64,000 bases of DNA, taken from assembly GCA_963751455.1 (NCBI GenBank), contig CAVVUN010000009.1:352001-416000 (forward strand). The letters run 5' to 3'. A program made the translations under genes and the position numbers. The DNA is from Nitrospirota bacterium (GTDB lineage Bacteria > Nitrospirota > UBA9217). Under the pieces are notes generated by a model. It saw only the letters and a list, made by a program, of their open reading frames with translations, was not told the origin of the DNA and did not search any database. Below are positions 1 to 64,000 of this stretch, piece by piece. How positions within the stretch are numbered: the stretch's first letter is position 1; every line of letters starts with the position of its first letter.

Positions 1-51
1 CGGTCGTTTGTTCCGAGTGGTAAGTTAGATAGTTGTCGGTGATGATTTAGA

Positions 52-140
52 TGGTGCCGCTGACCGGAATCGAACCGGTACGGGAGTTGCCCCCCGAGGG
101 ATTTTAAGTCCCTTGCGTCTGCCAATTCCGCCACAGCGGC
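52..140 (-). tRNA. tRNA-Leu (anticodon TAA), CCA encoded
   Basis: Reverse complement GCCGCTGTGGCGGAATTGGCAGACGCAAGGGACTTAAAATCCCT...GGTTCGATTCCGGTCAGCGGCACCA has the acceptor stem, D-loop, TAA anticodon, long variable arm, T-loop and CCA. Confidence 0.95.
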
Positions 141-215
141 TTTTCTATTTACGGAGTAAATCCCCAGAAGAGCGCATCAAATATTATAGAAACAGGAAAT
201 TTTGTCAAGAGAATA

Positions 216-1241
216 TTAAGACGGCCTTTTCTTCGTCACAGCTGCTATCGCGTTGTATACCATATCCACGGATAATCGCTCCATGCACTCGTGTATAATA
301 GTGTTATTACACTTCCGTTTTCTGCAAGGGACGCACGAAACTCCTTCAGCGTGCAGCACTTTGTGCCCGGGCCCAACAGGACCCGTGCGGGCAGGGTCTG
401 CTGCGCCGAAGAGGGCGACTACCCTGGTTCCTACTGCGGTCGCAACGTGCATCGGCCCTGTATCTCCGCTGACCAGGGCGTCACAACGTTCCAGCAAAGC
501 GCCCAATTGCAGAAGATTCAGCTTGCCCGCCATCAAAACAGGTTTCGAAACGCTTTTTCTGATAATCTCTTCCGCAAGAGGTAAATCGTCGTTCCCGCCG
601 ATGATGATAACGTCGGCAGACAGCTCTTGTGCCAGCATATCAACCAACGATGCGAACCGGCCGGCTCCCCAACGGTTGACCGAATGGCTGGCACCCGGAT
701 TTACGATGACAAGGGGTCCGGACTTCTTCCGGACGGATGAAACAATGCGTGCAGCCCTTTCTTTGTCCGCTGCGCCCGTCATGAGCTCGAGGTCAAGATT
801 CGCTGTGTAAACCCCAAGAGAGGCCACTGTTTCAAGGTAATTGGCTACGGCATGAATAGTCCTGTTCCTGGCCTTGTGATAGACGAGAACACGGCAGGGG
901 AACGCTGCTGCTGACAAAAACCATGTTTTGAGATTGCTGCGCTGAAAATTAATGACAAGATCATACTTGTTTTTCCGCAACGCGCGCCAAAGCTTGATAA
1001 AGTCGGTGACTCTTCCGTGCTTTCCTTGTTTGTCATATACGATAGTTTCTCGAACGTAAGGATTATGCTTGAAAAGCAAGGCAGTCGTATCTGAACCAAC
1101 CAGGAGGGAAATATTTACACCGGGATGCTTTATTTTGATCGCTCGAACTACAGGGGTAAGCTGTAGAGTATCGCCGATCGCACCCGGTTTGATAATAAGG
1201 ATATTATTAATCTTGGCTGACTGTTCCATCCAATTAGGCAA
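216..1241 (-). CDS. LPS heptosyltransferase, glycosyltransferase family 9 (WaaF/WaaC-like)
   Basis: N-terminal ILIIKPGAIGD, NPGAS..NRW and DTGPMHVATAVGT..VALFG motifs; the real start may be the ATG at 1229. Confidence 0.85.
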   Translation of the reverse strand: MPNWMEQSAKINNILIIKPGAIGDTLQLTPVVRAIKIKHPGVNISLLVGSDTTALLFKHNPYVRETIVYDKQGKHGRVTDFIKLWRALRKNKYDLVINFQRSNLKTWFLSAAAFPCRVLVYHKARNRTIHAVANYLETVASLGVYTANLDLELMTGAADKERAARIVSSVRKKSGPLVIVNPGASHSVNRWGAGRFASLVDMLAQELSADVIIIGGNDDLPLAEEIIRKSVSKPVLMAGKLNLLQLGALLERCDALVSGDTGPMHVATAVGTRVVALFGAADPARTGPVGPGHKVLHAEGVSCVPCRKRKCNNTIIHECMERLSVDMVYNAIAAVTKKRPS

Positions 1242-1446
1242 ATCTCAGGCAGTCATAATAATCCATATAAACCTCCCTGGCAAGATCTAAAAAGAGCGCA
1301 GCCATCCCTGAAAAAGCCTATCTTTTAAAAATTGTCTTTACAAATTGACTGCGTTTGCATATTATATAACGTTATTATTGATTAATATTCAACATGTTGT
1401 TCTCGTTTTTCTATAGTTTTCTACAAGCCGGAGAATCATTCTGTTC

Positions 1447-2232
1447 ATGCGTCGCATAATATCGCCTCTTATAATCTGCCTGTTTTTATTCAGTGCAGAC
1501 GCGATATCCGCCGAAACCGGCAAGAGATTGATTTATCCTTCAGTACCGTTTATAACCGGGGAAAAACTTACCTATTCAATAAGCTGGTCTAGCATTCTGG
1601 ATGCAGGCACATCGGTGATGGAAGTAAAAGAAGTCACCGGGCCCGACGGGAAAAAAGCATACAATTTTATTTCCATTGCAAGATCGACGGGTATGATGGA
1701 CAGATTTTACAAGGTTTACGACAGGGTGGAAAGCCTTATTGATGCGGAAAAATTTTCAAGCTTAGCGTTCTATCTCGATCAAACCCATGGGAAAAGAAAG
1801 AAAAAGCGGGAAATGCTGTTCGATCACGTGCACAATACGGTACTTGTGATCACTGACGGTAAAGAGGCATCGTATACGGTTCCGTCTGTTGTTCAGGATT
1901 CGCTTTCATCGCTCTATTATGTCAGGACCCGGCAGGATTTCACGGTAGGGAAACCAATCATTGTAGACGTCCATGAGGATGGAAAGACCTGGGCCGTTGA
2001 AGTCCATACACTGGGAAGGGAAAAAATTAAAACTGCCCTGGGCGAATTCGACACCATCAAGATTAAAACCTATCCCAAATACGAAGGTGTGTTCCGGCAC
2101 ACGGGCGAGATTTATATCTGGTTGACAGACGATGCCAGAAAAGTGCCGGTTCTAATGAAAAGTGAGATCAGCATAGGCACCATTGACGCCAGGCTGGTCG
2201 AGTTCCGGAATGGAGACATGAAAAATTGGTAG
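1447..2232 (+). CDS. DUF3108 family exported protein
   Basis: Signal peptide; GEKLTYSISW, QDSLSSLYYVR, G.E.I.T.LG.FDT and IWLTDD.RKVPV motifs. Confidence 0.75.
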   Translation: MRRIISPLIICLFLFSADAISAETGKRLIYPSVPFITGEKLTYSISWSSILDAGTSVMEVKEVTGPDGKKAYNFISIARSTGMMDRFYKVYDRVESLIDAEKFSSLAFYLDQTHGKRKKKREMLFDHVHNTVLVITDGKEASYTVPSVVQDSLSSLYYVRTRQDFTVGKPIIVDVHEDGKTWAVEVHTLGREKIKTALGEFDTIKIKTYPKYEGVFRHTGEIYIWLTDDARKVPVLMKSEISIGTIDARLVEFRNGDMKNW

Positions 2233-3221
2233 CCAGGACCGAATTAAGGCGTCTCATTCAATATATCGAACGATTTCGCCGTACGAGAACATTGGTCGTC
2301 GGCGACGTGATGCTCGATCATTATGTTTGGGGCAATGTATCCCGCATTTCTCCGGAAGCCCCTGTGCCCGTTGTGACGGTTACAAAGGAAAGCGTGCTCC
2401 TGGGAGCGGCAACCAATGTCGTAAACAATATCCACGCTCTGGGCGGGCAAGTGAGCGTCTGCGGCGTGATCGGTTCCGATGATGCAGGAAGACAACTCGT
2501 GGGATTGCTGAAACAGCGGGGAATCAGGGCCGACGGCCTCTTCGTGGAAGATTCCAGACCGACAACTATCAAAACCCGCGTGGTAGCCCACAATCAGCAG
2601 GTTGTACGATTCGACCGCGAGACGAAAAACGGGATCGAACCCGAAACGCACCGAAAAGTATTTGAATTGGTCAAACAGGAGATCCACAAGGGCCTGGATG
2701 CCGTTGTACTTTCCGATTATTGTAAAGGCGTGATCACCAAAGAACTGGTACGCGATATTGTCAGAATCGCCCGGAAAAACAAGGTAATCGTCTCAGTTGA
2801 CCCCAAGATTAACCATTTTGGAATTTACAGCGGGGTCACCGTGCTTACCCCGAATACCAAGGAGGCTTCGATCGGCGCCAGGATGGACATCGATGATGAT
2901 AAGAGTCTCTGTAAGGCCGGGGTTCTGCTGCTGAAGCGGCTCAAATGCGACGGAGTGCTGATCACCCGCGGCGAGCATGGGATGAGCCTGTTTGAGCGAA
3001 ACGGTAAGGTAACGCATATCCCCACAATGGCCCAGGAAGTTTTCGATGTGACCGGTGCAGGAGATACGGTTATCAGCGCTTTTACGCTCGCAATGGCGGC
3101 AGGTGCGTCCATGAAAGACGCTGCAAAGATCTCAAATTTTGCCGCCGGGATCGTCGTCGGCGTCGTCGGAACGGCAACGATAACATCGGAAGAATTGAAG
3201 CGGAAAATTGAGGCGAAGTAA
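2226..3221 (+). CDS. hldA: D-glycero-beta-D-manno-heptose-7-phosphate kinase (RfaE1/HldA)
   Basis: GDVMLDHYVWGNVSRISPEAPVPV and VFDVTGAGDTVI motifs of the PfkB-family RfaE domain I. Confidence 0.9.
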   Translation: MVARTELRRLIQYIERFRRTRTLVVGDVMLDHYVWGNVSRISPEAPVPVVTVTKESVLLGAATNVVNNIHALGGQVSVCGVIGSDDAGRQLVGLLKQRGIRADGLFVEDSRPTTIKTRVVAHNQQVVRFDRETKNGIEPETHRKVFELVKQEIHKGLDAVVLSDYCKGVITKELVRDIVRIARKNKVIVSVDPKINHFGIYSGVTVLTPNTKEASIGARMDIDDDKSLCKAGVLLLKRLKCDGVLITRGEHGMSLFERNGKVTHIPTMAQEVFDVTGAGDTVISAFTLAMAAGASMKDAAKISNFAAGIVVGVVGTATITSEELKRKIEAK

Positions 3222-3237
3222 GAAGTAAAAAGTAACC

Positions 3238-3337
3238 GGTTTGTCTGGTTTATCTGGTTTGTCTGGTTCAACTAAGCAAACCAAACAAACCAAAGAAACT
3301 AAAAACACCAAAGAAACTAAAGAAACGAAATAAACTA
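3238..3337. repeat. 9-nt-period inverted repeat element (GGTTTGTCT arm, then AAACCAAAC arm)
   Basis: GGTTTGTCT GGTTTATCT GGTTTGTCT followed by AAACCAAAC AAACCAAAG AAACTAAAA..., between hldA and rmlA. Confidence 0.9.
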
Positions 3338-3355
3338 TTTTGACGAGGGTTCACC

Positions 3356-4249
3356 ATGAAAGGTATCATATTGGCAGGAGGCAGCGGTACACGGCTTTAT
3401 CCCATTACCCGGGGGGTATGCAAACAGCTGCTGCCCGTCTACGATAAGCCGATGATTTATTATCCGCTTTCCGTGCTTATGCTGTCCGGTATACGGGATG
3501 TTTTGATTATTTCAACTCCTGTTGATTTGCCTCGCTTTCAGGACATCTTCGGCAATGGAGAGGATTTGGGGCTCCGTTTTTCCTACAAGGAACAGCCGAA
3601 GCCGAACGGGCTTGCAGAAGCGTTCATTATCGGTGAGAACTTCGTCGGCCGGGACCCGGTTTGTCTTGTGCTGGGTGACAATATCTTTTTCGGTCACGGT
3701 CTTACCGGTATGCTCAAAAAGGCCGTAAAAGACGTGGAGAGCTCAGGTGGAGCAAGAGTATTCGGATATTATGTGAAGGACCCGGAGCGATACGGGATTG
3801 TGGAGTTTGATCCGAACGGGAATGTGCTTTCCATTGAGGAAAAACCAAATCAGCCGAGATCGCGATACGCTGTCACAGGCCTGTACTACTACGACAATCA
3901 GGTCGTGGACATAGCAAAGAACATAAAGCCGTCGCACCGTGGTGAATTGGAAATAACCGATGTGAATAATGTTTATCTCGCGCAGAAAAAGATTACGGTC
4001 GAACTGATGGGCCGCGGCTATGCATGGCTCGATACGGGGACCCATGAGAGCCTCCTCGATGCGGGCGAATTCATCGCTACGATAGAACGGCGCCAGGGCC
4101 TCAAGATGGCCTGTATTGAGGAAATCGCCTTTAAGCTGGGATATATCGACAGGGCGAAACTGCTCAAAGCCGCAGATTATCATAAAAAGAATTCCTACGG
4201 AGATTATCTCAAAATGATTGCCGAACATGAGGTGCCGCATGCCCTTTGA
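3356..4249 (+). CDS. rmlA: Glucose-1-phosphate thymidylyltransferase
   Basis: [37 protein letters not shown] and WLDTGT motifs. Confidence 0.97.
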
Positions 4250-4799
4250 ATTCACGGCTCTCAAGATCCCCGGGCTCGTGCTGGTAACACCCCGGGTCTT
4301 TGACGACGGCAGGGGGTTTTTTCTTGAATTCTACAAATATTCCGATTTCAGCAAAGCGGGGATAGGGGATCACCTTGTCCAGGACAACTATTCAAAATCT
4401 GTGAAGGGCGTTCTGAGGGGGCTGCACTATCAGAAAAATCCGAAGGCCCAGGGAAAACTGGTTTCGTGTATAAAAGGCAGGATTTACGATGTCGCCGTGG
4501 ACATTCGTAAAGGTTCCCCGCGATATGGCGCATGGCTGGGTGTCGAGCTTTCAGATAAAAATAAGCAAATGCTTTACGTGCCGTCCGGTTTTGCGCATGG
4601 CTTCCAGGTGCTCACCGATTCAGCTGAGATCATCTATAAGTGCACAGCCGAATATTCTCCGGCCGACGACCGCGGCATCATCTGGAATGATCCCGAGCTC
4701 AACATTGCCTGGCCGTTGAAAAATCCGTTATTATCAGCCAAGGATACAGCGCATCCTTTATTGAGAGCTGCCGATAATAACTTCTTATGGAGTGAATAA
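4239..4799 (+). CDS. rmlC: dTDP-4-dehydrorhamnose 3,5-epimerase
   Basis: [23 protein letters not shown] and GFAHGF motifs; ATG at 4239 overlaps the rmlA end. Confidence 0.95.
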
Positions 4800-4808
4800 A
4801 GCCTGATT

Positions 4809-4881
4809 CGTTTGTTTGGTTTGTTTAGTTTGTTTGGTTAACCAGATAAACTAAATGAACCAGATAAACCAGACAAACTGA
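4809..4881. repeat. 9-nt-period inverted repeat element
   Basis: GTTTGTTTGGTTTGTTTAGTTTGTTTGGTT then AACCAGATAAACTAAATGAACCAGATAAACCAGACAAAC, between rmlC and rmlD. Confidence 0.9.
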
Positions 4882-4886
4882 GACCT

Positions 4887-5732
4887 ATGAAATACCTTAT
4901 TACCGGCAGAAACGGCCAACTTGCCCGCGCATTCATCAAAAAATTCGAAGAACAGTCCATTGATTACAGCGCGCCCGACGAGTCGCAGCTCGACATAACC
5001 GATTTTGACGCCGTTTCCCAGGCTGTTTCGGGATTGAAGCCGGACGTGATCATCAACTGCGCGGCATATAATCTGGTGGACAGGGCGGAACTCGAACGGG
5101 AAAAGGCATTTGCGGTCAATGCCTCCGGGCCGGCGAATTTAGCCCGCGCGGCTGCGGATCGAGGAGCACTGCTGGTTCATTTCGGATCAGATTACGTATT
5201 CGACGGAATCAAGGAAAAAGGCCTTTACACTGAAGAAGACGCGGTCAATCCGCTCAATGAGTACGGAAAAAGCAAGCTTTCCGGTGAAAACTTTGTGTCT
5301 GAATCAGGCGCCCGCCATCTTGTACTGAGGCTTAGCTGGGTATTCGGCGACGGCAATCAGAATTTTATCCACAAGTTAATCGAATGGACGCGGAATAATG
5401 AATATCTCAAGATTGCTTGCGACGAATTTTCAGTTCCTACATACACAAATACAGTGGTCGATATGACCTTGAGAGCAATCAAGAATGATACGCGGGGACA
5501 TTACCATCTGACGAACAGCGGTTTTTGTTCTCGGTATGAATGGGCGAGACACATCGTTCAGGACCTCAAATTGAACAAATTCATACGCCCGGTCTCTATG
5601 GATATATTCAATCTGCCTGCAAAACGGCCAAAATTTTCAGCAATGAGCAACGCCGCCCTCTCCAGAGAACTGAACATCTCGATTCCATCCTGGGAAGAGG
5701 CGGTAAGCACGTTTTTACGGGAAAGGGCTTAG
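4887..5732 (+). CDS. rmlD: dTDP-4-dehydrorhamnose reductase
   Basis: ITG.NGQLA, INCAAYN.VD.AE, SDYVFDG and YGKSKL.GE motifs. Confidence 0.95.
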
Positions 5733-5734
5733 GT

Positions 5735-6877
5735 ATGCACATAAACCAGACGGATAATTCCGGCAGACCGGCGGTGTCGGCCAATATCCTGGTGACAGGC
5801 GGGGCGGGTTTTATCGGCTCTAATTTCATCAGGCACATTATCACGAAACAGGATTTTTGCGGCATTGTCGTCAATCTCGATAAGCTTACGTACGCCGGCA
5901 ACATGATGAATCTTGCCGACATAGAAAACAAATTCGGCGGCAAAAATTATTTTTTTGAACTCGGCGACATCTGCGATTTTGACAAGGTAAGAGCGGTGTT
6001 CGATAAATATCACATCAACATCGTCGTGCATTTTGCCGCTGAAAGCCATGTCGACCGTTCAATCTTCGGACCAAAGGAATTTGTAGAGACAAACGTCAAA
6101 GGCACTTTCTGCATGCTTGAGACTGCGCGGCAAACATGGAGCAACCGCAAGGATGTACGGTTTCACCACATCAGCACCGATGAAGTGTATGGTTCCCTGG
6201 GAAAAACAGGGTTCTTCCTGGAAACAACACCTTACGACCCGCGGAGCCCTTATTCAGCTTCCAAAGCCGCTTCAGACCACCTCGTAAACGCATACTTTCA
6301 TACCTACGGACTGCCGATCACGATTTCCAATTGTTCAAACAACTACGGTCCCTATCACTTTCCGGAGAAGTTGATCCCGCTCACGATCCTGAACGCTGTT
6401 GAGGGGAAACAACTGCCTATATACGGAGACGGCAAAAATGTCCGCGACTGGCTCTATGTCGAGGACCATTGCGAAGCTATCTGGACGATACTTTCCAGAG
6501 GAAAACCGGGCGAAACGTACAACATCGGCGGCGAATGCGAGAAGCGCAATATCGATGTGGTGAACGAGATATGCGCCGTCCTTGAGAAAGTATATCCCGC
6601 GAGCGAAAATCCCGCAATCCGCAATCCGCAATCCGCAATCCGCAATTACACGGATCTGATCACGTTTGTTTCGGATCGACCGGGTCATGACCGTCGTTAC
6701 GCCATTAACTGCGACAAGATCAAGAATGCTCTGGGGTGGAAACAAAATCACGACTTTGAAAAGGGTCTGAAAAATACCGTTGACTGGTTTCTCAAAAACA
6801 CGGACTGGGTAAATAACGTCAGAAGCGGCGAATATAAGAAGTGGCTGGAAAAAAACTATTCAGGCAGGACATCATGA
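5735..6877 (+). CDS. rmlB: dTDP-glucose 4,6-dehydratase
   Basis: [39 protein letters not shown] and [10 protein letters not shown] motifs; start placed at the ATG at 5735. Confidence 0.95.
6612..6646 (+). repeat. (CCGCAAT)x5 heptamer tandem repeat inside rmlB
   Basis: Five perfect copies, translated in frame as [12 protein letters not shown]. Confidence 0.95.
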
Positions 6878-6890
6878 GAGCAGGAGAGAT

Positions 6891-8222
6891 ATGAAGATTT
6901 CAGTAATAGGCACGGGCTATGTAGGCCTCGTAACAGGCACATGCCTTGCCGAAAGCGGCAATGACGTAATCTGCATGGACATCGATATAAAAAAGATCGA
7001 GCTGCTGAATAAAGGCGTCGTGCCGATCTATGAACCCGGGCTTGAAGAGCTCATAAAGCGAAACGTCAGTCATGGACGGCTCAGTTTCACGTCGGATATG
7101 GCGTCTTCCGTAAAAAATGCCGATATTATTTTTATTGCAGTAGGGACCCCACCCGGTCAGGACGGTTCCTGTGATCTGAAATACGTCATCGACGCTGCCC
7201 GGCAGGTAGGTACTCACATGAACGGGTATAAGGTCGTTATCAACAAGAGTACGGTACCCGTCGGAACCGGCGACAGGGTACGGGCCGCCCTCTCGTCCAA
7301 AACGAAACATAAATTCGACGTGGTTTCGAATCCCGAGTTCCTCAAGGAAGGGGCCGCGATCGACGACTTCATGAAGCCGGACCGTGTCGTGATCGGTGCT
7401 GATTCCGCGAGAGCTATTGCAGCTATGGAAGAGCTTTACGGCCCCTTTGTCCGGAAGGGGGACCGCATTCTGATTATGGATATCAAAAGCGCGGAAATGA
7501 CAAAATACGCGTCAAATGCCATGCTGGCAACCAAGATATCCTTCATAAACGAGATGGCGGTCATCTGCTCGAGCATGGGAGCGGACATCGACAGCGTCCG
7601 AAAAGGTATGGGCTATGACAGGCGGATCGGGTTCGAGTTCCTGTTCCCGGGTGTTGGCTACGGCGGGTCCTGTTTCCCGAAAGACGTGAAGGCCCTGGTC
7701 CGGACTGCGAAAGAATATGGTGTTGAGGCCAAGGTGCTTAAAGCCGTCGAGGCCGTGAACGACCGCCAGAAAAACGTTCTGTCCGACATGGTGCTCAAGC
7801 ACTTTGCCCCTCGCATTGCAAAGGGAAGAAAGGCGAGTAAACCGCTTGCCGGAATGACTATCGCGGTCTGGGGCCTCTCCTTCAAGCCGCGCACGGATGA
7901 CATGCGGGAGGCGCCGTCAGTCGTGATCATCAATAATCTCCTTCGGGCAGGCGCCAAGGTCAAGGCGCATGACCCGGTCGCCGAACCCGAAGCGCGGAAG
8001 ATATTCAAGAACAGAATAACCATCATGGACGACAGCTATGATGCTCTTCGCAAGGCAGACGCATTGGCTGTAGTGACCGAGTGGAATGAGTTCCGCACGC
8101 CCGATTTTAAGAAAATCAAACAACTGATGAATAAACCCGTGATCTTTGACGGAAGAAATATTTTTAACCAGGAAGAGCTGCTCAAGATGGGATTTACATA
8201 TTACGGGATAGGGAGAAGGTAA
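6891..8222 (+). CDS. ugd: UDP-glucose 6-dehydrogenase
   Basis: VIGTGYVGL, KSTVPVGT, SNPEFLKEG, GYGGSCFPKD and FKP.TDDMRE motifs. Confidence 0.95.
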   Translation: MKISVIGTGYVGLVTGTCLAESGNDVICMDIDIKKIELLNKGVVPIYEPGLEELIKRNVSHGRLSFTSDMASSVKNADIIFIAVGTPPGQDGSCDLKYVIDAARQVGTHMNGYKVVINKSTVPVGTGDRVRAALSSKTKHKFDVVSNPEFLKEGAAIDDFMKPDRVVIGADSARAIAAMEELYGPFVRKGDRILIMDIKSAEMTKYASNAMLATKISFINEMAVICSSMGADIDSVRKGMGYDRRIGFEFLFPGVGYGGSCFPKDVKALVRTAKEYGVEAKVLKAVEAVNDRQKNVLSDMVLKHFAPRIAKGRKASKPLAGMTIAVWGLSFKPRTDDMREAPSVVIINNLLRAGAKVKAHDPVAEPEARKIFKNRITIMDDSYDALRKADALAVVTEWNEFRTPDFKKIKQLMNKPVIFDGRNIFNQEELLKMGFTYYGIGRR

Positions 8223-8224
8223 GC

Positions 8225-8400
8225 AGTTTATCAGTATGTCTGGTTTGTTTGATTAATTTGGTTTGTCTGGTTTGTCTAGTTTGTTTGGTTTGCCTGGCTC
8301 ATTTGATTCAAAACAAACTAAACAAACCAAAGAAACTAAAGAAACTTTAATCAACAAAACAACCCAAATAAACTAAAGAAACCAAATCAACTAAATCAAC
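8225..8400. repeat. 9-nt-period inverted repeat element (long)
   Basis: GGTTTGTCT-type units followed by AAACTAAAC/AAACCAAAG-type units, between ugd and uxs. Confidence 0.9.
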
Positions 8401-8415
8401 TTTTTGGAGTAATTC

Positions 8416-9345
8416 ATGCGGATTCTGGTCACCGGCGGAGCCGGTTTTCTCGGTTCACACTTATGCGAACGATTGTTGGACGCAGGACACGAAGTCCTCT
8501 GTATGGACAATTTTTACACGGGCAGGAAGAAGAACGTTGCGGGAATGTTGAACAATCCGGTTTTCGAACTGGTGCGGCACGATATCGTTCTCCCTGTTCT
8601 TCTCGAAGTGGACAAAATTTACCATCTGGCATGCCCGGCTTCGCCGATTCATTACCAGTACAATCCGGTAAAGACTATCAAGACAAACATTCTGGGTACG
8701 CTCAATATGCTCGGCAACGCAAAACGAGTAAAGGCTCGCATGCTCCTCGCTTCGACTTCGGAGGTGTACGGGGACCCATCCGTTCATCCCCAGAAGGAAA
8801 ATTACTGGGGCAACGTCAATCCGATCGGCATCCGAAGCTGCTATGACGAGGGGAAACGGGTGGCCGAGACCCTGATGATGGACTATCATCGTCAAAACGG
8901 AGTGGACGTCAAGATCGTCCGGATTTTTAACACGTACGGGCCCCGCATGCTGCAGAATGACGGCCGCGTAGTGAGCAACTTCATTGTCCAGGCGCTCAAA
9001 GGCAATGATATTACGGTATATGGTGATGGTTCCCAGACCCGATCCTTCTGCTATGTGGATGATCTGGTCGACGGAATGGTGCGTATGATGGATTGCGAAA
9101 ATTTCATCGGCCCGGTAAATCTCGGGAACCCTGAGGAATATACGATACTCGATTTCGCAAAAAAAATCATAGCAATGACCGGTTCAGGATCCAAAATCGT
9201 GCACAAGCCGCTTCCCTCTGACGATCCGACCCAGCGCCAGCCCGATATCTCCCTGGCCGGATCAAAGTTGAACTGGAAGCCGAAGGTGAGCGTGGATGAC
9301 GGCTTGAAGAGGACGATTGAATATTTCAGGAAAGAACTGTCATGA
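8416..9345 (+). CDS. uxs: UDP-glucuronate decarboxylase (UDP-xylose synthase)
   Basis: [32 protein letters not shown] and RSCYDEGKR motifs. Confidence 0.92.
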
Positions 9346-9463
9346 TCGTCCATCGGCTACGGCAACGAGGCCCGTATCGTTAAGCGTTAAGCGGATACGG
9401 ACTGCCCAACACGAACGCCGTAACCCAACCACGAAACGGGCATCGTAACCGTGACCTTTTAAC
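9345..9463 (+). repeat. Dispersed copy of the CCCGTATCGT...ACGGGCATCGTAACC family
   Basis: ACGAGGCCCGTATCGT ... CGAAACGGGCATCGTAACC..CCTTTTAA matches the cores of the 19.2-19.8 kb repeat unit. Confidence 0.8.
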
Positions 9464-9473
9464 TACTATTCAA

Positions 9474-10289
9474 ATGAACCGAAGCAACCAGATGAACCAG
9501 ACAAACATGACAAACCATAAAAACCAGACAATCATCGCCGTCATTCCTTCCCGCTACGGGTCAACCCGGTTCCCCGGCAAAGCACTCGCAATGATTGAGA
9601 AAAAACCGATGATCCAGTGGGTTTACGAGCGCACAAAGCGTTCTCGCCTCATTACGCGGGTAATCGTGGCCACGGATGATGAACGCATCCGTAAGGCGGT
9701 TTCCGCTTTTGGAGGAGAAGCAATGATGACGTCGGCCGGCCATGCAACCGGTACGGATAGAATCGCCGAAGTGGTCCGTAAGCTTGATTGCGATATTGTT
9801 GTAAATGTTCAGGGAGATGAACCGCTGATCCATCCGGAGATGATCGACGAAGCTGTGACTCCTCTTGTGGACGACCCCTCCATTCCCATGGGCACTGTTT
9901 GCAGAAAGATTGAACGCCGTGATGAAGCTTTTGACGCTAATGTCGTCAAGGTGGTCTTCGATCGAAACGGGTTTGCGTTGTATTTTTCGCGGGCTCCGAT
10001 CCCGTGGGATCGAGACAGCCGAACAGGGAAAATATGTTTAACTGATATGCCTCTTGCAGGCGATATGTATAAGCATATCGGCCTCTATGCGTATCAGAGA
10101 GATTTTCTTTTACAGTACGCGCGGATGCCGCAAACAGGGCTTGAAGCCGTTGAAAAGCTCGAACAGCTGCGGGCGCTCGAATCCGGACATCGCATTAAAG
10201 TGGTTGTAACGAGCCATGAATCCTTTGGTGTTGACATCCCGGACGATTTGAGTAAAATACTGCAACGCCTCAAAGAAAGAAGAGATTAG
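9474..10289 (+). CDS. kdsB: 3-deoxy-manno-octulosonate cytidylyltransferase
   Basis: [38 protein letters not shown] and LEQLRALE motifs; N-terminus encoded by 9-nt repeats, so the start is uncertain. Confidence 0.95.
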
Positions 10290-10291
10290 GA

Positions 10292-11941
10292 ATGGAAAAG
10301 AAAAAACCTCCGACAAAGTACATTTTCGTGACGGGCGGAGTCGTTTCATCGCTCGGCAAGGGGCTTGCGGCGGCGTCCATAGGCGCTCTGCTCGAGAGCA
10401 GGGGGGTAAAGGTTACCTTTCTCAAGCTTGATCCTTACATAAATGTCGACCCCGGCACCATGAGTCCGTTTCAGCACGGAGAGGTTTATGTAACAGATGA
10501 CGGCGCCGAGACCGACCTCGATCTCGGACATTACGAACGGTATACGAACGTCACGACCGGTCAGAAGAACAACTTTACTTCCGGCAGGATATATAACAAC
10601 GTAATCAGCAAGGAACGAAGAGGGGACTATCTGGGTGGAACGGTTCAGGTGGTACCGCACGTTACGGATGAAATCAAGCGCGCGATTACGGACCTCGCCG
10701 ACGATGAGGAGGTCGTGATCGTCGAGATCGGCGGGACCATCGGCGACATAGAAAGTCTTCCGTTTTTGGAAGCCATCAGGCAATTGAGATATAATCTCGG
10801 CCGGCAAAATGTCCTGTATGTCCATCTTACGCTGGTGCCGTTTATAAAAGCTGCGGATGAGCTTAAGACTAAACCAACCCAGCACAGCGTCAAGGAACTG
10901 CTGTCCATAGGGATCCAGCCGAACATTCTGGTTTGCCGGAGCGAACGGCCCATACCGAAGGAGATGAAACGGAAGATTGCGCTCTACTGCAATGTTGAAG
11001 AGAATGCCGTTATCACCGCACTGGACGTCGATACCATATACGAGGTACCGATCCACCTGCATGAGGAAGGGATCGATGACAGGATAGTCGAGTTGCTCAA
11101 TCTTACCGTATCGGACCACAACCTGAACGCATGGGAAACGATCGTCCAGCGCGTCAAGCACCCGTCAAAGAACGTTACTATAGCCCTTGTCGGGAAATAC
11201 GTTGATCTCAAAGAAGCATATAAAAGCCTGTGTGAAGCATTGACCCACGGCGGCATAGCGAACGAAGCCCGTGTCGCAATCAACTGGGTGGATTCTGAAG
11301 ACATCGAGAGCAGGGGCGCTGAAGAAATGCTGAAAGGCGCCGATGGTATTCTCGTACCGGGCGGGTTCGGAATACGCGGCGTGGAAGGTAAAATCGCGGC
11401 CGTTAAATACGCCCGGGAAAGAAAGATACCGTATTTCGGGATCTGTCTCGGAATGCAATGTGCGGTGATCGAAGCAGCCCGCAATCTTGCGGACATCAAG
11501 GATGCGAACAGTTCCGAATTTGATCAGCAGACTCCCAATCCCGTCATTTACCTGATCGAGCAGTGGTTCGATTACCGGACCCAGTCGGTTCAAAAACGCG
11601 ACACAAGCTGCGATAAAGGCGGGAGCATGCGCCTCGGTTCCTATCCATGCAACATAGAAAAGGGCACTAACGCTTATCGGGCATACGGGAAAAATGCTAT
11701 TACCGAACGGCATCGCCACCGCTACGAGTTCAATAACCGTTACACGGAAACATTAAAAAAGGCCGGACTCGTTATCAGCGGTATTTCTCCGGACGGCGAA
11801 CTGGTAGAGATCGTGGAATACAAGGAACATCCCTGGTTTCTCGGCTGTCAGTTCCATCCGGAATTCAAATCGAGACCGCGCAATCCTCATCCCTTGTTCA
11901 CGGCGTTCATCGATGCGGCGCTGAAGAATAAGAGAAAATAG
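10292..11941 (+). CDS. pyrG: CTP synthase
   Basis: [44 protein letters not shown] and QFHPEF motifs. Confidence 0.98.
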
Positions 11942-12064
11942 TTTGTTTAGTTAGTTTGGTTTTTTTAGTTTCTTTGGTTTGTTTAGTTTCTTTTCGTTTC
12001 TTTGGTTTGTTTAGTTTCTCTAGCTTAAGGATAACGAAATAAACCAAACAAACAAGACAAACCG
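11941..12064. repeat. 9-nt-period inverted repeat element
   Basis: GTTTGTTTAGTTAGTTTGG... arm then AACGAAATAAACCAAACAAAC... arm, between pyrG and kdsA. Confidence 0.88.
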
Positions 12065-12083
12065 TTTTTTAAAGGCAATTAAT

Positions 12084-12908
12084 TTGACAAAGGAAATTCG
12101 CTTAAAAAATATCACGATCGGCGGCAATAATCCGCTCGTCTTGATCGCCGGGCCTTGCGTGATAGAATCCGAAGGAGCTGCGCTTGAAGCAGCAGCCAGG
12201 CTCAAGCGGATAACGGACGAGCTCGGCATACCGTTTATCTTCAAGTCATCCTTCGACAAGGCAAACCGCAGTTCCTTGAAGTCCTATCGCGGCCCGGGCA
12301 TGACCGAAGGCCTGAGGATACTTGCGCGCGTTGGAAGGGAATTGGACGTGCCGCTCCTGTCCGATGTCCACCGTTTCGAAGAGATAGGACCGTCATCCGA
12401 GGTTCTTGATATCCTCCAGATCCCGGCATTTTTATGCCGGCAGACTGATTTCGTTATGGATGTGGCGAAGACGGGCCGGATAGTCAATATCAAGAAAGGG
12501 CAGTTTCTTTCCCCGTGGGACATAAAAAATGCAGCTGAAAAAGCAGCGTCAACAGGCAACGATAAGATCATCATCACCGAACGCGGAGTTTCATTCGGGT
12601 ATAATAACCTCATCGCCGACATGCGCTCGCTGCCTATAATACGCGACGCGGGTTATCCCGTGGTATTCGACGCTACTCATTCGGTTCAGTTGCCCGGCGC
12701 AGCCGGAACGGCTTCGTCCGGTGACCGGAAATTCGTACCCTACCTCACCAGAGCGGCAACGGCCGCCGGCATTGATGCGTTGTTCATGGAAGTGCATGCC
12801 TGTCCGGACAAGGCGCTCTGCGACGGGCCGAACATGCTCGCACTGGACCAGCTTCCTGGACTCCTTAAGCAGGTGCGGGAAATAGACAGGATTGTAAAAT
12901 CACTCTAG
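12084..12908 (+). CDS. kdsA: 3-deoxy-8-phosphooctulonate synthase
   Basis: IAGPCVIES, KSSFDKANRSS, QIPAFLCRQTD and FDATHSVQ.PG motifs. Confidence 0.97.
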   Translation: MTKEIRLKNITIGGNNPLVLIAGPCVIESEGAALEAAARLKRITDELGIPFIFKSSFDKANRSSLKSYRGPGMTEGLRILARVGRELDVPLLSDVHRFEEIGPSSEVLDILQIPAFLCRQTDFVMDVAKTGRIVNIKKGQFLSPWDIKNAAEKAASTGNDKIIITERGVSFGYNNLIADMRSLPIIRDAGYPVVFDATHSVQLPGAAGTASSGDRKFVPYLTRAATAAGIDALFMEVHACPDKALCDGPNMLALDQLPGLLKQVREIDRIVKSL

Positions 12909-12993
12909 TTCAGAGAGTTTGTTTAGTTTTTTTGGTTTCTTTGGTTTAGAACCAGATAAGCCAAATAAACCAGACAAACGACATAAACCAAAA
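12906..12993. repeat. 9-nt-period inverted repeat element
   Basis: AGTTTGTTTAGTTTTTTTGGTTTCTTTGGTTT then AACCAGATAAGCCAAATAAACCAGACAAAC, between kdsA and kdsD. Confidence 0.88.
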
Positions 12994-12994
12994 C

Positions 12995-13966
12995 ATGACA
13001 ATAGAACAGGCAAAAAAAGTTCTCCGGATTGAAGCGGATGCAGTCGCTGCGCTTATTGACCGGGTCGATTACCGGTTTGAATTGGCCGTAAAGATGATTC
13101 TGAACTGCAACGGCCGGGTCGTGGTGACGGGCATGGGCAAGTCGGGCCTGATAGGCAAAAAGATAGCGGCGACTCTGGCGTCCACGGGCACGCCCGCGCT
13201 CTTTCTCCATCCTGCAGAGGGAATCCACGGAGACCTTGGTATGGTTACGAGGGGAGATACCGTGATTGCCCTTTCGAACAGCGGCGAGACCGAGGAGATT
13301 GCGAGGATGTTGCCTTCCCTCAAGCGGCTGGGCATAAAAATCATTTGTTTTACCGGCAATACCGAATCAACTCTTTCAAAAAACAGCGACGTCGTAATAG
13401 ACGTCGGAGTTAAGGAGGAAGCCTGCCCGCTGGGGCTGGCGCCGACTGCGAGTACTACGGCTACCCTGGCGATGGGAGACGCATTGGCTGTGGCGCTTCT
13501 TGCACAGAGAGGTTTCAAGGAAGAAGATTTTGCCTGCTTTCATCCGGGCGGCACTCTCGGAAAAAAACTGCTTCTCAGGGTACGGGACCTTATGCATATA
13601 GGTGACGAGATTCCTGTTGTTTCGGAAGGGACTCTGATCAAAGACGCAATCTACGAAATATCTTCAAAAAAAATGGGGATCACCGCGGTATTGGACGGAA
13701 CAGGAAGCCTTGTCGGCGTCATCTCCGATGGAGATCTCCGTCGGTGGATGGAGAAGACGGAAAAGAGCGGCGAGAATCTTCTGACCAAAAAGGCAAAGGA
13801 CATCATGACCACAAAGCCGAAAGTCGCCAACAAGGACTCCCTGGCGGCAGAAGCTGTTGCAATCATGGAAAATAATTCTATCACGTGCCTTATTGTATCC
13901 GACGGCAGCGCCAAACCGGAAGGGGTCATCCATTTGCATGATCTTCTGAAGGCGGGAGTGGTTTGA
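12995..13966 (+). CDS. kdsD: Arabinose-5-phosphate isomerase (KpsF/GutQ family, SIS plus CBS domains)
   Basis: GMGKSG.IG.KIAATLASTGTP, HGDLG, EACPLGLAPTASTT and FHPGG.LG motifs. Confidence 0.95.
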   Translation: MTIEQAKKVLRIEADAVAALIDRVDYRFELAVKMILNCNGRVVVTGMGKSGLIGKKIAATLASTGTPALFLHPAEGIHGDLGMVTRGDTVIALSNSGETEEIARMLPSLKRLGIKIICFTGNTESTLSKNSDVVIDVGVKEEACPLGLAPTASTTATLAMGDALAVALLAQRGFKEEDFACFHPGGTLGKKLLLRVRDLMHIGDEIPVVSEGTLIKDAIYEISSKKMGITAVLDGTGSLVGVISDGDLRRWMEKTEKSGENLLTKKAKDIMTTKPKVANKDSLAAEAVAIMENNSITCLIVSDGSAKPEGVIHLHDLLKAGVV

Positions 13967-13968
13967 TA

Positions 13969-14024
13969 TGGAGCGAGCCGACCGCGTCGGCGTAAAAATA
14001 CGGCAACACGGTTGCCTTGGTCCA
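13969..14024. repeat. REP/REPIN-like palindrome pair upstream of the RAYT-like gene
   Basis: TGGA-gcga-GCCGAC cgc GTCGGC ... GGCAAC acg GTTGCC-ttgg-TCCA. Confidence 0.75.
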
Positions 14025-14035
14025 AAATATAATGT

Positions 14036-14578
14036 ATGGAAAAATATAAGACGTACGCTCATACGCTGCCTCATTTATATCGTGCTAATGCTAAATATTT
14101 TATAACTGCATCAACATACGAAAAAAAGAAGATTTTTGACAATGCTGCCAAAGAGAAATAGTTATCTTGTCTACTCAAAGCCTGTTTGAACCAGGGATGG
14201 GAGCTTGAAGATTGGGTCATTCTTGATAATCATTACCATATAATGGTAAACGGACCTGGCAATGAAATATTTCTTTCGAAGTTTATCGCTGAATACCATA
14301 AATTTACGGCTTTGTTTATGAAGAAAAATTATGCCGAGCTGGCAAAACTGCCAAAGGTTTTTAACAATTATTGGGATACGTGTATTACGTATGAAAGATC
14401 ATATTTTGCCAGGTTGAATTATCTATACAATAATCCTGTTAAACATGGATATGTACGGAAGGCACATGATTATGAATGGGGCAGTTTCTTTATCAGATAT
14501 AACGAAGATGAACTTTCTATAGATAAGCTGCTGAATCAGTTTCCTTGTGATACGGTTAACATAGAAGACGATTTTTAA
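14036..14578 (+). pseudogene. REP-associated (Y1/HUH) tyrosine transposase-like gene with an in-frame TAG at 14159-14161
   Basis: The ATG at 14036 is in frame with ORF 14186..14578; YFITASTY, WVILDNHYH (HUH) and YLYNNPVKHGYV..DYEWGS motifs; one premature stop. Confidence 0.8.
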
Positions 14579-14581
14579 TAA

Positions 14582-14605
14582 CGGCAACATGGTTGCCTTG
14601 GTCCA
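14582..14605. repeat. REP-like palindrome downstream of the RAYT-like gene
   Basis: CGGCAAC atg GTTGCC TTGGTCCA, a near-identical direct copy of 14001-14024. Confidence 0.8.
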
Positions 14606-14610
14606 TAAAA

Positions 14611-15129
14611 ATGAAAAAATCAACCCAGAGCCTTCGAACGAAGGCGAAACAAATAAAACTTATCCTGCTTGACGTCGACGGAGTGATGACGGACGGAAGC
14701 ATCATTCTCGACAACCAGGGTAATGAAATGAAGGCGTTTCACGTGCGGGACGGCCGGGGCGTTAAACTGGCTCAAAAAGCCGGCATACTGTTCGGGATTA
14801 TTACCGGCAGATCGTCGGAAGTCGTAAACGTTCGTGCCCGCGAACTGGGCATAACCGACGTCTTTCAAGGCGCGCAGGACAAAATTACGGCATATGAGTC
14901 ACTGCTTGCGAAGTATAAACTTCGCGACGCAGAAGTGGCCTATATAGGGGATGACGACATCGACGTGTCTATCTTCAAAAGAGTGGGACTTGCCGCCACG
15001 GTAGCCGACGCGGACCCCTCCGTTAAGCCGCATGTGGACATGGTAACAAAGGCAGCCGGCGGCAGAGGCGCGGTGCGTGAAGTGATAAACCTTGTCCTCG
15101 AAAGTCAGCGTAAATTGCGGGCGTCATGA
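14611..15129 (+). CDS. kdsC: KDO 8-phosphate phosphatase (HAD family)
   Basis: LLDVDGVMTDG, F.VRDG.G, ITGR, YIGDD.ID and GG.GAVRE motifs. Confidence 0.93.
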   Translation: MKKSTQSLRTKAKQIKLILLDVDGVMTDGSIILDNQGNEMKAFHVRDGRGVKLAQKAGILFGIITGRSSEVVNVRARELGITDVFQGAQDKITAYESLLAKYKLRDAEVAYIGDDDIDVSIFKRVGLAATVADADPSVKPHVDMVTKAAGGRGAVREVINLVLESQRKLRAS

Positions 15130-16025
15130 ACAGGTGGGCGGTTAAAACCAGGAAAAAGCTGAACAGGGTCTCTGTTCTCTGGTCTGCCAGGCTCGTCTTG
15201 ATGTTGTCGAAATTGCTGCCGTACCGTCTGGGAGTAAGAGCAGGCGGTTGTCTGGGCTGGGTCGGATACTACCTGATCCATCGTGAAAGAACAAGGGCGC
15301 TCATACACCTCCGGTCAGCATTCCCGGACAAGAGTGAAGCCTGGATACGCCGTACAGCGCGCCGCTGCTTCATGCATCTCGGGAAATCCGTTCTCGAAAT
15401 GACGCTCATGTCTCCGGTCCGGCTTGCGAAGGCATCCACGCTGGAGGGCGCCGAAAATCTTGAACGGGCATTCAGCCGGGGAAAGGGCGTCATTTACTTT
15501 ACCGGGCACGTCGGAAACTGGGAATTGTCGGGCGGCGTGCTCGCATCAAGATATCCTTTGAGCGTCGTAGCTGCTCCTCTTGATCCCGAGCCGTTAAATG
15601 ACCTGATCTTAAAACTTCGGAGCAGGATCGGGATCAGGGTCATCCTTCGGGGCAGGCCCGGGGCATCCCGGGAGCTGATACGCGTTTTCAGGGAGAACAG
15701 GATCCTCGGGCTGCTCATCGACCAGGACACGGATGTTGACGGAACGTTCGTTGATTTCATGGGAAGGCCTGCCTGGACGCCGACTGCGGCCGCCTCAATG
15801 GCGATAAAATTCGATGCGCCGGTGGTTTTCGGCTACGCCCAACGCGGCAAAGATAACAATCATACGATAACGATAGAAGGGCCGCTCGAACTGGTCCGGA
15901 CCGGCAATGACGAGCAGGATATAATCACCAACACGGCGCTGTTCACAAAAAAAATAGAAAACTCTATCATGCGGAACCCCGAGCAATGGGTGTGGATGCA
16001 CCGGCGGTGGAGGAGAATGCCTTGA
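15126..16025 (+). CDS. Lipid A biosynthesis acyltransferase (LpxL/HtrB family)
   Basis: TGHVGNWE, LIDQD..FVDFMG and PEQWVWMHRRW motifs. Confidence 0.88.
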   Translation: MNRWAVKTRKKLNRVSVLWSARLVLMLSKLLPYRLGVRAGGCLGWVGYYLIHRERTRALIHLRSAFPDKSEAWIRRTARRCFMHLGKSVLEMTLMSPVRLAKASTLEGAENLERAFSRGKGVIYFTGHVGNWELSGGVLASRYPLSVVAAPLDPEPLNDLILKLRSRIGIRVILRGRPGASRELIRVFRENRILGLLIDQDTDVDGTFVDFMGRPAWTPTAAASMAIKFDAPVVFGYAQRGKDNNHTITIEGPLELVRTGNDEQDIITNTALFTKKIENSIMRNPEQWVWMHRRWRRMP

Positions 16026-16576
16026 AAATATTTAACGTACCGAATCTTTTGTCGATCAGCAGAATACTGTCCGTGCCGATATTTATCTCGCTGATGCTCG
16101 AGCCGAATCCCGTACGGGCGCTTCTTGCAGGAATTGTTTTTTCTCTGGCCTCCGCAACGGACTGGCTGGACGGATACCTGGCGCGAAAATGGGGGCAGGT
16201 CACCAAGATCGGCAAGCTGCTGGACCCGATCGCGGACAAAATCCTGATCATGTCCGCTTTGGTCATCCTCGTTGAAATCCGGTCCGATGTGGTCCATGCC
16301 TGGATAGCGATCATTATCATCGGCAGGGAATTTGCGGTCACCGGCCTCCGTGCGATCGCATCGAGCGAGGGAATCATAATCCCTGCTGAGACTGTAGGCA
16401 AATACAAGGTGGGAGCGCAGATTACCGCGGTGCTTTCGCTTCTTCTCGATTATTATCTGGATAAAGGCTGGGTAACGGACGTCGGAAGGGTCGCCCTCTG
16501 GGTGGCGATGATTCTTGCCGTTTACTCCGCCGTCCAGTATTTCAGATCGTACTGGAGTAAGTTAAATAACCGGTGA
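16022..16576 (+). CDS. pgsA: CDP-diacylglycerol--glycerol-3-phosphate 3-phosphatidyltransferase
   Basis: NVPNLLSISR, TDWLDGYLARK..QVT..GKLLDPIADK and REFAVTGLR motifs; TTG start at 16022. Confidence 0.93.
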   Translation: MKIFNVPNLLSISRILSVPIFISLMLEPNPVRALLAGIVFSLASATDWLDGYLARKWGQVTKIGKLLDPIADKILIMSALVILVEIRSDVVHAWIAIIIIGREFAVTGLRAIASSEGIIIPAETVGKYKVGAQITAVLSLLLDYYLDKGWVTDVGRVALWVAMILAVYSAVQYFRSYWSKLNNR

Positions 16577-16595
16577 TTTGCGAACCATAGAACTT

Positions 16596-16712
16596 GTTTA
16601 TTTAGTTTGTCTTGTTTGTCGGGTTTATCTGGTTTGAAACCAAAGAAACTAAACAAACCAAATGAACTAAACAAACCCAACAAACCAAACAAACGAAACA
16701 AACCAAATGAAC
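16596..16712. repeat. 9-nt-period inverted repeat element overlapping the plsY start
   Basis: GTTTATTTAGTTTGTCTTGTTTGTCGGGTTTATCTGGTTT then AAACCAAAGAAACTAAACAAACCAAATGAAC... Confidence 0.9.
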
Positions 16713-17306
16713 TTCTTCTATCAACCCCTTGCCGTCATCATTTCCTATCTTATCGGAAGCACTCCGTTCGGTGTCATTTTCACGAGATTCTTTTCGGATA
16801 TCGACGTCAGGACCGTGGGAAGCGGCAATATCGGAGCAACGAATGTCCTGCGGGCCGCAGGGAAAAAGGCGGCCATACTTACTTTACTCTCTGACTGTCT
16901 GAAAGGTGTGATTCCGGTTCTTGTGGTCAAGACCCTTTTACAGGATGATTGGACAACGGTTGCCTCTGGGGCGGCCGCTGTTTTGGGTCATAATTTCCCC
17001 ATTTATCTCAAGTTTAAAGGAGGGAAGGGCGTGGCAACAAGCTACGGAGTAGTCCTTGCCATAGTTCCCAAAATAGGCGTTATCTGTCTGGTCGCATGGC
17101 TGGCTGCCGCTCTTGTCTGGCGTTATTCGTCCCTGTCCGCGCTTGCTTCCTTCGCGCTCTTTCCGCTACTGACCTTCATCACTTTCCCTGAATCCAAGCC
17201 GCTCGGTCTTCTATCTCTCTTCGTATTCGGCATGATCTATTACCGGCACCGGGAAAACATCAAGCGACTTATCGCAGGGACGGAGCCGAAGATAGGAAAG
17301 AAATAA
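16707..17306 (+). CDS. plsY: Glycerol-3-phosphate acyltransferase
   Basis: SYLIGS.PFG, GSGNIGATNVLR, GHNFPIYLKFKGGKGVAT and RHRENIKRL motifs. Confidence 0.95.
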   Translation: MNFFYQPLAVIISYLIGSTPFGVIFTRFFSDIDVRTVGSGNIGATNVLRAAGKKAAILTLLSDCLKGVIPVLVVKTLLQDDWTTVASGAAAVLGHNFPIYLKFKGGKGVATSYGVVLAIVPKIGVICLVAWLAAALVWRYSSLSALASFALFPLLTFITFPESKPLGLLSLFVFGMIYYRHRENIKRLIAGTEPKIGKK

Positions 17307-17314
17307 CGGTTTAT

Positions 17315-17446
17315 AATCGCCATTTCGGTCCGACGGTAACGAAGCCCGTATCGTGGAACGTCAGACGGTAACGTAAAAGACCTCATATACGACAACCGTA
17401 ACCAAAAACCAAAAGGGGCATCGTAACCCTAACCTTTTAAACCCGG
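17315..17446 (+). repeat. Dispersed CCCGTATCGT family copy directly upstream of four-helix-bundle gene 1
   Basis: ACGAAGCCCGTATCGTGGAA ... GACCTCA...ACGACAACCGTAACCAAAAACCAAAAGGGGCATCGTAACC..CCTTTTAAACC. Confidence 0.88.
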
Positions 17447-17767
17447 CATACGTTCTCAAACTTGAGGGCAAAATGGTTGACACTAAAAAGCGCATAACGA
17501 GTTTTCGTGATTTAGAAGTTTACCAAAGCACGTATTCGATTTGTATAAAAGTAATGACTGAATTGCTGCCTAAATTGCCAGATATGGAAAAATACGATTT
17601 AAGAGACCAATTAAGCAGATCATCGAAAGCCATCCCCAGGCTAATCGCGGAAGGATATGGGAAACGGCATCAAAAAGCCGGGTTTCAAAAATATCTTGAT
17701 GATGCCATGGCAGAATGCAACGAAACCATGGTAGGTTTGGAAATGTGTCGCGATATTTATAAAAAAC

Positions 17768-19098
17768 CAGTAGTGTCCGGTTATCGTTTTTTTAATGTGC
17801 GATAACTCGCTGTCATTCAAAGATAAAAGAGACTGTATGCAACTTTTCGATTTGAACTTAATTTATCCAGAATCATCCTATAATCCACCTCATCTATGCA
17901 TGAGGAGGGACGAAGATGAATTCCGGAAAGACGGTTTTTGCTCAGCTGATCCAGCATCTACCACGGTACGAGTTCAACCAATGCGTCCTTCGTTATCACG
18001 GCAATCACAAAGTCAGAAGCTTTTCATGCATGGATCAGTTTCTCTGCATGGCATTTGCCCAGCTGACCTATCGCGAAAGCTTGCGCGATATTGTAACGTG
18101 TCTCAACTCCCATCGACCAAAGCTTTACCACATGGGCTTTCGAGGGAAGGTCGCCAAATCCACGTTGGCGGACGCCAACGAGCTTCGAGACTTCCGCATC
18201 TATCAGGACTTCGGCTATTTGCTCATCGACATCGCCAGCAAACTTTATCGGAACGAGGAGTTTGGCCTCGACCTGAAGCTCTCGGTCTTTGCGCTGGACT
18301 CAACGATCATCGATCTTTGCCTTTCCACGTTCCCTTGGGCGACGTTTCGGAAAAAGAAAGCAGCCGTCAAGATTCACACTTTGCTCAACGTGCAGGGATC
18401 GATTCCAACCTTTATTTTCGTGACTCCCGGCAGCGTTCACGATGTCAATATGATGGATACTGTCCCGTTCGAAGCCGAATCGGTCTATACAATGGATCGC
18501 GCTTACCTCGACTTCGAGCGACTTTACCAAATCGATCAACTGTCCGCGTTCTTCGTTATCAAGAGCAAAAGCAATACCCGGCTTCGTCGCGTCTACTCTG
18601 CTCCCGTGGACAAAGCCGACGGGGTGCAAGCCGATCAGACGGTTATGCTCATTGGCTACAAATCCCGCAAGGCTTATCCAGATCCATTTCGTCGGGTGCG
18701 CTATTACGACACCGAACGAAACAAACGCTTGGTGGTTCTTACGAACAATTTCCTTATCCCGGCCAAAACAGTCGCGGATATTTATCGCTCGCGTTGGCAG
18801 GTAGAGCTGTTCTTCAAGTGGATCAAGCAACACTTGCGGATCAAGTCGTTCTTCGGGACATCTCCGAATGCGGTCAAGATCCAAATCTGGATTGCCGTAA
18901 GCGTTTATCTCCTCGTGGCGATTGTCAAGAAGAGATTGAATCTGCCCGGCAGCCTCCACACAATTCTACAGATTTTGGAGGTCAACCTTTTTGAGAAAAT
19001 ACCGATTTCTCAACTGGTTGAAGACACTATCAATCACGAAAACGAATATCGCGACGATAACCAATTGAATCTATTTACGTAACAACCGGACACTACTG
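17768..19098 (+). mobile_element. IS4-family insertion sequence
   Basis: IRs CAGTAGTGTCCGGTT / AACCGGACACTACTG; 9-bp TSD ATAAAAAAC at 17759-17767 and 19099-19107. Confidence 0.95.
17916..19082 (+). CDS. IS4-family DDE transposase (DUF4372 N-terminus)
   Basis: MNSGKTVFAQL, FAQLTYRESLRDI, ALDSTII, MDRAY and Y..RWQVELFFKWIKQHL motifs. Confidence 0.95.
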   Translation: MNSGKTVFAQLIQHLPRYEFNQCVLRYHGNHKVRSFSCMDQFLCMAFAQLTYRESLRDIVTCLNSHRPKLYHMGFRGKVAKSTLADANELRDFRIYQDFGYLLIDIASKLYRNEEFGLDLKLSVFALDSTIIDLCLSTFPWATFRKKKAAVKIHTLLNVQGSIPTFIFVTPGSVHDVNMMDTVPFEAESVYTMDRAYLDFERLYQIDQLSAFFVIKSKSNTRLRRVYSAPVDKADGVQADQTVMLIGYKSRKAYPDPFRRVRYYDTERNKRLVVLTNNFLIPAKTVADIYRSRWQVELFFKWIKQHLRIKSFFGTSPNAVKIQIWIAVSVYLLVAIVKKRLNLPGSLHTILQILEVNLFEKIPISQLVEDTINHENEYRDDNQLNLFT

Positions 19099-19212
19099 AT
19101 AAAAAACATATAATAGGCTTCCCAATCGATGAAACGATAGATCTCTACGACAAGGCAGGCAGACAAATATATAATCTTGCCAAAGCGTGGTCGCAGTTTA
19201 AGCGCGAAACCA

Positions 19213-19843
19213 GTAACCAAAAACCGAAACCGGCATCGTAACCTTTCAAACCGGTCATCGTCTGTTGGTGACGAAACCCGTATCGTGGAAAGCGACCTCA
19301 AACACGACAACCGTAACCAAAAACCGAAACGGGCATCGTAACCTTTTAAACCGGTCATCGTCTGTTGGTGACGAAACCCGTATCGTGGAAAGCGACCTCA
19401 AACACGACAACCGTAACCGAAAACCGAAACGGGCATCGTAACCTTTTAAACCGGTCATCGTCTGTTGGTGACGAAACCCGTATCGTGGAAAGCGACCTCA
19501 AACACGACAACCGTAACCAAAAAAACCGAAACGGGCATCGTAACCTTTTAAACCGGTCATCGTCTGTTGGTGACGAAACCCGTATCGTGGAAAGCGACCT
19601 CAAACACGACAACCCTAACCAAAAACCAAAACAGGCATCGTAACCTTTTAAACCGGTCATCGTCTGTTGGTGACGAAACCCGTATCGTGGAAAGCGACCT
19701 CAAACACGACAACCGTAACCAAAAAAACCGAAACGGGCATCGTAACCTTTTAAACCGGTCATCGTCTGTTGGTGACGAAACCCGTATCGTGGAAAGCGAC
19801 CTCAAACACGACAACCCTAACCAAAAACCAAAACAGGCATCGT
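19213..19843 (+). repeat. Tandem array of 100/102-bp units (6 full and 1 partial)
   Basis: Units start at 19213, 19313, 19413, 19513, 19615, 19715 and 19817; near-identical with no unique spacers. Confidence 0.97.
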
Positions 19844-20110
19844 TGTACGGGACAAGGAACCGCGGGTTGAATCCGAAATTATCGATATCTTTGTAGATGA
19901 AGAGATGGAAAGCGCTGGAAAGCGGAACATCATTCACTCCGGTCATAAAAGATATCAGGGCTTTCGAATTGGAAGAGAAATTTCACACCCCGTTTTACGA
20001 AAACATCTCCAAGGAAGGGGTGCCGCTATGACCCTGGAACCAAAGGACAAAAGATCACTGTTTGGTGATATCGAAGAACAGCATGGTTACTCTTGAAGAC
20101 GCAAAAGACG
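19839..20110 (+). pseudogene. Remnant of a nucleotidyltransferase (MNT)-HEPN pair
   Basis: IVVRDKEPRVESEIIDIFVDEEMES(GTS)FTPVIKD..TPFYENISKEGVPL*, with a ~10-bp duplication at 19906-19924 shifting the frame; ATGA-coupled MTLEPKDKRSL..LEDAK follows. Confidence 0.65.
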
Positions 20111-20250
20111 TTTCAAAACACAAATCTTATCTTAAGATTATCTGACCTGCTTTTACCAGTCGCTAAGAACTATGAACCCGAACTTCTGGGAAGGGTTGCC
20201 CTGCAATTCGGCAAACCGGACCGACCGGCCAAACGGGGCAGATTCGATAG

Positions 20251-20286
20251 ATTATCCTTGCTAAAAGGATAATACTATGATAAATT
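20251..20286 (+). promoter_or_regulatory. Putative sigma70 promoter with an overlapping palindromic operator
   Basis: TTGCTA-17bp-TAAATT with TGn extension; inverted repeat ATTATCCTT...AAGGATAAT spans the -35 box. Confidence 0.45.
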
Positions 20287-20293
20287 GTCCGCC

Positions 20294-21616
20294 ATGGAAG
20301 GACAATTTCGCGGGATCATCCGTCAGAAAATCATAGACTCATTGGCGGAGTCCGTGCCGGAATTCACGCGCCGGGACGTACGGCTGCCTGCGGTAAAAGG
20401 GAAGGCAACGGCGGTAATCGGCATGCGCCGCACAGGCAAATCCACCTTCCTCTGGCAGGTGCTGGCAGACCGGTTGGCGCGGGGCACAGGCCGGGAGGGG
20501 CTGCTTTTCTTCAGATTCGAGGACGAGCGCCTGGCCGGCATGACCGCCGCCGACCTCCACCTGATCGTTGAGGAATACTACCGTTTGCACCCGGAATGGA
20601 GAGACAGTCGGCGGGCCGTTTTCTTTCTGGACGAGATACAGGTGGTTCCAGGGTGGGAATCCTTTGCACGCCGTCTCCTTGACACGGAAAAGGTGGATCT
20701 GTTTCTCTCCGGCTCGTCGGCGCGTCTCCTCTCACGAGAAGTGACCACGAGCATGCGCGGCCGGGCCATGGAAGCATTGGTTCATCCCTTCAGCTTCCGC
20801 GAATATCTACGGCATTTCGGTCGCGAACCAAAGCTGGGGCCGGAGCGTCTCCCCAAAGCCGCACGTTCCGCCTTGGAGAAGGATTTACGGGAGTATCTGG
20901 CAGGCGGCGGTTTTCCCGAAGCCTTGGGCGTTGCCGCACGGGACCGCTTCGAGCTTTTACGCGGGTATGTGGATACGGCGCTCCTCAGGGATGTCATAGA
21001 GCGTTACTCGGTATCGCATCCTACGGCGCTCCGCTGGATGGTACGGCAGCTTCTCGGAAGCGCCGCCGGTGCGTTCAGCGTGAATAAGTTCCACGGTGAT
21101 CTCCGGTCACAGGGGGTCCATGTTGCCAAGGACACACTGCACGCTTATCTGAGCTATTTGGAAGATGCGTTTCTGATCCGCTCGGTTTTTCTCGCGTCCG
21201 CCTCGGAACGGCGCCGGATGGTGAACCCCCGCAAGGTGTACCCTATAGACCCGGGGTTGATCCCGGTCTTCGACCGGTCGGGGAAGGCAAATCTGGGCCA
21301 CGCCCTGGAAACCTGCGTGCTGTTGGATCTCGAACGGCGGGGGGCCGAGATTTCCTATGTTCGCACCGAAAGCGGGTTTGAGGTCGATTTTCTTGCCCGT
21401 TATCCCGATGGAAAAGAGGAACTGATTCAGGTATGCGCCGATCTGGATGTTCCCAATGTTCGGGAACGCGAAGCGCGCGCCCTTACGGAAGCTGCACGCG
21501 AACATCGCAGAGCGACTTTGCACATTGTCAGCCTCGATCCGGTAATCGCGCCCGATATTTCCAGAAATGTCACGCTTCATTCGGCAGCCGCATGGCTGTT
21601 GATGGAAAAACATTAA
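20294..21616 (+). CDS. AAA+ ATPase (AAA_14 plus DUF4143)
   Basis: GMRRTGKS Walker A, FFLDEIQ, SGSS, YL..GGFPE, KVY.IDPG and EVDF motifs. Confidence 0.88.
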   Translation: MEGQFRGIIRQKIIDSLAESVPEFTRRDVRLPAVKGKATAVIGMRRTGKSTFLWQVLADRLARGTGREGLLFFRFEDERLAGMTAADLHLIVEEYYRLHPEWRDSRRAVFFLDEIQVVPGWESFARRLLDTEKVDLFLSGSSARLLSREVTTSMRGRAMEALVHPFSFREYLRHFGREPKLGPERLPKAARSALEKDLREYLAGGGFPEALGVAARDRFELLRGYVDTALLRDVIERYSVSHPTALRWMVRQLLGSAAGAFSVNKFHGDLRSQGVHVAKDTLHAYLSYLEDAFLIRSVFLASASERRRMVNPRKVYPIDPGLIPVFDRSGKANLGHALETCVLLDLERRGAEISYVRTESGFEVDFLARYPDGKEELIQVCADLDVPNVREREARALTEAAREHRRATLHIVSLDPVIAPDISRNVTLHSAAAWLLMEKH

Positions 21617-21872
21617 ACTCAAATTAAACTCAAATTATGCTGTTTTATGAAAACATGACATGATCGCGCGGATGTTTTAGCGTCAAGGCAACCGCAGGGG
21701 CCAATCCGGAAACTCACGAAGGCGCTGTAACGATACGAACGAAGGTCCTCAACTCCTCAAAAAGAATTAAACTCGTAACTGACTGAATCAATCAAAGCAA
21801 TCCCGGTTTTTAGCCCGGAAAAGCGCTCCTGCCCTCTGCTCCCGACTCCGCAGCAAATATATTACATTGTTA

Positions 21873-21901
21873 TTGACATATTTTTGAAATAATATTACAC
21901 T
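21873..21901 (+). promoter_or_regulatory. Putative sigma70 promoter
   Basis: TTGACA-17bp-TACACT upstream of the ORF at 21934. Confidence 0.55.
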
Positions 21902-21933
21902 GCCAATGGAATATTTTGGGGAGCTGCTAACGA

Positions 21934-23244
21934 ATGCAAAAAAGACAATTGCAAGAGCTGATCGGTGAACACAAGGAAAGGGCTCTCTCCGGAAAGGGTT
22001 TTATCGCAAGAGAAGCGGCTGCGGACGCAGCGCGTCTTTTCAAGGAGCGGGAGATACATATCGTTACGGGCGTCAGGCGGTGCGGAAAGTCGACTCTGAT
22101 GCGCCTCTTGATGGAAAAGCTCGTCGCCGAACAGGGGGTAAAGCAAAAAAACATCCTGTACCTGAACTTCGACGACGAACGGTTTACGGAATTTGTTTCT
22201 TCCGACTTCCAAACTCTCTATGAGTCGTTTCTTGAGATCGAGTCGCCGAAAGGTAAAAAATACTTCTTTCTCGACGAGATTCAAAACATTACCGGCTGGC
22301 ACCGGTGGATCAATCGGTTATACGAGTTCGAGGACGTCAAAATCTTTTTGACGGGTTCAAACGCGTCGCTTCTCAGCGGAGAAATCGCAACCACACTAAC
22401 CGGCAGAAACCGCGTCATCGAGCTGTATCCGTTTTCTTTCAGAGAGTTTTTGGCCGCGAGGGGATTCACAGTGAGCGCAAGAGATGCTCTTGTGTCGGAG
22501 CGAAGGGCGTTGATACGGCGGCTTCTACAGGAATACCTTACAACGGGCGGCTTCCCGGAAGTCGTGAAGACGGGAGATCTCTCTCTGCTCCAGCATTACT
22601 TCAAGGATATTCTCTATCGGGACATTATCGCGCGGTATGGCGTTAGAAATATCCGGGAGATAAAAGAACTCGTCCTGTTTCTGGCATCGAATCTTGCAAG
22701 CATTGCGAGCTATAAAAGACTGAAAGACGTCATATCGGTCAACAGCCAGTCAACGGTAAAAAACTACCTTTCCCATTTGGAGGACGTATACCTCTTTTTC
22801 GCGACCGACCTGTTCGATTACTCGTTGAAGCGGCAAATGTACAATCCCTCGAAGGTCTACTGTGTCGACCACGCGCTGGCCGGTTCCATGGCATTCAGAT
22901 TTTCATCCGAGCTCGGGAGGACCCTGGAGAACATCGTCTTTCTTGAATTAAAAAGAAGAGGGCGGGATATCTACTATTGGAAAGGGCTGAAGGGCGAAGA
23001 GACGGATTTTTTGCTGAAACAGGGAAGAAAAATAACGGCGGCCATTCAGGTATCATATGACGTAAATGCTGTTGAGACGAAACAGCGGGAATCTGTCGGC
23101 GCTGTTCAAGCGGCAAGGGAATTCGGGTTGAAAAATGCCATCGTGATCAATTCGGATTACAGCGGAGAGGAAAAATCCGGGGGTATAACAATACGCTATG
23201 TTCCACTCTGGCAATGGCTGACAACCGCAGCCTTAGAACTGTGA
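21934..23244 (+). CDS. AAA+ ATPase (AAA_14 plus DUF4143), second paralog
   Basis: GVRRCGKS, FFLDEIQ, TGSNASLL, GGFPE, KVY.VD, LEN.VFLEL and ETDF motifs. Confidence 0.88.
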   Translation: MQKRQLQELIGEHKERALSGKGFIAREAAADAARLFKEREIHIVTGVRRCGKSTLMRLLMEKLVAEQGVKQKNILYLNFDDERFTEFVSSDFQTLYESFLEIESPKGKKYFFLDEIQNITGWHRWINRLYEFEDVKIFLTGSNASLLSGEIATTLTGRNRVIELYPFSFREFLAARGFTVSARDALVSERRALIRRLLQEYLTTGGFPEVVKTGDLSLLQHYFKDILYRDIIARYGVRNIREIKELVLFLASNLASIASYKRLKDVISVNSQSTVKNYLSHLEDVYLFFATDLFDYSLKRQMYNPSKVYCVDHALAGSMAFRFSSELGRTLENIVFLELKRRGRDIYYWKGLKGEETDFLLKQGRKITAAIQVSYDVNAVETKQRESVGAVQAAREFGLKNAIVINSDYSGEEKSGGITIRYVPLWQWLTTAALEL

Positions 23245-23372
23245 ACTCAGAACAAGGCTAAGAACTGAAATTTACAATTTGCATTCGGCCGCGGCCAACG
23301 GCCGCGATATTATATATAACACCGGCAACTTGATTGACAAATTATCTTGAATTTTTCGTTTTAGTTTTTAGG

Positions 23373-23404
23373 TTGACTTTGTTACAAGTAATACGTATAT
23401 TACT
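23373..23404 (+). promoter_or_regulatory. Toxin-antitoxin promoter with autoregulatory operator
   Basis: TTGACT-17bp-TATATT; palindrome AGTAAT-acgtat-ATTACT overlaps the -10 box. Confidence 0.6.
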
Positions 23405-23429
23405 GGTAATACCATTTCGGAGGTAAGAA

Positions 23430-23675
23430 ATGTCAACGGTAACGAAAAAAGGACAGGTTACAATACCAAAATCGTACCGCGACCGGCTCCATATCAGGGA
23501 AGGCGACAGCCTTGATTTCGAGGTTAAGGATAATCTTCTCATCCTGAAACGAAAAGAACGGAAGTCAATTCTCAGCCTGGGGGGAATCGCTCAGGGGAGA
23601 GCGAGAGGAGCAGGGAACGAACGGGAGTATGCCAAAAAAGCAGTTGCACGTAAGATTGCCGGGGAAGGCCTGTAA
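23430..23675 (+). CDS. AbrB/MazE/SpoVT family antitoxin
   Basis: STVTKKGQVTIPK..RDRL.I.EGD.L.F motif. Confidence 0.9.
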   Translation: MSTVTKKGQVTIPKSYRDRLHIREGDSLDFEVKDNLLILKRKERKSILSLGGIAQGRARGAGNEREYAKKAVARKIAGEGL

Positions 23676-23677
23676 AC

Positions 23678-24091
23678 ATGGAAGACCCGATATTCGTGGA
23701 CACCAACGTGTTTCTTCGTTTTTTTGTCAAGGATGTTGAACCTCAGTATGAGAAAGCCGGAAGCTTATTTGAAAGAGCGGAAGCCGGAAAGCTTAAACTC
23801 GAAACGAGTGAACTGGTTATCGCCGAGATCGTGTGGGTGCTCGAATCTTTCTACGGTTTTACAAAAAAAGAAATAGTAGAAGTGCTTACTATCCTCCTGG
23901 AATCAAGAAATCTTAAAATCGAGAGCGCCTCCCGTATCGCCGCCGCAGTAGAAATCTATTCATCAAGGAACATTGATTTTATAGACGCATACAATATCGC
24001 GTACATGAAATCCAAATCGTATAAAAAAGTGGCCACATTCGATATCAAGCATTATAAAAATATCGATGGAATAATCACCACCATGAACTAA
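23678..24091 (+). CDS. PIN-domain (VapC) toxin
   Basis: FVDTNVFLR, VIAEIVWVL, DFIDAY and ATFD motifs; coupled to the antitoxin. Confidence 0.9.
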   Translation: MEDPIFVDTNVFLRFFVKDVEPQYEKAGSLFERAEAGKLKLETSELVIAEIVWVLESFYGFTKKEIVEVLTILLESRNLKIESASRIAAAVEIYSSRNIDFIDAYNIAYMKSKSYKKVATFDIKHYKNIDGIITTMN

Positions 24092-24160
24092 GCGAGCCTT
24101 TATTGGGTTCGATAAACGACAAGCGGACCGGAGCAGGCGTGTAGCCTGCAGTCGCTCAGG

Positions 24161-24331
24161 GCGGAATTTCTCCAGGCAGCCGTTGAAATGGCTAAATTCA
24201 GGAATCGGTTGACTCATGTCTATTGGGAAGTTGATGATAAATTTCTCTTCCAAATTCTTCAAACACGAATGGACGATTTCGCCGTTTTTATCAAAAATAT
24301 CGCGGTTTTTCTTCAGTTAGACGCTCTTTGA
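24161..24331 (+). pseudogene. C-terminal fragment of a DUF86/HepT HEPN RNase
   Basis: AEFLQAAVEMAKFRNRLTHVYWEVDD.. carries the HEPN R-x4-H motif; no N-terminal half is present. Confidence 0.65.
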
Positions 24332-24338
24332 GCTCCTT

Positions 24339-24430
24339 TGCCCTCTGCTTTTCCAACTGACAACTCCGAACTGAGAACTCAAAACTGCTTTTTGGTATTG
24401 CCCTCTGCGCTATGCCCCATGCGCTCTGCT
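24339..24430 (+). repeat. Two adjacent degenerate 7-nt-period tracts
   Basis: AACTGAC AACTCCG AACTGAG AACTCAA AACTG and TGCCCTC TGCGCTA TGCCCCA TGCGCTC TGC. Confidence 0.7.
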
Positions 24431-24543
24431 CTTAAACTGGACGAAATAGTGAGGACAGGTGTTCGAAAATTTACTCTTTCGTAGTTTACTTTAGCGTCCT
24501 TTTGTCGTATATTAATCGCAACTTTCTGAAGCTATGTTCATTC

Positions 24544-24645
24544 CAAACCAAACAAACCAGAGAAACCAAATTAACCAAACAAACTCTTACGGTTTCCAAA
24601 CCAAACAAACCAAATAAACCAAACAAACCGGATAAGCCGGAACTG
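24544..24645 (+). repeat. 9-nt repeat tract (A/C-rich arm only) upstream of four-helix-bundle gene 2
   Basis: AAACCAAAC AAACCAGAG AAACCAAAT TAACCAAAC ... AAACCGGAT. Confidence 0.9.
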
Positions 24646-24647
24646 AT

Positions 24648-25076
24648 ATGAAAATAACCCGATTTGAAGAGATGGAATGCTGGAAAGAGTCAAGAAAATT
24701 AGTAGACATGATATACAAAGCCATTCAGTCAAATAAATCATTTCAGTCAGATTATCGGTTAAAAGATCAGAGTATCGGCGCTGCTGTATCAGTAATGGGA
24801 AACATCCCGGAGGGATTTGTACGACGTTCGAATAAAGAATTTATACAGTTTCTATTTATCTCGATGTCCTCTGCCGCCGAATTACAGTCTCACCTGTATG
24901 TCGCACTTGATCAGCACTATATCTCTCAGGACACCTTCTCAACAATCTATCAACAAGCTGTGAAAACATCCAAAATAGTATCCGGCCTCATTACATATTT
25001 ACGTAACAATGTCAGCGGTTCCAAACGGATTTCTAATAAACCAAACAAACCAGACAAACTAAATAAACCGGAATAA
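24648..25076 (+). CDS. Four-helix-bundle protein 2 (23S rRNA-IVP/TIGR02436-like), intact
   Basis: ITRFEEMECWK, DYRLKDQ..GAAVSVMGNIPEGF.R.SNKEFIQFL.IS.SSAAELQSHLYVALDQ.YI motifs; C-terminal NKPNKPDKLNKPE is encoded by the 9-nt repeat. Confidence 0.92.
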   Translation: MKITRFEEMECWKESRKLVDMIYKAIQSNKSFQSDYRLKDQSIGAAVSVMGNIPEGFVRRSNKEFIQFLFISMSSAAELQSHLYVALDQHYISQDTFSTIYQQAVKTSKIVSGLITYLRNNVSGSKRISNKPNKPDKLNKPE

Positions 25077-25199
25077 CCAAAATATCAAACAAACAAAACA
25101 AACCAAATAATCCAGAGCAACCAAACAAACCAAATAAACCAGAGAAACTAGATGAACCAAACAAACCAGAAAAACGAAACAAACCAAACAAACCAGAAA
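25036..25199 (+). repeat. 9-nt repeat tract spanning the FHB2 stop and the wzi start
   Basis: Long run of AAACCAAAC/AAACCAGAN-type units. Confidence 0.92.
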
Positions 25200-26735
25200 A
25201 ACATTTTTATTAACTTATTCGCCATACTAACCGTCCTATGCTTCTCAACAACCATCCACGCCTCAACATATATAGCCATTGAGGATACTATCGTTTACGA
25301 CCTCCTGAACAAGCTCGAAGCCGAAAGCGTTATCCAATCCGGTCTTCTCAATACCAAACCGATCAGCAGAAAGGAAGCGTTTCGGCTCCTTCAAGAAGCA
25401 GAAGCGAATTCCGAATCCCGCAGCGAATTTATAAAAAACTTGATCCGGACACTTAAGGATAGGCTGGGACCGGATCCATCAAGTGGAACGCAATTAAAAC
25501 CGATTGATTCAATCTATGCAAAATATATCCATACCAATGCGGAAGTTCATACACTGAAATATGGCGAGTCCATTCAAAATCAACAACCGTTTAACTACAA
25601 CAACAACGGAGATCTCTATCAGCGCGGATCAAATGAGAGGATCGGTTTTACGTCGCGGTTGGAAAACTGGGGACCGCTTTCGCTAGAAGTAAACCCGGAA
25701 TTCCGCTATCCCGACACGCCCTTTACCAATCAAGACCTGGTCACCAGGAAGGCCTATGCAGTCCTGGACCTCGGATGGGACGTTGTCCTCGGACAAGACT
25801 CCCAATGGTGGGGTCCCGGATACCATGGCGCTTTGCTGCTATCGAACAACGCCGAACCCTTTACCATGCTCAAGATATCAAATCCCAGCCCTGTCCGCCT
25901 TCCCTGGATTTTCGACAGCCTAGGCCCATTCGGGTTCACGTTCTTTGTTACAAACCTGGAGAAAGCGAGAAAAATTCCGGAACCGTATTTATACGGCATG
26001 AGGTTCGACTTTAAACCGCATCCCAACGTTGAAATCGGTCTGCAGAAGACCGCGTTTCTCGGTGGACGAGCAGGCCGTCCCGAAAATGCCAAGATATGGC
26101 TGCAGAGTTTGTATGGTGCGAATGATGCTGATAACTGCTACGCCGGAGAGGGCTGCTATAAAAAGGAGCCCGGTGACCAGCGGGCGGGGATCGACTTCAA
26201 GCTTACTGTTCCTTGGAATGTTCAGCCGATGCAAATCTATCTTGAAGCCGACGGAGAAGACGAATACCACAATCTGCCGAACCTCTGGGCGTTTATCGGA
26301 GGAATCTACCTGCCCAGGATATTAAATGAAGAGCGTCTCGATTTCAGGATGGAATACACAACTACGCGGGGCAGAAAGAGGAACCCTTATATCTGGTATC
26401 TTCATCACCTCTATTCAGGCTATACTTACAATGGGAACATTATCGGCCATCATGTAGGCACCGACGCTAATGACTTTTTCAGCGAGGTTTCGTATTTAAT
26501 GCAAGAGAGAACCGGTAAAATTTCCCTGTCATATCATAGGGAAGAGCACGACATTTACATCCCGGGAAGCCACGAAAGATTGGAGGATATTACTGCAGGA
26601 ATTATTTTGTCTTTAATGAAACAGATCGATTTAGTAACCCGTTATAGCCGGGGATGGCTGAAAAACAAGGGTAATGCACCAGGTGATACAGTCAATCTCT
26701 TGAAATTCGGGATCGGAATAGAGTATCGATTTTAA
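25152..26735 (+). CDS. Capsule assembly Wzi family outer-membrane protein
   Basis: Signal peptide; QWWGPGYHGALLLSNNAEP motif; GHHVG.DA; terminal aromatic EYRF. Confidence 0.85.
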   Translation: MNQTNQKNETNQTNQKNIFINLFAILTVLCFSTTIHASTYIAIEDTIVYDLLNKLEAESVIQSGLLNTKPISRKEAFRLLQEAEANSESRSEFIKNLIRTLKDRLGPDPSSGTQLKPIDSIYAKYIHTNAEVHTLKYGESIQNQQPFNYNNNGDLYQRGSNERIGFTSRLENWGPLSLEVNPEFRYPDTPFTNQDLVTRKAYAVLDLGWDVVLGQDSQWWGPGYHGALLLSNNAEPFTMLKISNPSPVRLPWIFDSLGPFGFTFFVTNLEKARKIPEPYLYGMRFDFKPHPNVEIGLQKTAFLGGRAGRPENAKIWLQSLYGANDADNCYAGEGCYKKEPGDQRAGIDFKLTVPWNVQPMQIYLEADGEDEYHNLPNLWAFIGGIYLPRILNEERLDFRMEYTTTRGRKRNPYIWYLHHLYSGYTYNGNIIGHHVGTDANDFFSEVSYLMQERTGKISLSYHREEHDIYIPGSHERLEDITAGIILSLMKQIDLVTRYSRGWLKNKGNAPGDTVNLLKFGIGIEYRF

Positions 26736-26786
26736 CGGTAGTTCTTGGGGTTTTTATTTCTACTTAACCAACCAAGACACTCAAAA

Positions 26787-29108
26787 CTATAAACCAAAAA
26801 CTGTTTTGTCGTAGATTGTACCGCCATTATTATCGAACGCAGAAATAAACCTATTTCCTACTTGAAAAATTTTCGCAGTGCTTCCCTCAGCTATTTGCAG
26901 AGAATACAAAATACCTGAAGGTGTATTAAGTTGAGCGCAAAATTCTACACTCAATATTGCCTCATTTGCTACTTTAAAAATTGCTGCGCTGCCAGCAATA
27001 GGGCCGTTTACAGAGGCAATAGCAACATTTTCCACACTAATCAGTGCTGTTCCGGTCAAAGATATAGCAGCGTTTCCACTTGCTAAGGTAAACCCTTCAA
27101 TATTACCACCTATAATAGTTAAGCCGATTACTCCAGTGCCAAATGCCGCTTGAGTATCTGCGCTGGATGTATTTCCTATAGTACAATCCAACATCACACT
27201 TTTTATCATAGCCTGTGTAAAAACAAATGCTTGTCCAGTAGTTCCTCCGCGCCCTGGATTATCGCTATACAACTTTCTAAGTAGATTATCTCCTGTAGTT
27301 TGGTTCGTACCTATAAAACTAAATGCTACAATCTGCGCGCTTGTACTACGAATATCAACAAATTCACACTCCCATACTTCGTCATATCCTCTTATCCCGT
27401 ATCCGAATCCAAAAATTTGCAAATTACTAAACAACCCATGTGCATACCCTTGGTTTAAATCAAAAAGTATTCCAGCGTTTGTGACATCGCTACCATCATG
27501 AGTGATGGTTAGGTCTTTAATACCACCGCCACGTGCTGGAGGTGTTTTACCCTCCATTACAATACCATCTGTATTTGCCGTATTGACTATATTGGTGGTC
27601 AGTCTTCCACTGCCTATCAATATGACTTTATCTTTCAAAGTAATTGCTGTAGATTTTTTATAATAACCAGGACTTAATTTTACAATTCCGCCGACATTTG
27701 GGTCAAAGGCATTTATTGCGTTAGATATGGCAGTTGCACAATCTGTAGTATTATCTGATTTTGCCCCCCACCACTCTGGATAAACCTCTTGTACGCTTCC
27801 ATTCGCAAAGGTTACATTACCGGCATTGAACACCTTATACAATCCCGCAGAAAACGGACCGTTAATTATCAGCTTGTACGAATTCAGGTCTATGATTCCA
27901 GGGTATTCTACGATAGTTGAAATATTTGATGGGATAATAGTATTTAACTTAAGTATTGTTAGAGCGTCGATTACAAGCGTTACTTGTGCTGCGCCTATTT
28001 CATTTACTGCATCTGTGAGCGATGAATATTTTCTGATGCTTAAGATTTCCCTTATCCCCGATATGACATTGAAAGAGGGATCTAGAGCTAAATAATTAGT
28101 TCCGTCATATCCATAGATCCTTACATCTACCCATGCACCGTTAACTAATGTGCCATTGGCATCGGTATTGCTATAATCTACTGTAATTTGGGTTCCTTGG
28201 AAGGCGAGTGTAAATGTGTTGCTGAGAATATTCAGATTCGATGCGGTTCCCTGGATGTTTACTAAAATATTAGCGGCCGTTACTGTTCCGCTGCTCATTA
28301 CATCTGAACTTAGAATATTTAATGTCAGACCATCGTTCTGGGCTATCTGGAGGACTGTATCTAGGTGTGGCTGCTGATCTGTTGTAATCTCGGAATAATC
28401 TATTGTAATCGAAGCATTTTGCCGTATGAAAGAAAAGGTATGATTCGTGAACGTCAAATCAGAGATTAAACCAATTATAGCTTCAGGACGTCCTAGCGCA
28501 ATAACCTCTTCGGTGGTGCGTGCCAATACGCTCATAGTTACAGCACAGGTCGAGAGATCCCCAAAATTCACAACATCGAAGTTTTTGAGATTGAAATCAA
28601 GTGCAAGTTTGTTGTTCTCAGTTGCGATAATCGTAAACAAAGCGCCGATATCCAGCGTACACACAGGACCGCTACATTGAAGGGGATGAGACTCGTTTGC
28701 TTCATCTTTGTAAGAAGCAAGGGAACAGAATGAAACGATTCCGGATGTCGTAGGGGTCGGAGCGCTCATCAGTTGTACGCTTTTGTTAAATTCAATATGG
28801 ATTTGATTATATAATCCAGAAGGGCATTGGGTTTCGTTAGCGAGCAGCAGCACATCAGAGGATTTGGCAATATCTATCGTGGTTGACACGTCAAGCAGAT
28901 CGCATCTGGCTCCTGTATCGGTATTAATGATCTCAATCTTTTCTATTGATGTGATAACTTGCCTGAACTGAGACATATCATCGGTGAAATAGAGTCCAAC
29001 AGTGCCGGTCTCAGGAGACATTCTGTTTCCCTCGCACGAGTAGAAAAACATTATAGAAATGAAGAGAACTATGATAGCTATTTTGCTAAATATTCTCGTC
29101 AGCTTCAT
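26787..29108 (-). CDS. Lipoprotein with DUF4382/DUF5666-like N-terminal half fused to a pectate-lyase/tailspike-like beta-helix
   Basis: Lipobox-like FFYSC; GTVGLYFTD and LALDFNL motifs; C-terminal half has VYPEWWGAKSDNTTDCATAISNAINA..GGIVKLSPGYY. Confidence 0.65.
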   Translation of the reverse strand: MKLTRIFSKIAIIVLFISIMFFYSCEGNRMSPETGTVGLYFTDDMSQFRQVITSIEKIEIINTDTGARCDLLDVSTTIDIAKSSDVLLLANETQCPSGLYNQIHIEFNKSVQLMSAPTPTTSGIVSFCSLASYKDEANESHPLQCSGPVCTLDIGALFTIIATENNKLALDFNLKNFDVVNFGDLSTCAVTMSVLARTTEEVIALGRPEAIIGLISDLTFTNHTFSFIRQNASITIDYSEITTDQQPHLDTVLQIAQNDGLTLNILSSDVMSSGTVTAANILVNIQGTASNLNILSNTFTLAFQGTQITVDYSNTDANGTLVNGAWVDVRIYGYDGTNYLALDPSFNVISGIREILSIRKYSSLTDAVNEIGAAQVTLVIDALTILKLNTIIPSNISTIVEYPGIIDLNSYKLIINGPFSAGLYKVFNAGNVTFANGSVQEVYPEWWGAKSDNTTDCATAISNAINAFDPNVGGIVKLSPGYYKKSTAITLKDKVILIGSGRLTTNIVNTANTDGIVMEGKTPPARGGGIKDLTITHDGSDVTNAGILFDLNQGYAHGLFSNLQIFGFGYGIRGYDEVWECEFVDIRSTSAQIVAFSFIGTNQTTGDNLLRKLYSDNPGRGGTTGQAFVFTQAMIKSVMLDCTIGNTSSADTQAAFGTGVIGLTIIGGNIEGFTLASGNAAISLTGTALISVENVAIASVNGPIAGSAAIFKVANEAILSVEFCAQLNTPSGILYSLQIAEGSTAKIFQVGNRFISAFDNNGGTIYDKTVFGL

Positions 29109-29947
29109 GTTGATCCTCGTAGATAGACATCAAATAATTAATTAACCCATATAGCTCGAGTAACAATTCCCCTTATCTGTTATGCAAGAGCAATATCATG
29201 ACCTTTAAAACAACCCATTTATTCAATAGGATATCAGCATAAAGAGTTTGAGGTTAATGAGATTGTGTCGGCGGGAAACAAGAAATATCGAAGTGCAAGC
29301 CGCACCCAGATAATGTTTGATTCCGACAGATACACTTTAGAACATTCAGATTCTGAACTTAGGAGTTGATTCAAGGCAGGGCACTAATTATTTGCGAAAA
29401 AACATGACATTTTACGCATTTTTTTTCAATAAGTTAAAATGTTTTATGCAGATTTATAGCTTTATAAGAAAAAAAAGGGAAAGTTGTTTTTCTTTTGAGA
29501 TGTAATCTTCTCCAACATTTCTAAGAAAGTTCTGTGGCTCTTTGTTTAATTCACTCCGCCGACGACACACTCCGTACTGTTTCTTTACCTGTTGCCACAT
29601 ACTCTCAGCGATGGTACCCAAATATCGATTTAAGGCATAAAAACCCTTTACTTTAACGACATTAAGTATTATAATCCGTCTCTGTTTACTGATACTTATA
29701 CCGCAGTCATGGACTTTGACAACACAAAACTCATAAACATAGTTACAGTTGGTTATTTTTGTATTGTTATCATATTTCTAACAAAATAAAATATGTCCTT
29801 CCGTTTAAGTGAAAAACTCATCAATAAGGATAAAAACAGCAGAATCCGCTCCCCTCTTCCCCGGATTATTCCTAGCCTATTGACAATGTAAAGAGCAAGC
29901 TGCTGTTTCTTCGTTATACAAGAAACCAGGACATTCAGAGGTGAATA

Positions 29948-31087
29948 TTGCTGAAGGTTTTATCAGTTTTTGGAACCCGTCCCGAAGCCATCAAAATGGC
30001 GCCGGTCGTCAAGGAACTCCAAAAATTCCCGGCGCGCTTTAAAAGCTTGGTATGCGTTACCGCCCAGCACCGCCAAATGCTTGATCAGGTTCTCAATTTA
30101 TTCCAGGTTAAACCTGATTATGATTTGGACATCATGAAGCCAGGGCAGAATTTATTCAATGTGACCTGTGATGTGCTCCATGGACTCAAAGCGGTCCTTG
30201 AAAAAGAACGTCCCGATATCGTTCTTGTTCACGGAGATACAACTACAACCATGGCAGCAAGCTTGGCCGCGTACTATTGTAAAACCAAGATCGGTCACGT
30301 GGAGGCAGGACTACGGACGAAAAACAAGTATGCACCATTTCCCGAAGAATTGAACCGGAAGTTGACAGGCGTTCTTGCTGATTTGCATTTCGCTCCTACT
30401 GATAAGGCAAAAGACAACCTCTTGCGTGAAGGTGTGCTTTCGGAATCTATTTTCGTGACCGGCAATACCGTTATCGATGCGCTTATGTTCATAGCAGCTA
30501 TGATCAAACACGATCTCAATCTTAAGCAGCAGCTCGATCGGGAATTTTCATTCCTTAACCGTGACAAGAGGCTTATCCTTGTCACCGGCCACCGACGTGA
30601 AAATTTTGGAAACGGATTTGAAAATATCTGTCTGTCATTGGCGGATATCGCGGAGAAGCATCTTGATGTAGAAATTCTTTTCCCTGTGCACTTAAATCCT
30701 AATGTTCAAGAACCTGTAAACCGGATCCTCGGGAAAAAGGGATTAAACAACATTCACCTCATCGGGCCTGTTGACTATCTACCGTTTGTGTATCTGATGG
30801 ACCGTTCCTACCTCATTGTCACCGATTCCGGCGGAGTCCAGGAAGAAGCACCTTCATTAGGAAAACCTGTTTTAGTGATGAGGAATGCTACTGAACGACC
30901 AGAAGCGATAGAGGCCGGTACCGTCAAGCTGGTTGGAGCGGAAAGAAAGATGATTGTTGATCAAATATCATTACTTTTGCATAACCTGCACATCCATCAA
31001 ACTATGAGTATGGCGCACAATCCTTATGGAGATGGCAAAGCTGCGTCAAGAATCATCACCCATCTTGAAAGACCCATCTACATATGA
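29948..31087 (+). CDS. wecB: UDP-N-acetylglucosamine 2-epimerase (non-hydrolysing)
   Basis: [27 protein letters not shown] and [16 protein letters not shown] motifs. Confidence 0.96.
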
Positions 31088-32607
31088 ATGATATGCCTTC
31101 CGATGAAATGAAATTAACCAGTGGACGCTTGCTTGCGAACAATGTTCTTTGGAATTTATTTGGTCGTATTGCCCCGCTGATTACCGCGGTTGTTTCAATT
31201 CCGCTGCTAATCAGTAACCTCGGTATAGAACGATTTGGCATTTTGACTTTAGTTTGGATGATAATCGGCTACTTCAGCTTCTTTGATCTTGGTCTTGGAA
31301 GAGCTTTAACGAAACTCATCTCGGAGCGAATCGGAAAGAACCAAAAAACAGATTTGCCCTCGCTTATCTGGACCGGCTTATTACTCATGTTAATCTTGGG
31401 GATGATCGGCGGAGTCATAAGTGCGATTTTATCTTCATGGCTTGTAAATAGTGCGTTGAAAATTCCTCTCTTATTGCGCATCGAAGCACAAACAGTATTT
31501 TATTTACTTTCTTTTTCCATACCGATTGTTATTACTGGGACTGGATTGAGGGGTATCTTGGAAGCATACCAGCGTTTTGCTCTTGTTAACTCAATCAATA
31601 TCCCGATGGGAATGTTCAGTTTCTTAGCTCCTTTACTGGTCTTACCTTTTTCGAAAAGTCTCGTTCCAATAGTAGTGATACTAGTATTTGGACGATTAGC
31701 AGGCTGGGGCATTTACTTATATTATTGTTACTCCATAATACCCGAAATGCGTCTTGGCGTTTTACTGGAAAAAAAGATGCTCAGCTTATTAATCCGATTC
31801 GGGGGATGGTTGACTGTGACGAACGTTATCGGTCCATTCATGGTCTATTTGGATAGATTCATGATTGGTGCATTTGTTTCCATGGCTTCTCTAGCGTATT
31901 ACACAACACCGTATGAGGTTGTTACAAAATTATGGATCATCCCCGGCGCTATGGTCGGCGTTCTGTTTCCTGCTTTTGCCATGAGTTTTACACAGGATCG
32001 TAATCGAATGACCGCGCTTTTCGTCAAGTCAGTAAAATATATTTTCGTCATTTTTTTTCCAATAACGTTGATTATCGTATCATTAGCACACAATATTCTC
32101 AATCTTTGGCTGGGAGCTGAATTTGCGAATAATAGCACACCAATACTTCAATGGTTAGCAGTAGGTGTTTTTATAAACAGCATAGGGCAAATACCGTACA
32201 CTATGATACAAAGCACCGGGAGGCCGGACTTTACCGCAAAGCTCCATCTTGTTGAATTGCCGATCTATTTGCTGATGCTGTGGTTTATGTTAAGCAAGTT
32301 CGGTATAATAGGCGCCGCAATTGCGTGGACAGTGCGCGTCAGCATCGACACTATGCTACTATTCCGCCTGGCACAATTATTTTTATCTCCAGATATATTT
32401 ATCCATCATGTAAAAAAAGTTGCCTTTGGTGCCTTTATATCTTTCTCTCTTATTTATATATCGACCCTGATGAATGAGATGTTATTGGTTAAAGTGTTGT
32501 TTCTAATGTTCGTACTCATTCTATCTGCGGTAATTTCCTGGTTTATGATTCTATCGCCTGATGAACGAAAATTTGCCCAAACCTGGGGGAGTCTGATTCG
32601 ATCATGA
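31084..32607 (+). CDS. wzx: Polysaccharide flippase
   Basis: Many TM segments; [12 protein letters not shown] and YLDRFMIG motifs; cluster context. Confidence 0.88.
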
Positions 32608-33614
32608 AAAATATGACTACAAAAGATGAGCATGATATAGAAATAGGGGCACATTCCTGCCCCAACTGCAATTTATGCAATTCAAACGGGGATTTTCTGT
32701 ATCAAGCATTAAAGGAGCGATTATATGAAGTTCCCGGAAGCTGGAATTTCAGAAAATGCTCTAACCCGGAATGTGGGTTAGTATGGCTCGATCCGATGCC
32801 CTTTGAAAAAGAAATTGGTAAGGCTTACAGAACTTACTTCACGCATACTGATAGAGAGAATTCAAAAAACCGCTTCGAAGTCAATAAATTAATTATGACT
32901 CTTTTGAGACGATCTTTTTATATTCTGTCAGGGGCATTGTCTCTACGGAGGATGCGGTCAGACTTAGTTAATATGTACCTTCCAAAAACAACAGGTAAAT
33001 TATTAGAAGTAGGGTGTGGAGACGGTTTCAGGTTGGCACGAATTCGTAATTCGGGTTGGGCGGTAGAAGGTCAGGAGGTCGATCCTAATGCAGCCAAGAA
33101 TGCATCGGAGACATATGGACTTTCTGTACATTTGGGCAAATTAGAGCAGCTTGCCTTGCCGGGCAACTCGTATGACGCCATTGTCATGGTACATGTAATT
33201 GAACATATTTATGATCCATTATTGTTCCTCAAAGAGTGTTATCGCCTTTTGAAGCCGAGCGGTTGTCTAGTGTGTGTCACCCCCAACATCGAGAGCTACG
33301 GACATAACCATTTTAAGTCATCGTGGCTTCACTTGGATCCACCAAGACACATTTGGTTATTCTCTCTTAAGTCTATGGGTATGCTTCTTAAAAGACTGCC
33401 CTTTAAACAAAAAGACATTTTTACAACACCTGCAAATGCGGAACAAACATATTCAGGCAGCATGAGTATTAAATATACGGGAAGACATCAGTTCAATGAA
33501 CAGTTCAAATGGGATACGGCAATTCGCGAAATACTGTTCCAGCGAAGAGCATTGGCCAGCCATAAGAAGGACAACAGATCTGGAGAAGAAATCATCGTAA
33601 TACTAAGAAAATGA
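32604..33614 (+). CDS. Class I SAM-dependent methyltransferase with N-terminal Cys motifs
   Basis: CxxC motifs; LLEVGCGDG, HVIEH and LDPPRH. Confidence 0.85.
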   Translation: MKNMTTKDEHDIEIGAHSCPNCNLCNSNGDFLYQALKERLYEVPGSWNFRKCSNPECGLVWLDPMPFEKEIGKAYRTYFTHTDRENSKNRFEVNKLIMTLLRRSFYILSGALSLRRMRSDLVNMYLPKTTGKLLEVGCGDGFRLARIRNSGWAVEGQEVDPNAAKNASETYGLSVHLGKLEQLALPGNSYDAIVMVHVIEHIYDPLLFLKECYRLLKPSGCLVCVTPNIESYGHNHFKSSWLHLDPPRHIWLFSLKSMGMLLKRLPFKQKDIFTTPANAEQTYSGSMSIKYTGRHQFNEQFKWDTAIREILFQRRALASHKKDNRSGEEIIVILRK

Positions 33615-34603
33615 TACGTGTCCCTTTAAAAAAACATATTATATCCATAGCACTTGCCACATATAATGGCGAACGTTATCTCCATGAACAACTCATGAGT
33701 TTTACATTCCAAACTCGTCTGCCTGATCAGCTTGTCATCTGCGATGACTGTTCTACGGATAAAACTATAAGTATTTTAGAGTCGTTCGCAGGGTCTGCCC
33801 CGTTTCCCACAATAATTTATCAAAATAAAAGTAAATTGGGAACTGGTGCAAATTTTGGAAAGGCAATAAACTTATGTGATGGAGATATTGTCGCCTTTTC
33901 CGATCAGGACGATGTCTGGCTGCCGAATAAATTGGAGAAAATTGAACAGGCATTTAACGATCAGCCCTTGATTAGTTATGTAATCTCCGATGCAATGGTA
34001 GTTGATGAAAGACTAATTTCAGTTGGTTACACCCTTTGGGATCAAAGAAAATTTACCAACTATTGGCAAGCCCAGTTTGGGAAAGGCAATGAATTAGAAG
34101 TGTTTCTTAGATTGAATATTACTACAGGGATGGCTACTGCAATTCGATCCGATTTACGGCTTTTCGGCCCACCGCCGAATTCCGTTAATCATGATGCATG
34201 GTATATACCGTTAGCTGCGATATTCAATCATCATGGTTCGCTAATAAAAGAACCACTGATAAAATATCGGCAGCACACAAAGCAACAATACGGCGCCTTA
34301 AAAACGCCATTTAAGAAAAGAATAATATCGGCATTTAAAAATAATATGTCAGCTATATCGCGGGATATCAAACTACTGGAATCACTGATAGCTTATTCGG
34401 AACGTAAATGCAGTGACGGGAAAACGGATAACCCGTTCATTTATCGGCTTCAAGATAAGCTGACTCATTTATATGTAAGAAATGAAATTAATACTATTTC
34501 TCCGTGGTTACGGCCATTAAAAATTTATAGTGAACTGAGACTTCAGCGTTATTTTAAATACGGCTCATGGAAAAATATTATTACGGATGTGCTGTCTTAT
34601 TAA
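33611..34603 (+). CDS. Glycosyltransferase family 2 (rhamnosyltransferase-like)
   Basis: IALATYNGERYL, DDCSTD, FSDQDDVW, HD.W and YRQH motifs. Confidence 0.9.
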   Translation: MIRVPLKKHIISIALATYNGERYLHEQLMSFTFQTRLPDQLVICDDCSTDKTISILESFAGSAPFPTIIYQNKSKLGTGANFGKAINLCDGDIVAFSDQDDVWLPNKLEKIEQAFNDQPLISYVISDAMVVDERLISVGYTLWDQRKFTNYWQAQFGKGNELEVFLRLNITTGMATAIRSDLRLFGPPPNSVNHDAWYIPLAAIFNHHGSLIKEPLIKYRQHTKQQYGALKTPFKKRIISAFKNNMSAISRDIKLLESLIAYSERKCSDGKTDNPFIYRLQDKLTHLYVRNEINTISPWLRPLKIYSELRLQRYFKYGSWKNIITDVLSY

Positions 34604-34627
34604 GGACCTGAGTATTGCACCGCAATT

Positions 34628-35896
34628 ATGAGAAAAACGATCATAACTGTAATCTGCTTAATTGAAATTGTATTTATGTCCCCAAGAACATTTTCCTATA
34701 TAGTAATTGATCTTTTGCCGTACCGTATTTTTTCATTGCCACTGATAACTTTTTCTTTTCTCATAACCATATCAGGATATTTAGTAATAGAATTACTCTC
34801 ACATCGCTATTTACTAAATAGATTAATCAAGTTTAGAATTGCAATTCTTGTTTGGTTTTTTTTTATAACTATTTCTGCTCTTAGGAGTCCTCTTCGTGAC
34901 GTTGTTTTTGAGAGTCAAGGCTTGATAATATTCATGGTGAACGTTATCATATTCGCGAGTGCAAGTATCTATTTAGATAAGAAGCGAAAAACATTGATAT
35001 GGGGGATCTTTTTATCGATTGCAATAACAATATTCATTCTCAATTTCATTCTGTTAACGAACCCGTCACTGCTGCCAACAGGATATGCTCAGGATGATAT
35101 AAGATATGAAGGCCTTTATTCCTCCACACCAATAATGGCACTTGTAGCCATTTCTACAGCATTTATATTTTTGTATAAAAAAATCGTAATTAAATTAACA
35201 GGTGTCGCAGGCATACTTATTTCTATTTCAGGCCTGGTTATGACTGCAACCAGAAGTGCCATGGCAGCATCACTGCTTACATTTGCTGTTGTGGTTTTTT
35301 ATTCCGTAAGAACTCACAAATCTTTTAACAATATTCTGCTAAGCCTCATACCGATATTACTTGTAATGTTGCTATTAATAGCGAATATAGGTAGATGGTT
35401 CCCGATGGTGGAAGGGAATATTGATTATGTAATTTCTAGATTCAGTATGTTGGGAGAATCACATTCTGATCAGTCCAGATTGGATGAAGCTTTACAGGAG
35501 ATTGGCTTGTTTATTGAGTCACCGCTAATCGGACACGGCTACGGTCTTTTAAATAAATATTCTGTTGAGGGATGGGGAACAGAGATGTTCGGTCATAATT
35601 TTTTTACAAGTCTTCTTGCGAGAACCGGTCTGATTGGATTGATTGTCATTATTTGGTATGGTTTCAACTTGTATCGTAAATTGGCAACTACCAGGAATAT
35701 TTCTAGTGTCCAGGAAGGAATCATTGCTAAAGGTGCCTTGGCAGGTGCTCTTTTTTTGATCCTGATCAGCAATTTCAGTGGATTTCAAACATTCGGAATA
35801 TACGGGGCGCTCGCAGGGATTGCCTGTGGGGTAAGTATTGATCGTAAATTTCATGCTTCTAATAATTGTACTGATATCGGATATGAACATATCTAA
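34628..35896 (+). CDS. O-antigen polymerase/ligase (Wzy_C family) membrane protein
   Basis: Polytopic; T.TRS motif; SPLIGHGYG...HN.F..LL..TGLIG. Confidence 0.75.
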   Translation: MRKTIITVICLIEIVFMSPRTFSYIVIDLLPYRIFSLPLITFSFLITISGYLVIELLSHRYLLNRLIKFRIAILVWFFFITISALRSPLRDVVFESQGLIIFMVNVIIFASASIYLDKKRKTLIWGIFLSIAITIFILNFILLTNPSLLPTGYAQDDIRYEGLYSSTPIMALVAISTAFIFLYKKIVIKLTGVAGILISISGLVMTATRSAMAASLLTFAVVVFYSVRTHKSFNNILLSLIPILLVMLLLIANIGRWFPMVEGNIDYVISRFSMLGESHSDQSRLDEALQEIGLFIESPLIGHGYGLLNKYSVEGWGTEMFGHNFFTSLLARTGLIGLIVIIWYGFNLYRKLATTRNISSVQEGIIAKGALAGALFLILISNFSGFQTFGIYGALAGIACGVSIDRKFHASNNCTDIGYEHI

Positions 35897-36650
35897 AATT
35901 TATAAAGCAATAAAAAACATAAGGCATCATACTCTGGGTAGATGTAATATTTGCGGTAACTATACGGTTTTCATATGTAGTAATATCCTGACCGCACGCA
36001 ACAATATGATGTGCCTTTTTTGCGGCTCTTCATCCAGAAAGAGACACGTTGCATCGTTGATTATTGACAAGCTATTCAGAGATATAAAGTCTATTTCCCA
36101 GATTGCGAGCATAAATACTAATATACATATTTATAATGTCGCACTTGACGATCCTTTTTCGAAATATCTAAGCAAATATAAATATTATTATTCGTCAGAA
36201 TATTTGCCTGGTATTACACCTGGATCGGAGATCAGAAATAAAGTTTATTGCCAAAATGTCGAAGAAACAACATTCGATAGCGCTGCCTTTGATCTTGTAA
36301 TAACAGAAGATGTATTTGAACATGTAAGGAATTGCAAAAAGGGATTCTTAGAGATTCATCGGATACTGAAGCCTGGTGGATATCACATTTTTACTGTTCC
36401 ATGCTATTTTGACAGGAAAACCATAGTGCGCGTAGATACTTCCGGTGAAATAGATGTAAATCTTCTTCCTGCTGAATATCACGGGGATCCAGTACGAGGC
36501 AACATATTAGCATACAGAACCTTTGGCATTGATATTTTTGGAGTCTTGAAAACATACGGCTTTAGTACAGAATTGTTCATATCGAAATATATTGATAAAA
36601 ACATAGGAATTTTTGACAGTTATGTGTTTGTTTCAAAAAAATTAGAGTGA
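35883..36650 (+). CDS. SAM-dependent methyltransferase with N-terminal CxxC motifs
   Basis: CNICG..CLFCGS..R.R and FDLVITEDVFEHV..EIHRILKPGG motifs. Confidence 0.8.
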   Translation: MNISKIYKAIKNIRHHTLGRCNICGNYTVFICSNILTARNNMMCLFCGSSSRKRHVASLIIDKLFRDIKSISQIASINTNIHIYNVALDDPFSKYLSKYKYYYSSEYLPGITPGSEIRNKVYCQNVEETTFDSAAFDLVITEDVFEHVRNCKKGFLEIHRILKPGGYHIFTVPCYFDRKTIVRVDTSGEIDVNLLPAEYHGDPVRGNILAYRTFGIDIFGVLKTYGFSTELFISKYIDKNIGIFDSYVFVSKKLE

Positions 36651-36659
36651 GCTTTATCT

Positions 36660-37802
36660 TTGAAAGGAATTAATCGAATTATGAAGGTTATATTCGCATT
36701 GGAAATGCCCCCGCTTCGCAATAGCGTAAAAGGCAGACGAGAACAAATATTTGAAAAATTATCAAAAGAATATAAGATTGTCCAGTTTTCGAAAATGGAA
36801 AACATATTATCGATCCTCAAAAATCACCCTAAAGAAGTTTTTAATAAATTGAAGTTAACAATTGATTTGCATAATAATAATTTAGTTCATGTAGAGCTGC
36901 CCGCTATATTTTTACCAGCTGCCAATATCTTCAGGTTCATCAATAAAGTTAACAATGTTATTTTGGGTATTTTAATACGATATGTTCAAAGCAAATCTGA
37001 AATCGGCAAAGTCGATATATGGTGGGTAGGCTATCCTTTTGCGGTTGATTACGTAAGAAACAAATCAAATATTGTGTATGATTGTTTTGATGAGCACCTG
37101 GGTTGGAAGGGTTATTATCTGAAAAGTACAGTTCGTAAGATCGAAGAAGACTTATTGCAATTGGCTGATTTCTGCATTTTCAGCGCGTCGAAGCTGCTTG
37201 AAAATAAAGGAGGATATGCCAATAAATCTTTTTTGGTTCTTAACGGAGCCGATTATGATTACTTTTATATATCACCGGATAAATCACATAATAATAACAA
37301 AATCGTTTTGTATTCCGGAGTTATTTCTCATTGGTTTGACATTGAACTTGCTGAGTATTGCATCCATAACATGCCGGAATTTACATTTTGGTTTGTAGGC
37401 CCCGACCGTGGAGGGTATCTTAAGCGCGTATCTAAACTGCCTAATGTAAAATATTTTGGACTTGTTGAATATAATAAACTGGCAAAATATTATCATGAAT
37501 CAGGCGTATGTATTATTCCATTCAAGGTTGACAACCTTATCGAGAGCACAAACCCCATTAAGCTTTATGAATATTTGTCCGCTGGTAAGCCGGTTGTGAC
37601 CACAAAATTTCGAGAAGCAGAAAAATATAGATCTGTAGTATATATTGCTGATGACAGGAAGACTTTTTCAAGTTTAATAGTAAAGGCGTTCGAGGAAAAT
37701 GACATAAGCCAAATCATTCAGCGACAAAATATCGGGCAGGCTAATTCCTGGCAAAACAGGGTCGACGAAATTAAAGATGCACTTTTATCATTAACATCGT
37801 AG
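36660..37802 (+). CDS. Glycosyltransferase family 4-like
   Basis: VYDCFD, NGADYDYF and NPIKLYEYLSAGKPVV motifs. Confidence 0.85.
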   Translation: MKGINRIMKVIFALEMPPLRNSVKGRREQIFEKLSKEYKIVQFSKMENILSILKNHPKEVFNKLKLTIDLHNNNLVHVELPAIFLPAANIFRFINKVNNVILGILIRYVQSKSEIGKVDIWWVGYPFAVDYVRNKSNIVYDCFDEHLGWKGYYLKSTVRKIEEDLLQLADFCIFSASKLLENKGGYANKSFLVLNGADYDYFYISPDKSHNNNKIVLYSGVISHWFDIELAEYCIHNMPEFTFWFVGPDRGGYLKRVSKLPNVKYFGLVEYNKLAKYYHESGVCIIPFKVDNLIESTNPIKLYEYLSAGKPVVTTKFREAEKYRSVVYIADDRKTFSSLIVKAFEENDISQIIQRQNIGQANSWQNRVDEIKDALLSLTS

Positions 37803-37842
37803 CTATTTTTTTATTTTTATTTTTTAATAAGGAATGTAAATC

Positions 37843-39099
37843 ATGAATAAGATTGAGCTGATTATTTATAATGTGGTAAAATCAAATCCTAAATTAAAAC
37901 GTGTAATTGTTGAAACTTACCAAAATATGTTGTCATTAATACCCGTCAAAAAGGTTAGCTCTCAGTATCCGATTACCATTCGTGAGCGTTTCTTTTATGG
38001 ATTTCATGATAAATGTCCGTGGTCTTTTGACAATAAATTACTTTTAGCTCATCATTTTAATATTCCTTATAGAAAAACATTGCCGCATGATCAAATAGAA
38101 GTTGGTTACTTTTTCGGTCCTAAATATACAAATTATAAGGTGGTTGGAACAACGCGTGCATGGAGTTGGCAAATGGGTGCCATGCTGCAATGGGTCGGAC
38201 AATCAAACAATATCGCATACAACGATTATGACGGAAAAGACTTGATAACAAAAATCGTTGATATTAACGGTACAGTACAAAAAATACTTTCACGCCCAGT
38301 CGGAGCAATAAGTCCTAATGGCCAATATGGGATTAGTTTTAACTTCAGGCGTTTTGAAACTGGCTTGCCTGGCTATGGATACATCAATGGAGAAGACCAT
38401 GATGCTGATGTTTTAATTCCATCGCGAAAAGGTGATGGCTTATTCATTATTGATGTATCGACAGGTCAAATCCGGGAATTATTTACTGTAGCTGATATAG
38501 CAGCTATTAATCCTCATCCTAGCATGATACATTCACTAAATTTTTTTAGTCACTGCCAATTTTCACCTTCCAATAATAGGTTTGTTTTTTTTCACAGATG
38601 GTTGGAGCATGAAAATCGTTTATGGACACGAATAATTTCCTGTAATTTGGATGGTAAAGATATGCATATATTTCCAACGTCCGGGATGGTATCCCATGTT
38701 GGATGGCGCGATGCTCAACATATTCTTGCTTATGCGAGAACAGATCAATTTGATGATAAATACTATCTCTTTACAGACAAATTGAATGAATACGAAATTA
38801 TCGGGAAGCAAACTTTCAATTCTGACGGGCATCCCCAATATTCACCGGATAAAAGATATATTCTGACAGACACATATCCTGACCGATTTCGGTTACAGAA
38901 TTTAATAATTTATGATACGTATAGCAATAAGCGTTATGACCTTGCACGGCTGAGACTCCCTCTGCAATTTAGGCGAGAGTTGCAAGTTGATCTTCATCCA
39001 AGATGGGATAGATTAGGAAAGATGATTTGTTTTGATTCGGGTCATACAGGCGAAAGATCAATGTGTACCATTAATGTAGATTTAAATAATTTATCATGA
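37843..39099 (+). CDS. Beta-propeller (TolB-like) protein of polysaccharide loci
   Basis: FFYGFHDKCPWS, WSWQMGAMLQW, DGHPQYSPD..TDTYPD and DLHPRW motifs. Confidence 0.6.
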   Translation: MNKIELIIYNVVKSNPKLKRVIVETYQNMLSLIPVKKVSSQYPITIRERFFYGFHDKCPWSFDNKLLLAHHFNIPYRKTLPHDQIEVGYFFGPKYTNYKVVGTTRAWSWQMGAMLQWVGQSNNIAYNDYDGKDLITKIVDINGTVQKILSRPVGAISPNGQYGISFNFRRFETGLPGYGYINGEDHDADVLIPSRKGDGLFIIDVSTGQIRELFTVADIAAINPHPSMIHSLNFFSHCQFSPSNNRFVFFHRWLEHENRLWTRIISCNLDGKDMHIFPTSGMVSHVGWRDAQHILAYARTDQFDDKYYLFTDKLNEYEIIGKQTFNSDGHPQYSPDKRYILTDTYPDRFRLQNLIIYDTYSNKRYDLARLRLPLQFRRELQVDLHPRWDRLGKMICFDSGHTGERSMCTINVDLNNLS

Positions 39100-39980
39100 C
39101 AAAAATCAATAAAATTGCATTAATTGGTGTCAACTATAACTCGGAGACATGTGCTATTCGATTTATTGAGGGCGTGTCAAAATTATTATTAGACGACATA
39201 GAATTCACAATTATACTTATCGATAATACCGAGCGACTCAGTAGTGATGATTTCTTTAGTAAAATACACGCAATAAATAATAATGTGATTTGTATTAAGG
39301 CGCTACGCAACTTGGGATATTTCGGAGGCGCGCGTCTTGGTTTATCAACACTTCTTAAAGATGATGAGTATCCTGATTGGCTTATTGTTACAAATGTTGA
39401 CATAGAATTTAAAGATCGTTATTTTTTACAAATATTAAAAACGTTTAAAGATCATGTTGACAAACCAGGCGTTATTGCGCCTACTATTTGGTCTAATTTT
39501 TCAAAGCGTGATATAAACCCAAAAATCGTTAAAAGACCAAGTAAAAGAAAAATGGAATTTTACACATTGATATTTAGTACTTATTATTCCATGAATTTAT
39601 ACGAATTACTGTCAGCAGCTAAACTAACAATTAGACGCATGTTAAAATATATTTTAAAGAAAATGACCCTTAATTATCATAAAGATTCAACGAATTTAGC
39701 AGATAAATTTCAGGTCATCTATGCTCCTCATGGTTCATGCATCATTTTCTCAAAAGAATATTTTTTATCTGGAGGATCATTAAATTATCCTCAATTCCTT
39801 TTCAATGAAGAAATATTTGTTGCAGAAACAGTTCGTGCATTAGGTCTTAATGTTGTTTATATTCCGAAATTGAAAGTTATTGATGATGAGCATGTCTCTA
39901 CTGGTATTATTCGATCACGTAAAATGTTTTCATATATATCCGATTCTGCATGTTATATTACCAATACCTATTTTAAATAA
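39096..39980 (+). CDS. Glycosyltransferase family 2
   Basis: VNYNS, IDN, NLGYFGG, TNVD, HGSCIIF and FLFNEE motifs. Confidence 0.8.
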   Translation: MTKINKIALIGVNYNSETCAIRFIEGVSKLLLDDIEFTIILIDNTERLSSDDFFSKIHAINNNVICIKALRNLGYFGGARLGLSTLLKDDEYPDWLIVTNVDIEFKDRYFLQILKTFKDHVDKPGVIAPTIWSNFSKRDINPKIVKRPSKRKMEFYTLIFSTYYSMNLYELLSAAKLTIRRMLKYILKKMTLNYHKDSTNLADKFQVIYAPHGSCIIFSKEYFLSGGSLNYPQFLFNEEIFVAETVRALGLNVVYIPKLKVIDDEHVSTGIIRSRKMFSYISDSACYITNTYFK

Positions 39981-39996
39981 TTTTTCTATAAAGCGG

Positions 39997-41332
39997 TATA
40001 GTGGACCCCAATTTTCGGACAATAGTTTAAGATGGTAACCTGCCGTTAAAAAGGAGCAGGTTTTGAGCGAAAAAAAGCGCAAAAATTTCAGCAGTCAGTT
40101 CAAAGCCAAGGTCGCGCTTGAGGCGATCCGAGGTGTCAAGACAGTAACCGAAATTGCCCAGGCGTTCGGCGTACATCCAACGCAAGTGGGGCAATGGAAA
40201 AAGGTTTTGCAAGATCAGGCTGCGGGCATATTTGACACTACGCGCGGTCCCGCGCCGGTAGATCCTGCTGCCAGTTCGGAGCGGCTCTACTCCGAGATCG
40301 GACGGCTGAAGATGGAACTGGACTGGCTTAAAAAAAAGTCCGGGATCAGCCTATAGCGGACCGGCGGCACTGGGTAGATACCAAAAACCCCTTGGCGCTG
40401 ACCAAACAATGCGAACTGGCAGGTGTCAACCGGTCCACTTTCTATGCGCCGCATCTGACTGCCGACCCGGACGAGCTGGAATTGACCCTGCTGAGTGAGA
40501 TTGACGCCGAATACACCCGGCATCCGTTCTACGGCAGCCGCAAAATAACCGTGTACTTGTGCGGCATAGGGCATCAGGTCAACCGAAAACGGATACAGCG
40601 GCTAATGGGCATTCTGGGGCTGGCAGGCATGGCACCGGGACCGAACACCAGCCGCCCCAGCCCGCAGCACATGGTTTATCCATATCTGCTCAGAGGCGTA
40701 TCGGTGACACGACCCAATCAGGTATGGAGCACTGACATCACCTACATCCGCCTGGCGCGGGGATTTGTGTACTTGGTGGCCGTGATCGACTGGTACTCAC
40801 GCAAAGTGCTGGCATGGCGATTATCAAACACGCTCGATAGCAGCTTCTGCGTGGACTGCCTAGAACAGGCATTACAGACATACGGCATCCCCGAGATCTT
40901 CAACACCGATCAGGGCTGCCAGTTCACCTCTGAGGCCTTCACCGGCGTGCTCAAGGCGCACTGCATTAACATCAGCATGGACGGCCGCGGCCGTGCATTG
41001 GACAATATCTTCGTGGAACGGCTATGGCGGAGCGTAAAGCACGAAGACGTATATTTAAAAGGGTACGCCACAGTACCTGAAGCGCAACTGGGGCTGACGA
41101 AATACTTTATGTTCTACAACACGGAAAGAACACATCAATCATTGGACTACAGCACACCGGATGTGATCTATCGAACAGCGAACGGCGGTGGAGCAAGGAT
41201 TGTGGATAAATTCAAAGAGCGAAAAGAACCTCAGGGAGAGGTAGAAACCGGGGCAGCGCCATGCAGCTGCGGCTTGGTCGGTTACCATCTTAATCTCACC
41301 CCTTTATTGTCTTGACAGAGGGGTCCACTTAA
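39997..41332 (+). mobile_element. IS3-family insertion sequence
   Basis: IRs TATAGTGGACCCC / GGGGTCCACTTAA; 3-bp TSD CGG at 39994-39996 and 41333-41335. Confidence 0.9.
40063..41315 (+). CDS. IS3 transposase OrfA/OrfB joined by a programmed -1 frameshift
   Basis: OrfA HTH (FKAKVALEA); A8G slippery site at 40330-40338; OrfB has WSTDITY, NTDQG.QF and DNIFVERLWRSVK. Confidence 0.92.
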
Positions 41333-41377
41333 CGGCTTTTAAAGTAAAACTTATTTCTATAGAGGGAATGTTAATAT

Positions 41378-42439
41378 ATGATAACTATTGATATAGCAAT
41401 ACCAGTTCTTGATGAAGAAGCATATTTGCAAGGCTGTCTTGACTCAGTGCTTGATTTTGATCTGCCAAAAAATGTTAGCACTGCTATTTATGTTCTTGAT
41501 GGTGGTTCAGCCGATAAAACTCTGGAAATTGCTCATGACTACGCTCTCCGCCATAACAATATTATTGTGATGGACAATCCTGGCCGAATTCAATCATGCG
41601 CGCTGAATATCGTTATTCGAAAAGGCAGAGGGGATTACATTCTAAGGCTGGATGCCCATTCTTTCTATCCGCCTAATTATCTACGTCTTTGCTTAGAGAC
41701 CGCGAAGCGGACTGGGGCGGACAATGTTGGGGGGCTGTTCATTACTAAACCGGGTGGTTCCGGATTTGAAGCACGATTAGTGCAGGCCCTGACAACGCAT
41801 CGTTTTGGCGTTGGAAATTCCGAATTTCGTTTGGACGCACAAGAGAAACCTGCTGATACAGTCCCTTACGGCTTCTTCAAACGAACGATTTTTGATCGAA
41901 TTGGGTTATATGATGAGAGACTTGTGCGTGCTCAGGATTATGAAATCAACCGGCGCATTATCGCGGCAGGCGGAACGGTATGGCTTAACCCTCAAATTGA
42001 GGTTTATTACCACAATCAGCCTACTTTGATCAAATTTTATAAAAAACAAATTGTCAAGGAAGCACCATATAATGCATATCTTTGGTGGGTGGCTCCCTAT
42101 GCTTTTGCTCCGCGTCATGCAATTACCGGTTTTTTTGCAGCTGGAGTTCTGGGTGGCTTGACATTCGGACCTTTGACCGCATGGATTGAGTTGCCGTTTC
42201 TGGCTGTGATGGCTCTTTACGGGCTGTTGGCTGCAATTTCGGCGGTTCAACAAGCAATTCGTTATCGATCGTTTCTCCATGCTCTGCTATTGCCTGCCTG
42301 TTTTTTCCTATACCACTTCTTGCACGGTATAGGTGTCCTTTACGGTTTGCTTCGACTGGTGACACGAACCGCGCCGGTGCAAAAGACTAAAGAACCCTGG
42401 CTTGGTGCCGGTCGCTATAGGCCATGGCCATTTGCGTAA
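41378..42439 (+). CDS. Glycosyltransferase family 2 (ExoA-like)
   Basis: DGGSAD.T, RLDAH and RAQDYEIN.RI motifs; C-terminal TM helices. Confidence 0.88.
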   Translation: MITIDIAIPVLDEEAYLQGCLDSVLDFDLPKNVSTAIYVLDGGSADKTLEIAHDYALRHNNIIVMDNPGRIQSCALNIVIRKGRGDYILRLDAHSFYPPNYLRLCLETAKRTGADNVGGLFITKPGGSGFEARLVQALTTHRFGVGNSEFRLDAQEKPADTVPYGFFKRTIFDRIGLYDERLVRAQDYEINRRIIAAGGTVWLNPQIEVYYHNQPTLIKFYKKQIVKEAPYNAYLWWVAPYAFAPRHAITGFFAAGVLGGLTFGPLTAWIELPFLAVMALYGLLAAISAVQQAIRYRSFLHALLLPACFFLYHFLHGIGVLYGLLRLVTRTAPVQKTKEPWLGAGRYRPWPFA

Positions 42440-42464
42440 TAAAACTTATAAAAATTAATAATTC

Positions 42465-42705
42465 ATGGAGATTTATACATAAAAACGCAAATCGTTCCAT
42501 CCCTCTTCAATTATCCCGCACTATTTGCTGAGAAGGAGCAGGATTATCTGGAGTTTTGATGGACATCTGCCGCCGAGGTACGTATATCCTGCAAGGATAT
42601 ATCATAGTTTGAAAAGAATCTGGTTGCGTAAATGGGTGTTAAAAATGCCTTTGGCCTTGCTAATGGCACAGACGCCATTTGGCTAGAGTTAAATGGCCGT
42701 AGGAA
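42465..42705 (+). pseudogene. Degraded 5' fragment of a DegT/DnrJ aminotransferase
   Basis: Frameshifted pieces LFNYPALFAEKEQDYL / DICRRGTYILQ / FEKNL / GVKNAFGLANGTDAIWL parallel the N-terminus of the ORF at 43621. Confidence 0.7.
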
Positions 42706-42714
42706 GGAGATTTT

Positions 42715-43431
42715 ATGTCCGATAATGCTATTGTGGACGCGCAAGTACGGACGAAAGAGATTTACAACATTTACTACGCAAATAAATCCCAGGACCGAAA
42801 CGATCTTCTGCTGAATCCGGAAGTGATGTTTCAATCTCTGGCTGTTCGACGCGCCTGGATTGAATCTCTGCGCGGTGTTTCCAGGGAAGTTCGCATACTT
42901 GATATAGGTGGAGGAGCGGGCAGCGAACTGGCACTTCTGCTTGAATTGGGTTTCCCTGCTGAACAACTTGCGATGGTCGACATTATTCCAGAACGGATTG
43001 AAGCTGCTAAACGTCGATTTCCAATTCAGGATATCCGATGTGAAGATGCACAGCATCTCACTTGGCCGGATGGCGCTTTTGACGTGGTGATGGAGGGCAC
43101 CATCTTTCTCCAAATCACAGACGACCGATTGGCAAAAAATATTGCCAGGGAGATGTTACGCGTCTTACGACCTGGCGGTATTTTGCTCCTGGCCGATTGG
43201 CGTTATGATGGAGGACGCGAAGGGCTGTTGGCGGTTGACAGAAATCGAGTCAGGAGGCTATTCGCTATTAACCAAGGGCACTGTAGACTTGAGAAGGTCG
43301 TAAATAGTGCACTCATTCCGCCGTTAGGGAGATTCCTTTCTTCGAAGTTACCCTCCCTATATTTTCTCGTGCAGAAAATTGTTCCGTTTTCGGTTGGGCA
43401 TGTCATTTATGTATTAAGAAAAAGTCTGTGA
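42715..43431 (+). CDS. Class I SAM-dependent methyltransferase
   Basis: ILDIGGGAG, FDVV and EMLRVLRPGG motifs. Confidence 0.85.
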   Translation: MSDNAIVDAQVRTKEIYNIYYANKSQDRNDLLLNPEVMFQSLAVRRAWIESLRGVSREVRILDIGGGAGSELALLLELGFPAEQLAMVDIIPERIEAAKRRFPIQDIRCEDAQHLTWPDGAFDVVMEGTIFLQITDDRLAKNIAREMLRVLRPGGILLLADWRYDGGREGLLAVDRNRVRRLFAINQGHCRLEKVVNSALIPPLGRFLSSKLPSLYFLVQKIVPFSVGHVIYVLRKSL

Positions 43432-43620
43432 GAAATAATTTAAAGGAGAGAATATTCTTATTAATCCTCGCATCAAATTTTTGAGAACAGCGCTTGATAA
43501 AATAGATTTGATTCATGATGATGATGAATGGCTTGCAGAAGTGTAGAAACGTAATAAGCTTCTGGGTGTTCGATGCCGAAAAGCCAACCTATAAAATATT
43601 TCTCAATCGAGGAGACGCTT

Positions 43621-44748
43621 ATGCCTACAAGTCAAAAAATGAAGTCTGTTCCATTTTTCAATTATCCTTTTCTTTTTGATTCTCAGAAGGAACAATTTTT
43701 AAGTGTTTTTCAAGACGTAGGGGCGCGTGGTGCCTTTATTACTCAGAAGGATCTGTCGGATTTCGAGCAGCATCTAGCAGAATTCAGTGGGGCTCGATAC
43801 GCGATCGGCGTTGCCAATGCCACAGATGCCTTGGAAATGCTTGTAGACGCGGCTGGCATTGGTGCTGGAGACGAGGTAATTTTCTGTTCTCATACCATGC
43901 TGGCTACAGCCTCCGCCATTCAAATGAACGGGGCAGTCCCGGTGCCGGTTGAGGCAGGTGCAGATCATTTGATAGACCCTCTGTCTGTTGAGCAGGCTAT
44001 TACTTCCAGAACAAAGGCTATCATGCCAACCCAACTCAATGGCCGTACTTGTAATATGGATGCAATATTAGAAATTGCTAATAAACATAGGTTATTAGTT
44101 TTAGAGGATTCTGCACAAGCGCTTGGTTCCCGCTTTAAGGGACGTCATGCAGGCACCTTTGGGGTCGGCGGCTGTATTAGCTTTTATCCCGCAAAAGTAT
44201 TAGGCTGTCTTGGTGACGGCGGTGCTGTTCTGTGCAATGACCAGAAGATTTATGAGAAAATTCGTCTCATGCGGGATCATGGTAGAAACCCTCAGACAGG
44301 AGATGTTGAGCTCTGGGGCAGGAATAGCCGGCTGGACAATCTACAGGCGGCGTTTCTTGATATTCAATTTAAAAGTTATCAGAACGTAATTGACCGTCGA
44401 AGAGCAATCGCATCACTTTATCAGAAACGTCTTCGGGATCTGGAACAAGTGATACTGCCGCCGGCTCCAGATAGTGATCCCGATCATTTCGATATTTATC
44501 AGAATTATGAAATTGAGGCTGAACGGCGCGATAAGTTAAAAAAATATCTTGCCGATAAAGGGGTAGGCACATTGATACAATGGGGCGGCAAGTCTGTCCA
44601 TCAGTTTCAGAAGTTAGGTTTTAACAAGTCTCTCCCATACACTGAAAGACTGTTCGAGCGAATGCTCATGTTGCCGCTCAACATGTCGTTGTCTGATGAC
44701 GATGTTCATTATGTAGGTGATTGTATCATTCGTTTTTACCAAAAATAA
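43621..44748 (+). CDS. DegT/DnrJ/EryC1/StrS family PLP aminotransferase
   Basis: EDSAQALG, SFYPAKVLG..GDGG and NSRLDNLQAA motifs; GGAG RBS before 43621. Confidence 0.92.
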   Translation: MPTSQKMKSVPFFNYPFLFDSQKEQFLSVFQDVGARGAFITQKDLSDFEQHLAEFSGARYAIGVANATDALEMLVDAAGIGAGDEVIFCSHTMLATASAIQMNGAVPVPVEAGADHLIDPLSVEQAITSRTKAIMPTQLNGRTCNMDAILEIANKHRLLVLEDSAQALGSRFKGRHAGTFGVGGCISFYPAKVLGCLGDGGAVLCNDQKIYEKIRLMRDHGRNPQTGDVELWGRNSRLDNLQAAFLDIQFKSYQNVIDRRRAIASLYQKRLRDLEQVILPPAPDSDPDHFDIYQNYEIEAERRDKLKKYLADKGVGTLIQWGGKSVHQFQKLGFNKSLPYTERLFERMLMLPLNMSLSDDDVHYVGDCIIRFYQK

Positions 44749-44840
44749 CAGTTAAATAAATTCGATTACTCGTAAAACAGCATAGCAGAGGAAATTTATA
44801 TAAGTCAGGCATTGCAATCTAATTCAACTTATAGGACAAT

Positions 44841-45650
44841 ATGAATACAAAAGAACTAGCAAAAAAAATTAGGATCCACGCTTTAAAAATGACCAGTTGC
44901 GGCGGAAGTTCCCATATCGGAGCTGCGCTAAGCATGGCTGATATTCTGGCGGTACTTTATGGCGGGATACTGAAAGTAAATCCTGCTGAGCCCCGGAGCC
45001 CCCAAAGGGATCGTTTTATCCTCAGCAAAGGGCACGGCGGCGCCGCTGTTTATGCGGCGCTCGCTGAAACCGGCTTTTTCCCACTCGAAAAGCTTGCAAC
45101 ACATTACCAAAATGGCTCTGATTTAAGTGGCCATGTCAGCCATAAAGGTATCCCCGGAGTTGAATTATCGACCGGCAGTTTGGGCCATGGTCTCGGTGTT
45201 GGAGTAGGTATGGCGTTGGGAGCCAAGAAGGACAAACAAGATCATCGCGTAGTCGTATTACTATCAGATGGCGAATGCGATGAGGGGGCAAACTGGGAAG
45301 CTATTATGTTTGCCGGTCATCACAAATTGGACAATATGATTGCAATAATTGACTACAACAAATCTCAGGCTTTAGGCTCTGTTGCAGAAGTACTCGATCT
45401 GGAGCCTTTCGCCCAAAAATGGTCAGCATTTGGATGGGCTGTCCACGAAGTAGACGGCCATGATCACCAACAATTAGCTGCCGTATTATCTAATATGCCA
45501 GCGAAGCAGGGTTTGCCAACAGTAATTATTGCTCATACTATTAAAGGCAAAGGTGTCTCTTTTATGGAAAAGGACAAGGTCCTATGGCATTATCGATGCG
45601 CTAAAGGAAAAGAATTTGATTCAGCACTTAAAGAATTGGAGGCTTGTTGA
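44841..45650 (+). CDS. Transketolase, N-terminal TPP-binding subunit
   Basis: RDRFILSKGH, STGSLGHG, SDGECDEG..WEA and HTIKGKGV motifs. Confidence 0.92.
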   Translation: MNTKELAKKIRIHALKMTSCGGSSHIGAALSMADILAVLYGGILKVNPAEPRSPQRDRFILSKGHGGAAVYAALAETGFFPLEKLATHYQNGSDLSGHVSHKGIPGVELSTGSLGHGLGVGVGMALGAKKDKQDHRVVVLLSDGECDEGANWEAIMFAGHHKLDNMIAIIDYNKSQALGSVAEVLDLEPFAQKWSAFGWAVHEVDGHDHQQLAAVLSNMPAKQGLPTVIIAHTIKGKGVSFMEKDKVLWHYRCAKGKEFDSALKELEAC

Positions 45651-45656
45651 TACTAT

Positions 45657-46592
45657 ATGCGAGATCGTTTTATTAAAAGACTTTCCGAGCTGGCAGAAAG
45701 AAACTCGCGTATTACCCTGGTTACCGGTGATCTGGGTTTTGGTGTGCTGGACGATTTTCGAAGTCGTTTTCCTGATCAGTTTATTAATGCTGGGGTTGCA
45801 GAACAGAATATGACTAGCCTTGCAACAGGCCTGGCAATGGAAGGCAGAATTGTCTTTACTTATTCTATTGCTAATTTTACAACATTGCGGTGTCTAGAGC
45901 AAATTCGTAATGATGCCTGCTATCATAACGCAAATGTCAAGATTGTCTCTATCGGTGGCGGTTTTAGTTATGGGCAACTTGGCATTTCTCATCATGCCAC
46001 AGAAGATTTGGCGATTATGCGGAGTCTACCCGATATTTCAGTTGTCTCTCCATGCGGACTTTGGGAAGCAACGGAGGCAACAGAAGCAATTGTTATGCAG
46101 CCAGGGACATGTTATTTGCGTCTTGATAAAACGTTTGGAAAAGATAGTCCCGTGTATGAAGGAGAAACTTTTAACATAGGCAAGGCACGAGTACTGCGAG
46201 AAGGAGTGGATTGTACGATTATTGTAACTGGCGGAATTTTAGCTGAGGTTTGGCTGGCTTCTGAATTATTAAGCAAAAAAGGAATTAACTCTGGAATTAT
46301 CAGTGTTCATTCTTTGAAGCCATTTGACACAGAAACTATTATTCACGCTTGCCGGAATACCAGAAATATTATCACTGTAGAAGAACACACTCTTTATGGT
46401 GGGCTTGGTAGTGCGGTTGCCGAGGCTATGCTCGACAAAGGCATACTACCGAACAAATTTTTGCGTATAGGTTTAAATTCTGGTTTTTCTAGCATTGTTG
46501 GGTCGCAGGAATATTTAAGAAAACAATATAGTCTTGATAGCCACTCAATAAGTGAGCGGATTCAACTTATTTTAAGAAATGGCAGGTGTTGA
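45657..46592 (+). CDS. Transketolase, C-terminal pyrimidine-binding subunit
   Basis: INAGVAEQNM, RCLEQIRND, G.SHHATED and VEEH...GGLGS motifs. Confidence 0.92.
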   Translation: MRDRFIKRLSELAERNSRITLVTGDLGFGVLDDFRSRFPDQFINAGVAEQNMTSLATGLAMEGRIVFTYSIANFTTLRCLEQIRNDACYHNANVKIVSIGGGFSYGQLGISHHATEDLAIMRSLPDISVVSPCGLWEATEATEAIVMQPGTCYLRLDKTFGKDSPVYEGETFNIGKARVLREGVDCTIIVTGGILAEVWLASELLSKKGINSGIISVHSLKPFDTETIIHACRNTRNIITVEEHTLYGGLGSAVAEAMLDKGILPNKFLRIGLNSGFSSIVGSQEYLRKQYSLDSHSISERIQLILRNGRC

Positions 46593-46596
46593 CTTT

Positions 46597-47352
46597 ATGA
46601 AAACTTTCATGAAACGTTTTTTTGATATAACTGGGTCATTGGTTGGGTTATTGATCATGTCGCCTGTTTTACTACCCGTAATGATTCTTATCTGGTTGCA
46701 AGATTTTCATCATCCTTTTTATATTGCAGACCGTGTGGGTAAAGACCGAAAACCATTCAAGATGGTTAAGTTGCGTTCAATGATTGTCGGTGCTGATAAA
46801 AGCGGGGTTGACTCTACAGCGGGAGGAGACAAAAGAATTACAAAAGTTGGACATTTTGTTAGAAAATACAAATTAGATGAATTCACACAACTTTGGAATG
46901 TTTTTTGGGGCCAGATGAGCTTAGTGGGACCTCGACCAAATGTCCCAAGAGACGTAAATTTATATACCAAGGAAGAGCTGCACCTGCTTGACGTCCGGCC
47001 TGGTATAACTGATTTTTCTTCGATCGTTTTTTCAGATGAGGGAGACATTCTTGCCGGCAGTGACGACCCGGATCTGAAATATAATCAGGTTATTCGTCCA
47101 TGGAAGAGTCGACTCGGCCTTTTTTACGTTGAGAAACATAATTTTATATTGGACATTCGTTTAATTATATTGACTATAATAGCAATTATTTCCAGGCAGC
47201 AAGCTCTTTTAGGTGTGCGAAAAATGTTGGAGCGTCTCAAGGCGGATCCACAATTAATTACAGTCGCAAGGCGTGAGCAAGTTCTACAAGCTTTCCCACC
47301 ACCAGGTTCCGACAAAATCGTTGTAAGCAGAATGACCCAAATAACACCATAA
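46597..47352 (+). CDS. Sugar transferase (initiating phosphoglycosyltransferase)
   Basis: KRFFDI, K.RSM, RKYKLDE.TQLWNV..G.MSLVGPRP and RPGIT motifs. Confidence 0.92.
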   Translation: MKTFMKRFFDITGSLVGLLIMSPVLLPVMILIWLQDFHHPFYIADRVGKDRKPFKMVKLRSMIVGADKSGVDSTAGGDKRITKVGHFVRKYKLDEFTQLWNVFWGQMSLVGPRPNVPRDVNLYTKEELHLLDVRPGITDFSSIVFSDEGDILAGSDDPDLKYNQVIRPWKSRLGLFYVEKHNFILDIRLIILTIIAIISRQQALLGVRKMLERLKADPQLITVARREQVLQAFPPPGSDKIVVSRMTQITP

Positions 47353-47706
47353 TTTCTACATAAAATGAAAACTAACAGTCGCGAGTTGTTGAAACGACGC
47401 TTACTTAATGAGGCTTGACGCACTACCTGATTTTTATCTATGACGTTGAATGAACTGCAAAACGTCTGCATGTGAATAATACCTTTACATTAGCTGGACC
47501 GCTGATATAATACCTACCGTATTTTATCCTTCTTGGTCAATGCTTTGTTGTCTATAGTTGGAAATACCCTAAAAATACCCTGTCAAGGCTATTTACATCT
47601 TTCACGAAACCTAGTAATATATGTAACTTAAGTTCAATATTCAATTATTTCAATTACATGAAATTCATGGTTATTGGCCACAAAAGATAGACGAAGGAGT
47701 GCCCTT

Positions 47707-49737
47707 ATGTTACATAACCGGTTAAAACAATATATGGTCTTCATCTGCGATGCTGTTCTCATATCAGTATCGATTTTTTTATCTTACGCTCTCCGCTTCA
47801 GTACTCTGCGACTCGATCCTCATATAGGGCAAATACTGGTTCTCATTCCCTTGGTACTTCTTGTCAGGCTGTCTATTTTTTGGTTAAACGGGCTTTATAA
47901 CGGGATGTGGCGTTTTGTAAGTACAAGCGACCTTATCTCTATCATACGGGCGGTTTCCCTGAGCACCCTCATCTATGTGTGTATCCTGTTTCTATTTCAG
48001 GCGGCACATGAATATCCTCGTTCTCTTTTTATTATCGACTGGTTCGTTATGATCGTCCTCATCGGCGGAAGTCGTTTTACCTACCGGCTGTACAGGTCGG
48101 GTTTTTACGACATGGTCCTTAACGGTCGGCCTAAAGAGTCGAGAGAGGCTAAAAAAGTTCTCATCGTGGGCGCAGGCAGGGCAGGGGAGATCATCCTCCG
48201 GGAAATACTCGGAAACTACCAATTGAAATACAGCCCTGTCGGTTTTGTTGATGATAACAGATCAAAACGTAATCAGACCATTCACGGCTACCCGGTGCTG
48301 GGAAATAGCCGGGACATACCGAATATAGCAAAAACAATGAATGTGGATAAGGTCTTTATCGCAACTCCCTCTGCCTCGCCCAAGGCCAAAAGAAGGATCA
48401 TGCTGACCTGTAAAAGCGCAGGACTGAAAGTGAAGACCCTTCCCGGCGTCGGCGAACTGCTCAATGGCACCGTCAAGGTAAGCGCTCTTCGTGATTTTCA
48501 AATTGAGGACCTTCTCGGCAGACAACCCGTCAAGCTCGATATGGCTTCCATCAGGGACTATCTGCGCGACAAGACAGTTATGATCACCGGCGCCGGCGGG
48601 TCGATCGGGTCGGAACTATGTCGCCAGGTGGCCCATTTCAAGCCGAAGCGCCTTGTTCTGTTTGAACGCTCGGAGTTCAATCTCTACCAGATCGAAATGA
48701 ACCTCCTGGAGCTGTTCCCTCAGCTCGAAACCTGCGCGGTCATCGGCGATATCTTGAATCAAAAGAGCGTAGAACGCACCCTCGTCAAATACATGCCGGA
48801 AGTTATTTTCCACGCTGCTGCCTATAAGCACGTTCCTCTCATGGAAATGAACCCGATTGAAGCGTTGAGAAACAATGTGTTCGGGACCTGGACCATCGCG
48901 AATCTTGCCCAGACGTACGGCGTCCGCAAATTCGTTATGGTGTCCACCGATAAAGCGGTTCGTCCCACCAACATTATGGGCGCCAGCAAACGCATGGCAG
49001 AGCTTATCTGCCAGGCATTTTATCGCAACAGTAAAACGCAATTCGTAACCGTTCGGTTCGGCAATGTCCTGAACAGTGTGGGGAGCGTGATCCCCCTTTT
49101 TAAGCGCCAGATAGAAAAAGGCGGGCCGCTGACAGTAACTCATCCGGAAATTTATCGCTATTTTATGACCATTCCAGAGGCGGTTCAGCTTATCATGCAG
49201 GCCGGAGCAATGGGAAAAGGCGGCGAAATATTTATTCTGGACATGGGAGAGGCCATCAAGATCGTAGACCTTGCTCGCGACATGATCACCCTTTCGGGTC
49301 TCGAACCAGAAAAAGACATCGAGATCGTTTTTACCGGCCTGAGGCCCGGAGAAAAACTGTATGAAGAGCTTTTGACGGAAGGGGAGGAGATAAAAGAAAC
49401 TATCCATGAAAAAATAAAAGTGGCCAAAATGGAGGTAGTACAACAAGAGGAGCTGTTTTCCAGGCTCGATAAGCTTCTTTTTCAATTGCTGAAGAGTGGG
49501 TTCACGCAGGATATTGTTAAAAGAATCAAACAGATTGTGCCGGAATACCAGCCTGAAAAAGGAGGACCGAGCATCGAGAACAACGGATCAATGCTCAAAA
49601 AACACAGTTACGAAGTTTCACGTAGCCCGGAGAGGCTGGAGCAGGATTCACCTGAAACTCGGGTGAATACAATCCCCATCAATAACATTGAAATTACATC
49701 GCCCCTGCAGAGAGCTGCAGGCAATCTCGATTCTTAA
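47707..49737 (+). CDS. Membrane-anchored NDP-sugar 4,6-dehydratase (PglF/CapD/WbpM family)
   Basis: N-terminal TM helices; ITGAGGSIGSELCRQ, HAAAYKHVP, STDKAVRPTN.MGASK and GLRPGEKLYEEL motifs. Confidence 0.93.
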   Translation: MLHNRLKQYMVFICDAVLISVSIFLSYALRFSTLRLDPHIGQILVLIPLVLLVRLSIFWLNGLYNGMWRFVSTSDLISIIRAVSLSTLIYVCILFLFQAAHEYPRSLFIIDWFVMIVLIGGSRFTYRLYRSGFYDMVLNGRPKESREAKKVLIVGAGRAGEIILREILGNYQLKYSPVGFVDDNRSKRNQTIHGYPVLGNSRDIPNIAKTMNVDKVFIATPSASPKAKRRIMLTCKSAGLKVKTLPGVGELLNGTVKVSALRDFQIEDLLGRQPVKLDMASIRDYLRDKTVMITGAGGSIGSELCRQVAHFKPKRLVLFERSEFNLYQIEMNLLELFPQLETCAVIGDILNQKSVERTLVKYMPEVIFHAAAYKHVPLMEMNPIEALRNNVFGTWTIANLAQTYGVRKFVMVSTDKAVRPTNIMGASKRMAELICQAFYRNSKTQFVTVRFGNVLNSVGSVIPLFKRQIEKGGPLTVTHPEIYRYFMTIPEAVQLIMQAGAMGKGGEIFILDMGEAIKIVDLARDMITLSGLEPEKDIEIVFTGLRPGEKLYEELLTEGEEIKETIHEKIKVAKMEVVQQEELFSRLDKLLFQLLKSGFTQDIVKRIKQIVPEYQPEKGGPSIENNGSMLKKHSYEVSRSPERLEQDSPETRVNTIPINNIEITSPLQRAAGNLDS

Positions 49738-49781
49738 GAGAATATATCGTTGGCAGCAACCTTAAGAATAATTTAAAATCA

Positions 49782-49810
49782 TTGATTTTCCAGCGAATGT
49801 CTGTTATACT
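49782..49810 (+). promoter_or_regulatory. Putative sigma70 promoter for the export gene
   Basis: TTGATT-17bp-TATACT with TGn extension. Confidence 0.45.
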
Positions 49811-49891
49811 TCCTCATTCTTTTTCAGTAATAATCGCAGCCCAAACTCTTAAATCGAAAGTATTAAGTATTTTTCGGAGGAATTTTACGCA

Positions 49892-52195
49892 GTGAAACGA
49901 ATTTTTTGCGGCTTTCTCTTTGCGATATTGATATCCCCATCAGCAGTTCTTGCCCAATCTCTGCAAAATCTAAATCTCCAAGGCATTAATCCTCAGGCTG
50001 CTTCGGAAAATATTGTTCAGGAAATGCAAAAAACCGATTCCGATGCGGCGCAAGAATTCGAAGCTGCTACGAAGCGGGGCGATTATGCTGCGGCAAGAAA
50101 AATCTACGAAGACTTTAAAAGCAGGCAAGGGCTAGCCTCAACGCTTGATTCACGGACCGCCGGAGAGCTCACGCAGGCGATCCAGAGAGGCGACACGGCT
50201 ACAGCTCAAAGGATTCTGACAGAACAGCAAAAACAGAAAAAAACCGAGGATACGACCCAAAAGCGCTCGATTTTCGAGCGAACTCTGTCGGGTAACATGC
50301 CAACCGCCGAAATTATGCTGAATGATCTTAGGCAGTTCGGGTATGAGGCATTCATGAAGACGACCGCCACTCTTGTCCCTTCATCGAACGCGCCTGTCGG
50401 CCCTGACTATATTATCGGCCCGGGGGACCAGTTCACGCTTACCTTGTGGGGAACCACCGAAGGCATTTTTTCTCTTCGCGTCGCCAAAGAAGGCACAATC
50501 ACGCTTCCTAAGGTGGGTGTAGTCGCCGTTGCAGGTCTTCGCTACGGAGATCTTGAGAACACCCTTCATCGCCACCTATCGCGCTATTACAGCAACTTCA
50601 ATCTCAGCGTAGCCATGGGAACGCTTAGAACCATTACGGTGTACGTGGTAGGAGAAATCAACTCGCCGGGCAGTTATACGGTCAGTTCACTCACTTCCGC
50701 ATACGGCGCACTGTTTGCCGCCGGCGGGCCAACCAAGAAGGGAACACTCCGTTCAATTCAGGTGCTCCGCGGCGGAAAAGTGATAAAAACCCTCGATATT
50801 TACGACTTTTTACTTAAGGGTGACCGGAGCCAGGACCTCAGACTGCAGCAGGAAGATACGGTTTTTGTGCCGCTTATCGGCCCAATTGCTGGAGTTGCAG
50901 GTACCGTATACCGGCCGGCTATCTATGAGTTGAAGGGGAATGAGACCATTAACGACCTGCTCAGGACAGCGGGCGGCCTTATGCCGATCGGCCTGGCAAG
51001 CACGCTCCAGTTGACCCGTTATTCCAATAACGAAAAAAAGGTGATCCTTGATATTAAGGTGCCGGCATCACGCATAGGCGATTCTGGCGCGGAAGATATG
51101 CTCCGCGCAAAGATTCAGAACATGGACGTACTGTCCGTCAGGCCGGTTTATGACCGGGTATGGGAGACCGTCAATCTCCAGGGGGACGTGCGCAATCCCG
51201 GGGATTATCAGTGGAGACAGGACCTGAAATTGAAGGAAATAATATCGGAAGGCCAGTTGTTGCCCACCGCTGATCTCAAAAAAGTCGAGATTATCCGCCT
51301 GACGGATGATTTTAAAGACCGCAAGATTATTCCGGTCAACCTTTCGAAACTCATCGAGGGTGATGAGTCCCTGAATATTCCGCTGATGCCCAAGGACCAG
51401 GTGAGGGTCTATACCTTGTACCGCGAAGTGGAGAAGGTGAGGGTCGACGGAGAGGTGATGAGCCCCGGCGAATATGAAATACAAAAGGGAGAGCGGCTGA
51501 GCGACATCCTGCGCAGGGCCGGCGGGTATACACGCGAGGCATACTCTTATGGGGCGATATTCAAGCGGATAGACGTGAAAAACAGCCAGGAGAAAAACCT
51601 TCAAAATTTTATCACCCGGATGCAGGGTCAGGTCCTACAAACCGCAGCGGGATCGGCAGTACAGGCGATAAGCCCTGAAGAGGCTGCCGCGTCAAAGGTA
51701 GAGCTTGGCTTGAACCAGAGTCTGCTTGAGAACCTCAAGAGCATGAAGGAGCAGTACGAGGGCAGAGTGGCGATCAATATTACGGATAACATCGATGAAT
51801 GGGCCGGAACCAAGGACGACCTGCTTCTCAAAAACGGCGACTCCGTCTTTTTTCCCAAAAGACCGCAGGAAGTTCTGGTTATGGGAGAAGTCCACAGTCC
51901 CAGCGCTCAAGTCTTCGTGCCGGGGCTCAAACTCAAAAATTACATTAACTTGACAGGGGGTTACACGAATCTTGCAGAAGAAGACCAGGTATACGTGCTG
52001 CAGGCGAACGGCTTTGCCTACAGCGGAGACTCACCATCTGTCGGGAAAATAGAAAATGTGAAATTGAACGCGGGTGATACGGTTTTTGTTCCTCAGAAAA
52101 TGGAGCGAAACGCAGGACTCAGATTTTTCAAGGACATTATCGATATCATGTTCAAGACCGCGGTTGTACTCGCCACAATAAATGTGTTGTTTTAA
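49892..52195 (+). CDS. Polysaccharide export protein with multiple SLBB domains (Wza/KpsD-like)
   Basis: Signal peptide; QFGY..F, PDYIIGPGD and repeated V.GEV..PG.Y / AGG motifs. Confidence 0.9.
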   Translation: MKRIFCGFLFAILISPSAVLAQSLQNLNLQGINPQAASENIVQEMQKTDSDAAQEFEAATKRGDYAAARKIYEDFKSRQGLASTLDSRTAGELTQAIQRGDTATAQRILTEQQKQKKTEDTTQKRSIFERTLSGNMPTAEIMLNDLRQFGYEAFMKTTATLVPSSNAPVGPDYIIGPGDQFTLTLWGTTEGIFSLRVAKEGTITLPKVGVVAVAGLRYGDLENTLHRHLSRYYSNFNLSVAMGTLRTITVYVVGEINSPGSYTVSSLTSAYGALFAAGGPTKKGTLRSIQVLRGGKVIKTLDIYDFLLKGDRSQDLRLQQEDTVFVPLIGPIAGVAGTVYRPAIYELKGNETINDLLRTAGGLMPIGLASTLQLTRYSNNEKKVILDIKVPASRIGDSGAEDMLRAKIQNMDVLSVRPVYDRVWETVNLQGDVRNPGDYQWRQDLKLKEIISEGQLLPTADLKKVEIIRLTDDFKDRKIIPVNLSKLIEGDESLNIPLMPKDQVRVYTLYREVEKVRVDGEVMSPGEYEIQKGERLSDILRRAGGYTREAYSYGAIFKRIDVKNSQEKNLQNFITRMQGQVLQTAAGSAVQAISPEEAAASKVELGLNQSLLENLKSMKEQYEGRVAINITDNIDEWAGTKDDLLLKNGDSVFFPKRPQEVLVMGEVHSPSAQVFVPGLKLKNYINLTGGYTNLAEEDQVYVLQANGFAYSGDSPSVGKIENVKLNAGDTVFVPQKMERNAGLRFFKDIIDIMFKTAVVLATINVLF

Positions 52196-52252
52196 TTAAG
52201 AAGCGACGGCGTAAAACGATATGGAGGCGTCCCACTAAATCAGAACATGAAA

Positions 52253-52276
52253 CGGGAACACGGTTCCCTTGGTCCA
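52253..52276. repeat. Orphan REP copy of the RAYT-flanking family
   Basis: CGGGAAC acg GTTCCC TTGGTCCA versus GGCAAC acg GTTGCC TTGGTCCA at 14001. Confidence 0.75.
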
Positions 52277-52368
52277 TATAAAACGAATCTGAAAATAAGA
52301 AACAATTAAAAACAAACATGCCAAATGAAACAATAGAATACGTCAGCAAACGAAACAAACCGGAAATC

Positions 52369-53092
52369 ATGCAACCCATTTATGAAGACGACGAAATAAA
52401 TCTACTCGAATACTGGAAGCGTTCTCTGGCGCAGAAAATACCTATTGATGGCTCTGTTTGTCGTCTGCGTTACGGCAACCATGGTAATAAGCCTTCAACT
52501 TCCAAAGTTTTATCAGTCAGAAGCTATGATCATCACGTCGGGCTCCGAATCAGGCGGGCTTGGCGCCGCATTATCAGCCCTTCCTTTAGCGGGGGCCTTC
52601 GGGGGCCTAGGTGGCGTGCAGACGCCTGCTGATAAGATAATGGTCATACTGAAGAGTCGGACTATTGCCGTGGATGTGATCAATAAATTCGGATTGATGA
52701 AGGTCTTTTTTGACAAAGAATGGGATTCAACCAGAGGGACCTGGATAAATCCTGATAAACATCCTGTCATGCAGGATGCTATAAAACAACTGAACACGGG
52801 TGTCGCAAAATTCCACAAGAGTAAGGAAGGGGCCATCACGGTGAGTGTCGAGTGGAAGGACCCGAAGCTTGCTGCAGACATTGCCAATTATTACATTACA
52901 GCTCTAACCGGCATCTTGAATGAAAAATCCATTAATGTAACTATTCAAATAGTGGACAAAGCCGTCCCTGCGGAGAGGAAGTCGCGGCCGAAGATAAGTC
53001 AAAATATGATGCTGGCAGGTGTTGCAAGCATTTTTATCGGCGTATTCATTGCATTCTTTCTAGAATATCTTTCAAAACAGAAAAAGCGGTAG
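52369..53092 (+). pseudogene. wzz: Wzz chain-length determinant with a +1 frameshift near 52417-52420
   Basis: MQPIYEDDEINLLEYW continues as VLWRRKYLLMALF...VDKAVPAERKSRP in the next frame; may be a sequencing error. Confidence 0.8.
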
Positions 53093-53152
53093 GGATCAGT
53101 TGGATTGCTTAGACTAATTCGACCAAGATGAACCAATACAACCAATAAAACC

Positions 53153-53989
53153 TTGCTCAAATTCCTCATCACATCCGTTCTCATAATCCTTCCCTCCATT
53201 GCAGCCGCCGAAGACCTCGAGATAATCAACCGGCCGGTCAATTCATCCGGATTTACCGGTCTCTTGTTTACAACCGCTCCGTACACGGTCCCGGATCACA
53301 CAGTAGAAGTAGCCAGCGCCGTCCTGTCTGAAAACAGCACTGTTCCGGATTACATCGTCACGGAAGTTCCAATGCTAAGCATAACTGCGGGAGTGTCGCC
53401 AGACCTGGAGATAGCCATAAAAGGGTCCTATTTCCGCAAAACACTGGATGGGGGGAGCAATAAAGAACGCGGGGCAGGGGACACGCATATATCGTGCAAG
53501 TGGAATTTCCTGCCTCATAAGGAATATTCTTCAAACCCTTCCCTTGCCTTGCTAATTACCGGAATAGCCCCTACCGCTGATGAAAAGCTTGGACTGAGCA
53601 GTATTGTTCACTGGGGGGCAAAAACAGGCCTTTCTGTGGGCACAGAGATGGACTGGGGAGAGCATATCGTCGGCATCTATGCTGATGGTCAGGTCGTCTT
53701 TCACGATCTCTCTGATAAGCGCTACCGGGACCGGTACGGCGAGGTTAACGCGGGCTTGCTGCTTCCTATAAGCAAACACCGGAATCTCCAGATGCTTATC
53801 GAATACAACCTGGTGTCGGGAATTGACAAAATATCGGCCCTCGGCGGTGATTATTCCGGGCTTACCTATGGCTTGAGGCTCGTTGGCGAGAGGTTTAATT
53901 TGTCGTTTGGAACGCAATTTCTGCATAAGAAGGAACCCGGTTTCGAAAAAGCAAACCGCGTAATAGGAATGGCCAGCATTAAGCTTTAA
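53153..53989 (+). CDS. Exported beta-rich (probable outer-membrane) hypothetical protein
   Basis: Signal peptide, GFTGLL..APYT, GAGD and alternating beta-strand pattern; start uncertain. Confidence 0.55.
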   Translation: MLKFLITSVLIILPSIAAAEDLEIINRPVNSSGFTGLLFTTAPYTVPDHTVEVASAVLSENSTVPDYIVTEVPMLSITAGVSPDLEIAIKGSYFRKTLDGGSNKERGAGDTHISCKWNFLPHKEYSSNPSLALLITGIAPTADEKLGLSSIVHWGAKTGLSVGTEMDWGEHIVGIYADGQVVFHDLSDKRYRDRYGEVNAGLLLPISKHRNLQMLIEYNLVSGIDKISALGGDYSGLTYGLRLVGERFNLSFGTQFLHKKEPGFEKANRVIGMASIKL

Positions 53990-54405
53990 ATAGAAATAAC
54001 GGCAAAACCTGCCGCAAGAAAATGTTTGTCGAATGCGAATGCTTTACTGATTTTTTGTCGTTTCATGATCGTAAAGCTCACCGCATCGGCATAGCTAAAA
54101 TCCTGACCGGAGTATTTGCCCAGCATCGCCTGCGCTTCAGCTTCGATATCCTCGGTTGAATATACCCGCATAATCCTCGGACTTGTCTTCACTCGTTCAA
54201 GAAAGGCAAAAGCCGCTGCATGTCCCAATTCATTCAAAAGAATGACATACGCCTCGGCAATAACTAAATTGCTGGTTATCAGAGGGCTGTTCCTTGAGAG
54301 AAGAGAGGGATATACTGCTGCGGCTTTTTTATGGTTTGCATCGTCGGTGTCCGCCAGCGCAATCCACGCGCCGGCATCAACAAATACTGCCTCGTGAAGC
54401 CTCAT
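53986..54405 (-). CDS. PIN-domain (VapC) toxin
   Basis: VFVDAGAWIAL..D..H, VIAE, SYADAVSF..M and AFAFDKHF..AGF motifs. Confidence 0.9.
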   Translation of the reverse strand: MRLHEAVFVDAGAWIALADTDDANHKKAAAVYPSLLSRNSPLITSNLVIAEAYVILLNELGHAAAFAFLERVKTSPRIMRVYSTEDIEAEAQAMLGKYSGQDFSYADAVSFTIMKRQKISKAFAFDKHFLAAGFAVISI

Positions 54406-54659
54406 CTCCTGCCTGCTCTTTGGTACTTCACCAGGTATTTGTCGTGATGCTCGGAGATGTCTCCTTTGCCTGAGTTTCCGAGCCCGACAAGGCCCATAGC
54501 CGGATCCTCCTCAACCGGGAGCGCGGTCAAATATTTCTCGATGCTTTCCCGTATCAACTCAGCCTTTGACACCCCGCGCTTCTTAGCCAGGACTGCGAGC
54601 GCCGCATCCTGAGCCGGCTCGATATACATTTGAATGGGCTTTTTCTTAAGATTTTTCAT
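54402..54659 (-). CDS. Ribbon-helix-helix (CopG) antitoxin
   Basis: IQMYI...LA..RGVSKAELIRESIEKYL; DISEHHDKYL; overlaps the toxin start. Confidence 0.88.
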   Translation of the reverse strand: MKNLKKKPIQMYIEPAQDAALAVLAKKRGVSKAELIRESIEKYLTALPVEEDPAMGLVGLGNSGKGDISEHHDKYLVKYQRAGRR

Positions 54660-54714
54660 AAAGAAAATATATATCATAAATTGTGATATGTCCATAGGTA
54701 ATATAGGTCAATTT

Positions 54715-54970
54715 ATCGTCGAAGTTATCGTTGTTCGTCTCACGCATCGAGTCCCGTATCGAATAGATTCAGCGATGAGCACGAACCACGTGACCATAAA
54801 CCGAAACGGGCGTCAGAACCCTAGCCGGTTTACCACTTGACCATCCTTGAAACGGTAGTTCGTCTAAGGGAACGAAGCCCGTATCGTGGACCGTAAAAGC
54901 GGTTTACGGTTAAAGCCGAACAACGACCAACCGATCGCCGAAACGGGCATCCCAACCTTAACCTTTTTAA
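54715..54970 (+). repeat. Two diverged copies of the CCCGTATCG...CCGAAACGGG family
   Basis: GTCCCGTATCGAA...CCGAAACGGGCGTC and ACGAAGCCCGTATCGTGGA...CCGAAACGGGCATCCCAACC..CCTTTTTAA. Confidence 0.78.
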
Positions 54971-55156
54971 TCTCAATTAATCAGCCTACAAAAGAGACGG
55001 CATCACGGATGCCTCGATCCAAACAAACCAAACAAACAATGACTTAAACCTACAAATCTAACCTTAAACTTTATCTTTCCCATTGTCCGATAATGTATAT
55101 TATGTCAAATCATAATCCAATAAGCAAAAACACTTTAATTCACAATACTCCCTTCT

Positions 55157-56040
55157 CTAAATGTGTTTATTATGTATCAGACCGCTGCCGTAATCGGCAG
55201 CATGGTAGGAACTCCTGACGTGCGGTCCTGATGCAACCTGACGAAATCCCAAATCAAAAGCCATGTCGCGAAGCTGCTTGAATTCATCCGGGATGATAAT
55301 ACTTTTCCACCGGCAAACTGCTTTTCCCCGGCCTTAGGTACTGTCCGAGCGTTAAAAAAGTACAGCCGTTGTTGCGGAGTTCTTTCATGACCCGGAGAAC
55401 TTCTTCATTTCCCTCCCCTAATCCCAGCATTAAACCCGTTTTCGTCACAGCTCCCAATTTCACGTGCATTTGCGAGCAGTTCTATCGAACGTCTATAATC
55501 AGCTCCCGGACGCACTCGTGAATACAGAGACGGCACTGTTTCAATGTTGTGATTGAGGATATCGGGTTTTGCGTCGAGGATGGTTCGAAGCGAGGCTGCA
55601 GAACCCTGGAAGTCCGGTATAAGAACTTCAACCCTGCATCCAGGAGATTTCGTTCGAATTGCCCGAATAGTTTCTGCGAAGAGAAACGCCCCGCCGTCAG
55701 CCAGATCGTCACGGGTCACGGATGTAATTACCGCATAGCGGAGACCGAGTGCTGCAACGGCATCGGCGATTCGATATGGTTCGTCGAAGTCGGCGTCGTC
55801 AGGTAGACCTTTCGGAACATTGCAGAAGCGGCACGATCGCGTGCAAATATTACCCAGGATCATGAATGTCGTTGTTCCCGCGTTCCAGCATTCCAGCCTG
55901 TTCGGGCAGGCAGCGCTTTCACAAACGGTGTGAAGTCTGCCCTCCTTGATCAATCTGCGGACCTTTGAGTGGCGCTCTCCTGCTTCGATTCGTATCTTGA
56001 ACCAGGGAGGAAGTCTTTTGATGGTCTGGGAAGAAGTCAT
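55157..56040 (-). pseudogene. lipA: Lipoyl synthase with two +1 frameshifts (near 55460 and 55290)
   Basis: TVCESAACPN..ECW, CTRSCRFC, NHNIETV; continues TKTGLMLGLGE..GQYLRP, then [14 protein letters not shown] in successive frames. Confidence 0.88.
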
Positions 56041-56044
56041 TAAG

Positions 56045-56135
56045 TGGTTTGTTTGGTTTGTTTGGTTTGTTTGGTTTGTTTGGTTTGTTTGGTTTTGGTT
56101 TCTGTAACCAAATAAACCCGACAAACCAAACAAAC
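56045..56135. repeat. 9-nt-period inverted repeat element between lon and lipA
   Basis: (GGTTTGTTT)x5 then AACCAAATAAACCCGACAAACCAAACAAAC. Confidence 0.92.
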
Positions 56136-56139
56136 TTGA

Positions 56140-58518
56140 TCAGCTGCTCTTTTTCCCGTCAAGCGCCGCGGTGATCACCTGGTCGATCGTGTCCACAAAA
56201 ACGAAATTCATTTCTTTGCGTAAATCCGCCGGAACATCGTCCAGGTCGTTTTTGTTCTTTTCAGGAAGGATCACCGTCTTGATGCCGGCGCGTCTCGCTG
56301 CCAGCACTTTTTCCTTTACGCCCCCGATCGGCATAACTTTGCCGCGCAGCGTTATCTCCCCGGTCATCGCGACGTCATGTTTCGCCACCTTTCCGGTAAT
56401 CATGGATACGATAGCGGTGGTCATCGTAACGCCTGCCGACGGCCCGTCCTTCGGTATCGCTCCTGCCGGAACATGGATATGTATGTCGGTCTTGTCAAAG
56501 AAGTCCTTGTTGATGCCGAGCTCCTGCGCCTGAGACCTGACGTAGCTCAGGGCTGCCTGGGCGGATTCCTTCATGACATCCCCGAGCTGGCCGGTCAGGG
56601 TCAGCTGTTTGTTGCCGGGCATCATGGAGGCCTCGATGAACAGGATGTCCCCTCCCGTGGGCGTCCACGCAAGCCCCGTAACAACACCGGGACGATCGAT
56701 CCGGACCGCGGTTTCCGCGAAGAACCGGGGATTTCCCAGGTAGTCGTGCAGACTCTCGATCTTGATGGTTATCGGGACCGGTTTCCCTTCCGCAACGGCC
56801 TTGGCCACCTTGCGGCATACATTTGCGATTTCGCGTTCAAGATTACGAACCCCTGCCTCTCGCGTATAGTCCTTGATGATGCCTTGCAGCGCATCGTCCT
56901 CTATCACGATCTCATCCGGTTTCAGCGCGTTTGCCTGGATCTCCTTCGGGATAAGGTATTTTTTCGCTATATTCAGTTTTTCGTGCTCGGTGTACCCCGG
57001 CAAATGGAGCACTTCCATGCGGTCGAGCAGCGGCGGCGGAATCGTATCGAGCTGGTTTGCGGTGGTAATAAACATGACGCTCGAAAGATCGAAAGACACA
57101 TCGAGATAATTATCGCGAAAGTCCTTGTTTTGCTCGGGATCGAGCACCTCAAGGAGCGCGGAAGAAGGATCGCCGCGCCAGTCCGCGCCCACTTTATCGA
57201 CCTCGTCGAGCATGATTACCGGGTCTTTCGTCTCGATGCGCTTGATGACCTGGATGATCCGGCCGGGCATCGCCCCTATATACGTGCGGCGATGGCCCCG
57301 GATCTCAGCCTCGTCATGCAATCCGCCAAGCGACAGGCGCATGAATTTCCTGTCCAGTGCCCGGGCAATGGACTGGCCGAGCGATGTCTTTCCCACTCCT
57401 GGAGGCCCCACAAAGCAGAGAATCGGCTCCCGCATGCGTGACTTATCTTTGGTCTCCCTCTCCTGCCCCAGCTTTTTTACAGCCAGATATTCAAGGATCC
57501 TGTCTTTTACTTTCTCGAGATCATAATGGTCCTCGTCAAGTATGATCCTCGCCTTCCCGATATCAATCGGAGACGCCGATGTCTTGTTCCACGGCAGCGT
57601 CGTCATCCATTCCAGATAGGTGCGGATGACTGAGTATTCCGGGGATGAAGCCGAAAGTTTTTCCATGCGGCCGAGCTCCCGCTTTGACTCCTTCTCGGCT
57701 TCCGGAGGCATTTTTGCCGATTCAATTTTTTCCCGCAGGTTCTTCAGTTCCGAGCCCTCGTCGGTTTCTTCGCCCAGCTCTTTCCGTATTGCCGAAAGCT
57801 GCTGACGGAGCAGGTACTCGCGTTCCGCCTTCTGCATCTGGTCCCTGGCCTGTCCCTGGATCTTTCGGCCGAGTTCGAGCACTTCGACCTCGCGGTTCAA
57901 ATAATGTATGATTTTGTTCAGTTTATTGAAGACCGATTCCGTCTCAAGGATCTCCTGGCGCTGCGGCAGTTCCATCCGGATATTCGTTGCTATGAGGTAT
58001 GCCAGCTGGAGCGGCTCCTCGATGTTCACTGCAGCTGAAGACAGCTCTTCAGGCATGTTTGGCGTGAGCGAAACCATCTTCTGAAAGACTTCCGATACGC
58101 CGCGCATGAGCGCTTCGAGCTGCACGGATTTTTCAATTTTGTCGGGCATGGGTTTTATCCGTGCCCTGATGTAAGGCTCAACCTGCGGGAAGTGCTCGAT
58201 GCTGATCCGCTCGATGCCCTGCACGAGCACGCGCAGCGTCCCGTCGGGCACTTTCACCATCTGGAGGATGCGGGCCATCGTGCCGATTGGATAAATATCG
58301 GACACCCCGGACACTTCAATGTCCGTTTTTCGCTGCGCGGTGAGGGCCAGGATTTTGTCGCCCACGGTAACGTCGTTGATAAGCTTGATCGATTTTTCTT
58401 TCCCAATCACGAGCGGGTAGACCGTCAGCGGGTAAACAACCGTGTCCTTCAGCGGCAGCAAAGGAAGCTCAGCCGGTACGACCGGTATTTTTTCTGTCTC
58501 TGTTTCTGGACTTTCCAT
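56140..58518 (-). CDS. lon: ATP-dependent Lon protease
   Basis: LPLLPL, GPPGVGKTS, GHRRTYIGAMPG, PKDGPSAG and IGGVKEK motifs; AGGAG RBS supports the ATG at 58518. Confidence 0.97.
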   Translation of the reverse strand: MESPETETEKIPVVPAELPLLPLKDTVVYPLTVYPLVIGKEKSIKLINDVTVGDKILALTAQRKTDIEVSGVSDIYPIGTMARILQMVKVPDGTLRVLVQGIERISIEHFPQVEPYIRARIKPMPDKIEKSVQLEALMRGVSEVFQKMVSLTPNMPEELSSAAVNIEEPLQLAYLIATNIRMELPQRQEILETESVFNKLNKIIHYLNREVEVLELGRKIQGQARDQMQKAEREYLLRQQLSAIRKELGEETDEGSELKNLREKIESAKMPPEAEKESKRELGRMEKLSASSPEYSVIRTYLEWMTTLPWNKTSASPIDIGKARIILDEDHYDLEKVKDRILEYLAVKKLGQERETKDKSRMREPILCFVGPPGVGKTSLGQSIARALDRKFMRLSLGGLHDEAEIRGHRRTYIGAMPGRIIQVIKRIETKDPVIMLDEVDKVGADWRGDPSSALLEVLDPEQNKDFRDNYLDVSFDLSSVMFITTANQLDTIPPPLLDRMEVLHLPGYTEHEKLNIAKKYLIPKEIQANALKPDEIVIEDDALQGIIKDYTREAGVRNLEREIANVCRKVAKAVAEGKPVPITIKIESLHDYLGNPRFFAETAVRIDRPGVVTGLAWTPTGGDILFIEASMMPGNKQLTLTGQLGDVMKESAQAALSYVRSQAQELGINKDFFDKTDIHIHVPAGAIPKDGPSAGVTMTTAIVSMITGKVAKHDVAMTGEITLRGKVMPIGGVKEKVLAARRAGIKTVILPEKNKNDLDDVPADLRKEMNFVFVDTIDQVITAALDGKKSS

Positions 58519-58581
58519 GGATTTGCTCCTAGTAAGATTCTTGAATAGTTTTTCAAAGAGACTTGAGATCTTCAACGTTGT

Positions 58582-58654
58582 TTACCCCGTTAGAGAAAGC
58601 CGCCGACTCCCGCAATCTGTCATCGTTAGAGAACTTGTTCTCTAACGGGGTTTA
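58582..58654. mobile_element. Small MITE-like element
   Basis: Terminal IRs ACCCCGTTAGAGAA / TTCTCTAACGGGGT with T-rich flanks, between hsp20 and lon. Confidence 0.65.
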
Positions 58655-58674
58655 CCTGCATGCTGTCAACGGCA

Positions 58675-59070
58675 TCAATTAATTTTTCTGATAGTCACTT
58701 TGAGTAAACCATTTTTATATTCGGCTTTGACATTCTCACTATTCACGCTCACCGGAATATTGATCTCCGATCTGAACTGGCCGTATTTGATGCCCAACTG
58801 ATGGCAGGCGTTCATCTCGCTGCATGGATATTGCTTTCGCTTCCCTTCCACCACGAGAAGATCGCTGAAAAGAGTGACTTCCATTTCGTCTTCCGCCATG
58901 CCGGCCAGTTCCATGACAATAATGAGTTCTTCCCGCGTTTCATACACATCTGTCGGAGGCCGCCACACGATTGCAGAGGGCTGGTTCCATGTTCCGAATG
59001 ATTCCCAACTCCGGAAGGAGCCCTCGGAGCCCTTGCGCGTATATTTATAGGCCAGATATTTGTATCGCAA
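58675..59070 (-). CDS. Hsp20/alpha-crystallin small heat-shock protein
   Basis: WRPPTDVYET..ELAGM, YGQFRSEI.IP and AEYKNGLL.V motifs. Confidence 0.92.
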   Translation of the reverse strand: MRYKYLAYKYTRKGSEGSFRSWESFGTWNQPSAIVWRPPTDVYETREELIIVMELAGMAEDEMEVTLFSDLLVVEGKRKQYPCSEMNACHQLGIKYGQFRSEINIPVSVNSENVKAEYKNGLLKVTIRKIN

Positions 59071-59139
59071 CCAGCATGCCTCCCTTCACGATCATAAGAC
59101 TGTCAAACAGATACGAATAATTTTTCTTTAATTATTAAC

Positions 59140-59168
59140 AACATAGCAAAGTAGATCTGGAATGTCAA
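59140..59168 (-). promoter_or_regulatory. Putative sigma70 promoter for hsp20-lon-lipA
   Basis: Minus strand TTGACA-17bp-TATGTT with TGn extension. Confidence 0.55.
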
Positions 59169-59267
59169 GGTTGTTACGAAAAAGGCGTTGATCATCGTTT
59201 TCGAAAATTATTTGCTTCGTCGAGAAACGCGTATTTGCCTGTAAAACAAACAAATCCTTTTTGTAAC

Positions 59268-59400
59268 TAGAGCCCGTATTTTAATTGCCGTTTTATTTAA
59301 GACCGTCACCTGCGAAGGCAGGAATCCAATCTTTTCAGAAACCTCTGGATGCCGGATCAAGTCCGGCATGACGAAAAAGGGCATTTAAATACAGACTCTA
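59268..59400. mobile_element. MITE-like element containing a REP pair
   Basis: Imperfect IRs TAGAGCCCGTATTTTAATTGCC / GGCATTTAAATACAGACTCTA enclose GTCACCTGCGAAGGCAGGAATCCA...TGGATGCCGGATCAAGTCCGGCATGAC. Confidence 0.7.
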
Positions 59401-59608
59401 ATGTAGTGTCTCACAAACGACTGGTGTTATCATAGCGCAGCAGTAGGCCGCAGCCAAACTTGTAGGGCAAGGCTTTAGCCTTGCTGAAAGCGCCGGAACA
59501 GCAGCAACCCCAAAGGGTCGCCCTACAAATTCATCAGCAAATATTTATGCGAAGATAAGTTTTCGATGAAATCATCATAACACCGTCCATTTAAGAGACA
59601 CTACACTA
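59399..59608. mobile_element. MITE-like element containing a GTAG-type REP doublet
   Basis: IRs TAATGTAGTGTCTC / GAGACACTACACTA enclose GTAGGGCAAGGCTTTAGCCTTGC...GCAACCCCAAAGGGTCGCCCTAC. Confidence 0.72.
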
Positions 59609-59627
59609 ACTACTCAGGTCTTTTTTT

Positions 59628-59745
59628 ATCCGCAGATTACGCAGATTTCGCAGATAAAAACAAAACCAGAATTCCGGCTTTAGAATCTGCGTCAATCTGC
59701 TTGTGCCCGCGCTTTGGCAACAGCAGGGTACGAAATCTGCGGATA
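59628..59745. repeat. Second 9-nt-period inverted repeat family (CGCAGATTA / AATCTGCG)
   Basis: CGCAGATTA CGCAGATTT CGCAGATAA ... AATCTGCGTCAATCTGC ... AAATCTGCGGAT. Confidence 0.8.
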
Positions 59746-60079
59746 GAAGGGCTTTTTCTCAGATTTGTCTTAATGCCGTTCTGAAAAGAAGCTGAATAGT
59801 TACTCCTTTTTAAACAGCCAAAGCATAGTGTTTCTGAACACCGAAACTGTTTGAATGCCGTCTAATTTTCTCGACAACAAAACGTTTCTCTGATATATTT
59901 GAAACGTTAATTATATAATTAAATTTATTAATTTACTTTCTTTTCCCAATGAATATTTTTCTCTTTGATACGGGCTGAATTCCCGTTCTCATCTTGTTTC
60001 ATTTCATGCCGGAACTGTCACATAAATTGTTCACTTCTGATCAGTAAATTGAATTTAGCCGCTTAAAAAGGAGGTTCCT

Positions 60080-63000
60080 ATGGGGGTATCGAGACGGGAT
60101 TTTATGAAGATCTCGGGCAGTACGGTTCTGCTCAGTTCCCTGGGCATCAATCTTGACCCGGCAAAGGCCTACGCACAAGGGCTCCGGATCAAGGATGCCA
60201 AGGAGACGCAAACGATCTGTCCCTACTGTTCGGTAGGCTGCGGAATCGTGGTCCACGCGAAAGACGGCAAGGTCATTTACACTGAGGGCGATCCTGATCA
60301 TCCCATCAACGAAGGCGCGCTCTGTTCGAAGGGAGCATCTCTGTTCCAGGTTATAAACAATACGAACAGGCTGACGAAACCGAAATACCGGGCTGCCGGC
60401 GCCGCTGAATGGAAGGATGTTGAATGGGACTGGGCGCTCGACGAGATCGCGAAGCGGGTAAAGGCAACTCGTGACAGGACCTTCAAGCTGACGTCAAAAT
60501 CGAAAGTGAAGGAGAAACAGCCGGACGGCGCCGAGAAAGATGTCGAGAAGGAGTTCAGCGTCAACCGTACCGACGGCATTGCCCATGTTGGGAGCGCCGC
60601 ACTCGACAATGAAGAATGCTACATGCTTCAGAAAATGCTCCGGTCATGGGGCCTCGTATACATAGAACACCAGGCCCGTATCTGACACTCCGCTACTGTA
60701 GCGGCTCTGGGAGAGTCGTTCGGGCGCGGTGCAATGACGAATCACTGGATCGATGTACGAAATGCAGACGTCGTCCTCGTAATGGGGAGCAACCCTGCAT
60801 CGAACCATCCCATTTCCATGAAATGGGTCATGAAAGCAAAAGAGCGGGGCGGAAAGCTTATTGTCGTCGACCCCCGCTTTACACAGACTGCTGCAAAGGC
60901 TGATGTCTATGCCCCGATGCGTTCGGGCACCGACATCGCCTTCCTCGGAGGAATGATCAAGTACATCCTGGACAAGAATCTCTACTTCAAAGAATATGTG
61001 GTCAAGTACACAAATGCTCCTTTCCTCCTGAACCCCGATTTCAAAGGCCCGGGCGAATTGAACGGCCTGTTCTCGGGTTATGATGAGAAGACCAGGAAAT
61101 ATGACAAAAAGACCTGGTCGTATCAGATGGATGAGAGCGGGATCCCGAAAAAAGATGCTTCCCTCCAAAACCCCAACAGTGTGTACCAGCAGCTGAAGAA
61201 GCATTATTCCCGGTATACGCTCGATAAGGTTTCCTCCATTACAGGCACGCCAAAGGACAAACTCGTAGAGGTTTACAAGCTTTACGGCTCGACAGGAAAA
61301 CCCAACCGGGCGGGTACGGAACTCTATGCCATGGGCTGGACTCAGCACACGGTCGGGACCCAGAATATCCGCGCCATGAGCGTTATCCAGCTGCTGCTTG
61401 GCAATATGGGAATGGCAGGCGGCGGCATCAATGCGCTCCGCGGCGAAAGCAACGTCCAGGGGTCAACGGACCAGGGGCTGCTGTTCCATATTCTGCCCGG
61501 CTACCTGCCGGTACCGACAGCTTCCATCGCGAACCTTACTGCTTACATCGAAAAGCACACGCCCAAGACGAAGGAGCCCAAGAGTGTGAACTGGTGGTCC
61601 AACCGGGGAAAGTACGTTACCAGTTACCTCAAGGCTGTCTACGGCAATAAAGCGCAGAAGGACAATGACTTCGGTTATGCATGGCTCCCGAAACTGGACG
61701 AAGGCATGAACGCCTCCTGGCTCATGCTGTTTGACAAGATGCTCAAAGGCCAGTTCGAAGGTTTCTTCGCCTGGGGCCAGAACCCCGCCTGCTCGGGCGC
61801 AAATTCGAACAAGACCAGAAAAGCCCTCGCCAACCTGAAATGGATGGTGAACGTTAATCTCTATGACAATGAGACAGGGTCCTTCTGGAAGGGTCCCGGC
61901 CTGAACCCCAAGGACATCCAGACCGAGGTCTTCCTGCTCCCCGCGGCTTCGTCAGTCGAAAAAGAAGGAAGCCTTTCGAACTCGGGCCGCTGGGCACAAT
62001 GGAGATATAAAGCCATAGAGCCCATCGGCGAGTCCAAGCCGGACTCGGAGATCATGAACGAACTCCAGTTCAGGGTGAAGAGCCTTTACCAGAAGCAGGG
62101 CGGCAAGTTCCCGGAACCTATTGTGAACCTGACGTGGAACTTCGGGGATAAAGACGCTTCGGGCAAGGTAAAGGCAGTAAACATCCATAACGTCGCGAAG
62201 GAGATAAACGGTTACTATCTCGAAGACGTCTACGACAAAACTCAAACGCCACCCAAGCTTCTGGGCAAAAAAGGCGATCTTTGCGCTTCCTTCGTCCATT
62301 TGCAGGCGGACGGAACCACTTCGTGCGGCTCCTGGATCTATTCACAGAGCTATACGCAGAAGGAAGGCAAAATCATCAATATGATGGCCCGGAGAGGCAA
62401 AAACGATCCCACCGGCCTCGGCCTGTATAACGAATGGGCCTGGGCATGGCCGGTCAACAGGCGGATCATCTACAATCGGGCATCCTGTGACCCCCAGGGG
62501 AAGCCGTGGGACCCCAAGCGCGCAGTCGTAAAGTGGGACCCCAACAAGCTGGACGCGGCAACCAAGAAACCGGGCGCCTGGGCCGGAGATGTGCCGGACG
62601 GACCGGCTCCGCCCATGGCAACGGAAAAAGGCAAGCTGCCGTTCATTATGATGGCCACGGGTGTCGGCGGTCTCTTCGGCCCCGGGCTTGTCGACGGGCC
62701 CTTCCCTGAGCACTATGAGGCTCTTGAATGTCCTCTCGAAGCAAATCTCATGTCAAAGCAGAGAGTAAATCCGGCGGTTAAGATGTTCAATGAAAAAGAT
62801 GATGCCTTCTCCTCGTGCGACACGCGCTATCCCTTTGTCGCGACTACCTACCGCGTTGCGGAGCACTGGCAGACCGGGGTCATGACGCGCCATCTGTCCT
62901 GGCAGCTCGAGATGCAGCCGCAGATATTTGTCGAGCTGAGTCAGGAACTGGCAAAGGAAAAGGGCATCCGGAACGGCGAAAAAGTGACCGTTAAGTCGGC

Positions 63001-63226
63001 TCGGGGCGAGCTCTGGGCCATTGCGATGGTTACGGACCGGTTCAAACCTTTCAAAATCGGCGGATCGACGGTGCACCAGGTCGGGCTCCCCTGGCACTTC
63101 GGCTGGCAGTTCCCCGAGGACGGCAGCGGCGGAGACAGCGCGAATCTGCTTACGCCGAACGTGGGCGACGCCAATACCATGATACCCGAATCCAAGGCCT
63201 TTATGGTCAACGTCGTGAAGGCATAG
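60080..63226 (+). CDS. fdnG: Formate dehydrogenase alpha subunit (Tat-exported, selenocysteine at TGA 60683-60685)
   Basis: SRRDFMK Tat motif; CPYCSVGCG..LCSKG; HQARI-TGA-HSATV in frame with the downstream ORF (MTNHWID..). Confidence 0.95.
60686..60720 (+). promoter_or_regulatory. Probable bacterial SECIS hairpin
   Basis: Stem-forming CCGCTAC/GTAGCGG and ACTC..GAGT sequence directly 3' of the in-frame UGA; exact fold not computed. Confidence 0.55.
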
Positions 63227-63236
63227 GGGGGAAATT

Positions 63237-64000
63237 ATGACAACGACAACAACGGAAAATAAAAAAGCATTGCTCATTTCACCGGAGTTGTGCATCGGAT
63301 GCAGGGGGTGTCAGACCGCCTGCAAGAATTGGAACCAGCTCTCCTCAGAGAAAACCAGGAACTCGGGGACGTATCAGAACCCCCCGGACCTCGCGCCTAC
63401 TGCGTTTAATATTATTCGCTACAGCGAGGTGCCGTCCGAGTCCAACCCGGTACGGTGGCTTTTTGTCAGCCGCCGCTGCATGCATTGCGGCGATGCGGGC
63501 TGCATGAAGATCTGTCCCGCTCCCGGCGCGCTTTACCGGACAAGGGAAGGCGCAGTCGCATACGACAGAGAAAAATGCATCGGATGCAAGTTGTGTGTGG
63601 CGGGCTGCCCGTTTGATGTGCCGCGCTATGACAGCAGCTCCAAAGTTGCCAAATGCGACCTGTGCGCGAACCGGATTTCCGAGGGCCTTTCCCCTGCCTG
63701 CGCAAAGACCTGCCCGACCGGCGCCATTCAGTACGGTGACCGGAACGCCCTGCTCTCTTCGGCGAAAAAGGCCGGCTACGCCAAGGTCTACGGAGAAGCG
63801 GACCTTACCGGGCTCGGCACTTTGTACGCTTTTAAGGATGCGCCGAAACTCTACGGCATGAACGAGAACCCTGCAATTCCGGAAAGCGTCATCTTCTGGA
63901 ACAATGTGCTCAAACCGCTGACCGTAATCGGCCTTGGAGGAGCGCTGGCCGGTGCGCTCATCCATTACGCCGCCATCGGGCCGCACAAGGATGATGAGGA
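63237..64000 (+). CDS. fdnH: Formate dehydrogenase iron-sulfur beta subunit (runs off the window; absent from the ORF track)
   Basis: ATG at 63237; CIGCRGCQTACK, CMHCGDAGC, CIGCKLCVAGCPFDVP and KCDLC..PACAKTCPTGAI motifs; C-terminal TM helix. Confidence 0.92.
   Translation, partial: MTTTTTENKKALLISPELCIGCRGCQTACKNWNQLSSEKTRNSGTYQNPPDLAPTAFNIIRYSEVPSESNPVRWLFVSRRCMHCGDAGCMKICPAPGALYRTREGAVAYDREKCIGCKLCVAGCPFDVPRYDSSSKVAKCDLCANRISEGLSPACAKTCPTGAIQYGDRNALLSSAKKAGYAKVYGEADLTGLGTLYAFKDAPKLYGMNENPAIPESVIFWNNVLKPLTVIGLGGALAGALIHYAAIGPHKDDE

Follow-up and report, generated by a model that had tools for sequence, protein, structure and literature searches.

We suggest that the 9-nt repeat tracts found in a 64,000-nucleotide stretch of a Nitrospirota genome (the window) are dispersed, repeat-armed palindromes of fixed polarity, likely gene-less relatives of a cassette that carries a 23S-rRNA-intervening-sequence protein (IVP) gene, and that their stems in the transcript are predicted substrates of RNase III; we put this reading at about an even chance. 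The phylum-wide occurrence of the family, its patchy copy number, the many word families of the same build and the tie to IVP cassettes together speak, as far as sequence comparison goes, for a selfish foldback element and against a signal designed for gene junctions.

An earlier note on the window had listed 13 copies confined to gene junctions, and TRF finds period-9 arrays at 12 of these sites; the remaining one, ~52290, has no TRF call and is merely A-rich. The consensus unit is AAACYARAN. A 9-column profile built from 218 in-phase units (A2 0.97, A3 0.96, C4 0.92) and applied at a threshold of 22 bits over three units detects 50 arms in the genome, against 0 when the sequence is block-shuffled; these give 30 elements genome-wide, or 25 once 5 coding look-alikes are removed. 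The window is 1.1% of the genome, yet it holds 10 of these 25 elements, namely seven two-armed hairpins and three A/C-only tracts. Ten of the listed copies are thus strong by the profile, and ~52290, ~53100 and ~55018, which lie below its threshold, are weak or absent. The features of the window, with TRF arrays and supporting methods, are as follows.

3234..3340: two-armed, G/T then A/C, between a pfkB-type sugar kinase gene (stop 3221) and rmlA (start 3356); arrays 3238-3268 and 3278-3335; fold MFE -26.9 kcal/mol (TRF, profile, Pfam)
4805..4883: two-armed, between rmlC (stop 4799) and rmlD (start 4887); arrays 4810-4839 and 4840-4878; 28 uninterrupted pairs, MFE -37.6 (TRF, profile, Pfam)
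8238..8401: two-armed, between the genes for UDP-glucose dehydrogenase (stop 8222) and an NAD-dependent epimerase (start 8416); arrays 8237-8297 and 8311-8401 (TRF, profile, fold, Pfam)
9476..9529, + strand: A/C-only tract overlapping the first in-frame ATGs of kdsB; array 9474-9531 (TRF, profile)
11936..12067: two-armed, starting at the pyrG stop codon (11939-11941) and ending 17 nt before the kdsA TTG start (12084), with a long G/T arm (91 nt) and a short A/C arm; array 11939-12017 (TRF, profile, fold)
12912..12993: two-armed, between kdsA (stop 12908) and kdsD (start 12995); arrays 12916-12947 and 12950-12990 (TRF, profile, fold)
16591..16708: two-armed, between pgsA (stop 16576) and plsY, whose ATG (16707) closes the last unit; arrays 16605-16636 and 16637-16707 (TRF, profile, fold)
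24545..24642, + strand: a pair of A/C arrays immediately before the IVP gene, forming the 5' side of the IVP cassette; arrays 24544-24584 and 24597-24629 (TRF, profile)
24648..25076, + strand: IVP gene (PF05635, E 1.1e-27), bracketed by 9-nt arrays
25038..25207, + strand: longest A/C array, overlapping the IVP stop and entering the wzi ORF, in which the ATG (25152) and the ~17 codons at the start are made of repeat units; array 25038-25195, 17.7 copies (TRF, profile; Pfam Wzi)
53131..53152, + strand: weak A/C tract of 2.4 units, just 5' of an ORF starting at 53153 (TRF; below the profile threshold)
55019..55037, + strand: weak tract of 2.1 units in the spacer downstream of lipA (TRF; below the profile threshold)
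56042..56140: two-armed, between the minus-strand genes lon (stop 56140) and lipA (ATG near 56041); arrays 56045-56095, an arm of 5.7 perfect units, and 56106-56135 (TRF, profile, fold, Pfam)

A simpler consensus scan recovers 19 two-armed elements genome-wide and none in any of three shuffled versions; C15:96175, one-armed in that scan, was added by eye as the twentieth, which agrees with the 20 two-armed copies of the profile scan. In all 20 the order is a G/T arm followed by an A/C arm, 5'-(GGTTTGTYT)n...(AAACYARAN)n-3' on either strand, so that the arm order proposed in the note, seen in seven of the ten strong window copies, extends to the whole genome. The same order holds in 20/20 cases (13 loci) in G372, in 5/5 in G228, G370, G326, G198 and G332, and in 2/2 in G283. 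The note had also asked for a genome scan for strand and positional bias, and the bias is there: 18 of the 20 hairpins lie between co-oriented genes, with one in a divergent gap and one without assignment, against 58.5% of intergenic bases in co-oriented gaps (binomial p ~0.002; genes outside the window were called crudely as longest ORFs, with Pfam checks confined to the flanks). Most copies almost fill the stop-to-start gap, the G/T arm beginning 0-25 nt past the stop and the A/C arm ending 0-40 nt before the start, and three start codons (kdsB, plsY and wzi) lie inside an array. One-armed copies are all A/C on the sense strand, as had been noticed, and no element resembles an intrinsic terminator. 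No profile arm lies between 25207 and 56042, and the AT-rich 29-47 kb block (GC 0.34-0.44) is therefore free of elements, as the note had it. Most arrays are only 70-90% matched. The note's argument against recent slippage fails at 56045, where perfect copies imply that slippage was recent.

The IVP gene of the window is not alone in wearing these arms. Four such cassettes were found, in four genomes of two taxonomic families, and the layout [G/T][A/C]-IVP-[A/C] recurs in G006, G214 and G272, the last two being 2 of 28 IVP genes surveyed across four genomes of genus g63. The three arm-carrying IVPs elsewhere are 76, 56 and 56% identical to that of the window, and the other 22 IVPs in the alignment (21 from the four g63 genomes and the second IVP of the window) reach at most 42%. 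Short-period arrays of other words flank 25 of the 28 IVP genes, on both sides in 17; in the genome of the window (G000) all 4 good IVP genes are bracketed by repeats, and one RNase III is encoded. The highest-copy genome, G372, has 5 IVP genes, none with these arms, G204 likewise has none, and G283, 100% complete and with 94 matches to the word, has zero PF05635 matches, from which we conclude that a cognate IVP is not required for high copy number today.

We posit that the hairpins derive from, or spread like, the IVP cassette: were the gene between the two direct A/C arrays of the cassette to be lost, precisely a hairpin of the G/T-then-A/C order would remain. The elements would be co-transcribed with the flanking genes, and folding would rejoin the flanks, so that the insert, with predicted cleavage by RNase III, might be tolerable inside an operon. 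Neighbouring genes would mostly go unaffected, although secondary consequences for mRNA stability or for translation downstream are possible.

REP/REPIN elements with their RAYT transposases, and MITE-like hairpin repeats such as Correia and ERIC, are numerous, extragenic, co-transcribed and long-lived, and their copy number varies by lineage. The window family shares these traits, co-transcription being probable in its case, but its arms are tandem arrays, and neither an arm-flanked cognate transposase nor a target-site duplication was found. The intervening sequences (IVSs) of 23S rRNA, described for Coxiella, Leptospira and Salmonella as sporadic and regarded as selfish, are bordered by a stem, may carry an S23p/PF05635 ORF and are excised by RNase III (PMC4990558). 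Complementary borders that form a long stem and a sporadic distribution are common to both, and the protein of the ORF-bearing form belongs to the family of the window gene at 24648-25076, here set inside 9-nt arrays. The window family differs in lying between protein-coding genes and not in rRNA helices, in having stems of tandem short-word arrays and mostly no gene, and in that RNase III excision, shown for the rRNA IVSs, is predicted for it (PMC4990558, in extract). Geobacter metallireducens likewise has dozens of sites in which tandem arrays of three to five units, each 7-9 nt long, are paired on opposite strands with variable spacing; some lie within an operon (proBA), and its genome holds several word classes (Aklujkar et al. 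2009, PMC2700814). Their words are different (GTTGCTYN, TCTCCGTS[Y], MTYCTGA), they were interpreted as sites for IHF/HU-type proteins, and the extracts of that paper report no IVP link, fixed-polarity rule or cross-phylum survey. Cyanobacterial STRRs are also short tandem intergenic units that can form a hairpin between co-transcribed genes, for example hupS-hupL, with proposed roles in transcript stability and translational coupling; they have 7-nt units and other words (PMC2670836, in extract). The TAACTGA repeats of Beggiatoaceae (MacGregor 2015, PMC4679880) share short tandem words that end a few nucleotides from start codons, a patchy, cross-phylum distribution and, in the extracts, no evident mechanism of mobility. 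They are heptamers in 2-6 copies in marine Beggiatoaceae and almost all direct (one indirect set against 169 direct ones); Shine-Dalgarno sites reportedly seldom follow them, which is not so for the window family.

The word is matched in 28 of 401 genomes of the phylum, and in 8 of 64 in the window's own family; word and polarity recur in several Nitrospirota families, with very uneven copy number (G372 152, G214 140, G272 115, G283 94, G204 91, G000 46). Other members of the same genus as high-copy genomes have 0-4 matches, so that one genus spans 0-152, an unevenness that resembles selfish repeats. Many word families of the same build coexist in one genome, AAACYARAN being one among them. 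With its phylum-wide occurrence and its tie to IVP cassettes, the family is peculiar neither to this locus nor to this genome.

Orthologous junctions keep copies while unit number and sequence turn over. At pgsA|plsY the word is present in 4 of 30 family loci, in two genera, and the junction carries it in G042, G019 and G041. Among 11 close orthologs in genus g63 it occurs at cheY|cheZ in 8 and at cheZ|motA in 9; in one species a hairpin of a 7-nt word takes its position, and one or two species are without a hairpin. Hairpins of other words occupy pyrG|kdsA in 5 of 30 relatives and kdsA|kdsD in 6 of 30; pyrG and kdsA overlap in most relatives, and an ATGA-type stop/start overlap joins kdsA and kdsD in 22 of 30. 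Neither a transposase nor a target-site duplication nor a clean empty site came to light for the elements, and the cheY|cheZ spacer of G425, which lacks the element, does not show a clean excision. Conservation over the 40 nt that precede cheZ is 81%, against 71% at third codon positions; this and the repeated hits on the same junctions in different genera could reflect selection for function rather than tolerance.

A rival account, which we regard as unlikely though deserving of weight, is a purpose-built intercistronic RNA in which the A/C arm would serve the downstream gene as an unstructured leader or ribosome standby site and the G/U arm would mask it until a ribosome that terminates at the upstream stop close by opens the stem; this arrangement would replace the ancestral ATGA-overlap coupling, or else the stem would protect the upstream mRNA. 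The tight fit of the arms between stop and start, the start codons within arrays, the sense-strand A/C of all one-armed copies, the stop/start overlap of element-free relatives, the repeated gain of hairpins at the same junctions and the cheZ leader all suit it, and like roles have been proposed for STRR hairpins (PMC2670836) and TAACTGA repeats (PMC4679880), as extracts of both papers have it. The arms themselves argue against it. All two-armed copies fold, by computation, into the long imperfect hairpins that the note had foreseen, but the covariation check it proposed came out negative: own-arm duplexes are no better than cross duplexes in G000 (-30.3 vs -32.2 kcal/mol, p 0.96) and worse in G372 (-33.5 vs -36.1, p 0.987), ungapped complementarity shows no excess over the arms of other copies (p 0.92), arm lengths in G372 are uncorrelated (rho -0.15), and of 20 copies only 10 have a sense RNA that folds more stably than its antisense (Wilcoxon p 0.81). 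We therefore see no sign of selection on RNA structure. Shine-Dalgarno-like motifs precede about 9-10 of 22 junction genes by eye, which equals the baseline of 44% of 2851 well-defined starts, and the A/C arm is thus not visibly replacing that site; the range from 0 to 152 copies within one genus and the presence of some copies in divergent gaps also speak against a dedicated signal.

Arms that keep the family consensus without tracking each other would suit recognition of the word rather than the stem, and arrays of double-stranded DNA sites for a putative abundant protein, nucleoid-associated or a global regulator, were earlier proposed for the paired tandem repeats of Geobacter metallireducens, whose inverted arrays at variable distance, one of them at proB-proA, match those seen here (PMC2700814, in extract). 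We find this improbable for the window family: the copies are inside operons and not at promoters, a period of 9 bp is out of step with the helical repeat, each of the many same-build words in one genome would need its own protein, and no candidate emerged apart from the IVP link. Mobilisation in trans by a RAYT (REP-associated tyrosine transposase, Y1_Tnp), as for REPINs, seems very improbable. The elements are indeed numerous, long-lived, extragenic inverted pairs that form hairpins, Y1_Tnp is matched 33 times in G000, once by a degenerate remnant inside the window (14087-14374), and each of four high-copy genomes tested has 1-3, with none in three of four low-copy genomes of the same genus; but no arm comes within 1.5 kb of any of the 7 Y1_Tnp loci in high-copy genomes, none of 32 examined matches in G000 is flanked by arrays, the window remnant being 1.1 kb from the nearest, and the arms are tandem arrays rather than a single REP palindrome. 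Hardly any likelihood attaches, finally, to slippage-prone contingency loci that vary the expression of surface polysaccharides, even though all but one of the 10 window copies lie next to genes for LPS, KDO, rhamnose, phospholipid or capsule (Pfam), unit numbers vary between species at the same junction, and one array (56045-56095) is perfect. That array adjoins lon and lipA and no surface gene, most arrays are imperfectly matched, the period is a multiple of three, and copies also adjoin housekeeping genes (uvrA, aroF/tyrA, purE, murD/ftsW and ftsY/zapA).

At kdsB, where the tract overlaps the first in-frame ATGs, the Pfam CTP_transf_3 match begins at residue 21. On the 5' side of the same tract, positions 9433-9450 hold a copy of a different dispersed motif.

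The repeat tracts at the gene junctions of the window are built from a 9-nt unit, AAACYARAN, whose core is close to invariant (A2 0.97, A3 0.96 and C4 0.92 over 218 in-phase units), and in a two-armed copy a run of the reverse complement, GGTTTGTYT, precedes the run of the unit. An earlier note had placed period-9 tracts at 13 sites, and TRF finds an array at 12 of these; there is none at ~52290, and at ~53100 and ~55018 the arrays exist merely as two-unit traces. The window holds seven two-armed copies and three A/C-only tracts (at 9476, 24545 and 25038), in keeping with the description of the single-armed copies as A/C-rich. A profile scan of the genome (5.72 Mb in 15 contigs; threshold 22 bits over three units) recovered 50 arms, against none in a shuffled genome. 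These merge into 30 elements, from which we dropped the following five matches because the coding motif 'NQINETNETNN' mimics three units of the word:

Contig C15, at 1377475, 1385680, 1386601 and 1397315: coding motif in large paralogous ORFs
Contig C1, at 712689: the same motif in a large paralogous ORF

The window makes up 1.1% of the genome, yet it holds 10 of the 25 remaining elements. Those with inverted arms are about 60 to 170 nt long, and all 20 two-armed copies in the genome follow the order G/T then A/C, the opposite order never occurring; three shuffled genomes contain no two-armed element. A gathering-threshold Rfam scan of the whole window found the tRNA alone and no known RNA family at the elements. 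As had been suggested for the AT-rich block, there is no arm from 25.2 to 56.0 kb, a stretch that includes the polysaccharide island (29-47 kb). An ORF of the rve integrase family lies inside that island at 40392-41315, which fits recent acquisition of this repeat-free segment.

Each of the 25 copies sits between protein-coding genes or at the end of one, and none is an insert in an rRNA helix. The first gene block of the window, whose nearest protein relatives are from Nitrospirota MAGs, comprises a sugar kinase, rmlA, rmlC, rmlD, rmlB, ugd, an epimerase, kdsB, pyrG, kdsA, kdsD, kdsC, a lipid A acyltransferase, pgsA and plsY; beyond it lie a gene for the 23S-rRNA-intervening-sequence protein (IVP; S23p / PF05635), wzi, the polysaccharide island and wza, followed by lipA and lon on the opposite strand. 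For the 13 hairpins outside the window, context was assigned by Pfam on the flanking ORFs:

ftsY, then zapA
murD, then ftsW
uvrA, then a methyltransferase gene
aroF, then tyrA
NIF3, then purE
HlyD, then AcrB
NlpC/P60, then a comM-like gene
AAA22, then cheW
a cyclase gene, then an ORF
an ORF, then a wza-like gene
a sigma factor gene, then a response regulator gene
a divergent gap at glnD
one hairpin without a gene-context assignment

Genome-wide, 18 of the 20 hairpins lie between co-oriented genes, as the note had described for the window. Co-oriented gaps make up 58.5% of intergenic bases on crude ORF calls, and by our own arithmetic the binomial p is about 0.002. The claim that tracts often end at the next start codon is likewise borne out: as a rule the G/T arm begins 0-25 nt past the stop, and the A/C arm finishes 0-40 nt short of the start codon. 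The start codons of kdsB, plsY and wzi are themselves part of an array. The kdsB array contains three in-frame ATGs, and the predicted start and first ~17 codons of wzi (25152-25207) are repeat units (MNQTNQKNETNQTNQKN), followed by a hydrophobic, signal-like stretch.

The same word is distributed very unevenly among relatives. Within the taxonomic family of the window only 8 of 64 genomes have a match, and in 80 genomes from other lineages the surroundings of the epimerase gene gave just three-unit background matches. In other Nitrospirota families, five genomes carry 152 (G372), 140 (G214), 115 (G272), 94 (G283) and 91 (G204) matches, and their congeners 0-4. The polarity is G/T then A/C in all 27 two-armed copies inspected outside the window's genome; their context is again mostly co-oriented, and plsY and pgsA are again among the flanking genes. 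Positions can still be orthologous: three family members (G042, G019 and G041) share with the window a hairpin of the 9-nt word between pgsA and plsY. In G372, which belongs to another family, plsY and pgsA are unlinked and each stands beside a hairpin of the word (locus L265, 2837-2948; locus L269, 1491-1600 and 2271-2358), an arrangement that could reflect an ancestral pgsA-hairpin-plsY unit broken at the repeat.

Orthologous junctions differ in what they hold. Among 11 close orthologs in the high-copy genus, a hairpin occurs between cheY and cheZ in eight and between cheZ and motA in nine; unit number and variants differ by species, one species has a hairpin of a 7-nt word, and one or two have none. 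A look for close strains that might show insertion polymorphism gave, as the nearest metagenome match to KdsA, a protein of 76% identity. As to the window's own junctions, kdsA and kdsD share an ATGA-type overlap in 22 of 30 relatives, and at the pyrG-kdsA junction most relatives' genes abut or overlap; hairpins of other words sit at exactly these junctions, between pyrG and kdsA in five relatives and between kdsA and kdsD in six. A MITE would have terminal inverted repeats, a target-site duplication and a defined length; the elements have inverted arms but vary in length, and comparison of filled with unfilled orthologous junctions found no clean empty site or duplication. Such words are abundant: the window's genome has 2,691 short-period arrays, mostly intergenic, from many word families that include AAATCTGCG, AAATTGC, AATCCGC and AGCGCAT. 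Several families form inverted pairs, with one fixed polarity per family, and 30 of the 39 inverted pairs of other words lie between co-oriented genes. The CCGCAAT family, with 65 arrays genome-wide, also occurs within the rmlB reading frame, where five perfect copies at 6612-6646 encode part of a variable loop just ahead of a conserved 12-residue stretch.

We note a physical association between the 9-nt arrays and one IVP gene. This gene (24648-25076; PF05635, E 1.1e-27) is bracketed by them, with the arrays recurring around its counterpart in G006, and the layout of a G/T arm, an A/C arm, the IVP gene and a second A/C arm is found in G006, G214 and G272. The proteins of these three cassettes are the closest to the window IVP (identities of 76, 56 and 56%); the remaining 22 aligned proteins do not exceed 42%. 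The G214 and G272 cassettes are two among the 28 IVP genes that we examined across four high-copy genomes; by TRF, short-period arrays made of other words flank 25 of the 28, and in 17 cases they stand on both sides. In the window's genome, each of the four good IVP genes is bracketed by repeats. A second dispersed motif of ~18 nt, of the type GA[AT]ACGGGCNTCGTNACC, has 41 matches in this genome at up to three mismatches, often in inverted pairs ~70 nt apart, and it brackets the other window IVP gene (17473-17805). Its positions in the window are:

9433-9450, motif
17335-17352, minus strand, motif
17411-17428, motif
19226-19747, motif
54803, motif
54940, motif

In G283 this motif directly adjoins 9-nt arrays, which indicates that the elements are mosaics. 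At 19208-19843 there is a 100-nt tandem repeat (6.3 copies, 95% identity) with the motif in each unit. Upstream of the IVP cassette, at 24355-24432, 7-nt AACTNNN units and ATGCGCT-type units form one run each; these are the two word families of the relatives' hairpins at the pyrG-kdsA and kdsA-kdsD junctions.

All 20 two-armed copies are predicted to form stable stem-loops, long imperfect hairpins with about 0 to 40 nt between the paired arms (MFE -14.3 to -42.3 kcal/mol, z -1.4 to -8.1). The covariation that the note had proposed to look for did not emerge, an arm pairing no better with its own partner than with arms taken from elsewhere in the family (duplex energy p 0.96, in a test that split element 8238 at the wrong loop; ungapped complementarity p 0.92). 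Among 20 elements of the distant genome G372, own arms pair if anything worse (duplex energy, p 0.987), and the lengths of the two arms show no correlation. The sense transcript is the more stable in just 10 of 20 copies, with no bias. Replacement of the Shine-Dalgarno sequence by the A/C arm was rejected, motifs being visible by eye ahead of about 9-10 of 22 junction genes, in line with a 44% baseline. With no excess own-arm pairing, no sense bias and Shine-Dalgarno motifs at baseline, we see no sign that selection acts on a particular RNA structure or on Shine-Dalgarno replacement. The note was also right that these do not resemble rho-independent terminators: each stem is rich in A/U and G/U, and what follows it on either strand is A/C-rich. 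A terminator consensus scan of 3000-17500 left the large hairpins uncalled and returned 19 sites against 16.5 expected, one of which (3234-3250) falls within a G/T arm. Nor do the elements resemble a phase-variable contingency locus, which would have a long perfect tract in a promoter or reading frame: outside 56045-56095 and the short 55019 tract, array match is 70-91% (TRF), and a period of 9 is divisible by three. A REPIN-RAYT system would have a cognate Y1_Tnp gene flanked by arms, and none was found, with arms within 1.5 kb at 0 of 7 loci in G372, G214, G272 and G283; among 32 examined of the 33 Y1_Tnp matches in the window's genome, the only one with such an array closer than 1.2 kb is the window remnant, at a distance of 1.1 kb. 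That remnant, a degenerate IS200/RAYT-type Y1_Tnp (14087-14374, 34 bits, internal TAG), lies between kdsD and kdsC.

We infer that the gene-less copies are tied to the IVP cassette. Were the IVP gene deleted from between its two direct A/C arrays, what remained would be exactly the common hairpin, G/T then A/C, and the fixed polarity would follow from such loss. G372 and G204 have no IVP gene cognate to the 9-nt word and G283 has no IVP at all, which counts against a simple master-copy model; IVP copy number was likewise rejected as the driver of element number, with just ~4 good genes in the window's genome and none in G283. Ribosomal intervening sequences are stem-bordered, may bear the IVP ORF and are cut out of the transcript by RNase III (PMC4990558). 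By analogy, the elements would be co-transcribed inside operons, their RNA would fold back and re-appose the flanks, and the stems would be cut by the product of the genome's single RNase III gene; folding and cutting would render the elements tolerable at stop-start junctions. Patchy copy number, replacement by other words and the absence of arm covariation fit selfish, fast-turning-over DNA, while repeated use of the same junctions and mild conservation beside cheZ leave room for a regulatory side role. It is conceivable, though we think it rather improbable, that the small four-helix-bundle IVP, together with the repeat word cognate to it, makes up a kind of genetic element not recognised before, that IVP lineages co-diversify with the arm word, implying sequence-specific recognition, and that the element and its far commoner gene-less hairpins colonise operon stop-start junctions across Nitrospirota. 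Ribosomal intervening sequences would then be merely the special case noticed first.

The likeness to those sequences lies in complementary borders, the stem-loop and an ORF-bearing form with the S23p / PF05635 gene inside the arms; the difference is that the copies described here sit at protein-coding genes, whereas intervening sequences sit in a 16S or 23S rRNA helix. The architecture is known piecemeal, from Geobacter paired sites (PMC2700814), cyanobacterial STRR (PMC2670836) and TAACTGA repeats (PMC4679880). The Geobacter sites resemble ours in having tandem 7-9-nt units on opposite strands at variable distance and in many copies, but their words are GTTGCTYN, TCTCCGTS[Y] and MTYCTGA rather than AAACYARAN; the STRR unit is a heptanucleotide as opposed to our period of 9. 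In our search of the literature on intergenic, tandem, palindromic or hairpin repeats of Nitrospirae and Nitrospira, compared without the Geobacter supplementary figures, we found no account of the 9-nt family, its polarity rule, its phylum-wide spread or its tie to an IVP lineage; the RepRanger paper merely lists Nitrospira in a table.

Intergenic short tandem-word repeats such as cyanobacterial STRR, Beggiatoa TAACTGA and the Geobacter paired sites have been noted in bacteria for decades without explanation. The 9-nt family offers a tractable case, with one well-defined word, strict polarity, 0 to about 150 copies within a single genus, orthologous junctions showing gain, loss and replacement, and a physical and phylogenetic tie to one lineage of an enigmatic 23S-IVS protein. 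If the IVP link holds, it would connect three puzzles: the PF05635 proteins, the intervening sequences of rRNA and the tandem-word hairpins between genes. There are also consequences for the annotation of Nitrospirota genomes, in which the elements swell intergenic spacers and provide start codons, N-terminal repeat peptides (kdsB, wzi) and spurious ORFs. A separate annotation matter concerns the formate-dehydrogenase-like molybdopterin oxidoreductase ORF at 60080-63226, where an in-frame TGA at 60683-60685, within ...HQARI*HSATV, is probably a selenocysteine codon.

Follow-up and report, generated by a model that had tools for sequence, protein, structure and literature searches.

In the 64,000-nucleotide stretch of a Nitrospirota genome (G000) analysed here, hereafter the window, two four-helix-bundle genes of the family PF05635, FHB1 and FHB2, lie between plsY and wzi, each beside a short repeat family that recurs without a gene at other gene junctions. 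No function has been assigned to PF05635 since its discovery in rRNA intervening sequences, nor do short-period intergenic arrays have a known origin. The locus raises the question of whether each gene and its repeats form a unit and, if so, whether that unit regulates the operons around it or moves through the genome as an element.

Structure of the FHB1 and FHB2 cassettes

The first-pass annotation read FHB1 (17473-19241) as one gene beside a tandem repeat. Its membership in PF05635 is borne out (64.6 bits for the 5′ part, with a Pfam cut-off of 33.8), but the reading frame is not continuous, being split by an IS4-type element. The 5′ part, encoding helices 1-3 (17473..17767, + strand), is truncated by the insertion sequence (17768..19098, +), and the 3′ part, encoding helix 4 and the tail (19099..19243, +), has its stop codon within a family-A right arm at 19225-19243. 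The insertion sequence encodes a transposase (17916-19082) with DUF4372 and DDE_Tnp_1 domains and has 15-bp terminal inverted repeats and a 9-bp target duplication (17759-17767 and 19099-19107). An identical copy of it is carried by contig C1, and the disruption of FHB1 is recent.

Repeats of one family, here called A, do lie on both sides of FHB1; however, CCCGTATCGT and ACGGGCATCGTAACC, taken at first for a short-period tandem repeat, are respectively the left and right arms of a 19-bp inverted repeat that is imperfect. A gene-less family-A element stands immediately 5′ of the gene (17335..17428, +; left arm 17335-17353, right arm 17410-17428), and at 19208..19843 (+) a 100-bp unit, consisting of a gene-less A element and a linker, is present in 6.3 tandem copies with 95% matches. 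A CRISPR array was considered for this region and rejected: the 95% similarity extends over the entire 100-bp unit, the first two copies match at 99 of 100 bases and there are no unique spacers. The cargo between the two cassettes (20285..24330, +) comprises two AAA_14/DUF4143 ATPases, a PIN gene and a short broken ORF. A small ORF 5′ of the PIN gene appears, by eye, to be AbrB-like.

FHB2 (24648..25076, +) is an intact gene, with matches above the curated cut-off to both PF05635 (96.7 bits, Pfam) and TIGR02436 (94.9 bits), and has, as first annotated, a 9-nt repeat family (family B) on both sides. The 5′ array (24544..24629, +) runs in the same direction as the 3′ array (25038..25195, +; 17.7 copies), which extends into the start of wzi; the gene-less copies of family B are inverted pairs. 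Repeat DNA encodes the tails of both genes, SNQKPKPAS* and NKPNKPDKLNKPE*, the final codons of FHB2 coming from its 9-nt array. The tails were considered as a functional conserved peptide, a candidate that was dropped, the stop codon falling in or after the right arm at just 13 of 42 A loci.

Predicted fold

AlphaFold2 models of FHB2 (pLDDT 88.5) and of an intact relative of FHB1 (pLDDT 85.8) have their top Foldseek matches in 2GSC (Xcc0516) and 2RLD (BT_0352), with E above 0.001 for the FHB1-clade model. Both of these solved homologues have five chains. The models superpose on Xcc0516 with a TM score of 0.86-0.93 on the target and on Avd of diversity-generating retroelements with 0.78-0.87, in agreement with the Avd-like fold suggested earlier, at approximately 12% sequence identity to Avd. 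Avd is described as pentameric; it binds the stem-loop with which the Sp RNA of its own retroelement starts, and the bound RNA has bases flipped out between the protomers (bioRxiv 2023.10.23.563531). A diversity-generating retroelement itself was rejected for the FHB loci: there is no reverse transcriptase (RT) in the flanks of 237 loci, probed with the RT proteins of G000, nor on the same stretch in G000.

Repeat type and protein clade

The proposal that repeat type co-varies with protein clade held across genomes, both as enrichment beside FHB genes and as correlation on the protein tree. Family-A arms, identified by a motif refined by eye on the same loci in which it was counted, lie on both sides of 62 of 86 FHB1-query loci and of none of 82 FHB2-query loci, 76 other loci or 500 control ORFs. 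Period-9 arrays accompany 73 of the 82 FHB2-query loci, as against 2 of the 76 others and none of the 86 FHB1-query loci. On a tree of 244 rows, the FHB1 clade has an SH-aLRT value of 100 and 73 of its 79 rows carry A arms, while the arm labels need 41 changes compared with a mean of 134 when shuffled, and periods 6, 7, 8 and 9 each track protein branches. Left out of this tree were 35 loci with no unique intact gene (duplicates, broken genes and suffix-domain forms), 7 further rows with short flanks, and the window's broken FHB1. The arms are clade-specific, with some of the signal expected from co-inheritance alone because the arms are physically linked to the gene.

Inside the 9-mer and 7-mer groups, arm similarity falls with protein distance. 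Where protein identity is below 80%, A arms are 0.68-0.79 identical compared with 0.28-0.30 at four-fold sites, in a set of 68 loci, spanning no fewer than 17 named phyla, whose arm identity is inflated by the choice of arms by motif match. The protein at A-arm loci is 60-80% identical even though synonymous sites are saturated, and the FHB protein is therefore under selection while travelling with the arms. Scans of viral contigs found relatives of neither FHB clade.

Evidence for mobility

The first-pass annotation had also offered a repeat-flanked mobile cassette that leaves gene-less copies behind. The clade, enrichment and site comparisons agree with this suggestion. There is no RT, Y1 or other tested enzyme near the 237 loci (737 kb of flanks, probed with the RT and Y1 proteins of G000). 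Within one genus, 3 of 6 genomes have an FHB1-clade gene at ruvA/ruvB, and in G000 such a gene stands 3′ of plsY. Where relatives have a filled site, G000 shows a clean overlap, and the first 200 nt past plsY in 29 relatives hold no FHB1-clade gene. A 199-bp A-containing unit with ATG at both ends occurs at unrelated loci with 92-96% identity and is missing from the orthologous site in three congeners (the sole interpretable site of three), although this composite unit may be mobilised by other ends. The filled cassettes and window junctions inspected showed no target duplication.

A possible but doubtful alternative is that the gene is a passenger. The arms would be REP- or MITE-like ends on which an unrelated enzyme acts, either a transposase or one of the host, FHB genes would have been captured per arm family, and the match between arm and clade would reflect hitch-hiking. 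G000 has 33 Y1_Tnp and 6 RT matches elsewhere in the genome, and arm mismatches show equal G·U and A·C counts, as DNA dyads would give. GxxExxY (PF13366) genes in G000 are packaged alike, between inverted arms of their own (by eye); because these unrelated genes show the same layout, a gene between arms is a design independent of the FHB fold. Gene-less copies are also abundant and persistent in genomes with no cognate gene (G182, with 147 B hits, and G283; for A, G006, G004, G008, G087 and G001). Yet their abundance follows the cognate gene: at least 10 B-pattern hits occur in 7 of 10 FHB2-clade genomes and 2 of 290 others, and at least 7 A-pattern hits in 3 of 3 FHB1-clade genomes and 5 of 297 others, both counts including non-independent kin. 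The selection on the protein as it moves with its arms, and the four periods that each follow protein branches, likewise argue against a passenger.

Gene-less copies in the window and the genome

Gene-less copies (orphans) of both families were confirmed at junctions in the window, with seven B orphans from 3238 to 56045 and A elements at 9361, 54743 and 54868. The B orphans, to which no strand is assigned, occur as inverted pairs between a PfkB-family gene and a nucleotidyltransferase gene (3238..3337), between rmlC and rmlD (4810..4878; predicted 28-bp stem, z -8.4), 3′ of a UDP-glucose dehydrogenase gene (8237..8401) and between lon and a lipoyl-synthase-like gene, both on the - strand (56045..56135). 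Others lie between pyrG and kdsA (11939..12070), where the orphan provides the pyrG stop and 21 of 29 relatives have a tight junction, between kdsA and kdsD (12916..12990), genes that overlap in 22 of 29 relatives, and between pgsA and plsY (16605..16707). A elements lie 5′ of kdsB (9361..9450, +) and as two in tandem at 54743..54957 (+; the second at 54868). The expected difference between filled and empty sites was found: junctions that hold cassettes or orphans in the window are tight in the majority of relatives, the rest having different repeat families there.

Genome-wide, the strict B pattern forms 18 clusters as against 0 in each of three local shuffles, and the paired A pattern is found in 15 places as against 0 in one shuffle; G000 has 22 A loci and 20 B loci, which are short, non-coding, inverted-ended and multicopy. 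Thirty-six orphans align as a leader, a short AT-rich join, the last codons of the clade's gene and the right arm, with an inner length of 47-50 nt in 17 of the 36. Orphans are the cassette minus most of its ORF. The A orphans share the cassette's orientation to host transcription by 14 to 2, with 4 more unclear. A comparison can be drawn with REP/REPIN-RAYT systems, in which small inverted intergenic repeats likewise exist alongside a gene-bearing partner.

The earlier claim that orphans are dispersed through the envelope operons stands as to their presence there but not as to specificity, 18 of 22 A loci and 11 of 20 B loci being outside the window. A orphans adjoin pyrK-pyrD, dapA, lon, ftsEX, opp, ftsA, pckG and ccsB, and B orphans also adjoin uvrA, aroF-tyrA, purE and glnD. 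It is unlikely, then, that FHB proteins are host RNA-binding regulators acting post-transcriptionally on repeats in long polysaccharide operons, as had been suggested. A lean toward such operons is real only for the FHB2/9-mer clade (family B): the window, 1.1% of the genome, holds 7 of 18 orphan B loci, sugar or polysaccharide genes lie 3′ of FHB2-clade genes in 9 of 27 annotated cases (2 of 23 in the FHB1 clade), this clade also has 8 copies of one NusG-paralogue locus downstream, and z for the folded B hairpins is -2.9 to -8.4. However, FHB1 is broken in the window, A orphans are mostly in housekeeping operons, as are some B orphans, and the same junctions in relatives are tight (21-22 of 29) or filled by different families. 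Furthermore, there is no sense-strand G·U excess, and genomes with many orphans can be without the cognate gene. The polysaccharide lean could also be explained by local hopping or by tolerance of hairpins in antiterminated operons.

RNA stem or DNA dyad

A symmetric count of arm mismatches gave no sense-strand G·U excess, with 48 G·U and 57 A·C in family B and 35 and 37 in family A; the counts for filled cassettes are noisy, 201 of 500 controls also beating the alignment threshold. An excess suggested by single folds was gone in this count, and whole-flank duplex energies, which pointed to the sense strand in two groups but to the antisense strand in a third, were set aside as confounded by composition. 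Positions 4, 9 and 16 of the A arm pair poorly; the idea that they are co-varying mismatches was rejected, position 16 counts fitting independent A/T variation. Complementary ends are found in the FHB1 clade (68 loci) and at 40 of 75 nine-mer loci, whereas 24 of the 75, like FHB2, have only same-direction units in the upstream 160 nt.

Very improbable is an intervening sequence moved into mRNA, with a dispensable protein and an arm stem that RNase III would excise from the transcript, hence its tolerance: the Coxiella intervening sequence is cleaved by RNase III, is closed by a terminal stem of 28 bp and carries heptamer repeats ahead of its S23p ORF (PMC4990558), and predicted B-orphan stems are of approximately 25-30 bp, but the mismatches show no strand bias, the same-direction nine-mer loci and FHB2 do not fit, and three A-arm positions are poorly paired.

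Relation to known elements

The FHB cassettes share their protein family with the 23S rRNA intervening sequences (IVS) of Coxiella burnetii (helix 45) and Leptospira, where S23p is PF05635. Further likenesses are complementary ends around the gene in the FHB1 clade and at 40 of 75 nine-mer loci, short tandem repeats 5′ of the start codon, sporadic horizontal spread and frequent ORF decay (PMC4990558); FHB genes are broken in 2 of 4 over-cutoff cases in G000 and in 3 of 10 FHB2-clade relatives. In contrast to the 23S rRNA IVS, the cassettes lie between protein-coding genes rather than in an rRNA gene (the only Rfam match in the window is one tRNA), form clades with distinct arms (19-bp A; periods 6-9) and come with gene-less copies numbering in the tens per genome.

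The orphans are like MITEs in being short, non-coding, inverted-ended, intergenic and multicopy and in resembling internal deletions of a gene-bearing partner, and MITEs are moved in trans (PMC10969869). Unlike that of MITEs, the gene-bearing partner is without a DDE or HUH transposase, and a putative target duplication at FHB-type elements was seen only for one composite unit. Intergenic 7-mer arrays (TAACTGA in Beggiatoaceae, GGGAATC in Xanthomonas) are likewise short-period, located at gene starts, sometimes in inverted pairs and patchy (PMC4679880, PMC4692102), but the families in the window are a 9-mer and a non-periodic 19-mer. Neither main text refers to four-helix-bundle or intervening-sequence genes. 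No paper on the gene-plus-arms design was found in a literature mostly outside subscription journals.

Interpretation

We consider it somewhat more probable than its converse that an FHB gene and its inverted arms form a compact cassette of clade-fixed arm type, likely a selfish mobile element whose gene-less hairpins have spread to gene junctions. The best reading is likely that of an IVS-like selfish cassette with MITE-like derivatives. By analogy with Xcc0516 and Avd, the Avd-fold protein is probably a pentamer. It would recognise the arms of its own cassette when these are single-stranded or folded nucleic acid, and would protect them or pass them to a host or trans-acting enzyme, such as an RT or an HUH/Y1 nuclease. 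By supplying stop codons and start contexts, the cassette may be able to persist within operons. In the window, FHB1 would represent a copy recently inactivated by the insertion sequence and FHB2 the intact copy.

More tentatively, the cassettes could be autonomous members of a so far undescribed class of mobile element without a transposase, in which an Avd-like pentamer reads the register of its clade's repeat and recruits a host RT or nuclease. Flipped-out bases would then correspond to the free A-arm positions 4, 9 and 16, and cassette and hairpins would be copied into stop-start junctions.

Predicted protein tails built from such repeats are by-products of stop-codon position, and finding repeats of this kind in polysaccharide operons does not by itself imply regulation. 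The two clades, with sharply different conserved arms, suit a reciprocal binding test of own versus other arm, and the A arm, a defined 19-bp site kept across many phyla, is a simpler substrate than drifting heptamers. If true, the transposase-less reading would give PF05635 a function and would explain the origin of 6- to 9-base intergenic arrays.

FHB Genes and Their Repeats

Both four-helix-bundle genes of the window match the PF05635 profile, FHB2 matching TIGR02436 in addition. FHB2 (24648–25076) is an intact ORF flanked on both sides by 9-nt arrays running in the same direction, and its final codons are supplied by the array. An IS4-type element (17768–19098), bounded by 15-bp inverted ends and a target duplication of 9 bp, splits FHB1; an identical copy on contig C1 of the same genome (G000) shows this insertion to be recent. 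The two motifs that the first-pass annotation placed around FHB1 are indeed repeats, but they are the left and right arms of one 19-bp imperfect inverted repeat (family A). The locus reads left arm, spacer, right arm, FHB1, right arm with the stop codon, and then 6.3 tandem gene-less units. Gene-less orphans of the 9-nt family (family B) are inverted pairs with folding z scores of −2.9 to −8.4; folding is weaker in three A elements (−1.0 to −3.2). Neither pattern gave a match in local shuffles.

Other elements lie nearby (pyrG, kdsA, plsY, rmlC and similar names are our labels for Pfam/NCBIfam matches). The stretch 20285–24330, between plsY and wzi, contains two AAA_14/DUF4143 ATPases, a PIN gene preceded by a small ORF, and a short ORF that is broken; by eye, wzi appears directly after plsY in the relative G192. 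Nested, gene-less 7-mer repeats belonging to two further arm families are found at 24330–24440, just 5′ of the FHB2 array. In the rmlB region (6612–6646) the 7-mer CCGCAAT is repeated five times, all perfect, and on contig C3 this unit comes after a B orphan as well. A broken Y1_Tnp (RAYT/IS200-like) remnant (14087–14374) has a palindromic element just upstream (~13968–14025), similar to elements at ruvA|ruvB in G000 and at junctions of this operon in relatives.

Across G000, four PF05635 matches exceed the cut-off, each by eye with its own kind of flanking repeat, and two of the four are broken. One FHB gene with 7-mer arms (L003, G000:C2:320592) is broken up by a 9-mer hairpin that carries no gene and looks like the arms next to GxxExxY genes. 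Weak PF05635 matches occur inside longer ORFs at L005, L007, and L009; at the 5′ ends of the first two are 9-mer palindromes, and, by eye, apparent restriction-modification genes adjoin both. The genome holds 22 A loci (4 in the window) and 20 B loci (9 in the window). The window, 1.1% of the genome, is strongly enriched in B orphans (7 of 18) and weakly in A orphans (2 of 20). Annotated neighbors outside it include pyrK-pyrD, dapA, lon, ftsEX, opp permeases, ftsA, pckG, and ccsB for family A, and glnD, uvrA-rlmI, murD-ftsW, aroF-tyrA, purE, and a PEP-CTERM ATPase for family B.

Arm Type and Protein Clade

Loci were sampled from relatives, from the best 80 of at least 592 metagenome loci (FHB2), and from 78 genome loci (FHB1, from the best 80 of 360); filtering left 251 unique intact genes, of which 244 had sufficient flank. 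The proposed enrichment of repeats at FHB genes was borne out: the A motif stands on both sides of 62 of 86 FHB1-query loci and of none of 82 FHB2-query loci, 76 other loci, or 500 control ORFs. Period 9 exceeds the control 95th percentile at 73 of 82 FHB2-query loci, versus 2 of 76 others and 0 of 86 FHB1-query loci; the others mainly have period 7 (48) or period 8 (9).

Repeat type also correlates with FHB clade, as had been suggested. In a quick IQ-TREE phylogeny built on few columns (121), the FHB1 clade (support 100) has A arms in 73 of 79 rows, and the 78-row group around FHB2 (support 85) has period 9 in 74. Arm labels require 41 changes on this tree versus 134 when shuffled. Physical linkage alone produces such clustering, and arm similarity indeed falls with protein distance. 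However, A arms are 0.68–0.79 identical where four-fold sites are 0.28–0.30 (68 loci, 17 or more named phyla; selecting the arms by motif inflates their identity), and persistence beyond saturated four-fold sites points to specific recognition of the sequence by something.

Orphans and Insertion Sites

The 36 A orphans align as left arm, cassette leader, short AT-rich join, the clade's C-terminal tail codons, and right arm, with an inner length of 47–50 nt in 17. Cassette direction relative to host transcription is kept in 14 versus 2 (4 unclear), and filled cassettes are co-oriented with both neighbors at 84 of the 96 loci, among 251, where both could be assigned. Among 300 genomes of the phylum, related by descent and so not independent, A loads are 10–16 matches in all three with an FHB1-clade gene and at least 7 in 5 of 297 others; B loads reach at least 10 in 7 of 10 with an FHB2-clade gene versus 2 of 290 others, the reversed B control also matching in repeat-rich genomes. 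No cognate gene is seen in five A-rich genomes or in G182 and G283, both B-rich (assemblies 85–100% complete), which argues against strict dependence of orphans on it. Very high B loads (114–162 pattern matches) occur in three genomes of one genus: G182, with no FHB2-clade gene, G195, and G272, whose FHB2-clade copy carries a nonsense codon.

Filled and empty sites could be compared in relatives, as the first-pass annotation had advised. Within one genus, 3 of 6 genomes have FHB1-clade genes at ruvA|ruvB; the spacer there is short in two congeners, and G000 has a different element. Of 29 relatives, 21 have a tight pyrG|kdsA junction and 22 an overlap at kdsA|kdsD; where open, these junctions mostly hold 7-mer or other hairpins, not the B pair, and the insert usually provides the upstream stop. 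The pgsA|plsY spacer is short in 13 of 25 relatives and holds B arrays in two, and by eye no A arm lies within 200 nt after plsY in 29 relatives. A 199-bp unit containing an A element recurs at unrelated loci with 92–96% identity. At one site, where three congeners lack it, ATG stands at each end; two other sites were not readable. The unit may be a composite that something else mobilizes, since its outer ends do not form an inverted pair. At L430–L437 the unit, on the reverse strand, ends in a GGAGG motif plus ATG, with a TTGACA hexamer close to the opposite end; it may provide a start and a promoter box.

Possible Mechanisms

Predicted FHB folds match Xcc0516, BT_0352, and Avd. In a diversity-generating retroelement structure, a stem-loop is touched by each of the five Avd protomers, with flipped-out bases between protomers (bioRxiv 2023.10.23.563531), a precedent for reading a periodic register; A arm positions 4, 9, and 16 are poorly paired. 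From sequence patterns and modeled folds, a selfish cassette whose protein recognizes its own arms is, on balance, the probable explanation. The 737 kb around 237 loci showed no relative of G000's RT or Y1 transposases; elsewhere in G000 there are 6 RT and 33 Y1 matches.

That the FHB gene is a passenger is a less likely but live alternative, since GxxExxY genes, whose fold is unrelated, are by eye likewise bracketed by inverted arms of their own. The GxxExxY (PF13366) genes of G000 (L396–L400), each between inverted short-repeat arms, form a parallel cassette class.

A role for FHB proteins as operon regulators seems improbable. The associated claim that the repeats favor envelope and polysaccharide operons holds for family B and fails for family A. 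Genes for sugars or polysaccharides make up 9 of the 27 annotated downstream neighbors of FHB2-clade genes (45 of 52 sampled), to which one NusG-paralogue locus adds 8 copies, versus 2 of 23 in the FHB1 clade (43 of 63 sampled). Any one of three processes would suffice for the B lean: local hopping, transport on polysaccharide clusters that are exchanged, or tolerance in antiterminated operons. At L025, L041, L043, L044, L046, L048, and related loci, FHB2-clade cassettes lie between a NusG paralogue and a conserved, ops-like GC-rich motif upstream, apparently where a long operon begins.

RNase III excision as the chief feature is very improbable: sense-strand G·U pairs do not exceed A·C mismatches (B, 48 vs 57; A, 35 vs 37), so RNA pairing does not emerge as the constrained level.

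Relation to Known Elements

Among published elements, the ORF-bearing 23S rRNA intervening sequence comes closest (PMC4990558). PF05635-type genes are noted inside cas loci (PMC3936711), PF05635 is linked to Avd (PMC10053308), and unexplained heptamer arrays are described with the FHB-type gene unnamed (PMC4679880, PMC4692102); MITE features were taken from PMC10969869. Searches of main texts returned no paper on a gene-plus-arms design in protein-coding operons. Besides the negative RNA-stem test, the window contributes a 19-bp arm that lacks periodicity and is conserved across phyla, a 9-mer clade of FHB cassettes, the anatomy of the orphan join, and the repeated reuse of coupled junctions.

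What the first reader, a model, noticed from the sequence alone, without database searches (positions are those of the whole stretch)
19213..19843. 100/102-bp tandem array beginning inside the FHB1 3' end, with a higher-order duplication
There are six full units and one partial unit. Variants alternate in the last copies (A7 plus GAAACGGG, then CCTAACC plus CAAAACAGG), showing a 202-bp dimer was re-duplicated. Each unit has a 6-nt rhythm (CGTAAC, CGAAAC, CGTATC, CACGAC) and complementary CCCGT/ACGGG cores. The array is a recent amplification of an element otherwise present as diverged copies. It could produce a multi-unit structured RNA or a binding-site sponge. It lies next to the IS that inactivated the putative cognate protein.
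Basis: partly seen in the sequence, partly recalled or inferred. Interest (0 to 1): 0.7.

Follow-up and report, generated by a model that had tools for sequence, protein, structure and literature searches.

The report
Tandem-amplified hairpin from four-helix-bundle cassette
This 630-base repeat is a real run of six near-identical copies of a small gene-less DNA element that copies the ends of a widespread 'four-helix-bundle' gene cassette; the run is likely a neutral local copying slip, while the element family keeps three fixed mismatches in its stem that are predicted to form a binding site for the cassette's protein.

Summary
The array is real: 19208-19843, 6.3 copies, with an exact 202-bp re-duplication. 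Its unit belongs to a family of ~100-130-bp inverted-arm elements found at 27 other loci in this genome. The same arms bracket one clade of PF05635 four-helix-bundle (FHB) genes at 100 of 126 loci across phyla, and the loops match the gene's 3' tail, so the elements look like gene-less cassette derivatives.

The array most likely arose by slippage between the FHB 3' arm and the neighbouring element. It sits in decayed DNA (IS4-split gene, deletion junction), it duplicated damaged units, and a relative grew a similar array in place from one element. An assembly artefact is unlikely; no read or RNA data cover it. The '6-nt rhythm' is a 5/7 spacing.

The most interesting result concerns the family: three stem positions avoid Watson-Crick pairing in 84 independent elements (6 vs 17, 3 vs 16, 3 vs 9 expected). 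That fits a single-strand hairpin read through flipped-out bases, as in the related DGR protein Avd.

The scan reported FHB cassettes and empty copies on other DNA many times before; my paper searches found no description in print.

The parts
17307..17447 (+). Upstream gene-less element (5' arm 17335-17353, 3' arm 17410-17428), starting right after the plsY stop; its 3' half is the closest relative of the array's 3' half
   Evidence: (alignment score 92 against 60 for the next family member)
17473..17767 (+). FHB1, 5' part (PF05635 23S_rRNA_IVP, TIGR02436)
   Evidence: (E 8e-18)
17768..19098 (+). IS4-family element, 1331 bp, transposase 17916-19082, 9-bp target duplication at 17759-17767 and 19099-19107; 100% identical copy on C1, interrupted copy on C11
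19099..19241 (+). FHB1, 3' part; the frame is open for 142 codons when the IS and one duplication are left out
19200..19252 (+). Cassette 3' half overlapping the FHB1 stop (3' arm 19225-19243); direct repeat of each unit's 3' half and inferred seed of the expansion
19253..19352 (+). Unit 1 (100 bp; arms 19267-19285 and 19325-19343)
19353..19452 (+). Unit 2 (100 bp; one A>G change before the 3' arm)
19453..19654 (+). Units 3 (102 bp, longer A run) and 4 (100 bp, three substitutions, two of them breaking stem pairs): first copy of the 202-bp dimer
19655..19843 (+). Units 5 and 6, exact copy of units 3-4; unit 6 is cut inside its 3' arm
19839..20031 (+). 5'-truncated, frameshifted nucleotidyltransferase (PF01909/PF18765) remnant joined to the array by a deletion junction
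   Evidence: (95% identity to P0001)
9340..9472 (+). Dispersed family member in the gap before kdsB-like gene 9474-10289
54720..54979 (+). Two diverged family members head to tail

Best explanation
The array is a run of six near-identical copies of a gene-less element that shares its arms and tail with a four-helix-bundle (PF05635) gene cassette, and it likely grew in place, without selection, by slippage or unequal recombination between two direct copies of the element's 3' half. Shown: the unit has the two inverted arms of the FHB1 clade and a loop matching the gene's 3' tail; the gene's end and the first unit carry the same 3' half 100 bp apart; a 202-bp dimer was later duplicated again; the right end is a deletion junction. 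Inferred: the starting layout was element - FHB gene - 3' arm - element, as in the closest relatives, and several rounds of misalignment produced the array. Inferred for the family: the arms pair as a single-stranded hairpin with three programmed 1x1 mismatches. This is predicted to be the site bound by the FHB pentamer (about 0.5 on its own), as Avd binds a stem through flipped-out bases. How single elements reach new sites is not shown.
For: Family: 28 merged loci in G000 including the array. Arms flank the FHB1 clade at 53 of 76 genome loci with strict windows and at 100 of 126 non-redundant loci within 600 bp, against 0 of 18 other-clade FHB loci. Loops of 76 of 84 independent gene-less elements match a profile built only from cassette tails; 7 of 84 match on the other strand. 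Closest relatives L184 and L190 have the layout 5'3'[FHB]3'5'3'3', and 39 of 126 loci have three or more arms. One orthologous junction in another genus shows no element (G009, G023), one element (G134), element plus extra arm (G172) and a 96%-identical 120-bp array (G123). All five unit changes lie in about 21 of 100 bp; three can be read as copying from the adjacent 7-bp micro-repeat or A-run slippage (inference). Damaged unit 4 was duplicated with intact unit 3. Surrounding DNA is decayed. None of 19 dispersed G000 elements has a loop at least 85% identical to another, so the array is not part of a recent dispersal burst. Mismatch avoidance in 84 elements from 14 genome handles, shuffled within genome: position 4, 6 vs 17.4; position 9, 3 vs 15.7 (both p<0.0002); position 16, 3 vs 8.6 (p 0.007). 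It was first seen in 25 G000 elements. Avd contacts an 11-bp stem through flipped-out bases (10.1101/2023.10.23.563531, passages). The clade's model matches 2GSC and 2RLD best.
Against: Head-to-tail pairs were found in only 2 of 64 family genomes, both among the 4 that carry the gene, against 0 of 16 element-bearing genomes without it (Fisher p 0.03). Three of the four are one genus and short-read assemblies lose arrays, but this hints at gene-dependent rather than purely passive growth. The 5' 60 bp of all six units are invariant, which selection could also explain. In 61 simple gene-bearing cassettes only position 9 avoids pairing (12 vs 21.4, p 0.005); positions 4 and 16 do not. Elements within a genome are related by descent, so the shuffle test overstates significance. 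Folding is modest (median z -0.87, 9 of 25 below -2). Sense orientation is only a bias (12 of 15; 32 of 49; crude ORF calls). Foldseek E-values to 2GSC are only about 1e-3, and to the DGR chains 0.28-0.66. No binding, read or expression data.
Confidence: 0.68

Rival explanations
1. The array is a product of the element's own copying route (repeated insertion of new copies into an existing arm, or a circular or rolling intermediate) acting while FHB1 was intact.
For: Extra arms or elements pile up beside 39 of 126 cassettes, including stacks on both sides in L105 and six 66-bp 3'-arm repeats in L193. Tandem pairs occur only in gene-bearing genomes (2 of 4 vs 0 of 16). The four gene-bearing genomes have the highest pattern counts: 32, 28, 22 (6 of them array units) and 17, against 15 or fewer.
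Against: One-step rolling copying would give identical units, not a nested dimer with interspersed changes. FHB has no recognisable catalytic domain. Three of the recent dispersed copies in G134 sit inside another small carrier element, and at one junction G123 has a different hairpin between the same carrier ends, so that dispersal need not involve FHB. In 150 other genomes of the phylum, 9 of 11 element-bearing ones lacked the gene at the cut-off used.
Confidence: 0.17
2. The array is a selected multi-unit RNA or decoy that titrates FHB or another protein.
For: All units keep the three family mismatches. The 5' halves are invariant. Two sigma-70-like sites lie just upstream, one spanning the IS end (3 found, 3.8 expected by chance). 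Ordered REPIN clusters were suggested to have functions (PMC3116915, passages).
Against: The only gene of the cognate clade in the genome is IS-split. Units have extra mismatches and weak folding. No Rfam match over the array. The locus is absent at the plsY junction of the other 29 genomes examined; one of them (G020) has a single element there. Flanks are pseudogene remnants.
Confidence: 0.08
3. The copy number is an assembly or polishing artefact.
For: No public run covers the array, so it could not be checked against reads. The A-run length variant is the kind of error long reads make.
Against: The assembly holds 99-100% identical 1.3-1.9-kb repeats inside large contigs, so it resolves repeats far longer than the 210-bp longest exact repeat here. 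The A-run variant alternates in register with three substitutions. An independent genome has a comparable array.
Confidence: 0.04
4. The adjacent IS4 caused the amplification.
For: The IS ends about 110 bp before the array and is recent (100% identical copy elsewhere).
Against: The other two IS copies have no array or arms within 1.5 kb. The G123 array lies away from its cassette, and no IS was seen in the 0.9 kb read around it.
Confidence: 0.03

Closest known systems
REPIN/RAYT systems and their ordered tandem clusters (Bertels and Rainey 2011, PMC3116915; passages read)
   Same: Two inverted arms with a spacer, dispersed between genes, a cluster beside one cognate gene, and tandem runs of nearly identical units (up to four REPINs, over 700 bp, in SBW25).
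   Different: The cognate gene here is a PF05635 four-helix bundle, not a Y1 transposase; no element lies within 2.9 kb of any of 33 Y1_Tnp hits. The arms are not small self-folding GTAG/CGTC-tagged palindromes (PMC3733652, passages). The gene lies between the arms and its 3' tail survives in the loop.
ORF-bearing 23S rRNA intervening sequences (Coxiella S23p, PMC4990558, passages; CPR rRNA inserts, 10.1101/2024.02.27.582315, passages)
   Same: PF05635 ORF in the loop of a stem formed by terminal inverted repeats; ORF-containing and ORF-less forms coexist; short repeat copy number varies between strains.
   Different: Here the cassette sits between protein-coding genes (co-oriented with both neighbours in 35 of 40). 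The stem is broken by mismatches every 5-7 bp instead of a nearly perfect 28-bp helix. RNase III cleavage is untested.
DGR accessory protein Avd and its Sp stem-loop (10.1101/2023.10.23.563531, passages)
   Same: Related four-helix fold (weak Foldseek rows to short chains of the DGR complexes, taken to be Avd from their length); Avd is a pentamer that binds a stem with flipped-out bases.
   Different: No reverse transcriptase or template/variable repeat was seen beside FHB1 (most window ORFs judged from their translations only). Binding is not shown here.
Intergenic heptamer repeats of Xanthomonas and Nostoc (PMC4692102, passages)
   Same: Intergenic repeats, often paired in inverted orientation.
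   Different: Those are simple 7-mer runs; this family has a fixed 19-bp arm with 5/7 spacing. The term 'four helix' does not occur in that paper's main text.

Membership tests
ORF-bearing 23S rRNA intervening sequence | Lies inside an rRNA gene | tested here: not met
   Follows plsY, in protein-coding context; no rRNA match in 16500-20500
ORF-bearing 23S rRNA intervening sequence | PF05635/S23p ORF | tested here: met
ORF-bearing 23S rRNA intervening sequence | Complementary ends enclosing the ORF | tested here: met
   100 of 126 loci; arms covary at positions 3, 5, 6, 8, 12, 13, 18 in 61 simple cassettes
ORF-bearing 23S rRNA intervening sequence | Excised by RNase III | not testable with these tools
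   needs RNA data or an assay
REPIN/RAYT | Two inverted repeats with a spacer, dispersed between genes | tested here: met
REPIN/RAYT | Cluster flanking a RAYT (Y1) transposase | tested here: not met
   nearest of 33 Y1_Tnp hits is 2.9 kb from an element; the flanked gene is PF05635
REPIN/RAYT | Each arm is a short tagged (GTAG/CGTC) self-palindrome | tested here: not met
   arm consensus is not self-complementary and has no such tag; compared with passages of PMC3733652, figures not seen
MITE (non-autonomous transposon derivative) | Internal-deletion derivative of a gene-bearing element | tested here: met
   loops of 76 of 84 match the cassette tail
MITE (non-autonomous transposon derivative) | Cognate transposase | tested here: not met
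   FHB1 matches only four-helix-bundle families
MITE (non-autonomous transposon derivative) | Target-site duplication | tested here: inconclusive
   four empty/filled comparisons: a possible 4-bp duplication belongs to a different carrier element; none clear for the bare element
CRISPR array | Unique spacers between constant repeats | tested here: not met
   units are near-identical over their whole length; no Rfam CRISPR match
Type III toxin-antitoxin RNA array | Short tandem repeats of a known antitoxin RNA before a toxin gene (feature recalled, not from a call) | tested here: not met
   no Rfam match; downstream are a nucleotidyltransferase remnant and AAA_14/DUF4143 genes
Integron attC array | RYYYAAC and GTTRRRY core sites (motifs recalled) | tested here: not met
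   0 of either on both strands of 19201-19850

The most novel reading that the evidence does not exclude
PF05635 four-helix-bundle genes head a class of REPIN-like mobile systems with no transposase. The Avd-like pentamer reads a single-stranded hairpin through programmed mismatches and helps copy it, perhaps with a host or borrowed enzyme, seeding gene-less hairpins between genes across phyla. Tandem arrays like this one are the footprint of that copying next to a once-active gene.
Probability: 0.2. Interest if true: 0.8.

Novelty: new variant of a known kind. Interest (0 to 1): 0.42.

Why it matters
The array by itself is probably strain-level noise of the kind known from REPIN clusters. The family matters more. 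PF05635 proteins have solved structures and no known function. This clade comes with a sharply defined 19-bp arm and three positions that avoid pairing, which gives a precise ligand and precise control mutants for a first binding experiment, and a test of whether the mismatches protect operon mRNA from RNase III. It also gives a concrete route by which gene-less repeats fill and turn over at gene junctions.

Tried and rejected
Reads: 20 of 24 listed runs held a small share of the stretch and none held half. In the four laid, depth was almost all on the IS, with only traces over the array, so they give no test of copy number; no RNA holder listed. Rfam: nothing over the array. A strict element pattern found 0 matches in viral contigs. 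No same-genus relative was available. ORFs read through the array match no Pfam family at cut-off (one tested) and are taken as repeat artefacts. RNAalifold on 25 G000 elements gave almost no covariation (1 of 12 pairs); pairing support comes from mismatch avoidance and from gene-bearing cassettes. Promoter and terminator scans were at chance level. Orthologous-site conservation was rejected: 1 of 42 alignable junctions (from 57 elements) holds this family in G000, and many hold other hairpin types. Recent dispersal as proof of FHB activity was rejected because of the carrier element. CRISPR, type III antitoxin and attC readings fail their tests. Rows left out: 3 of 79 edge loci; duplicates and edge loci (126 of 159 kept); 5 of 89 loci without an arm pair; 1 of 20 G000 loci. 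The 89 loci were chosen among the best model hits, not at random. Paper searches listed nothing linking PF05635 genes to dispersed hairpins; the library lacks most subscription papers, and no supplements or figures were seen.

Full report
Observation. TRF reports 19208-19843 with period 100 (6.3 copies, 95%) and period 202 (3.1 copies, 97%). Units are 100,100,102,100,102,100 bp, and units 3-4 are repeated exactly as units 5-6, a 210-bp exact repeat at offset 202. Phased on the underlying element, the array is one 3' half overlapping the end of the FHB gene, five whole units from 19253, and a sixth cut at 19843. The first 60 bp of all six units are identical, and all five changes fall in about 21 bp before and inside the 3' arm. 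The rhythm is a 5/7 spacing, not 6. An artefact is unlikely: the 15-contig assembly carries 99-100% identical 1.3-1.9-kb repeats inside contigs. No public run covers the array, so reads could not confirm it.

Surroundings. Upstream are plsY (16707-17306), a full diverged copy of the element (17307-17447) and FHB1 (PF05635, TIGR02436). FHB1 is split by a 1331-bp IS4 with a 9-bp target duplication; leaving out the IS and one duplication gives 142 open codons, so the gene was intact until recently. Downstream, unit 6 joins the middle of a frameshifted nucleotidyltransferase gene (95% identical to P0001 over the stretch searched), which marks a deletion junction. In several relatives plsY directly abuts or overlaps the gene that lies at 53153 here. 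The cassette therefore forms the left edge of a ~36-kb island with lower GC and, judged from translations, polysaccharide genes.

The unit is a family member. Iterated nhmmer finds 28 merged loci in G000 including the array, nearly all filling gaps between genes. Each has two inverted copies of a 19-bp arm about 50-75 bp apart. A covariance model finds the family in 13 of 40 relatives and in 5 of 5 genomes chosen for carrying the gene. Sites turn over: of 57 relatives' elements, 42 had an alignable junction in G000 and 1 held this family; many held other hairpin types. Orientation follows transcription only as a bias (12 of 15; 32 of 49).

The family belongs to one FHB clade. Close FHB1 relatives come from records titled Nitrospirota, Patescibacteria, Bacteroidetes, Omnitrophota, WOR-3, Marinimicrobia, Deltaproteobacteria and others. 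A profile built from G000's gene-less elements finds a 5' arm upstream and a 3' arm at the stop in 53 of 76 genome loci, against 31 of 2314 control windows and 0 of 18 other-clade FHB loci; those loci carry different repeats. Pooled and de-replicated, 100 of 126 loci have both arms and 39 have three or more. The loops of 76 of 84 independent gene-less elements match the last codons of the cassette, which makes them likely internal-deletion derivatives. In the 64 family genomes the gene is found in 4, and these have the highest element counts. Three of them are one genus, and many genomes have elements without the gene.

How the array arose. The closest FHB1 relatives L184 and L190 show element - gene - 3' arm - element - extra arm. 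That layout puts two direct copies of the 3' half about 100 bp apart, a ready substrate for slippage or unequal crossing-over (inference). The nested dimer implies more than one round. Damaged unit 4, with two extra broken pairs, was duplicated with intact unit 3. An independent series supports growth in place: at one junction in genus g10, G009 and G023 have no element, G134 has one, G172 has one plus an extra arm, and G123 has a 96%-identical 120-bp array broken by an assembly gap. Smaller or older stacks flank 4 of 79 and 3 of 80 FHB loci by TRF; none reaches six near-identical full units, so G000 is the extreme case of a recurrent pattern. The other two IS copies have no array. G000's dispersed elements have no near-identical siblings (0 of 19). 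Against pure neutrality: head-to-tail pairs occur in 2 of 4 gene-bearing and 0 of 16 gene-less element-bearing genomes, a weak and confounded signal.

What the element likely is. In 25 G000 elements the arms pair less than shuffled partners (71.7% vs 73.7%), with deficits at arm positions 3-4, 9 and 16. I retested these on 84 elements from 14 other genome handles, shuffling within genomes. Watson-Crick pairs numbered 6 vs 17.4 expected at position 4, 3 vs 15.7 at position 9 and 3 vs 8.6 at position 16; position 3 did not replicate (50 vs 54.5), and the variable positions 20-23 were near expectation. Many different mismatch types occur at positions 4 and 9. Two independent double-stranded binding sites would not produce this pattern; it implies the arms meet in a single strand and the mismatches are kept. 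Shared descent inflates the significance. In 61 simple gene-bearing cassettes the arms covary at seven positions but avoid pairing only at position 9. Folding energy is modest. All array units tested keep the three mismatches and add one or three more. A model of a homolog 86% identical to the window's 5' part (pLDDT 91.5) matches 2GSC and 2RLD best and DGR complex chains weakly. The Avd pentamer binds an 11-bp stem through flipped-out bases (10.1101/2023.10.23.563531, passages). I therefore infer that the hairpin is the FHB pentamer's ligand. Avoidance of RNase III in operon mRNA is the main alternative reason for the mismatches. How single elements move is open. The recent near-identical copies in G134 are not evidence for FHB activity, because 3 of 10 sit inside another small element that also carries other hairpins.

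Comparison and novelty. The system works like REPIN/RAYT, where tandem runs of nearly identical units and clusters beside the cognate gene are described (PMC3116915, passages). It is built like ORF-bearing rRNA intervening sequences (PMC4990558; 10.1101/2024.02.27.582315; passages). It fails the membership tests of both. Seven paper searches (listings and abstract starts) showed no link between PF05635 genes and dispersed hairpins; subscription papers, figures and supplements were not seen. The scan's own notes report FHB cassettes and empty copies in many other genomes, none with this unit sequence or in this genome. What this locus adds is the in-place array series and the position-specific mismatch test.

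Verdict. The array is real and probably neutral (0.68). The family is a new variant of a known kind with a testable ligand hypothesis. Interest 0.42 overall; the array alone would merit about 0.2.

Noticed in passing
window 24544-25195: A second, intact PF05635 gene (24648-25076) flanked by 9-mer arrays; gene-less 9-mer hairpins of the same type at 3238-3337, 4810-4878, 8237-8401, 16607-16707 and near 56045-56140.
   Followed up: partly
window 17307-53150: A ~36-kb lower-GC island (AAA_14/DUF4143 genes, apparent toxin-antitoxin pairs and polysaccharide genes, another IS-like pair) separates plsY from the gene that abuts it in several relatives; the FHB1 cassette is its left edge.
   Followed up: partly
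G000, 47 matches, e.g. C1:567224, C9:76235, C15:158342-158832; L304, L310, L312: A second small element with asymmetric ends and a shared TTAG at its borders carries different hairpins as cargo; in G134 it carries this finding's hairpin. Its mobilising enzyme was not sought.
   Followed up: partly
L325:541-1080 (G123:C1): Near-identical 120-bp tandem array of the same family, with an assembly gap, away from that genome's intact FHB cassette.
   Followed up: yes
L146:640-1910 and L193:2521-2915: Stacks of about three elements on each side of an FHB cassette (L146/L105), and six 66-bp repeats of the 3' arm alone (L193).
   Followed up: partly
G000:C2:320592-321028: Another PF05635 gene is interrupted by a different hairpin element.
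   Followed up: no
G000:C14:28102-28320, C15:1354290-1354540, C15:1572029-1572367: Three 58-59-bp tandem arrays (3.8-5.9 copies, 95-99%) of what looks like one other repeat family.
   Followed up: no
G000:C2:513643-513764 and L030: One junction holds a gene-less hairpin in G000, this finding's element in G004, and apparently an FHB cassette with that other hairpin type in G008: junctions are reused by different families.
   Followed up: partly
window 14087-14578: Broken Y1_Tnp (RAYT-like) gene between the kdsD-like and kdsC-like genes, with no arms of this family beside it.
   Followed up: partly
window 19087-19114: A sigma-70-like site whose -35 comes from the IS end (10 of 12 matches); the regional count is at chance level.
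   Followed up: no
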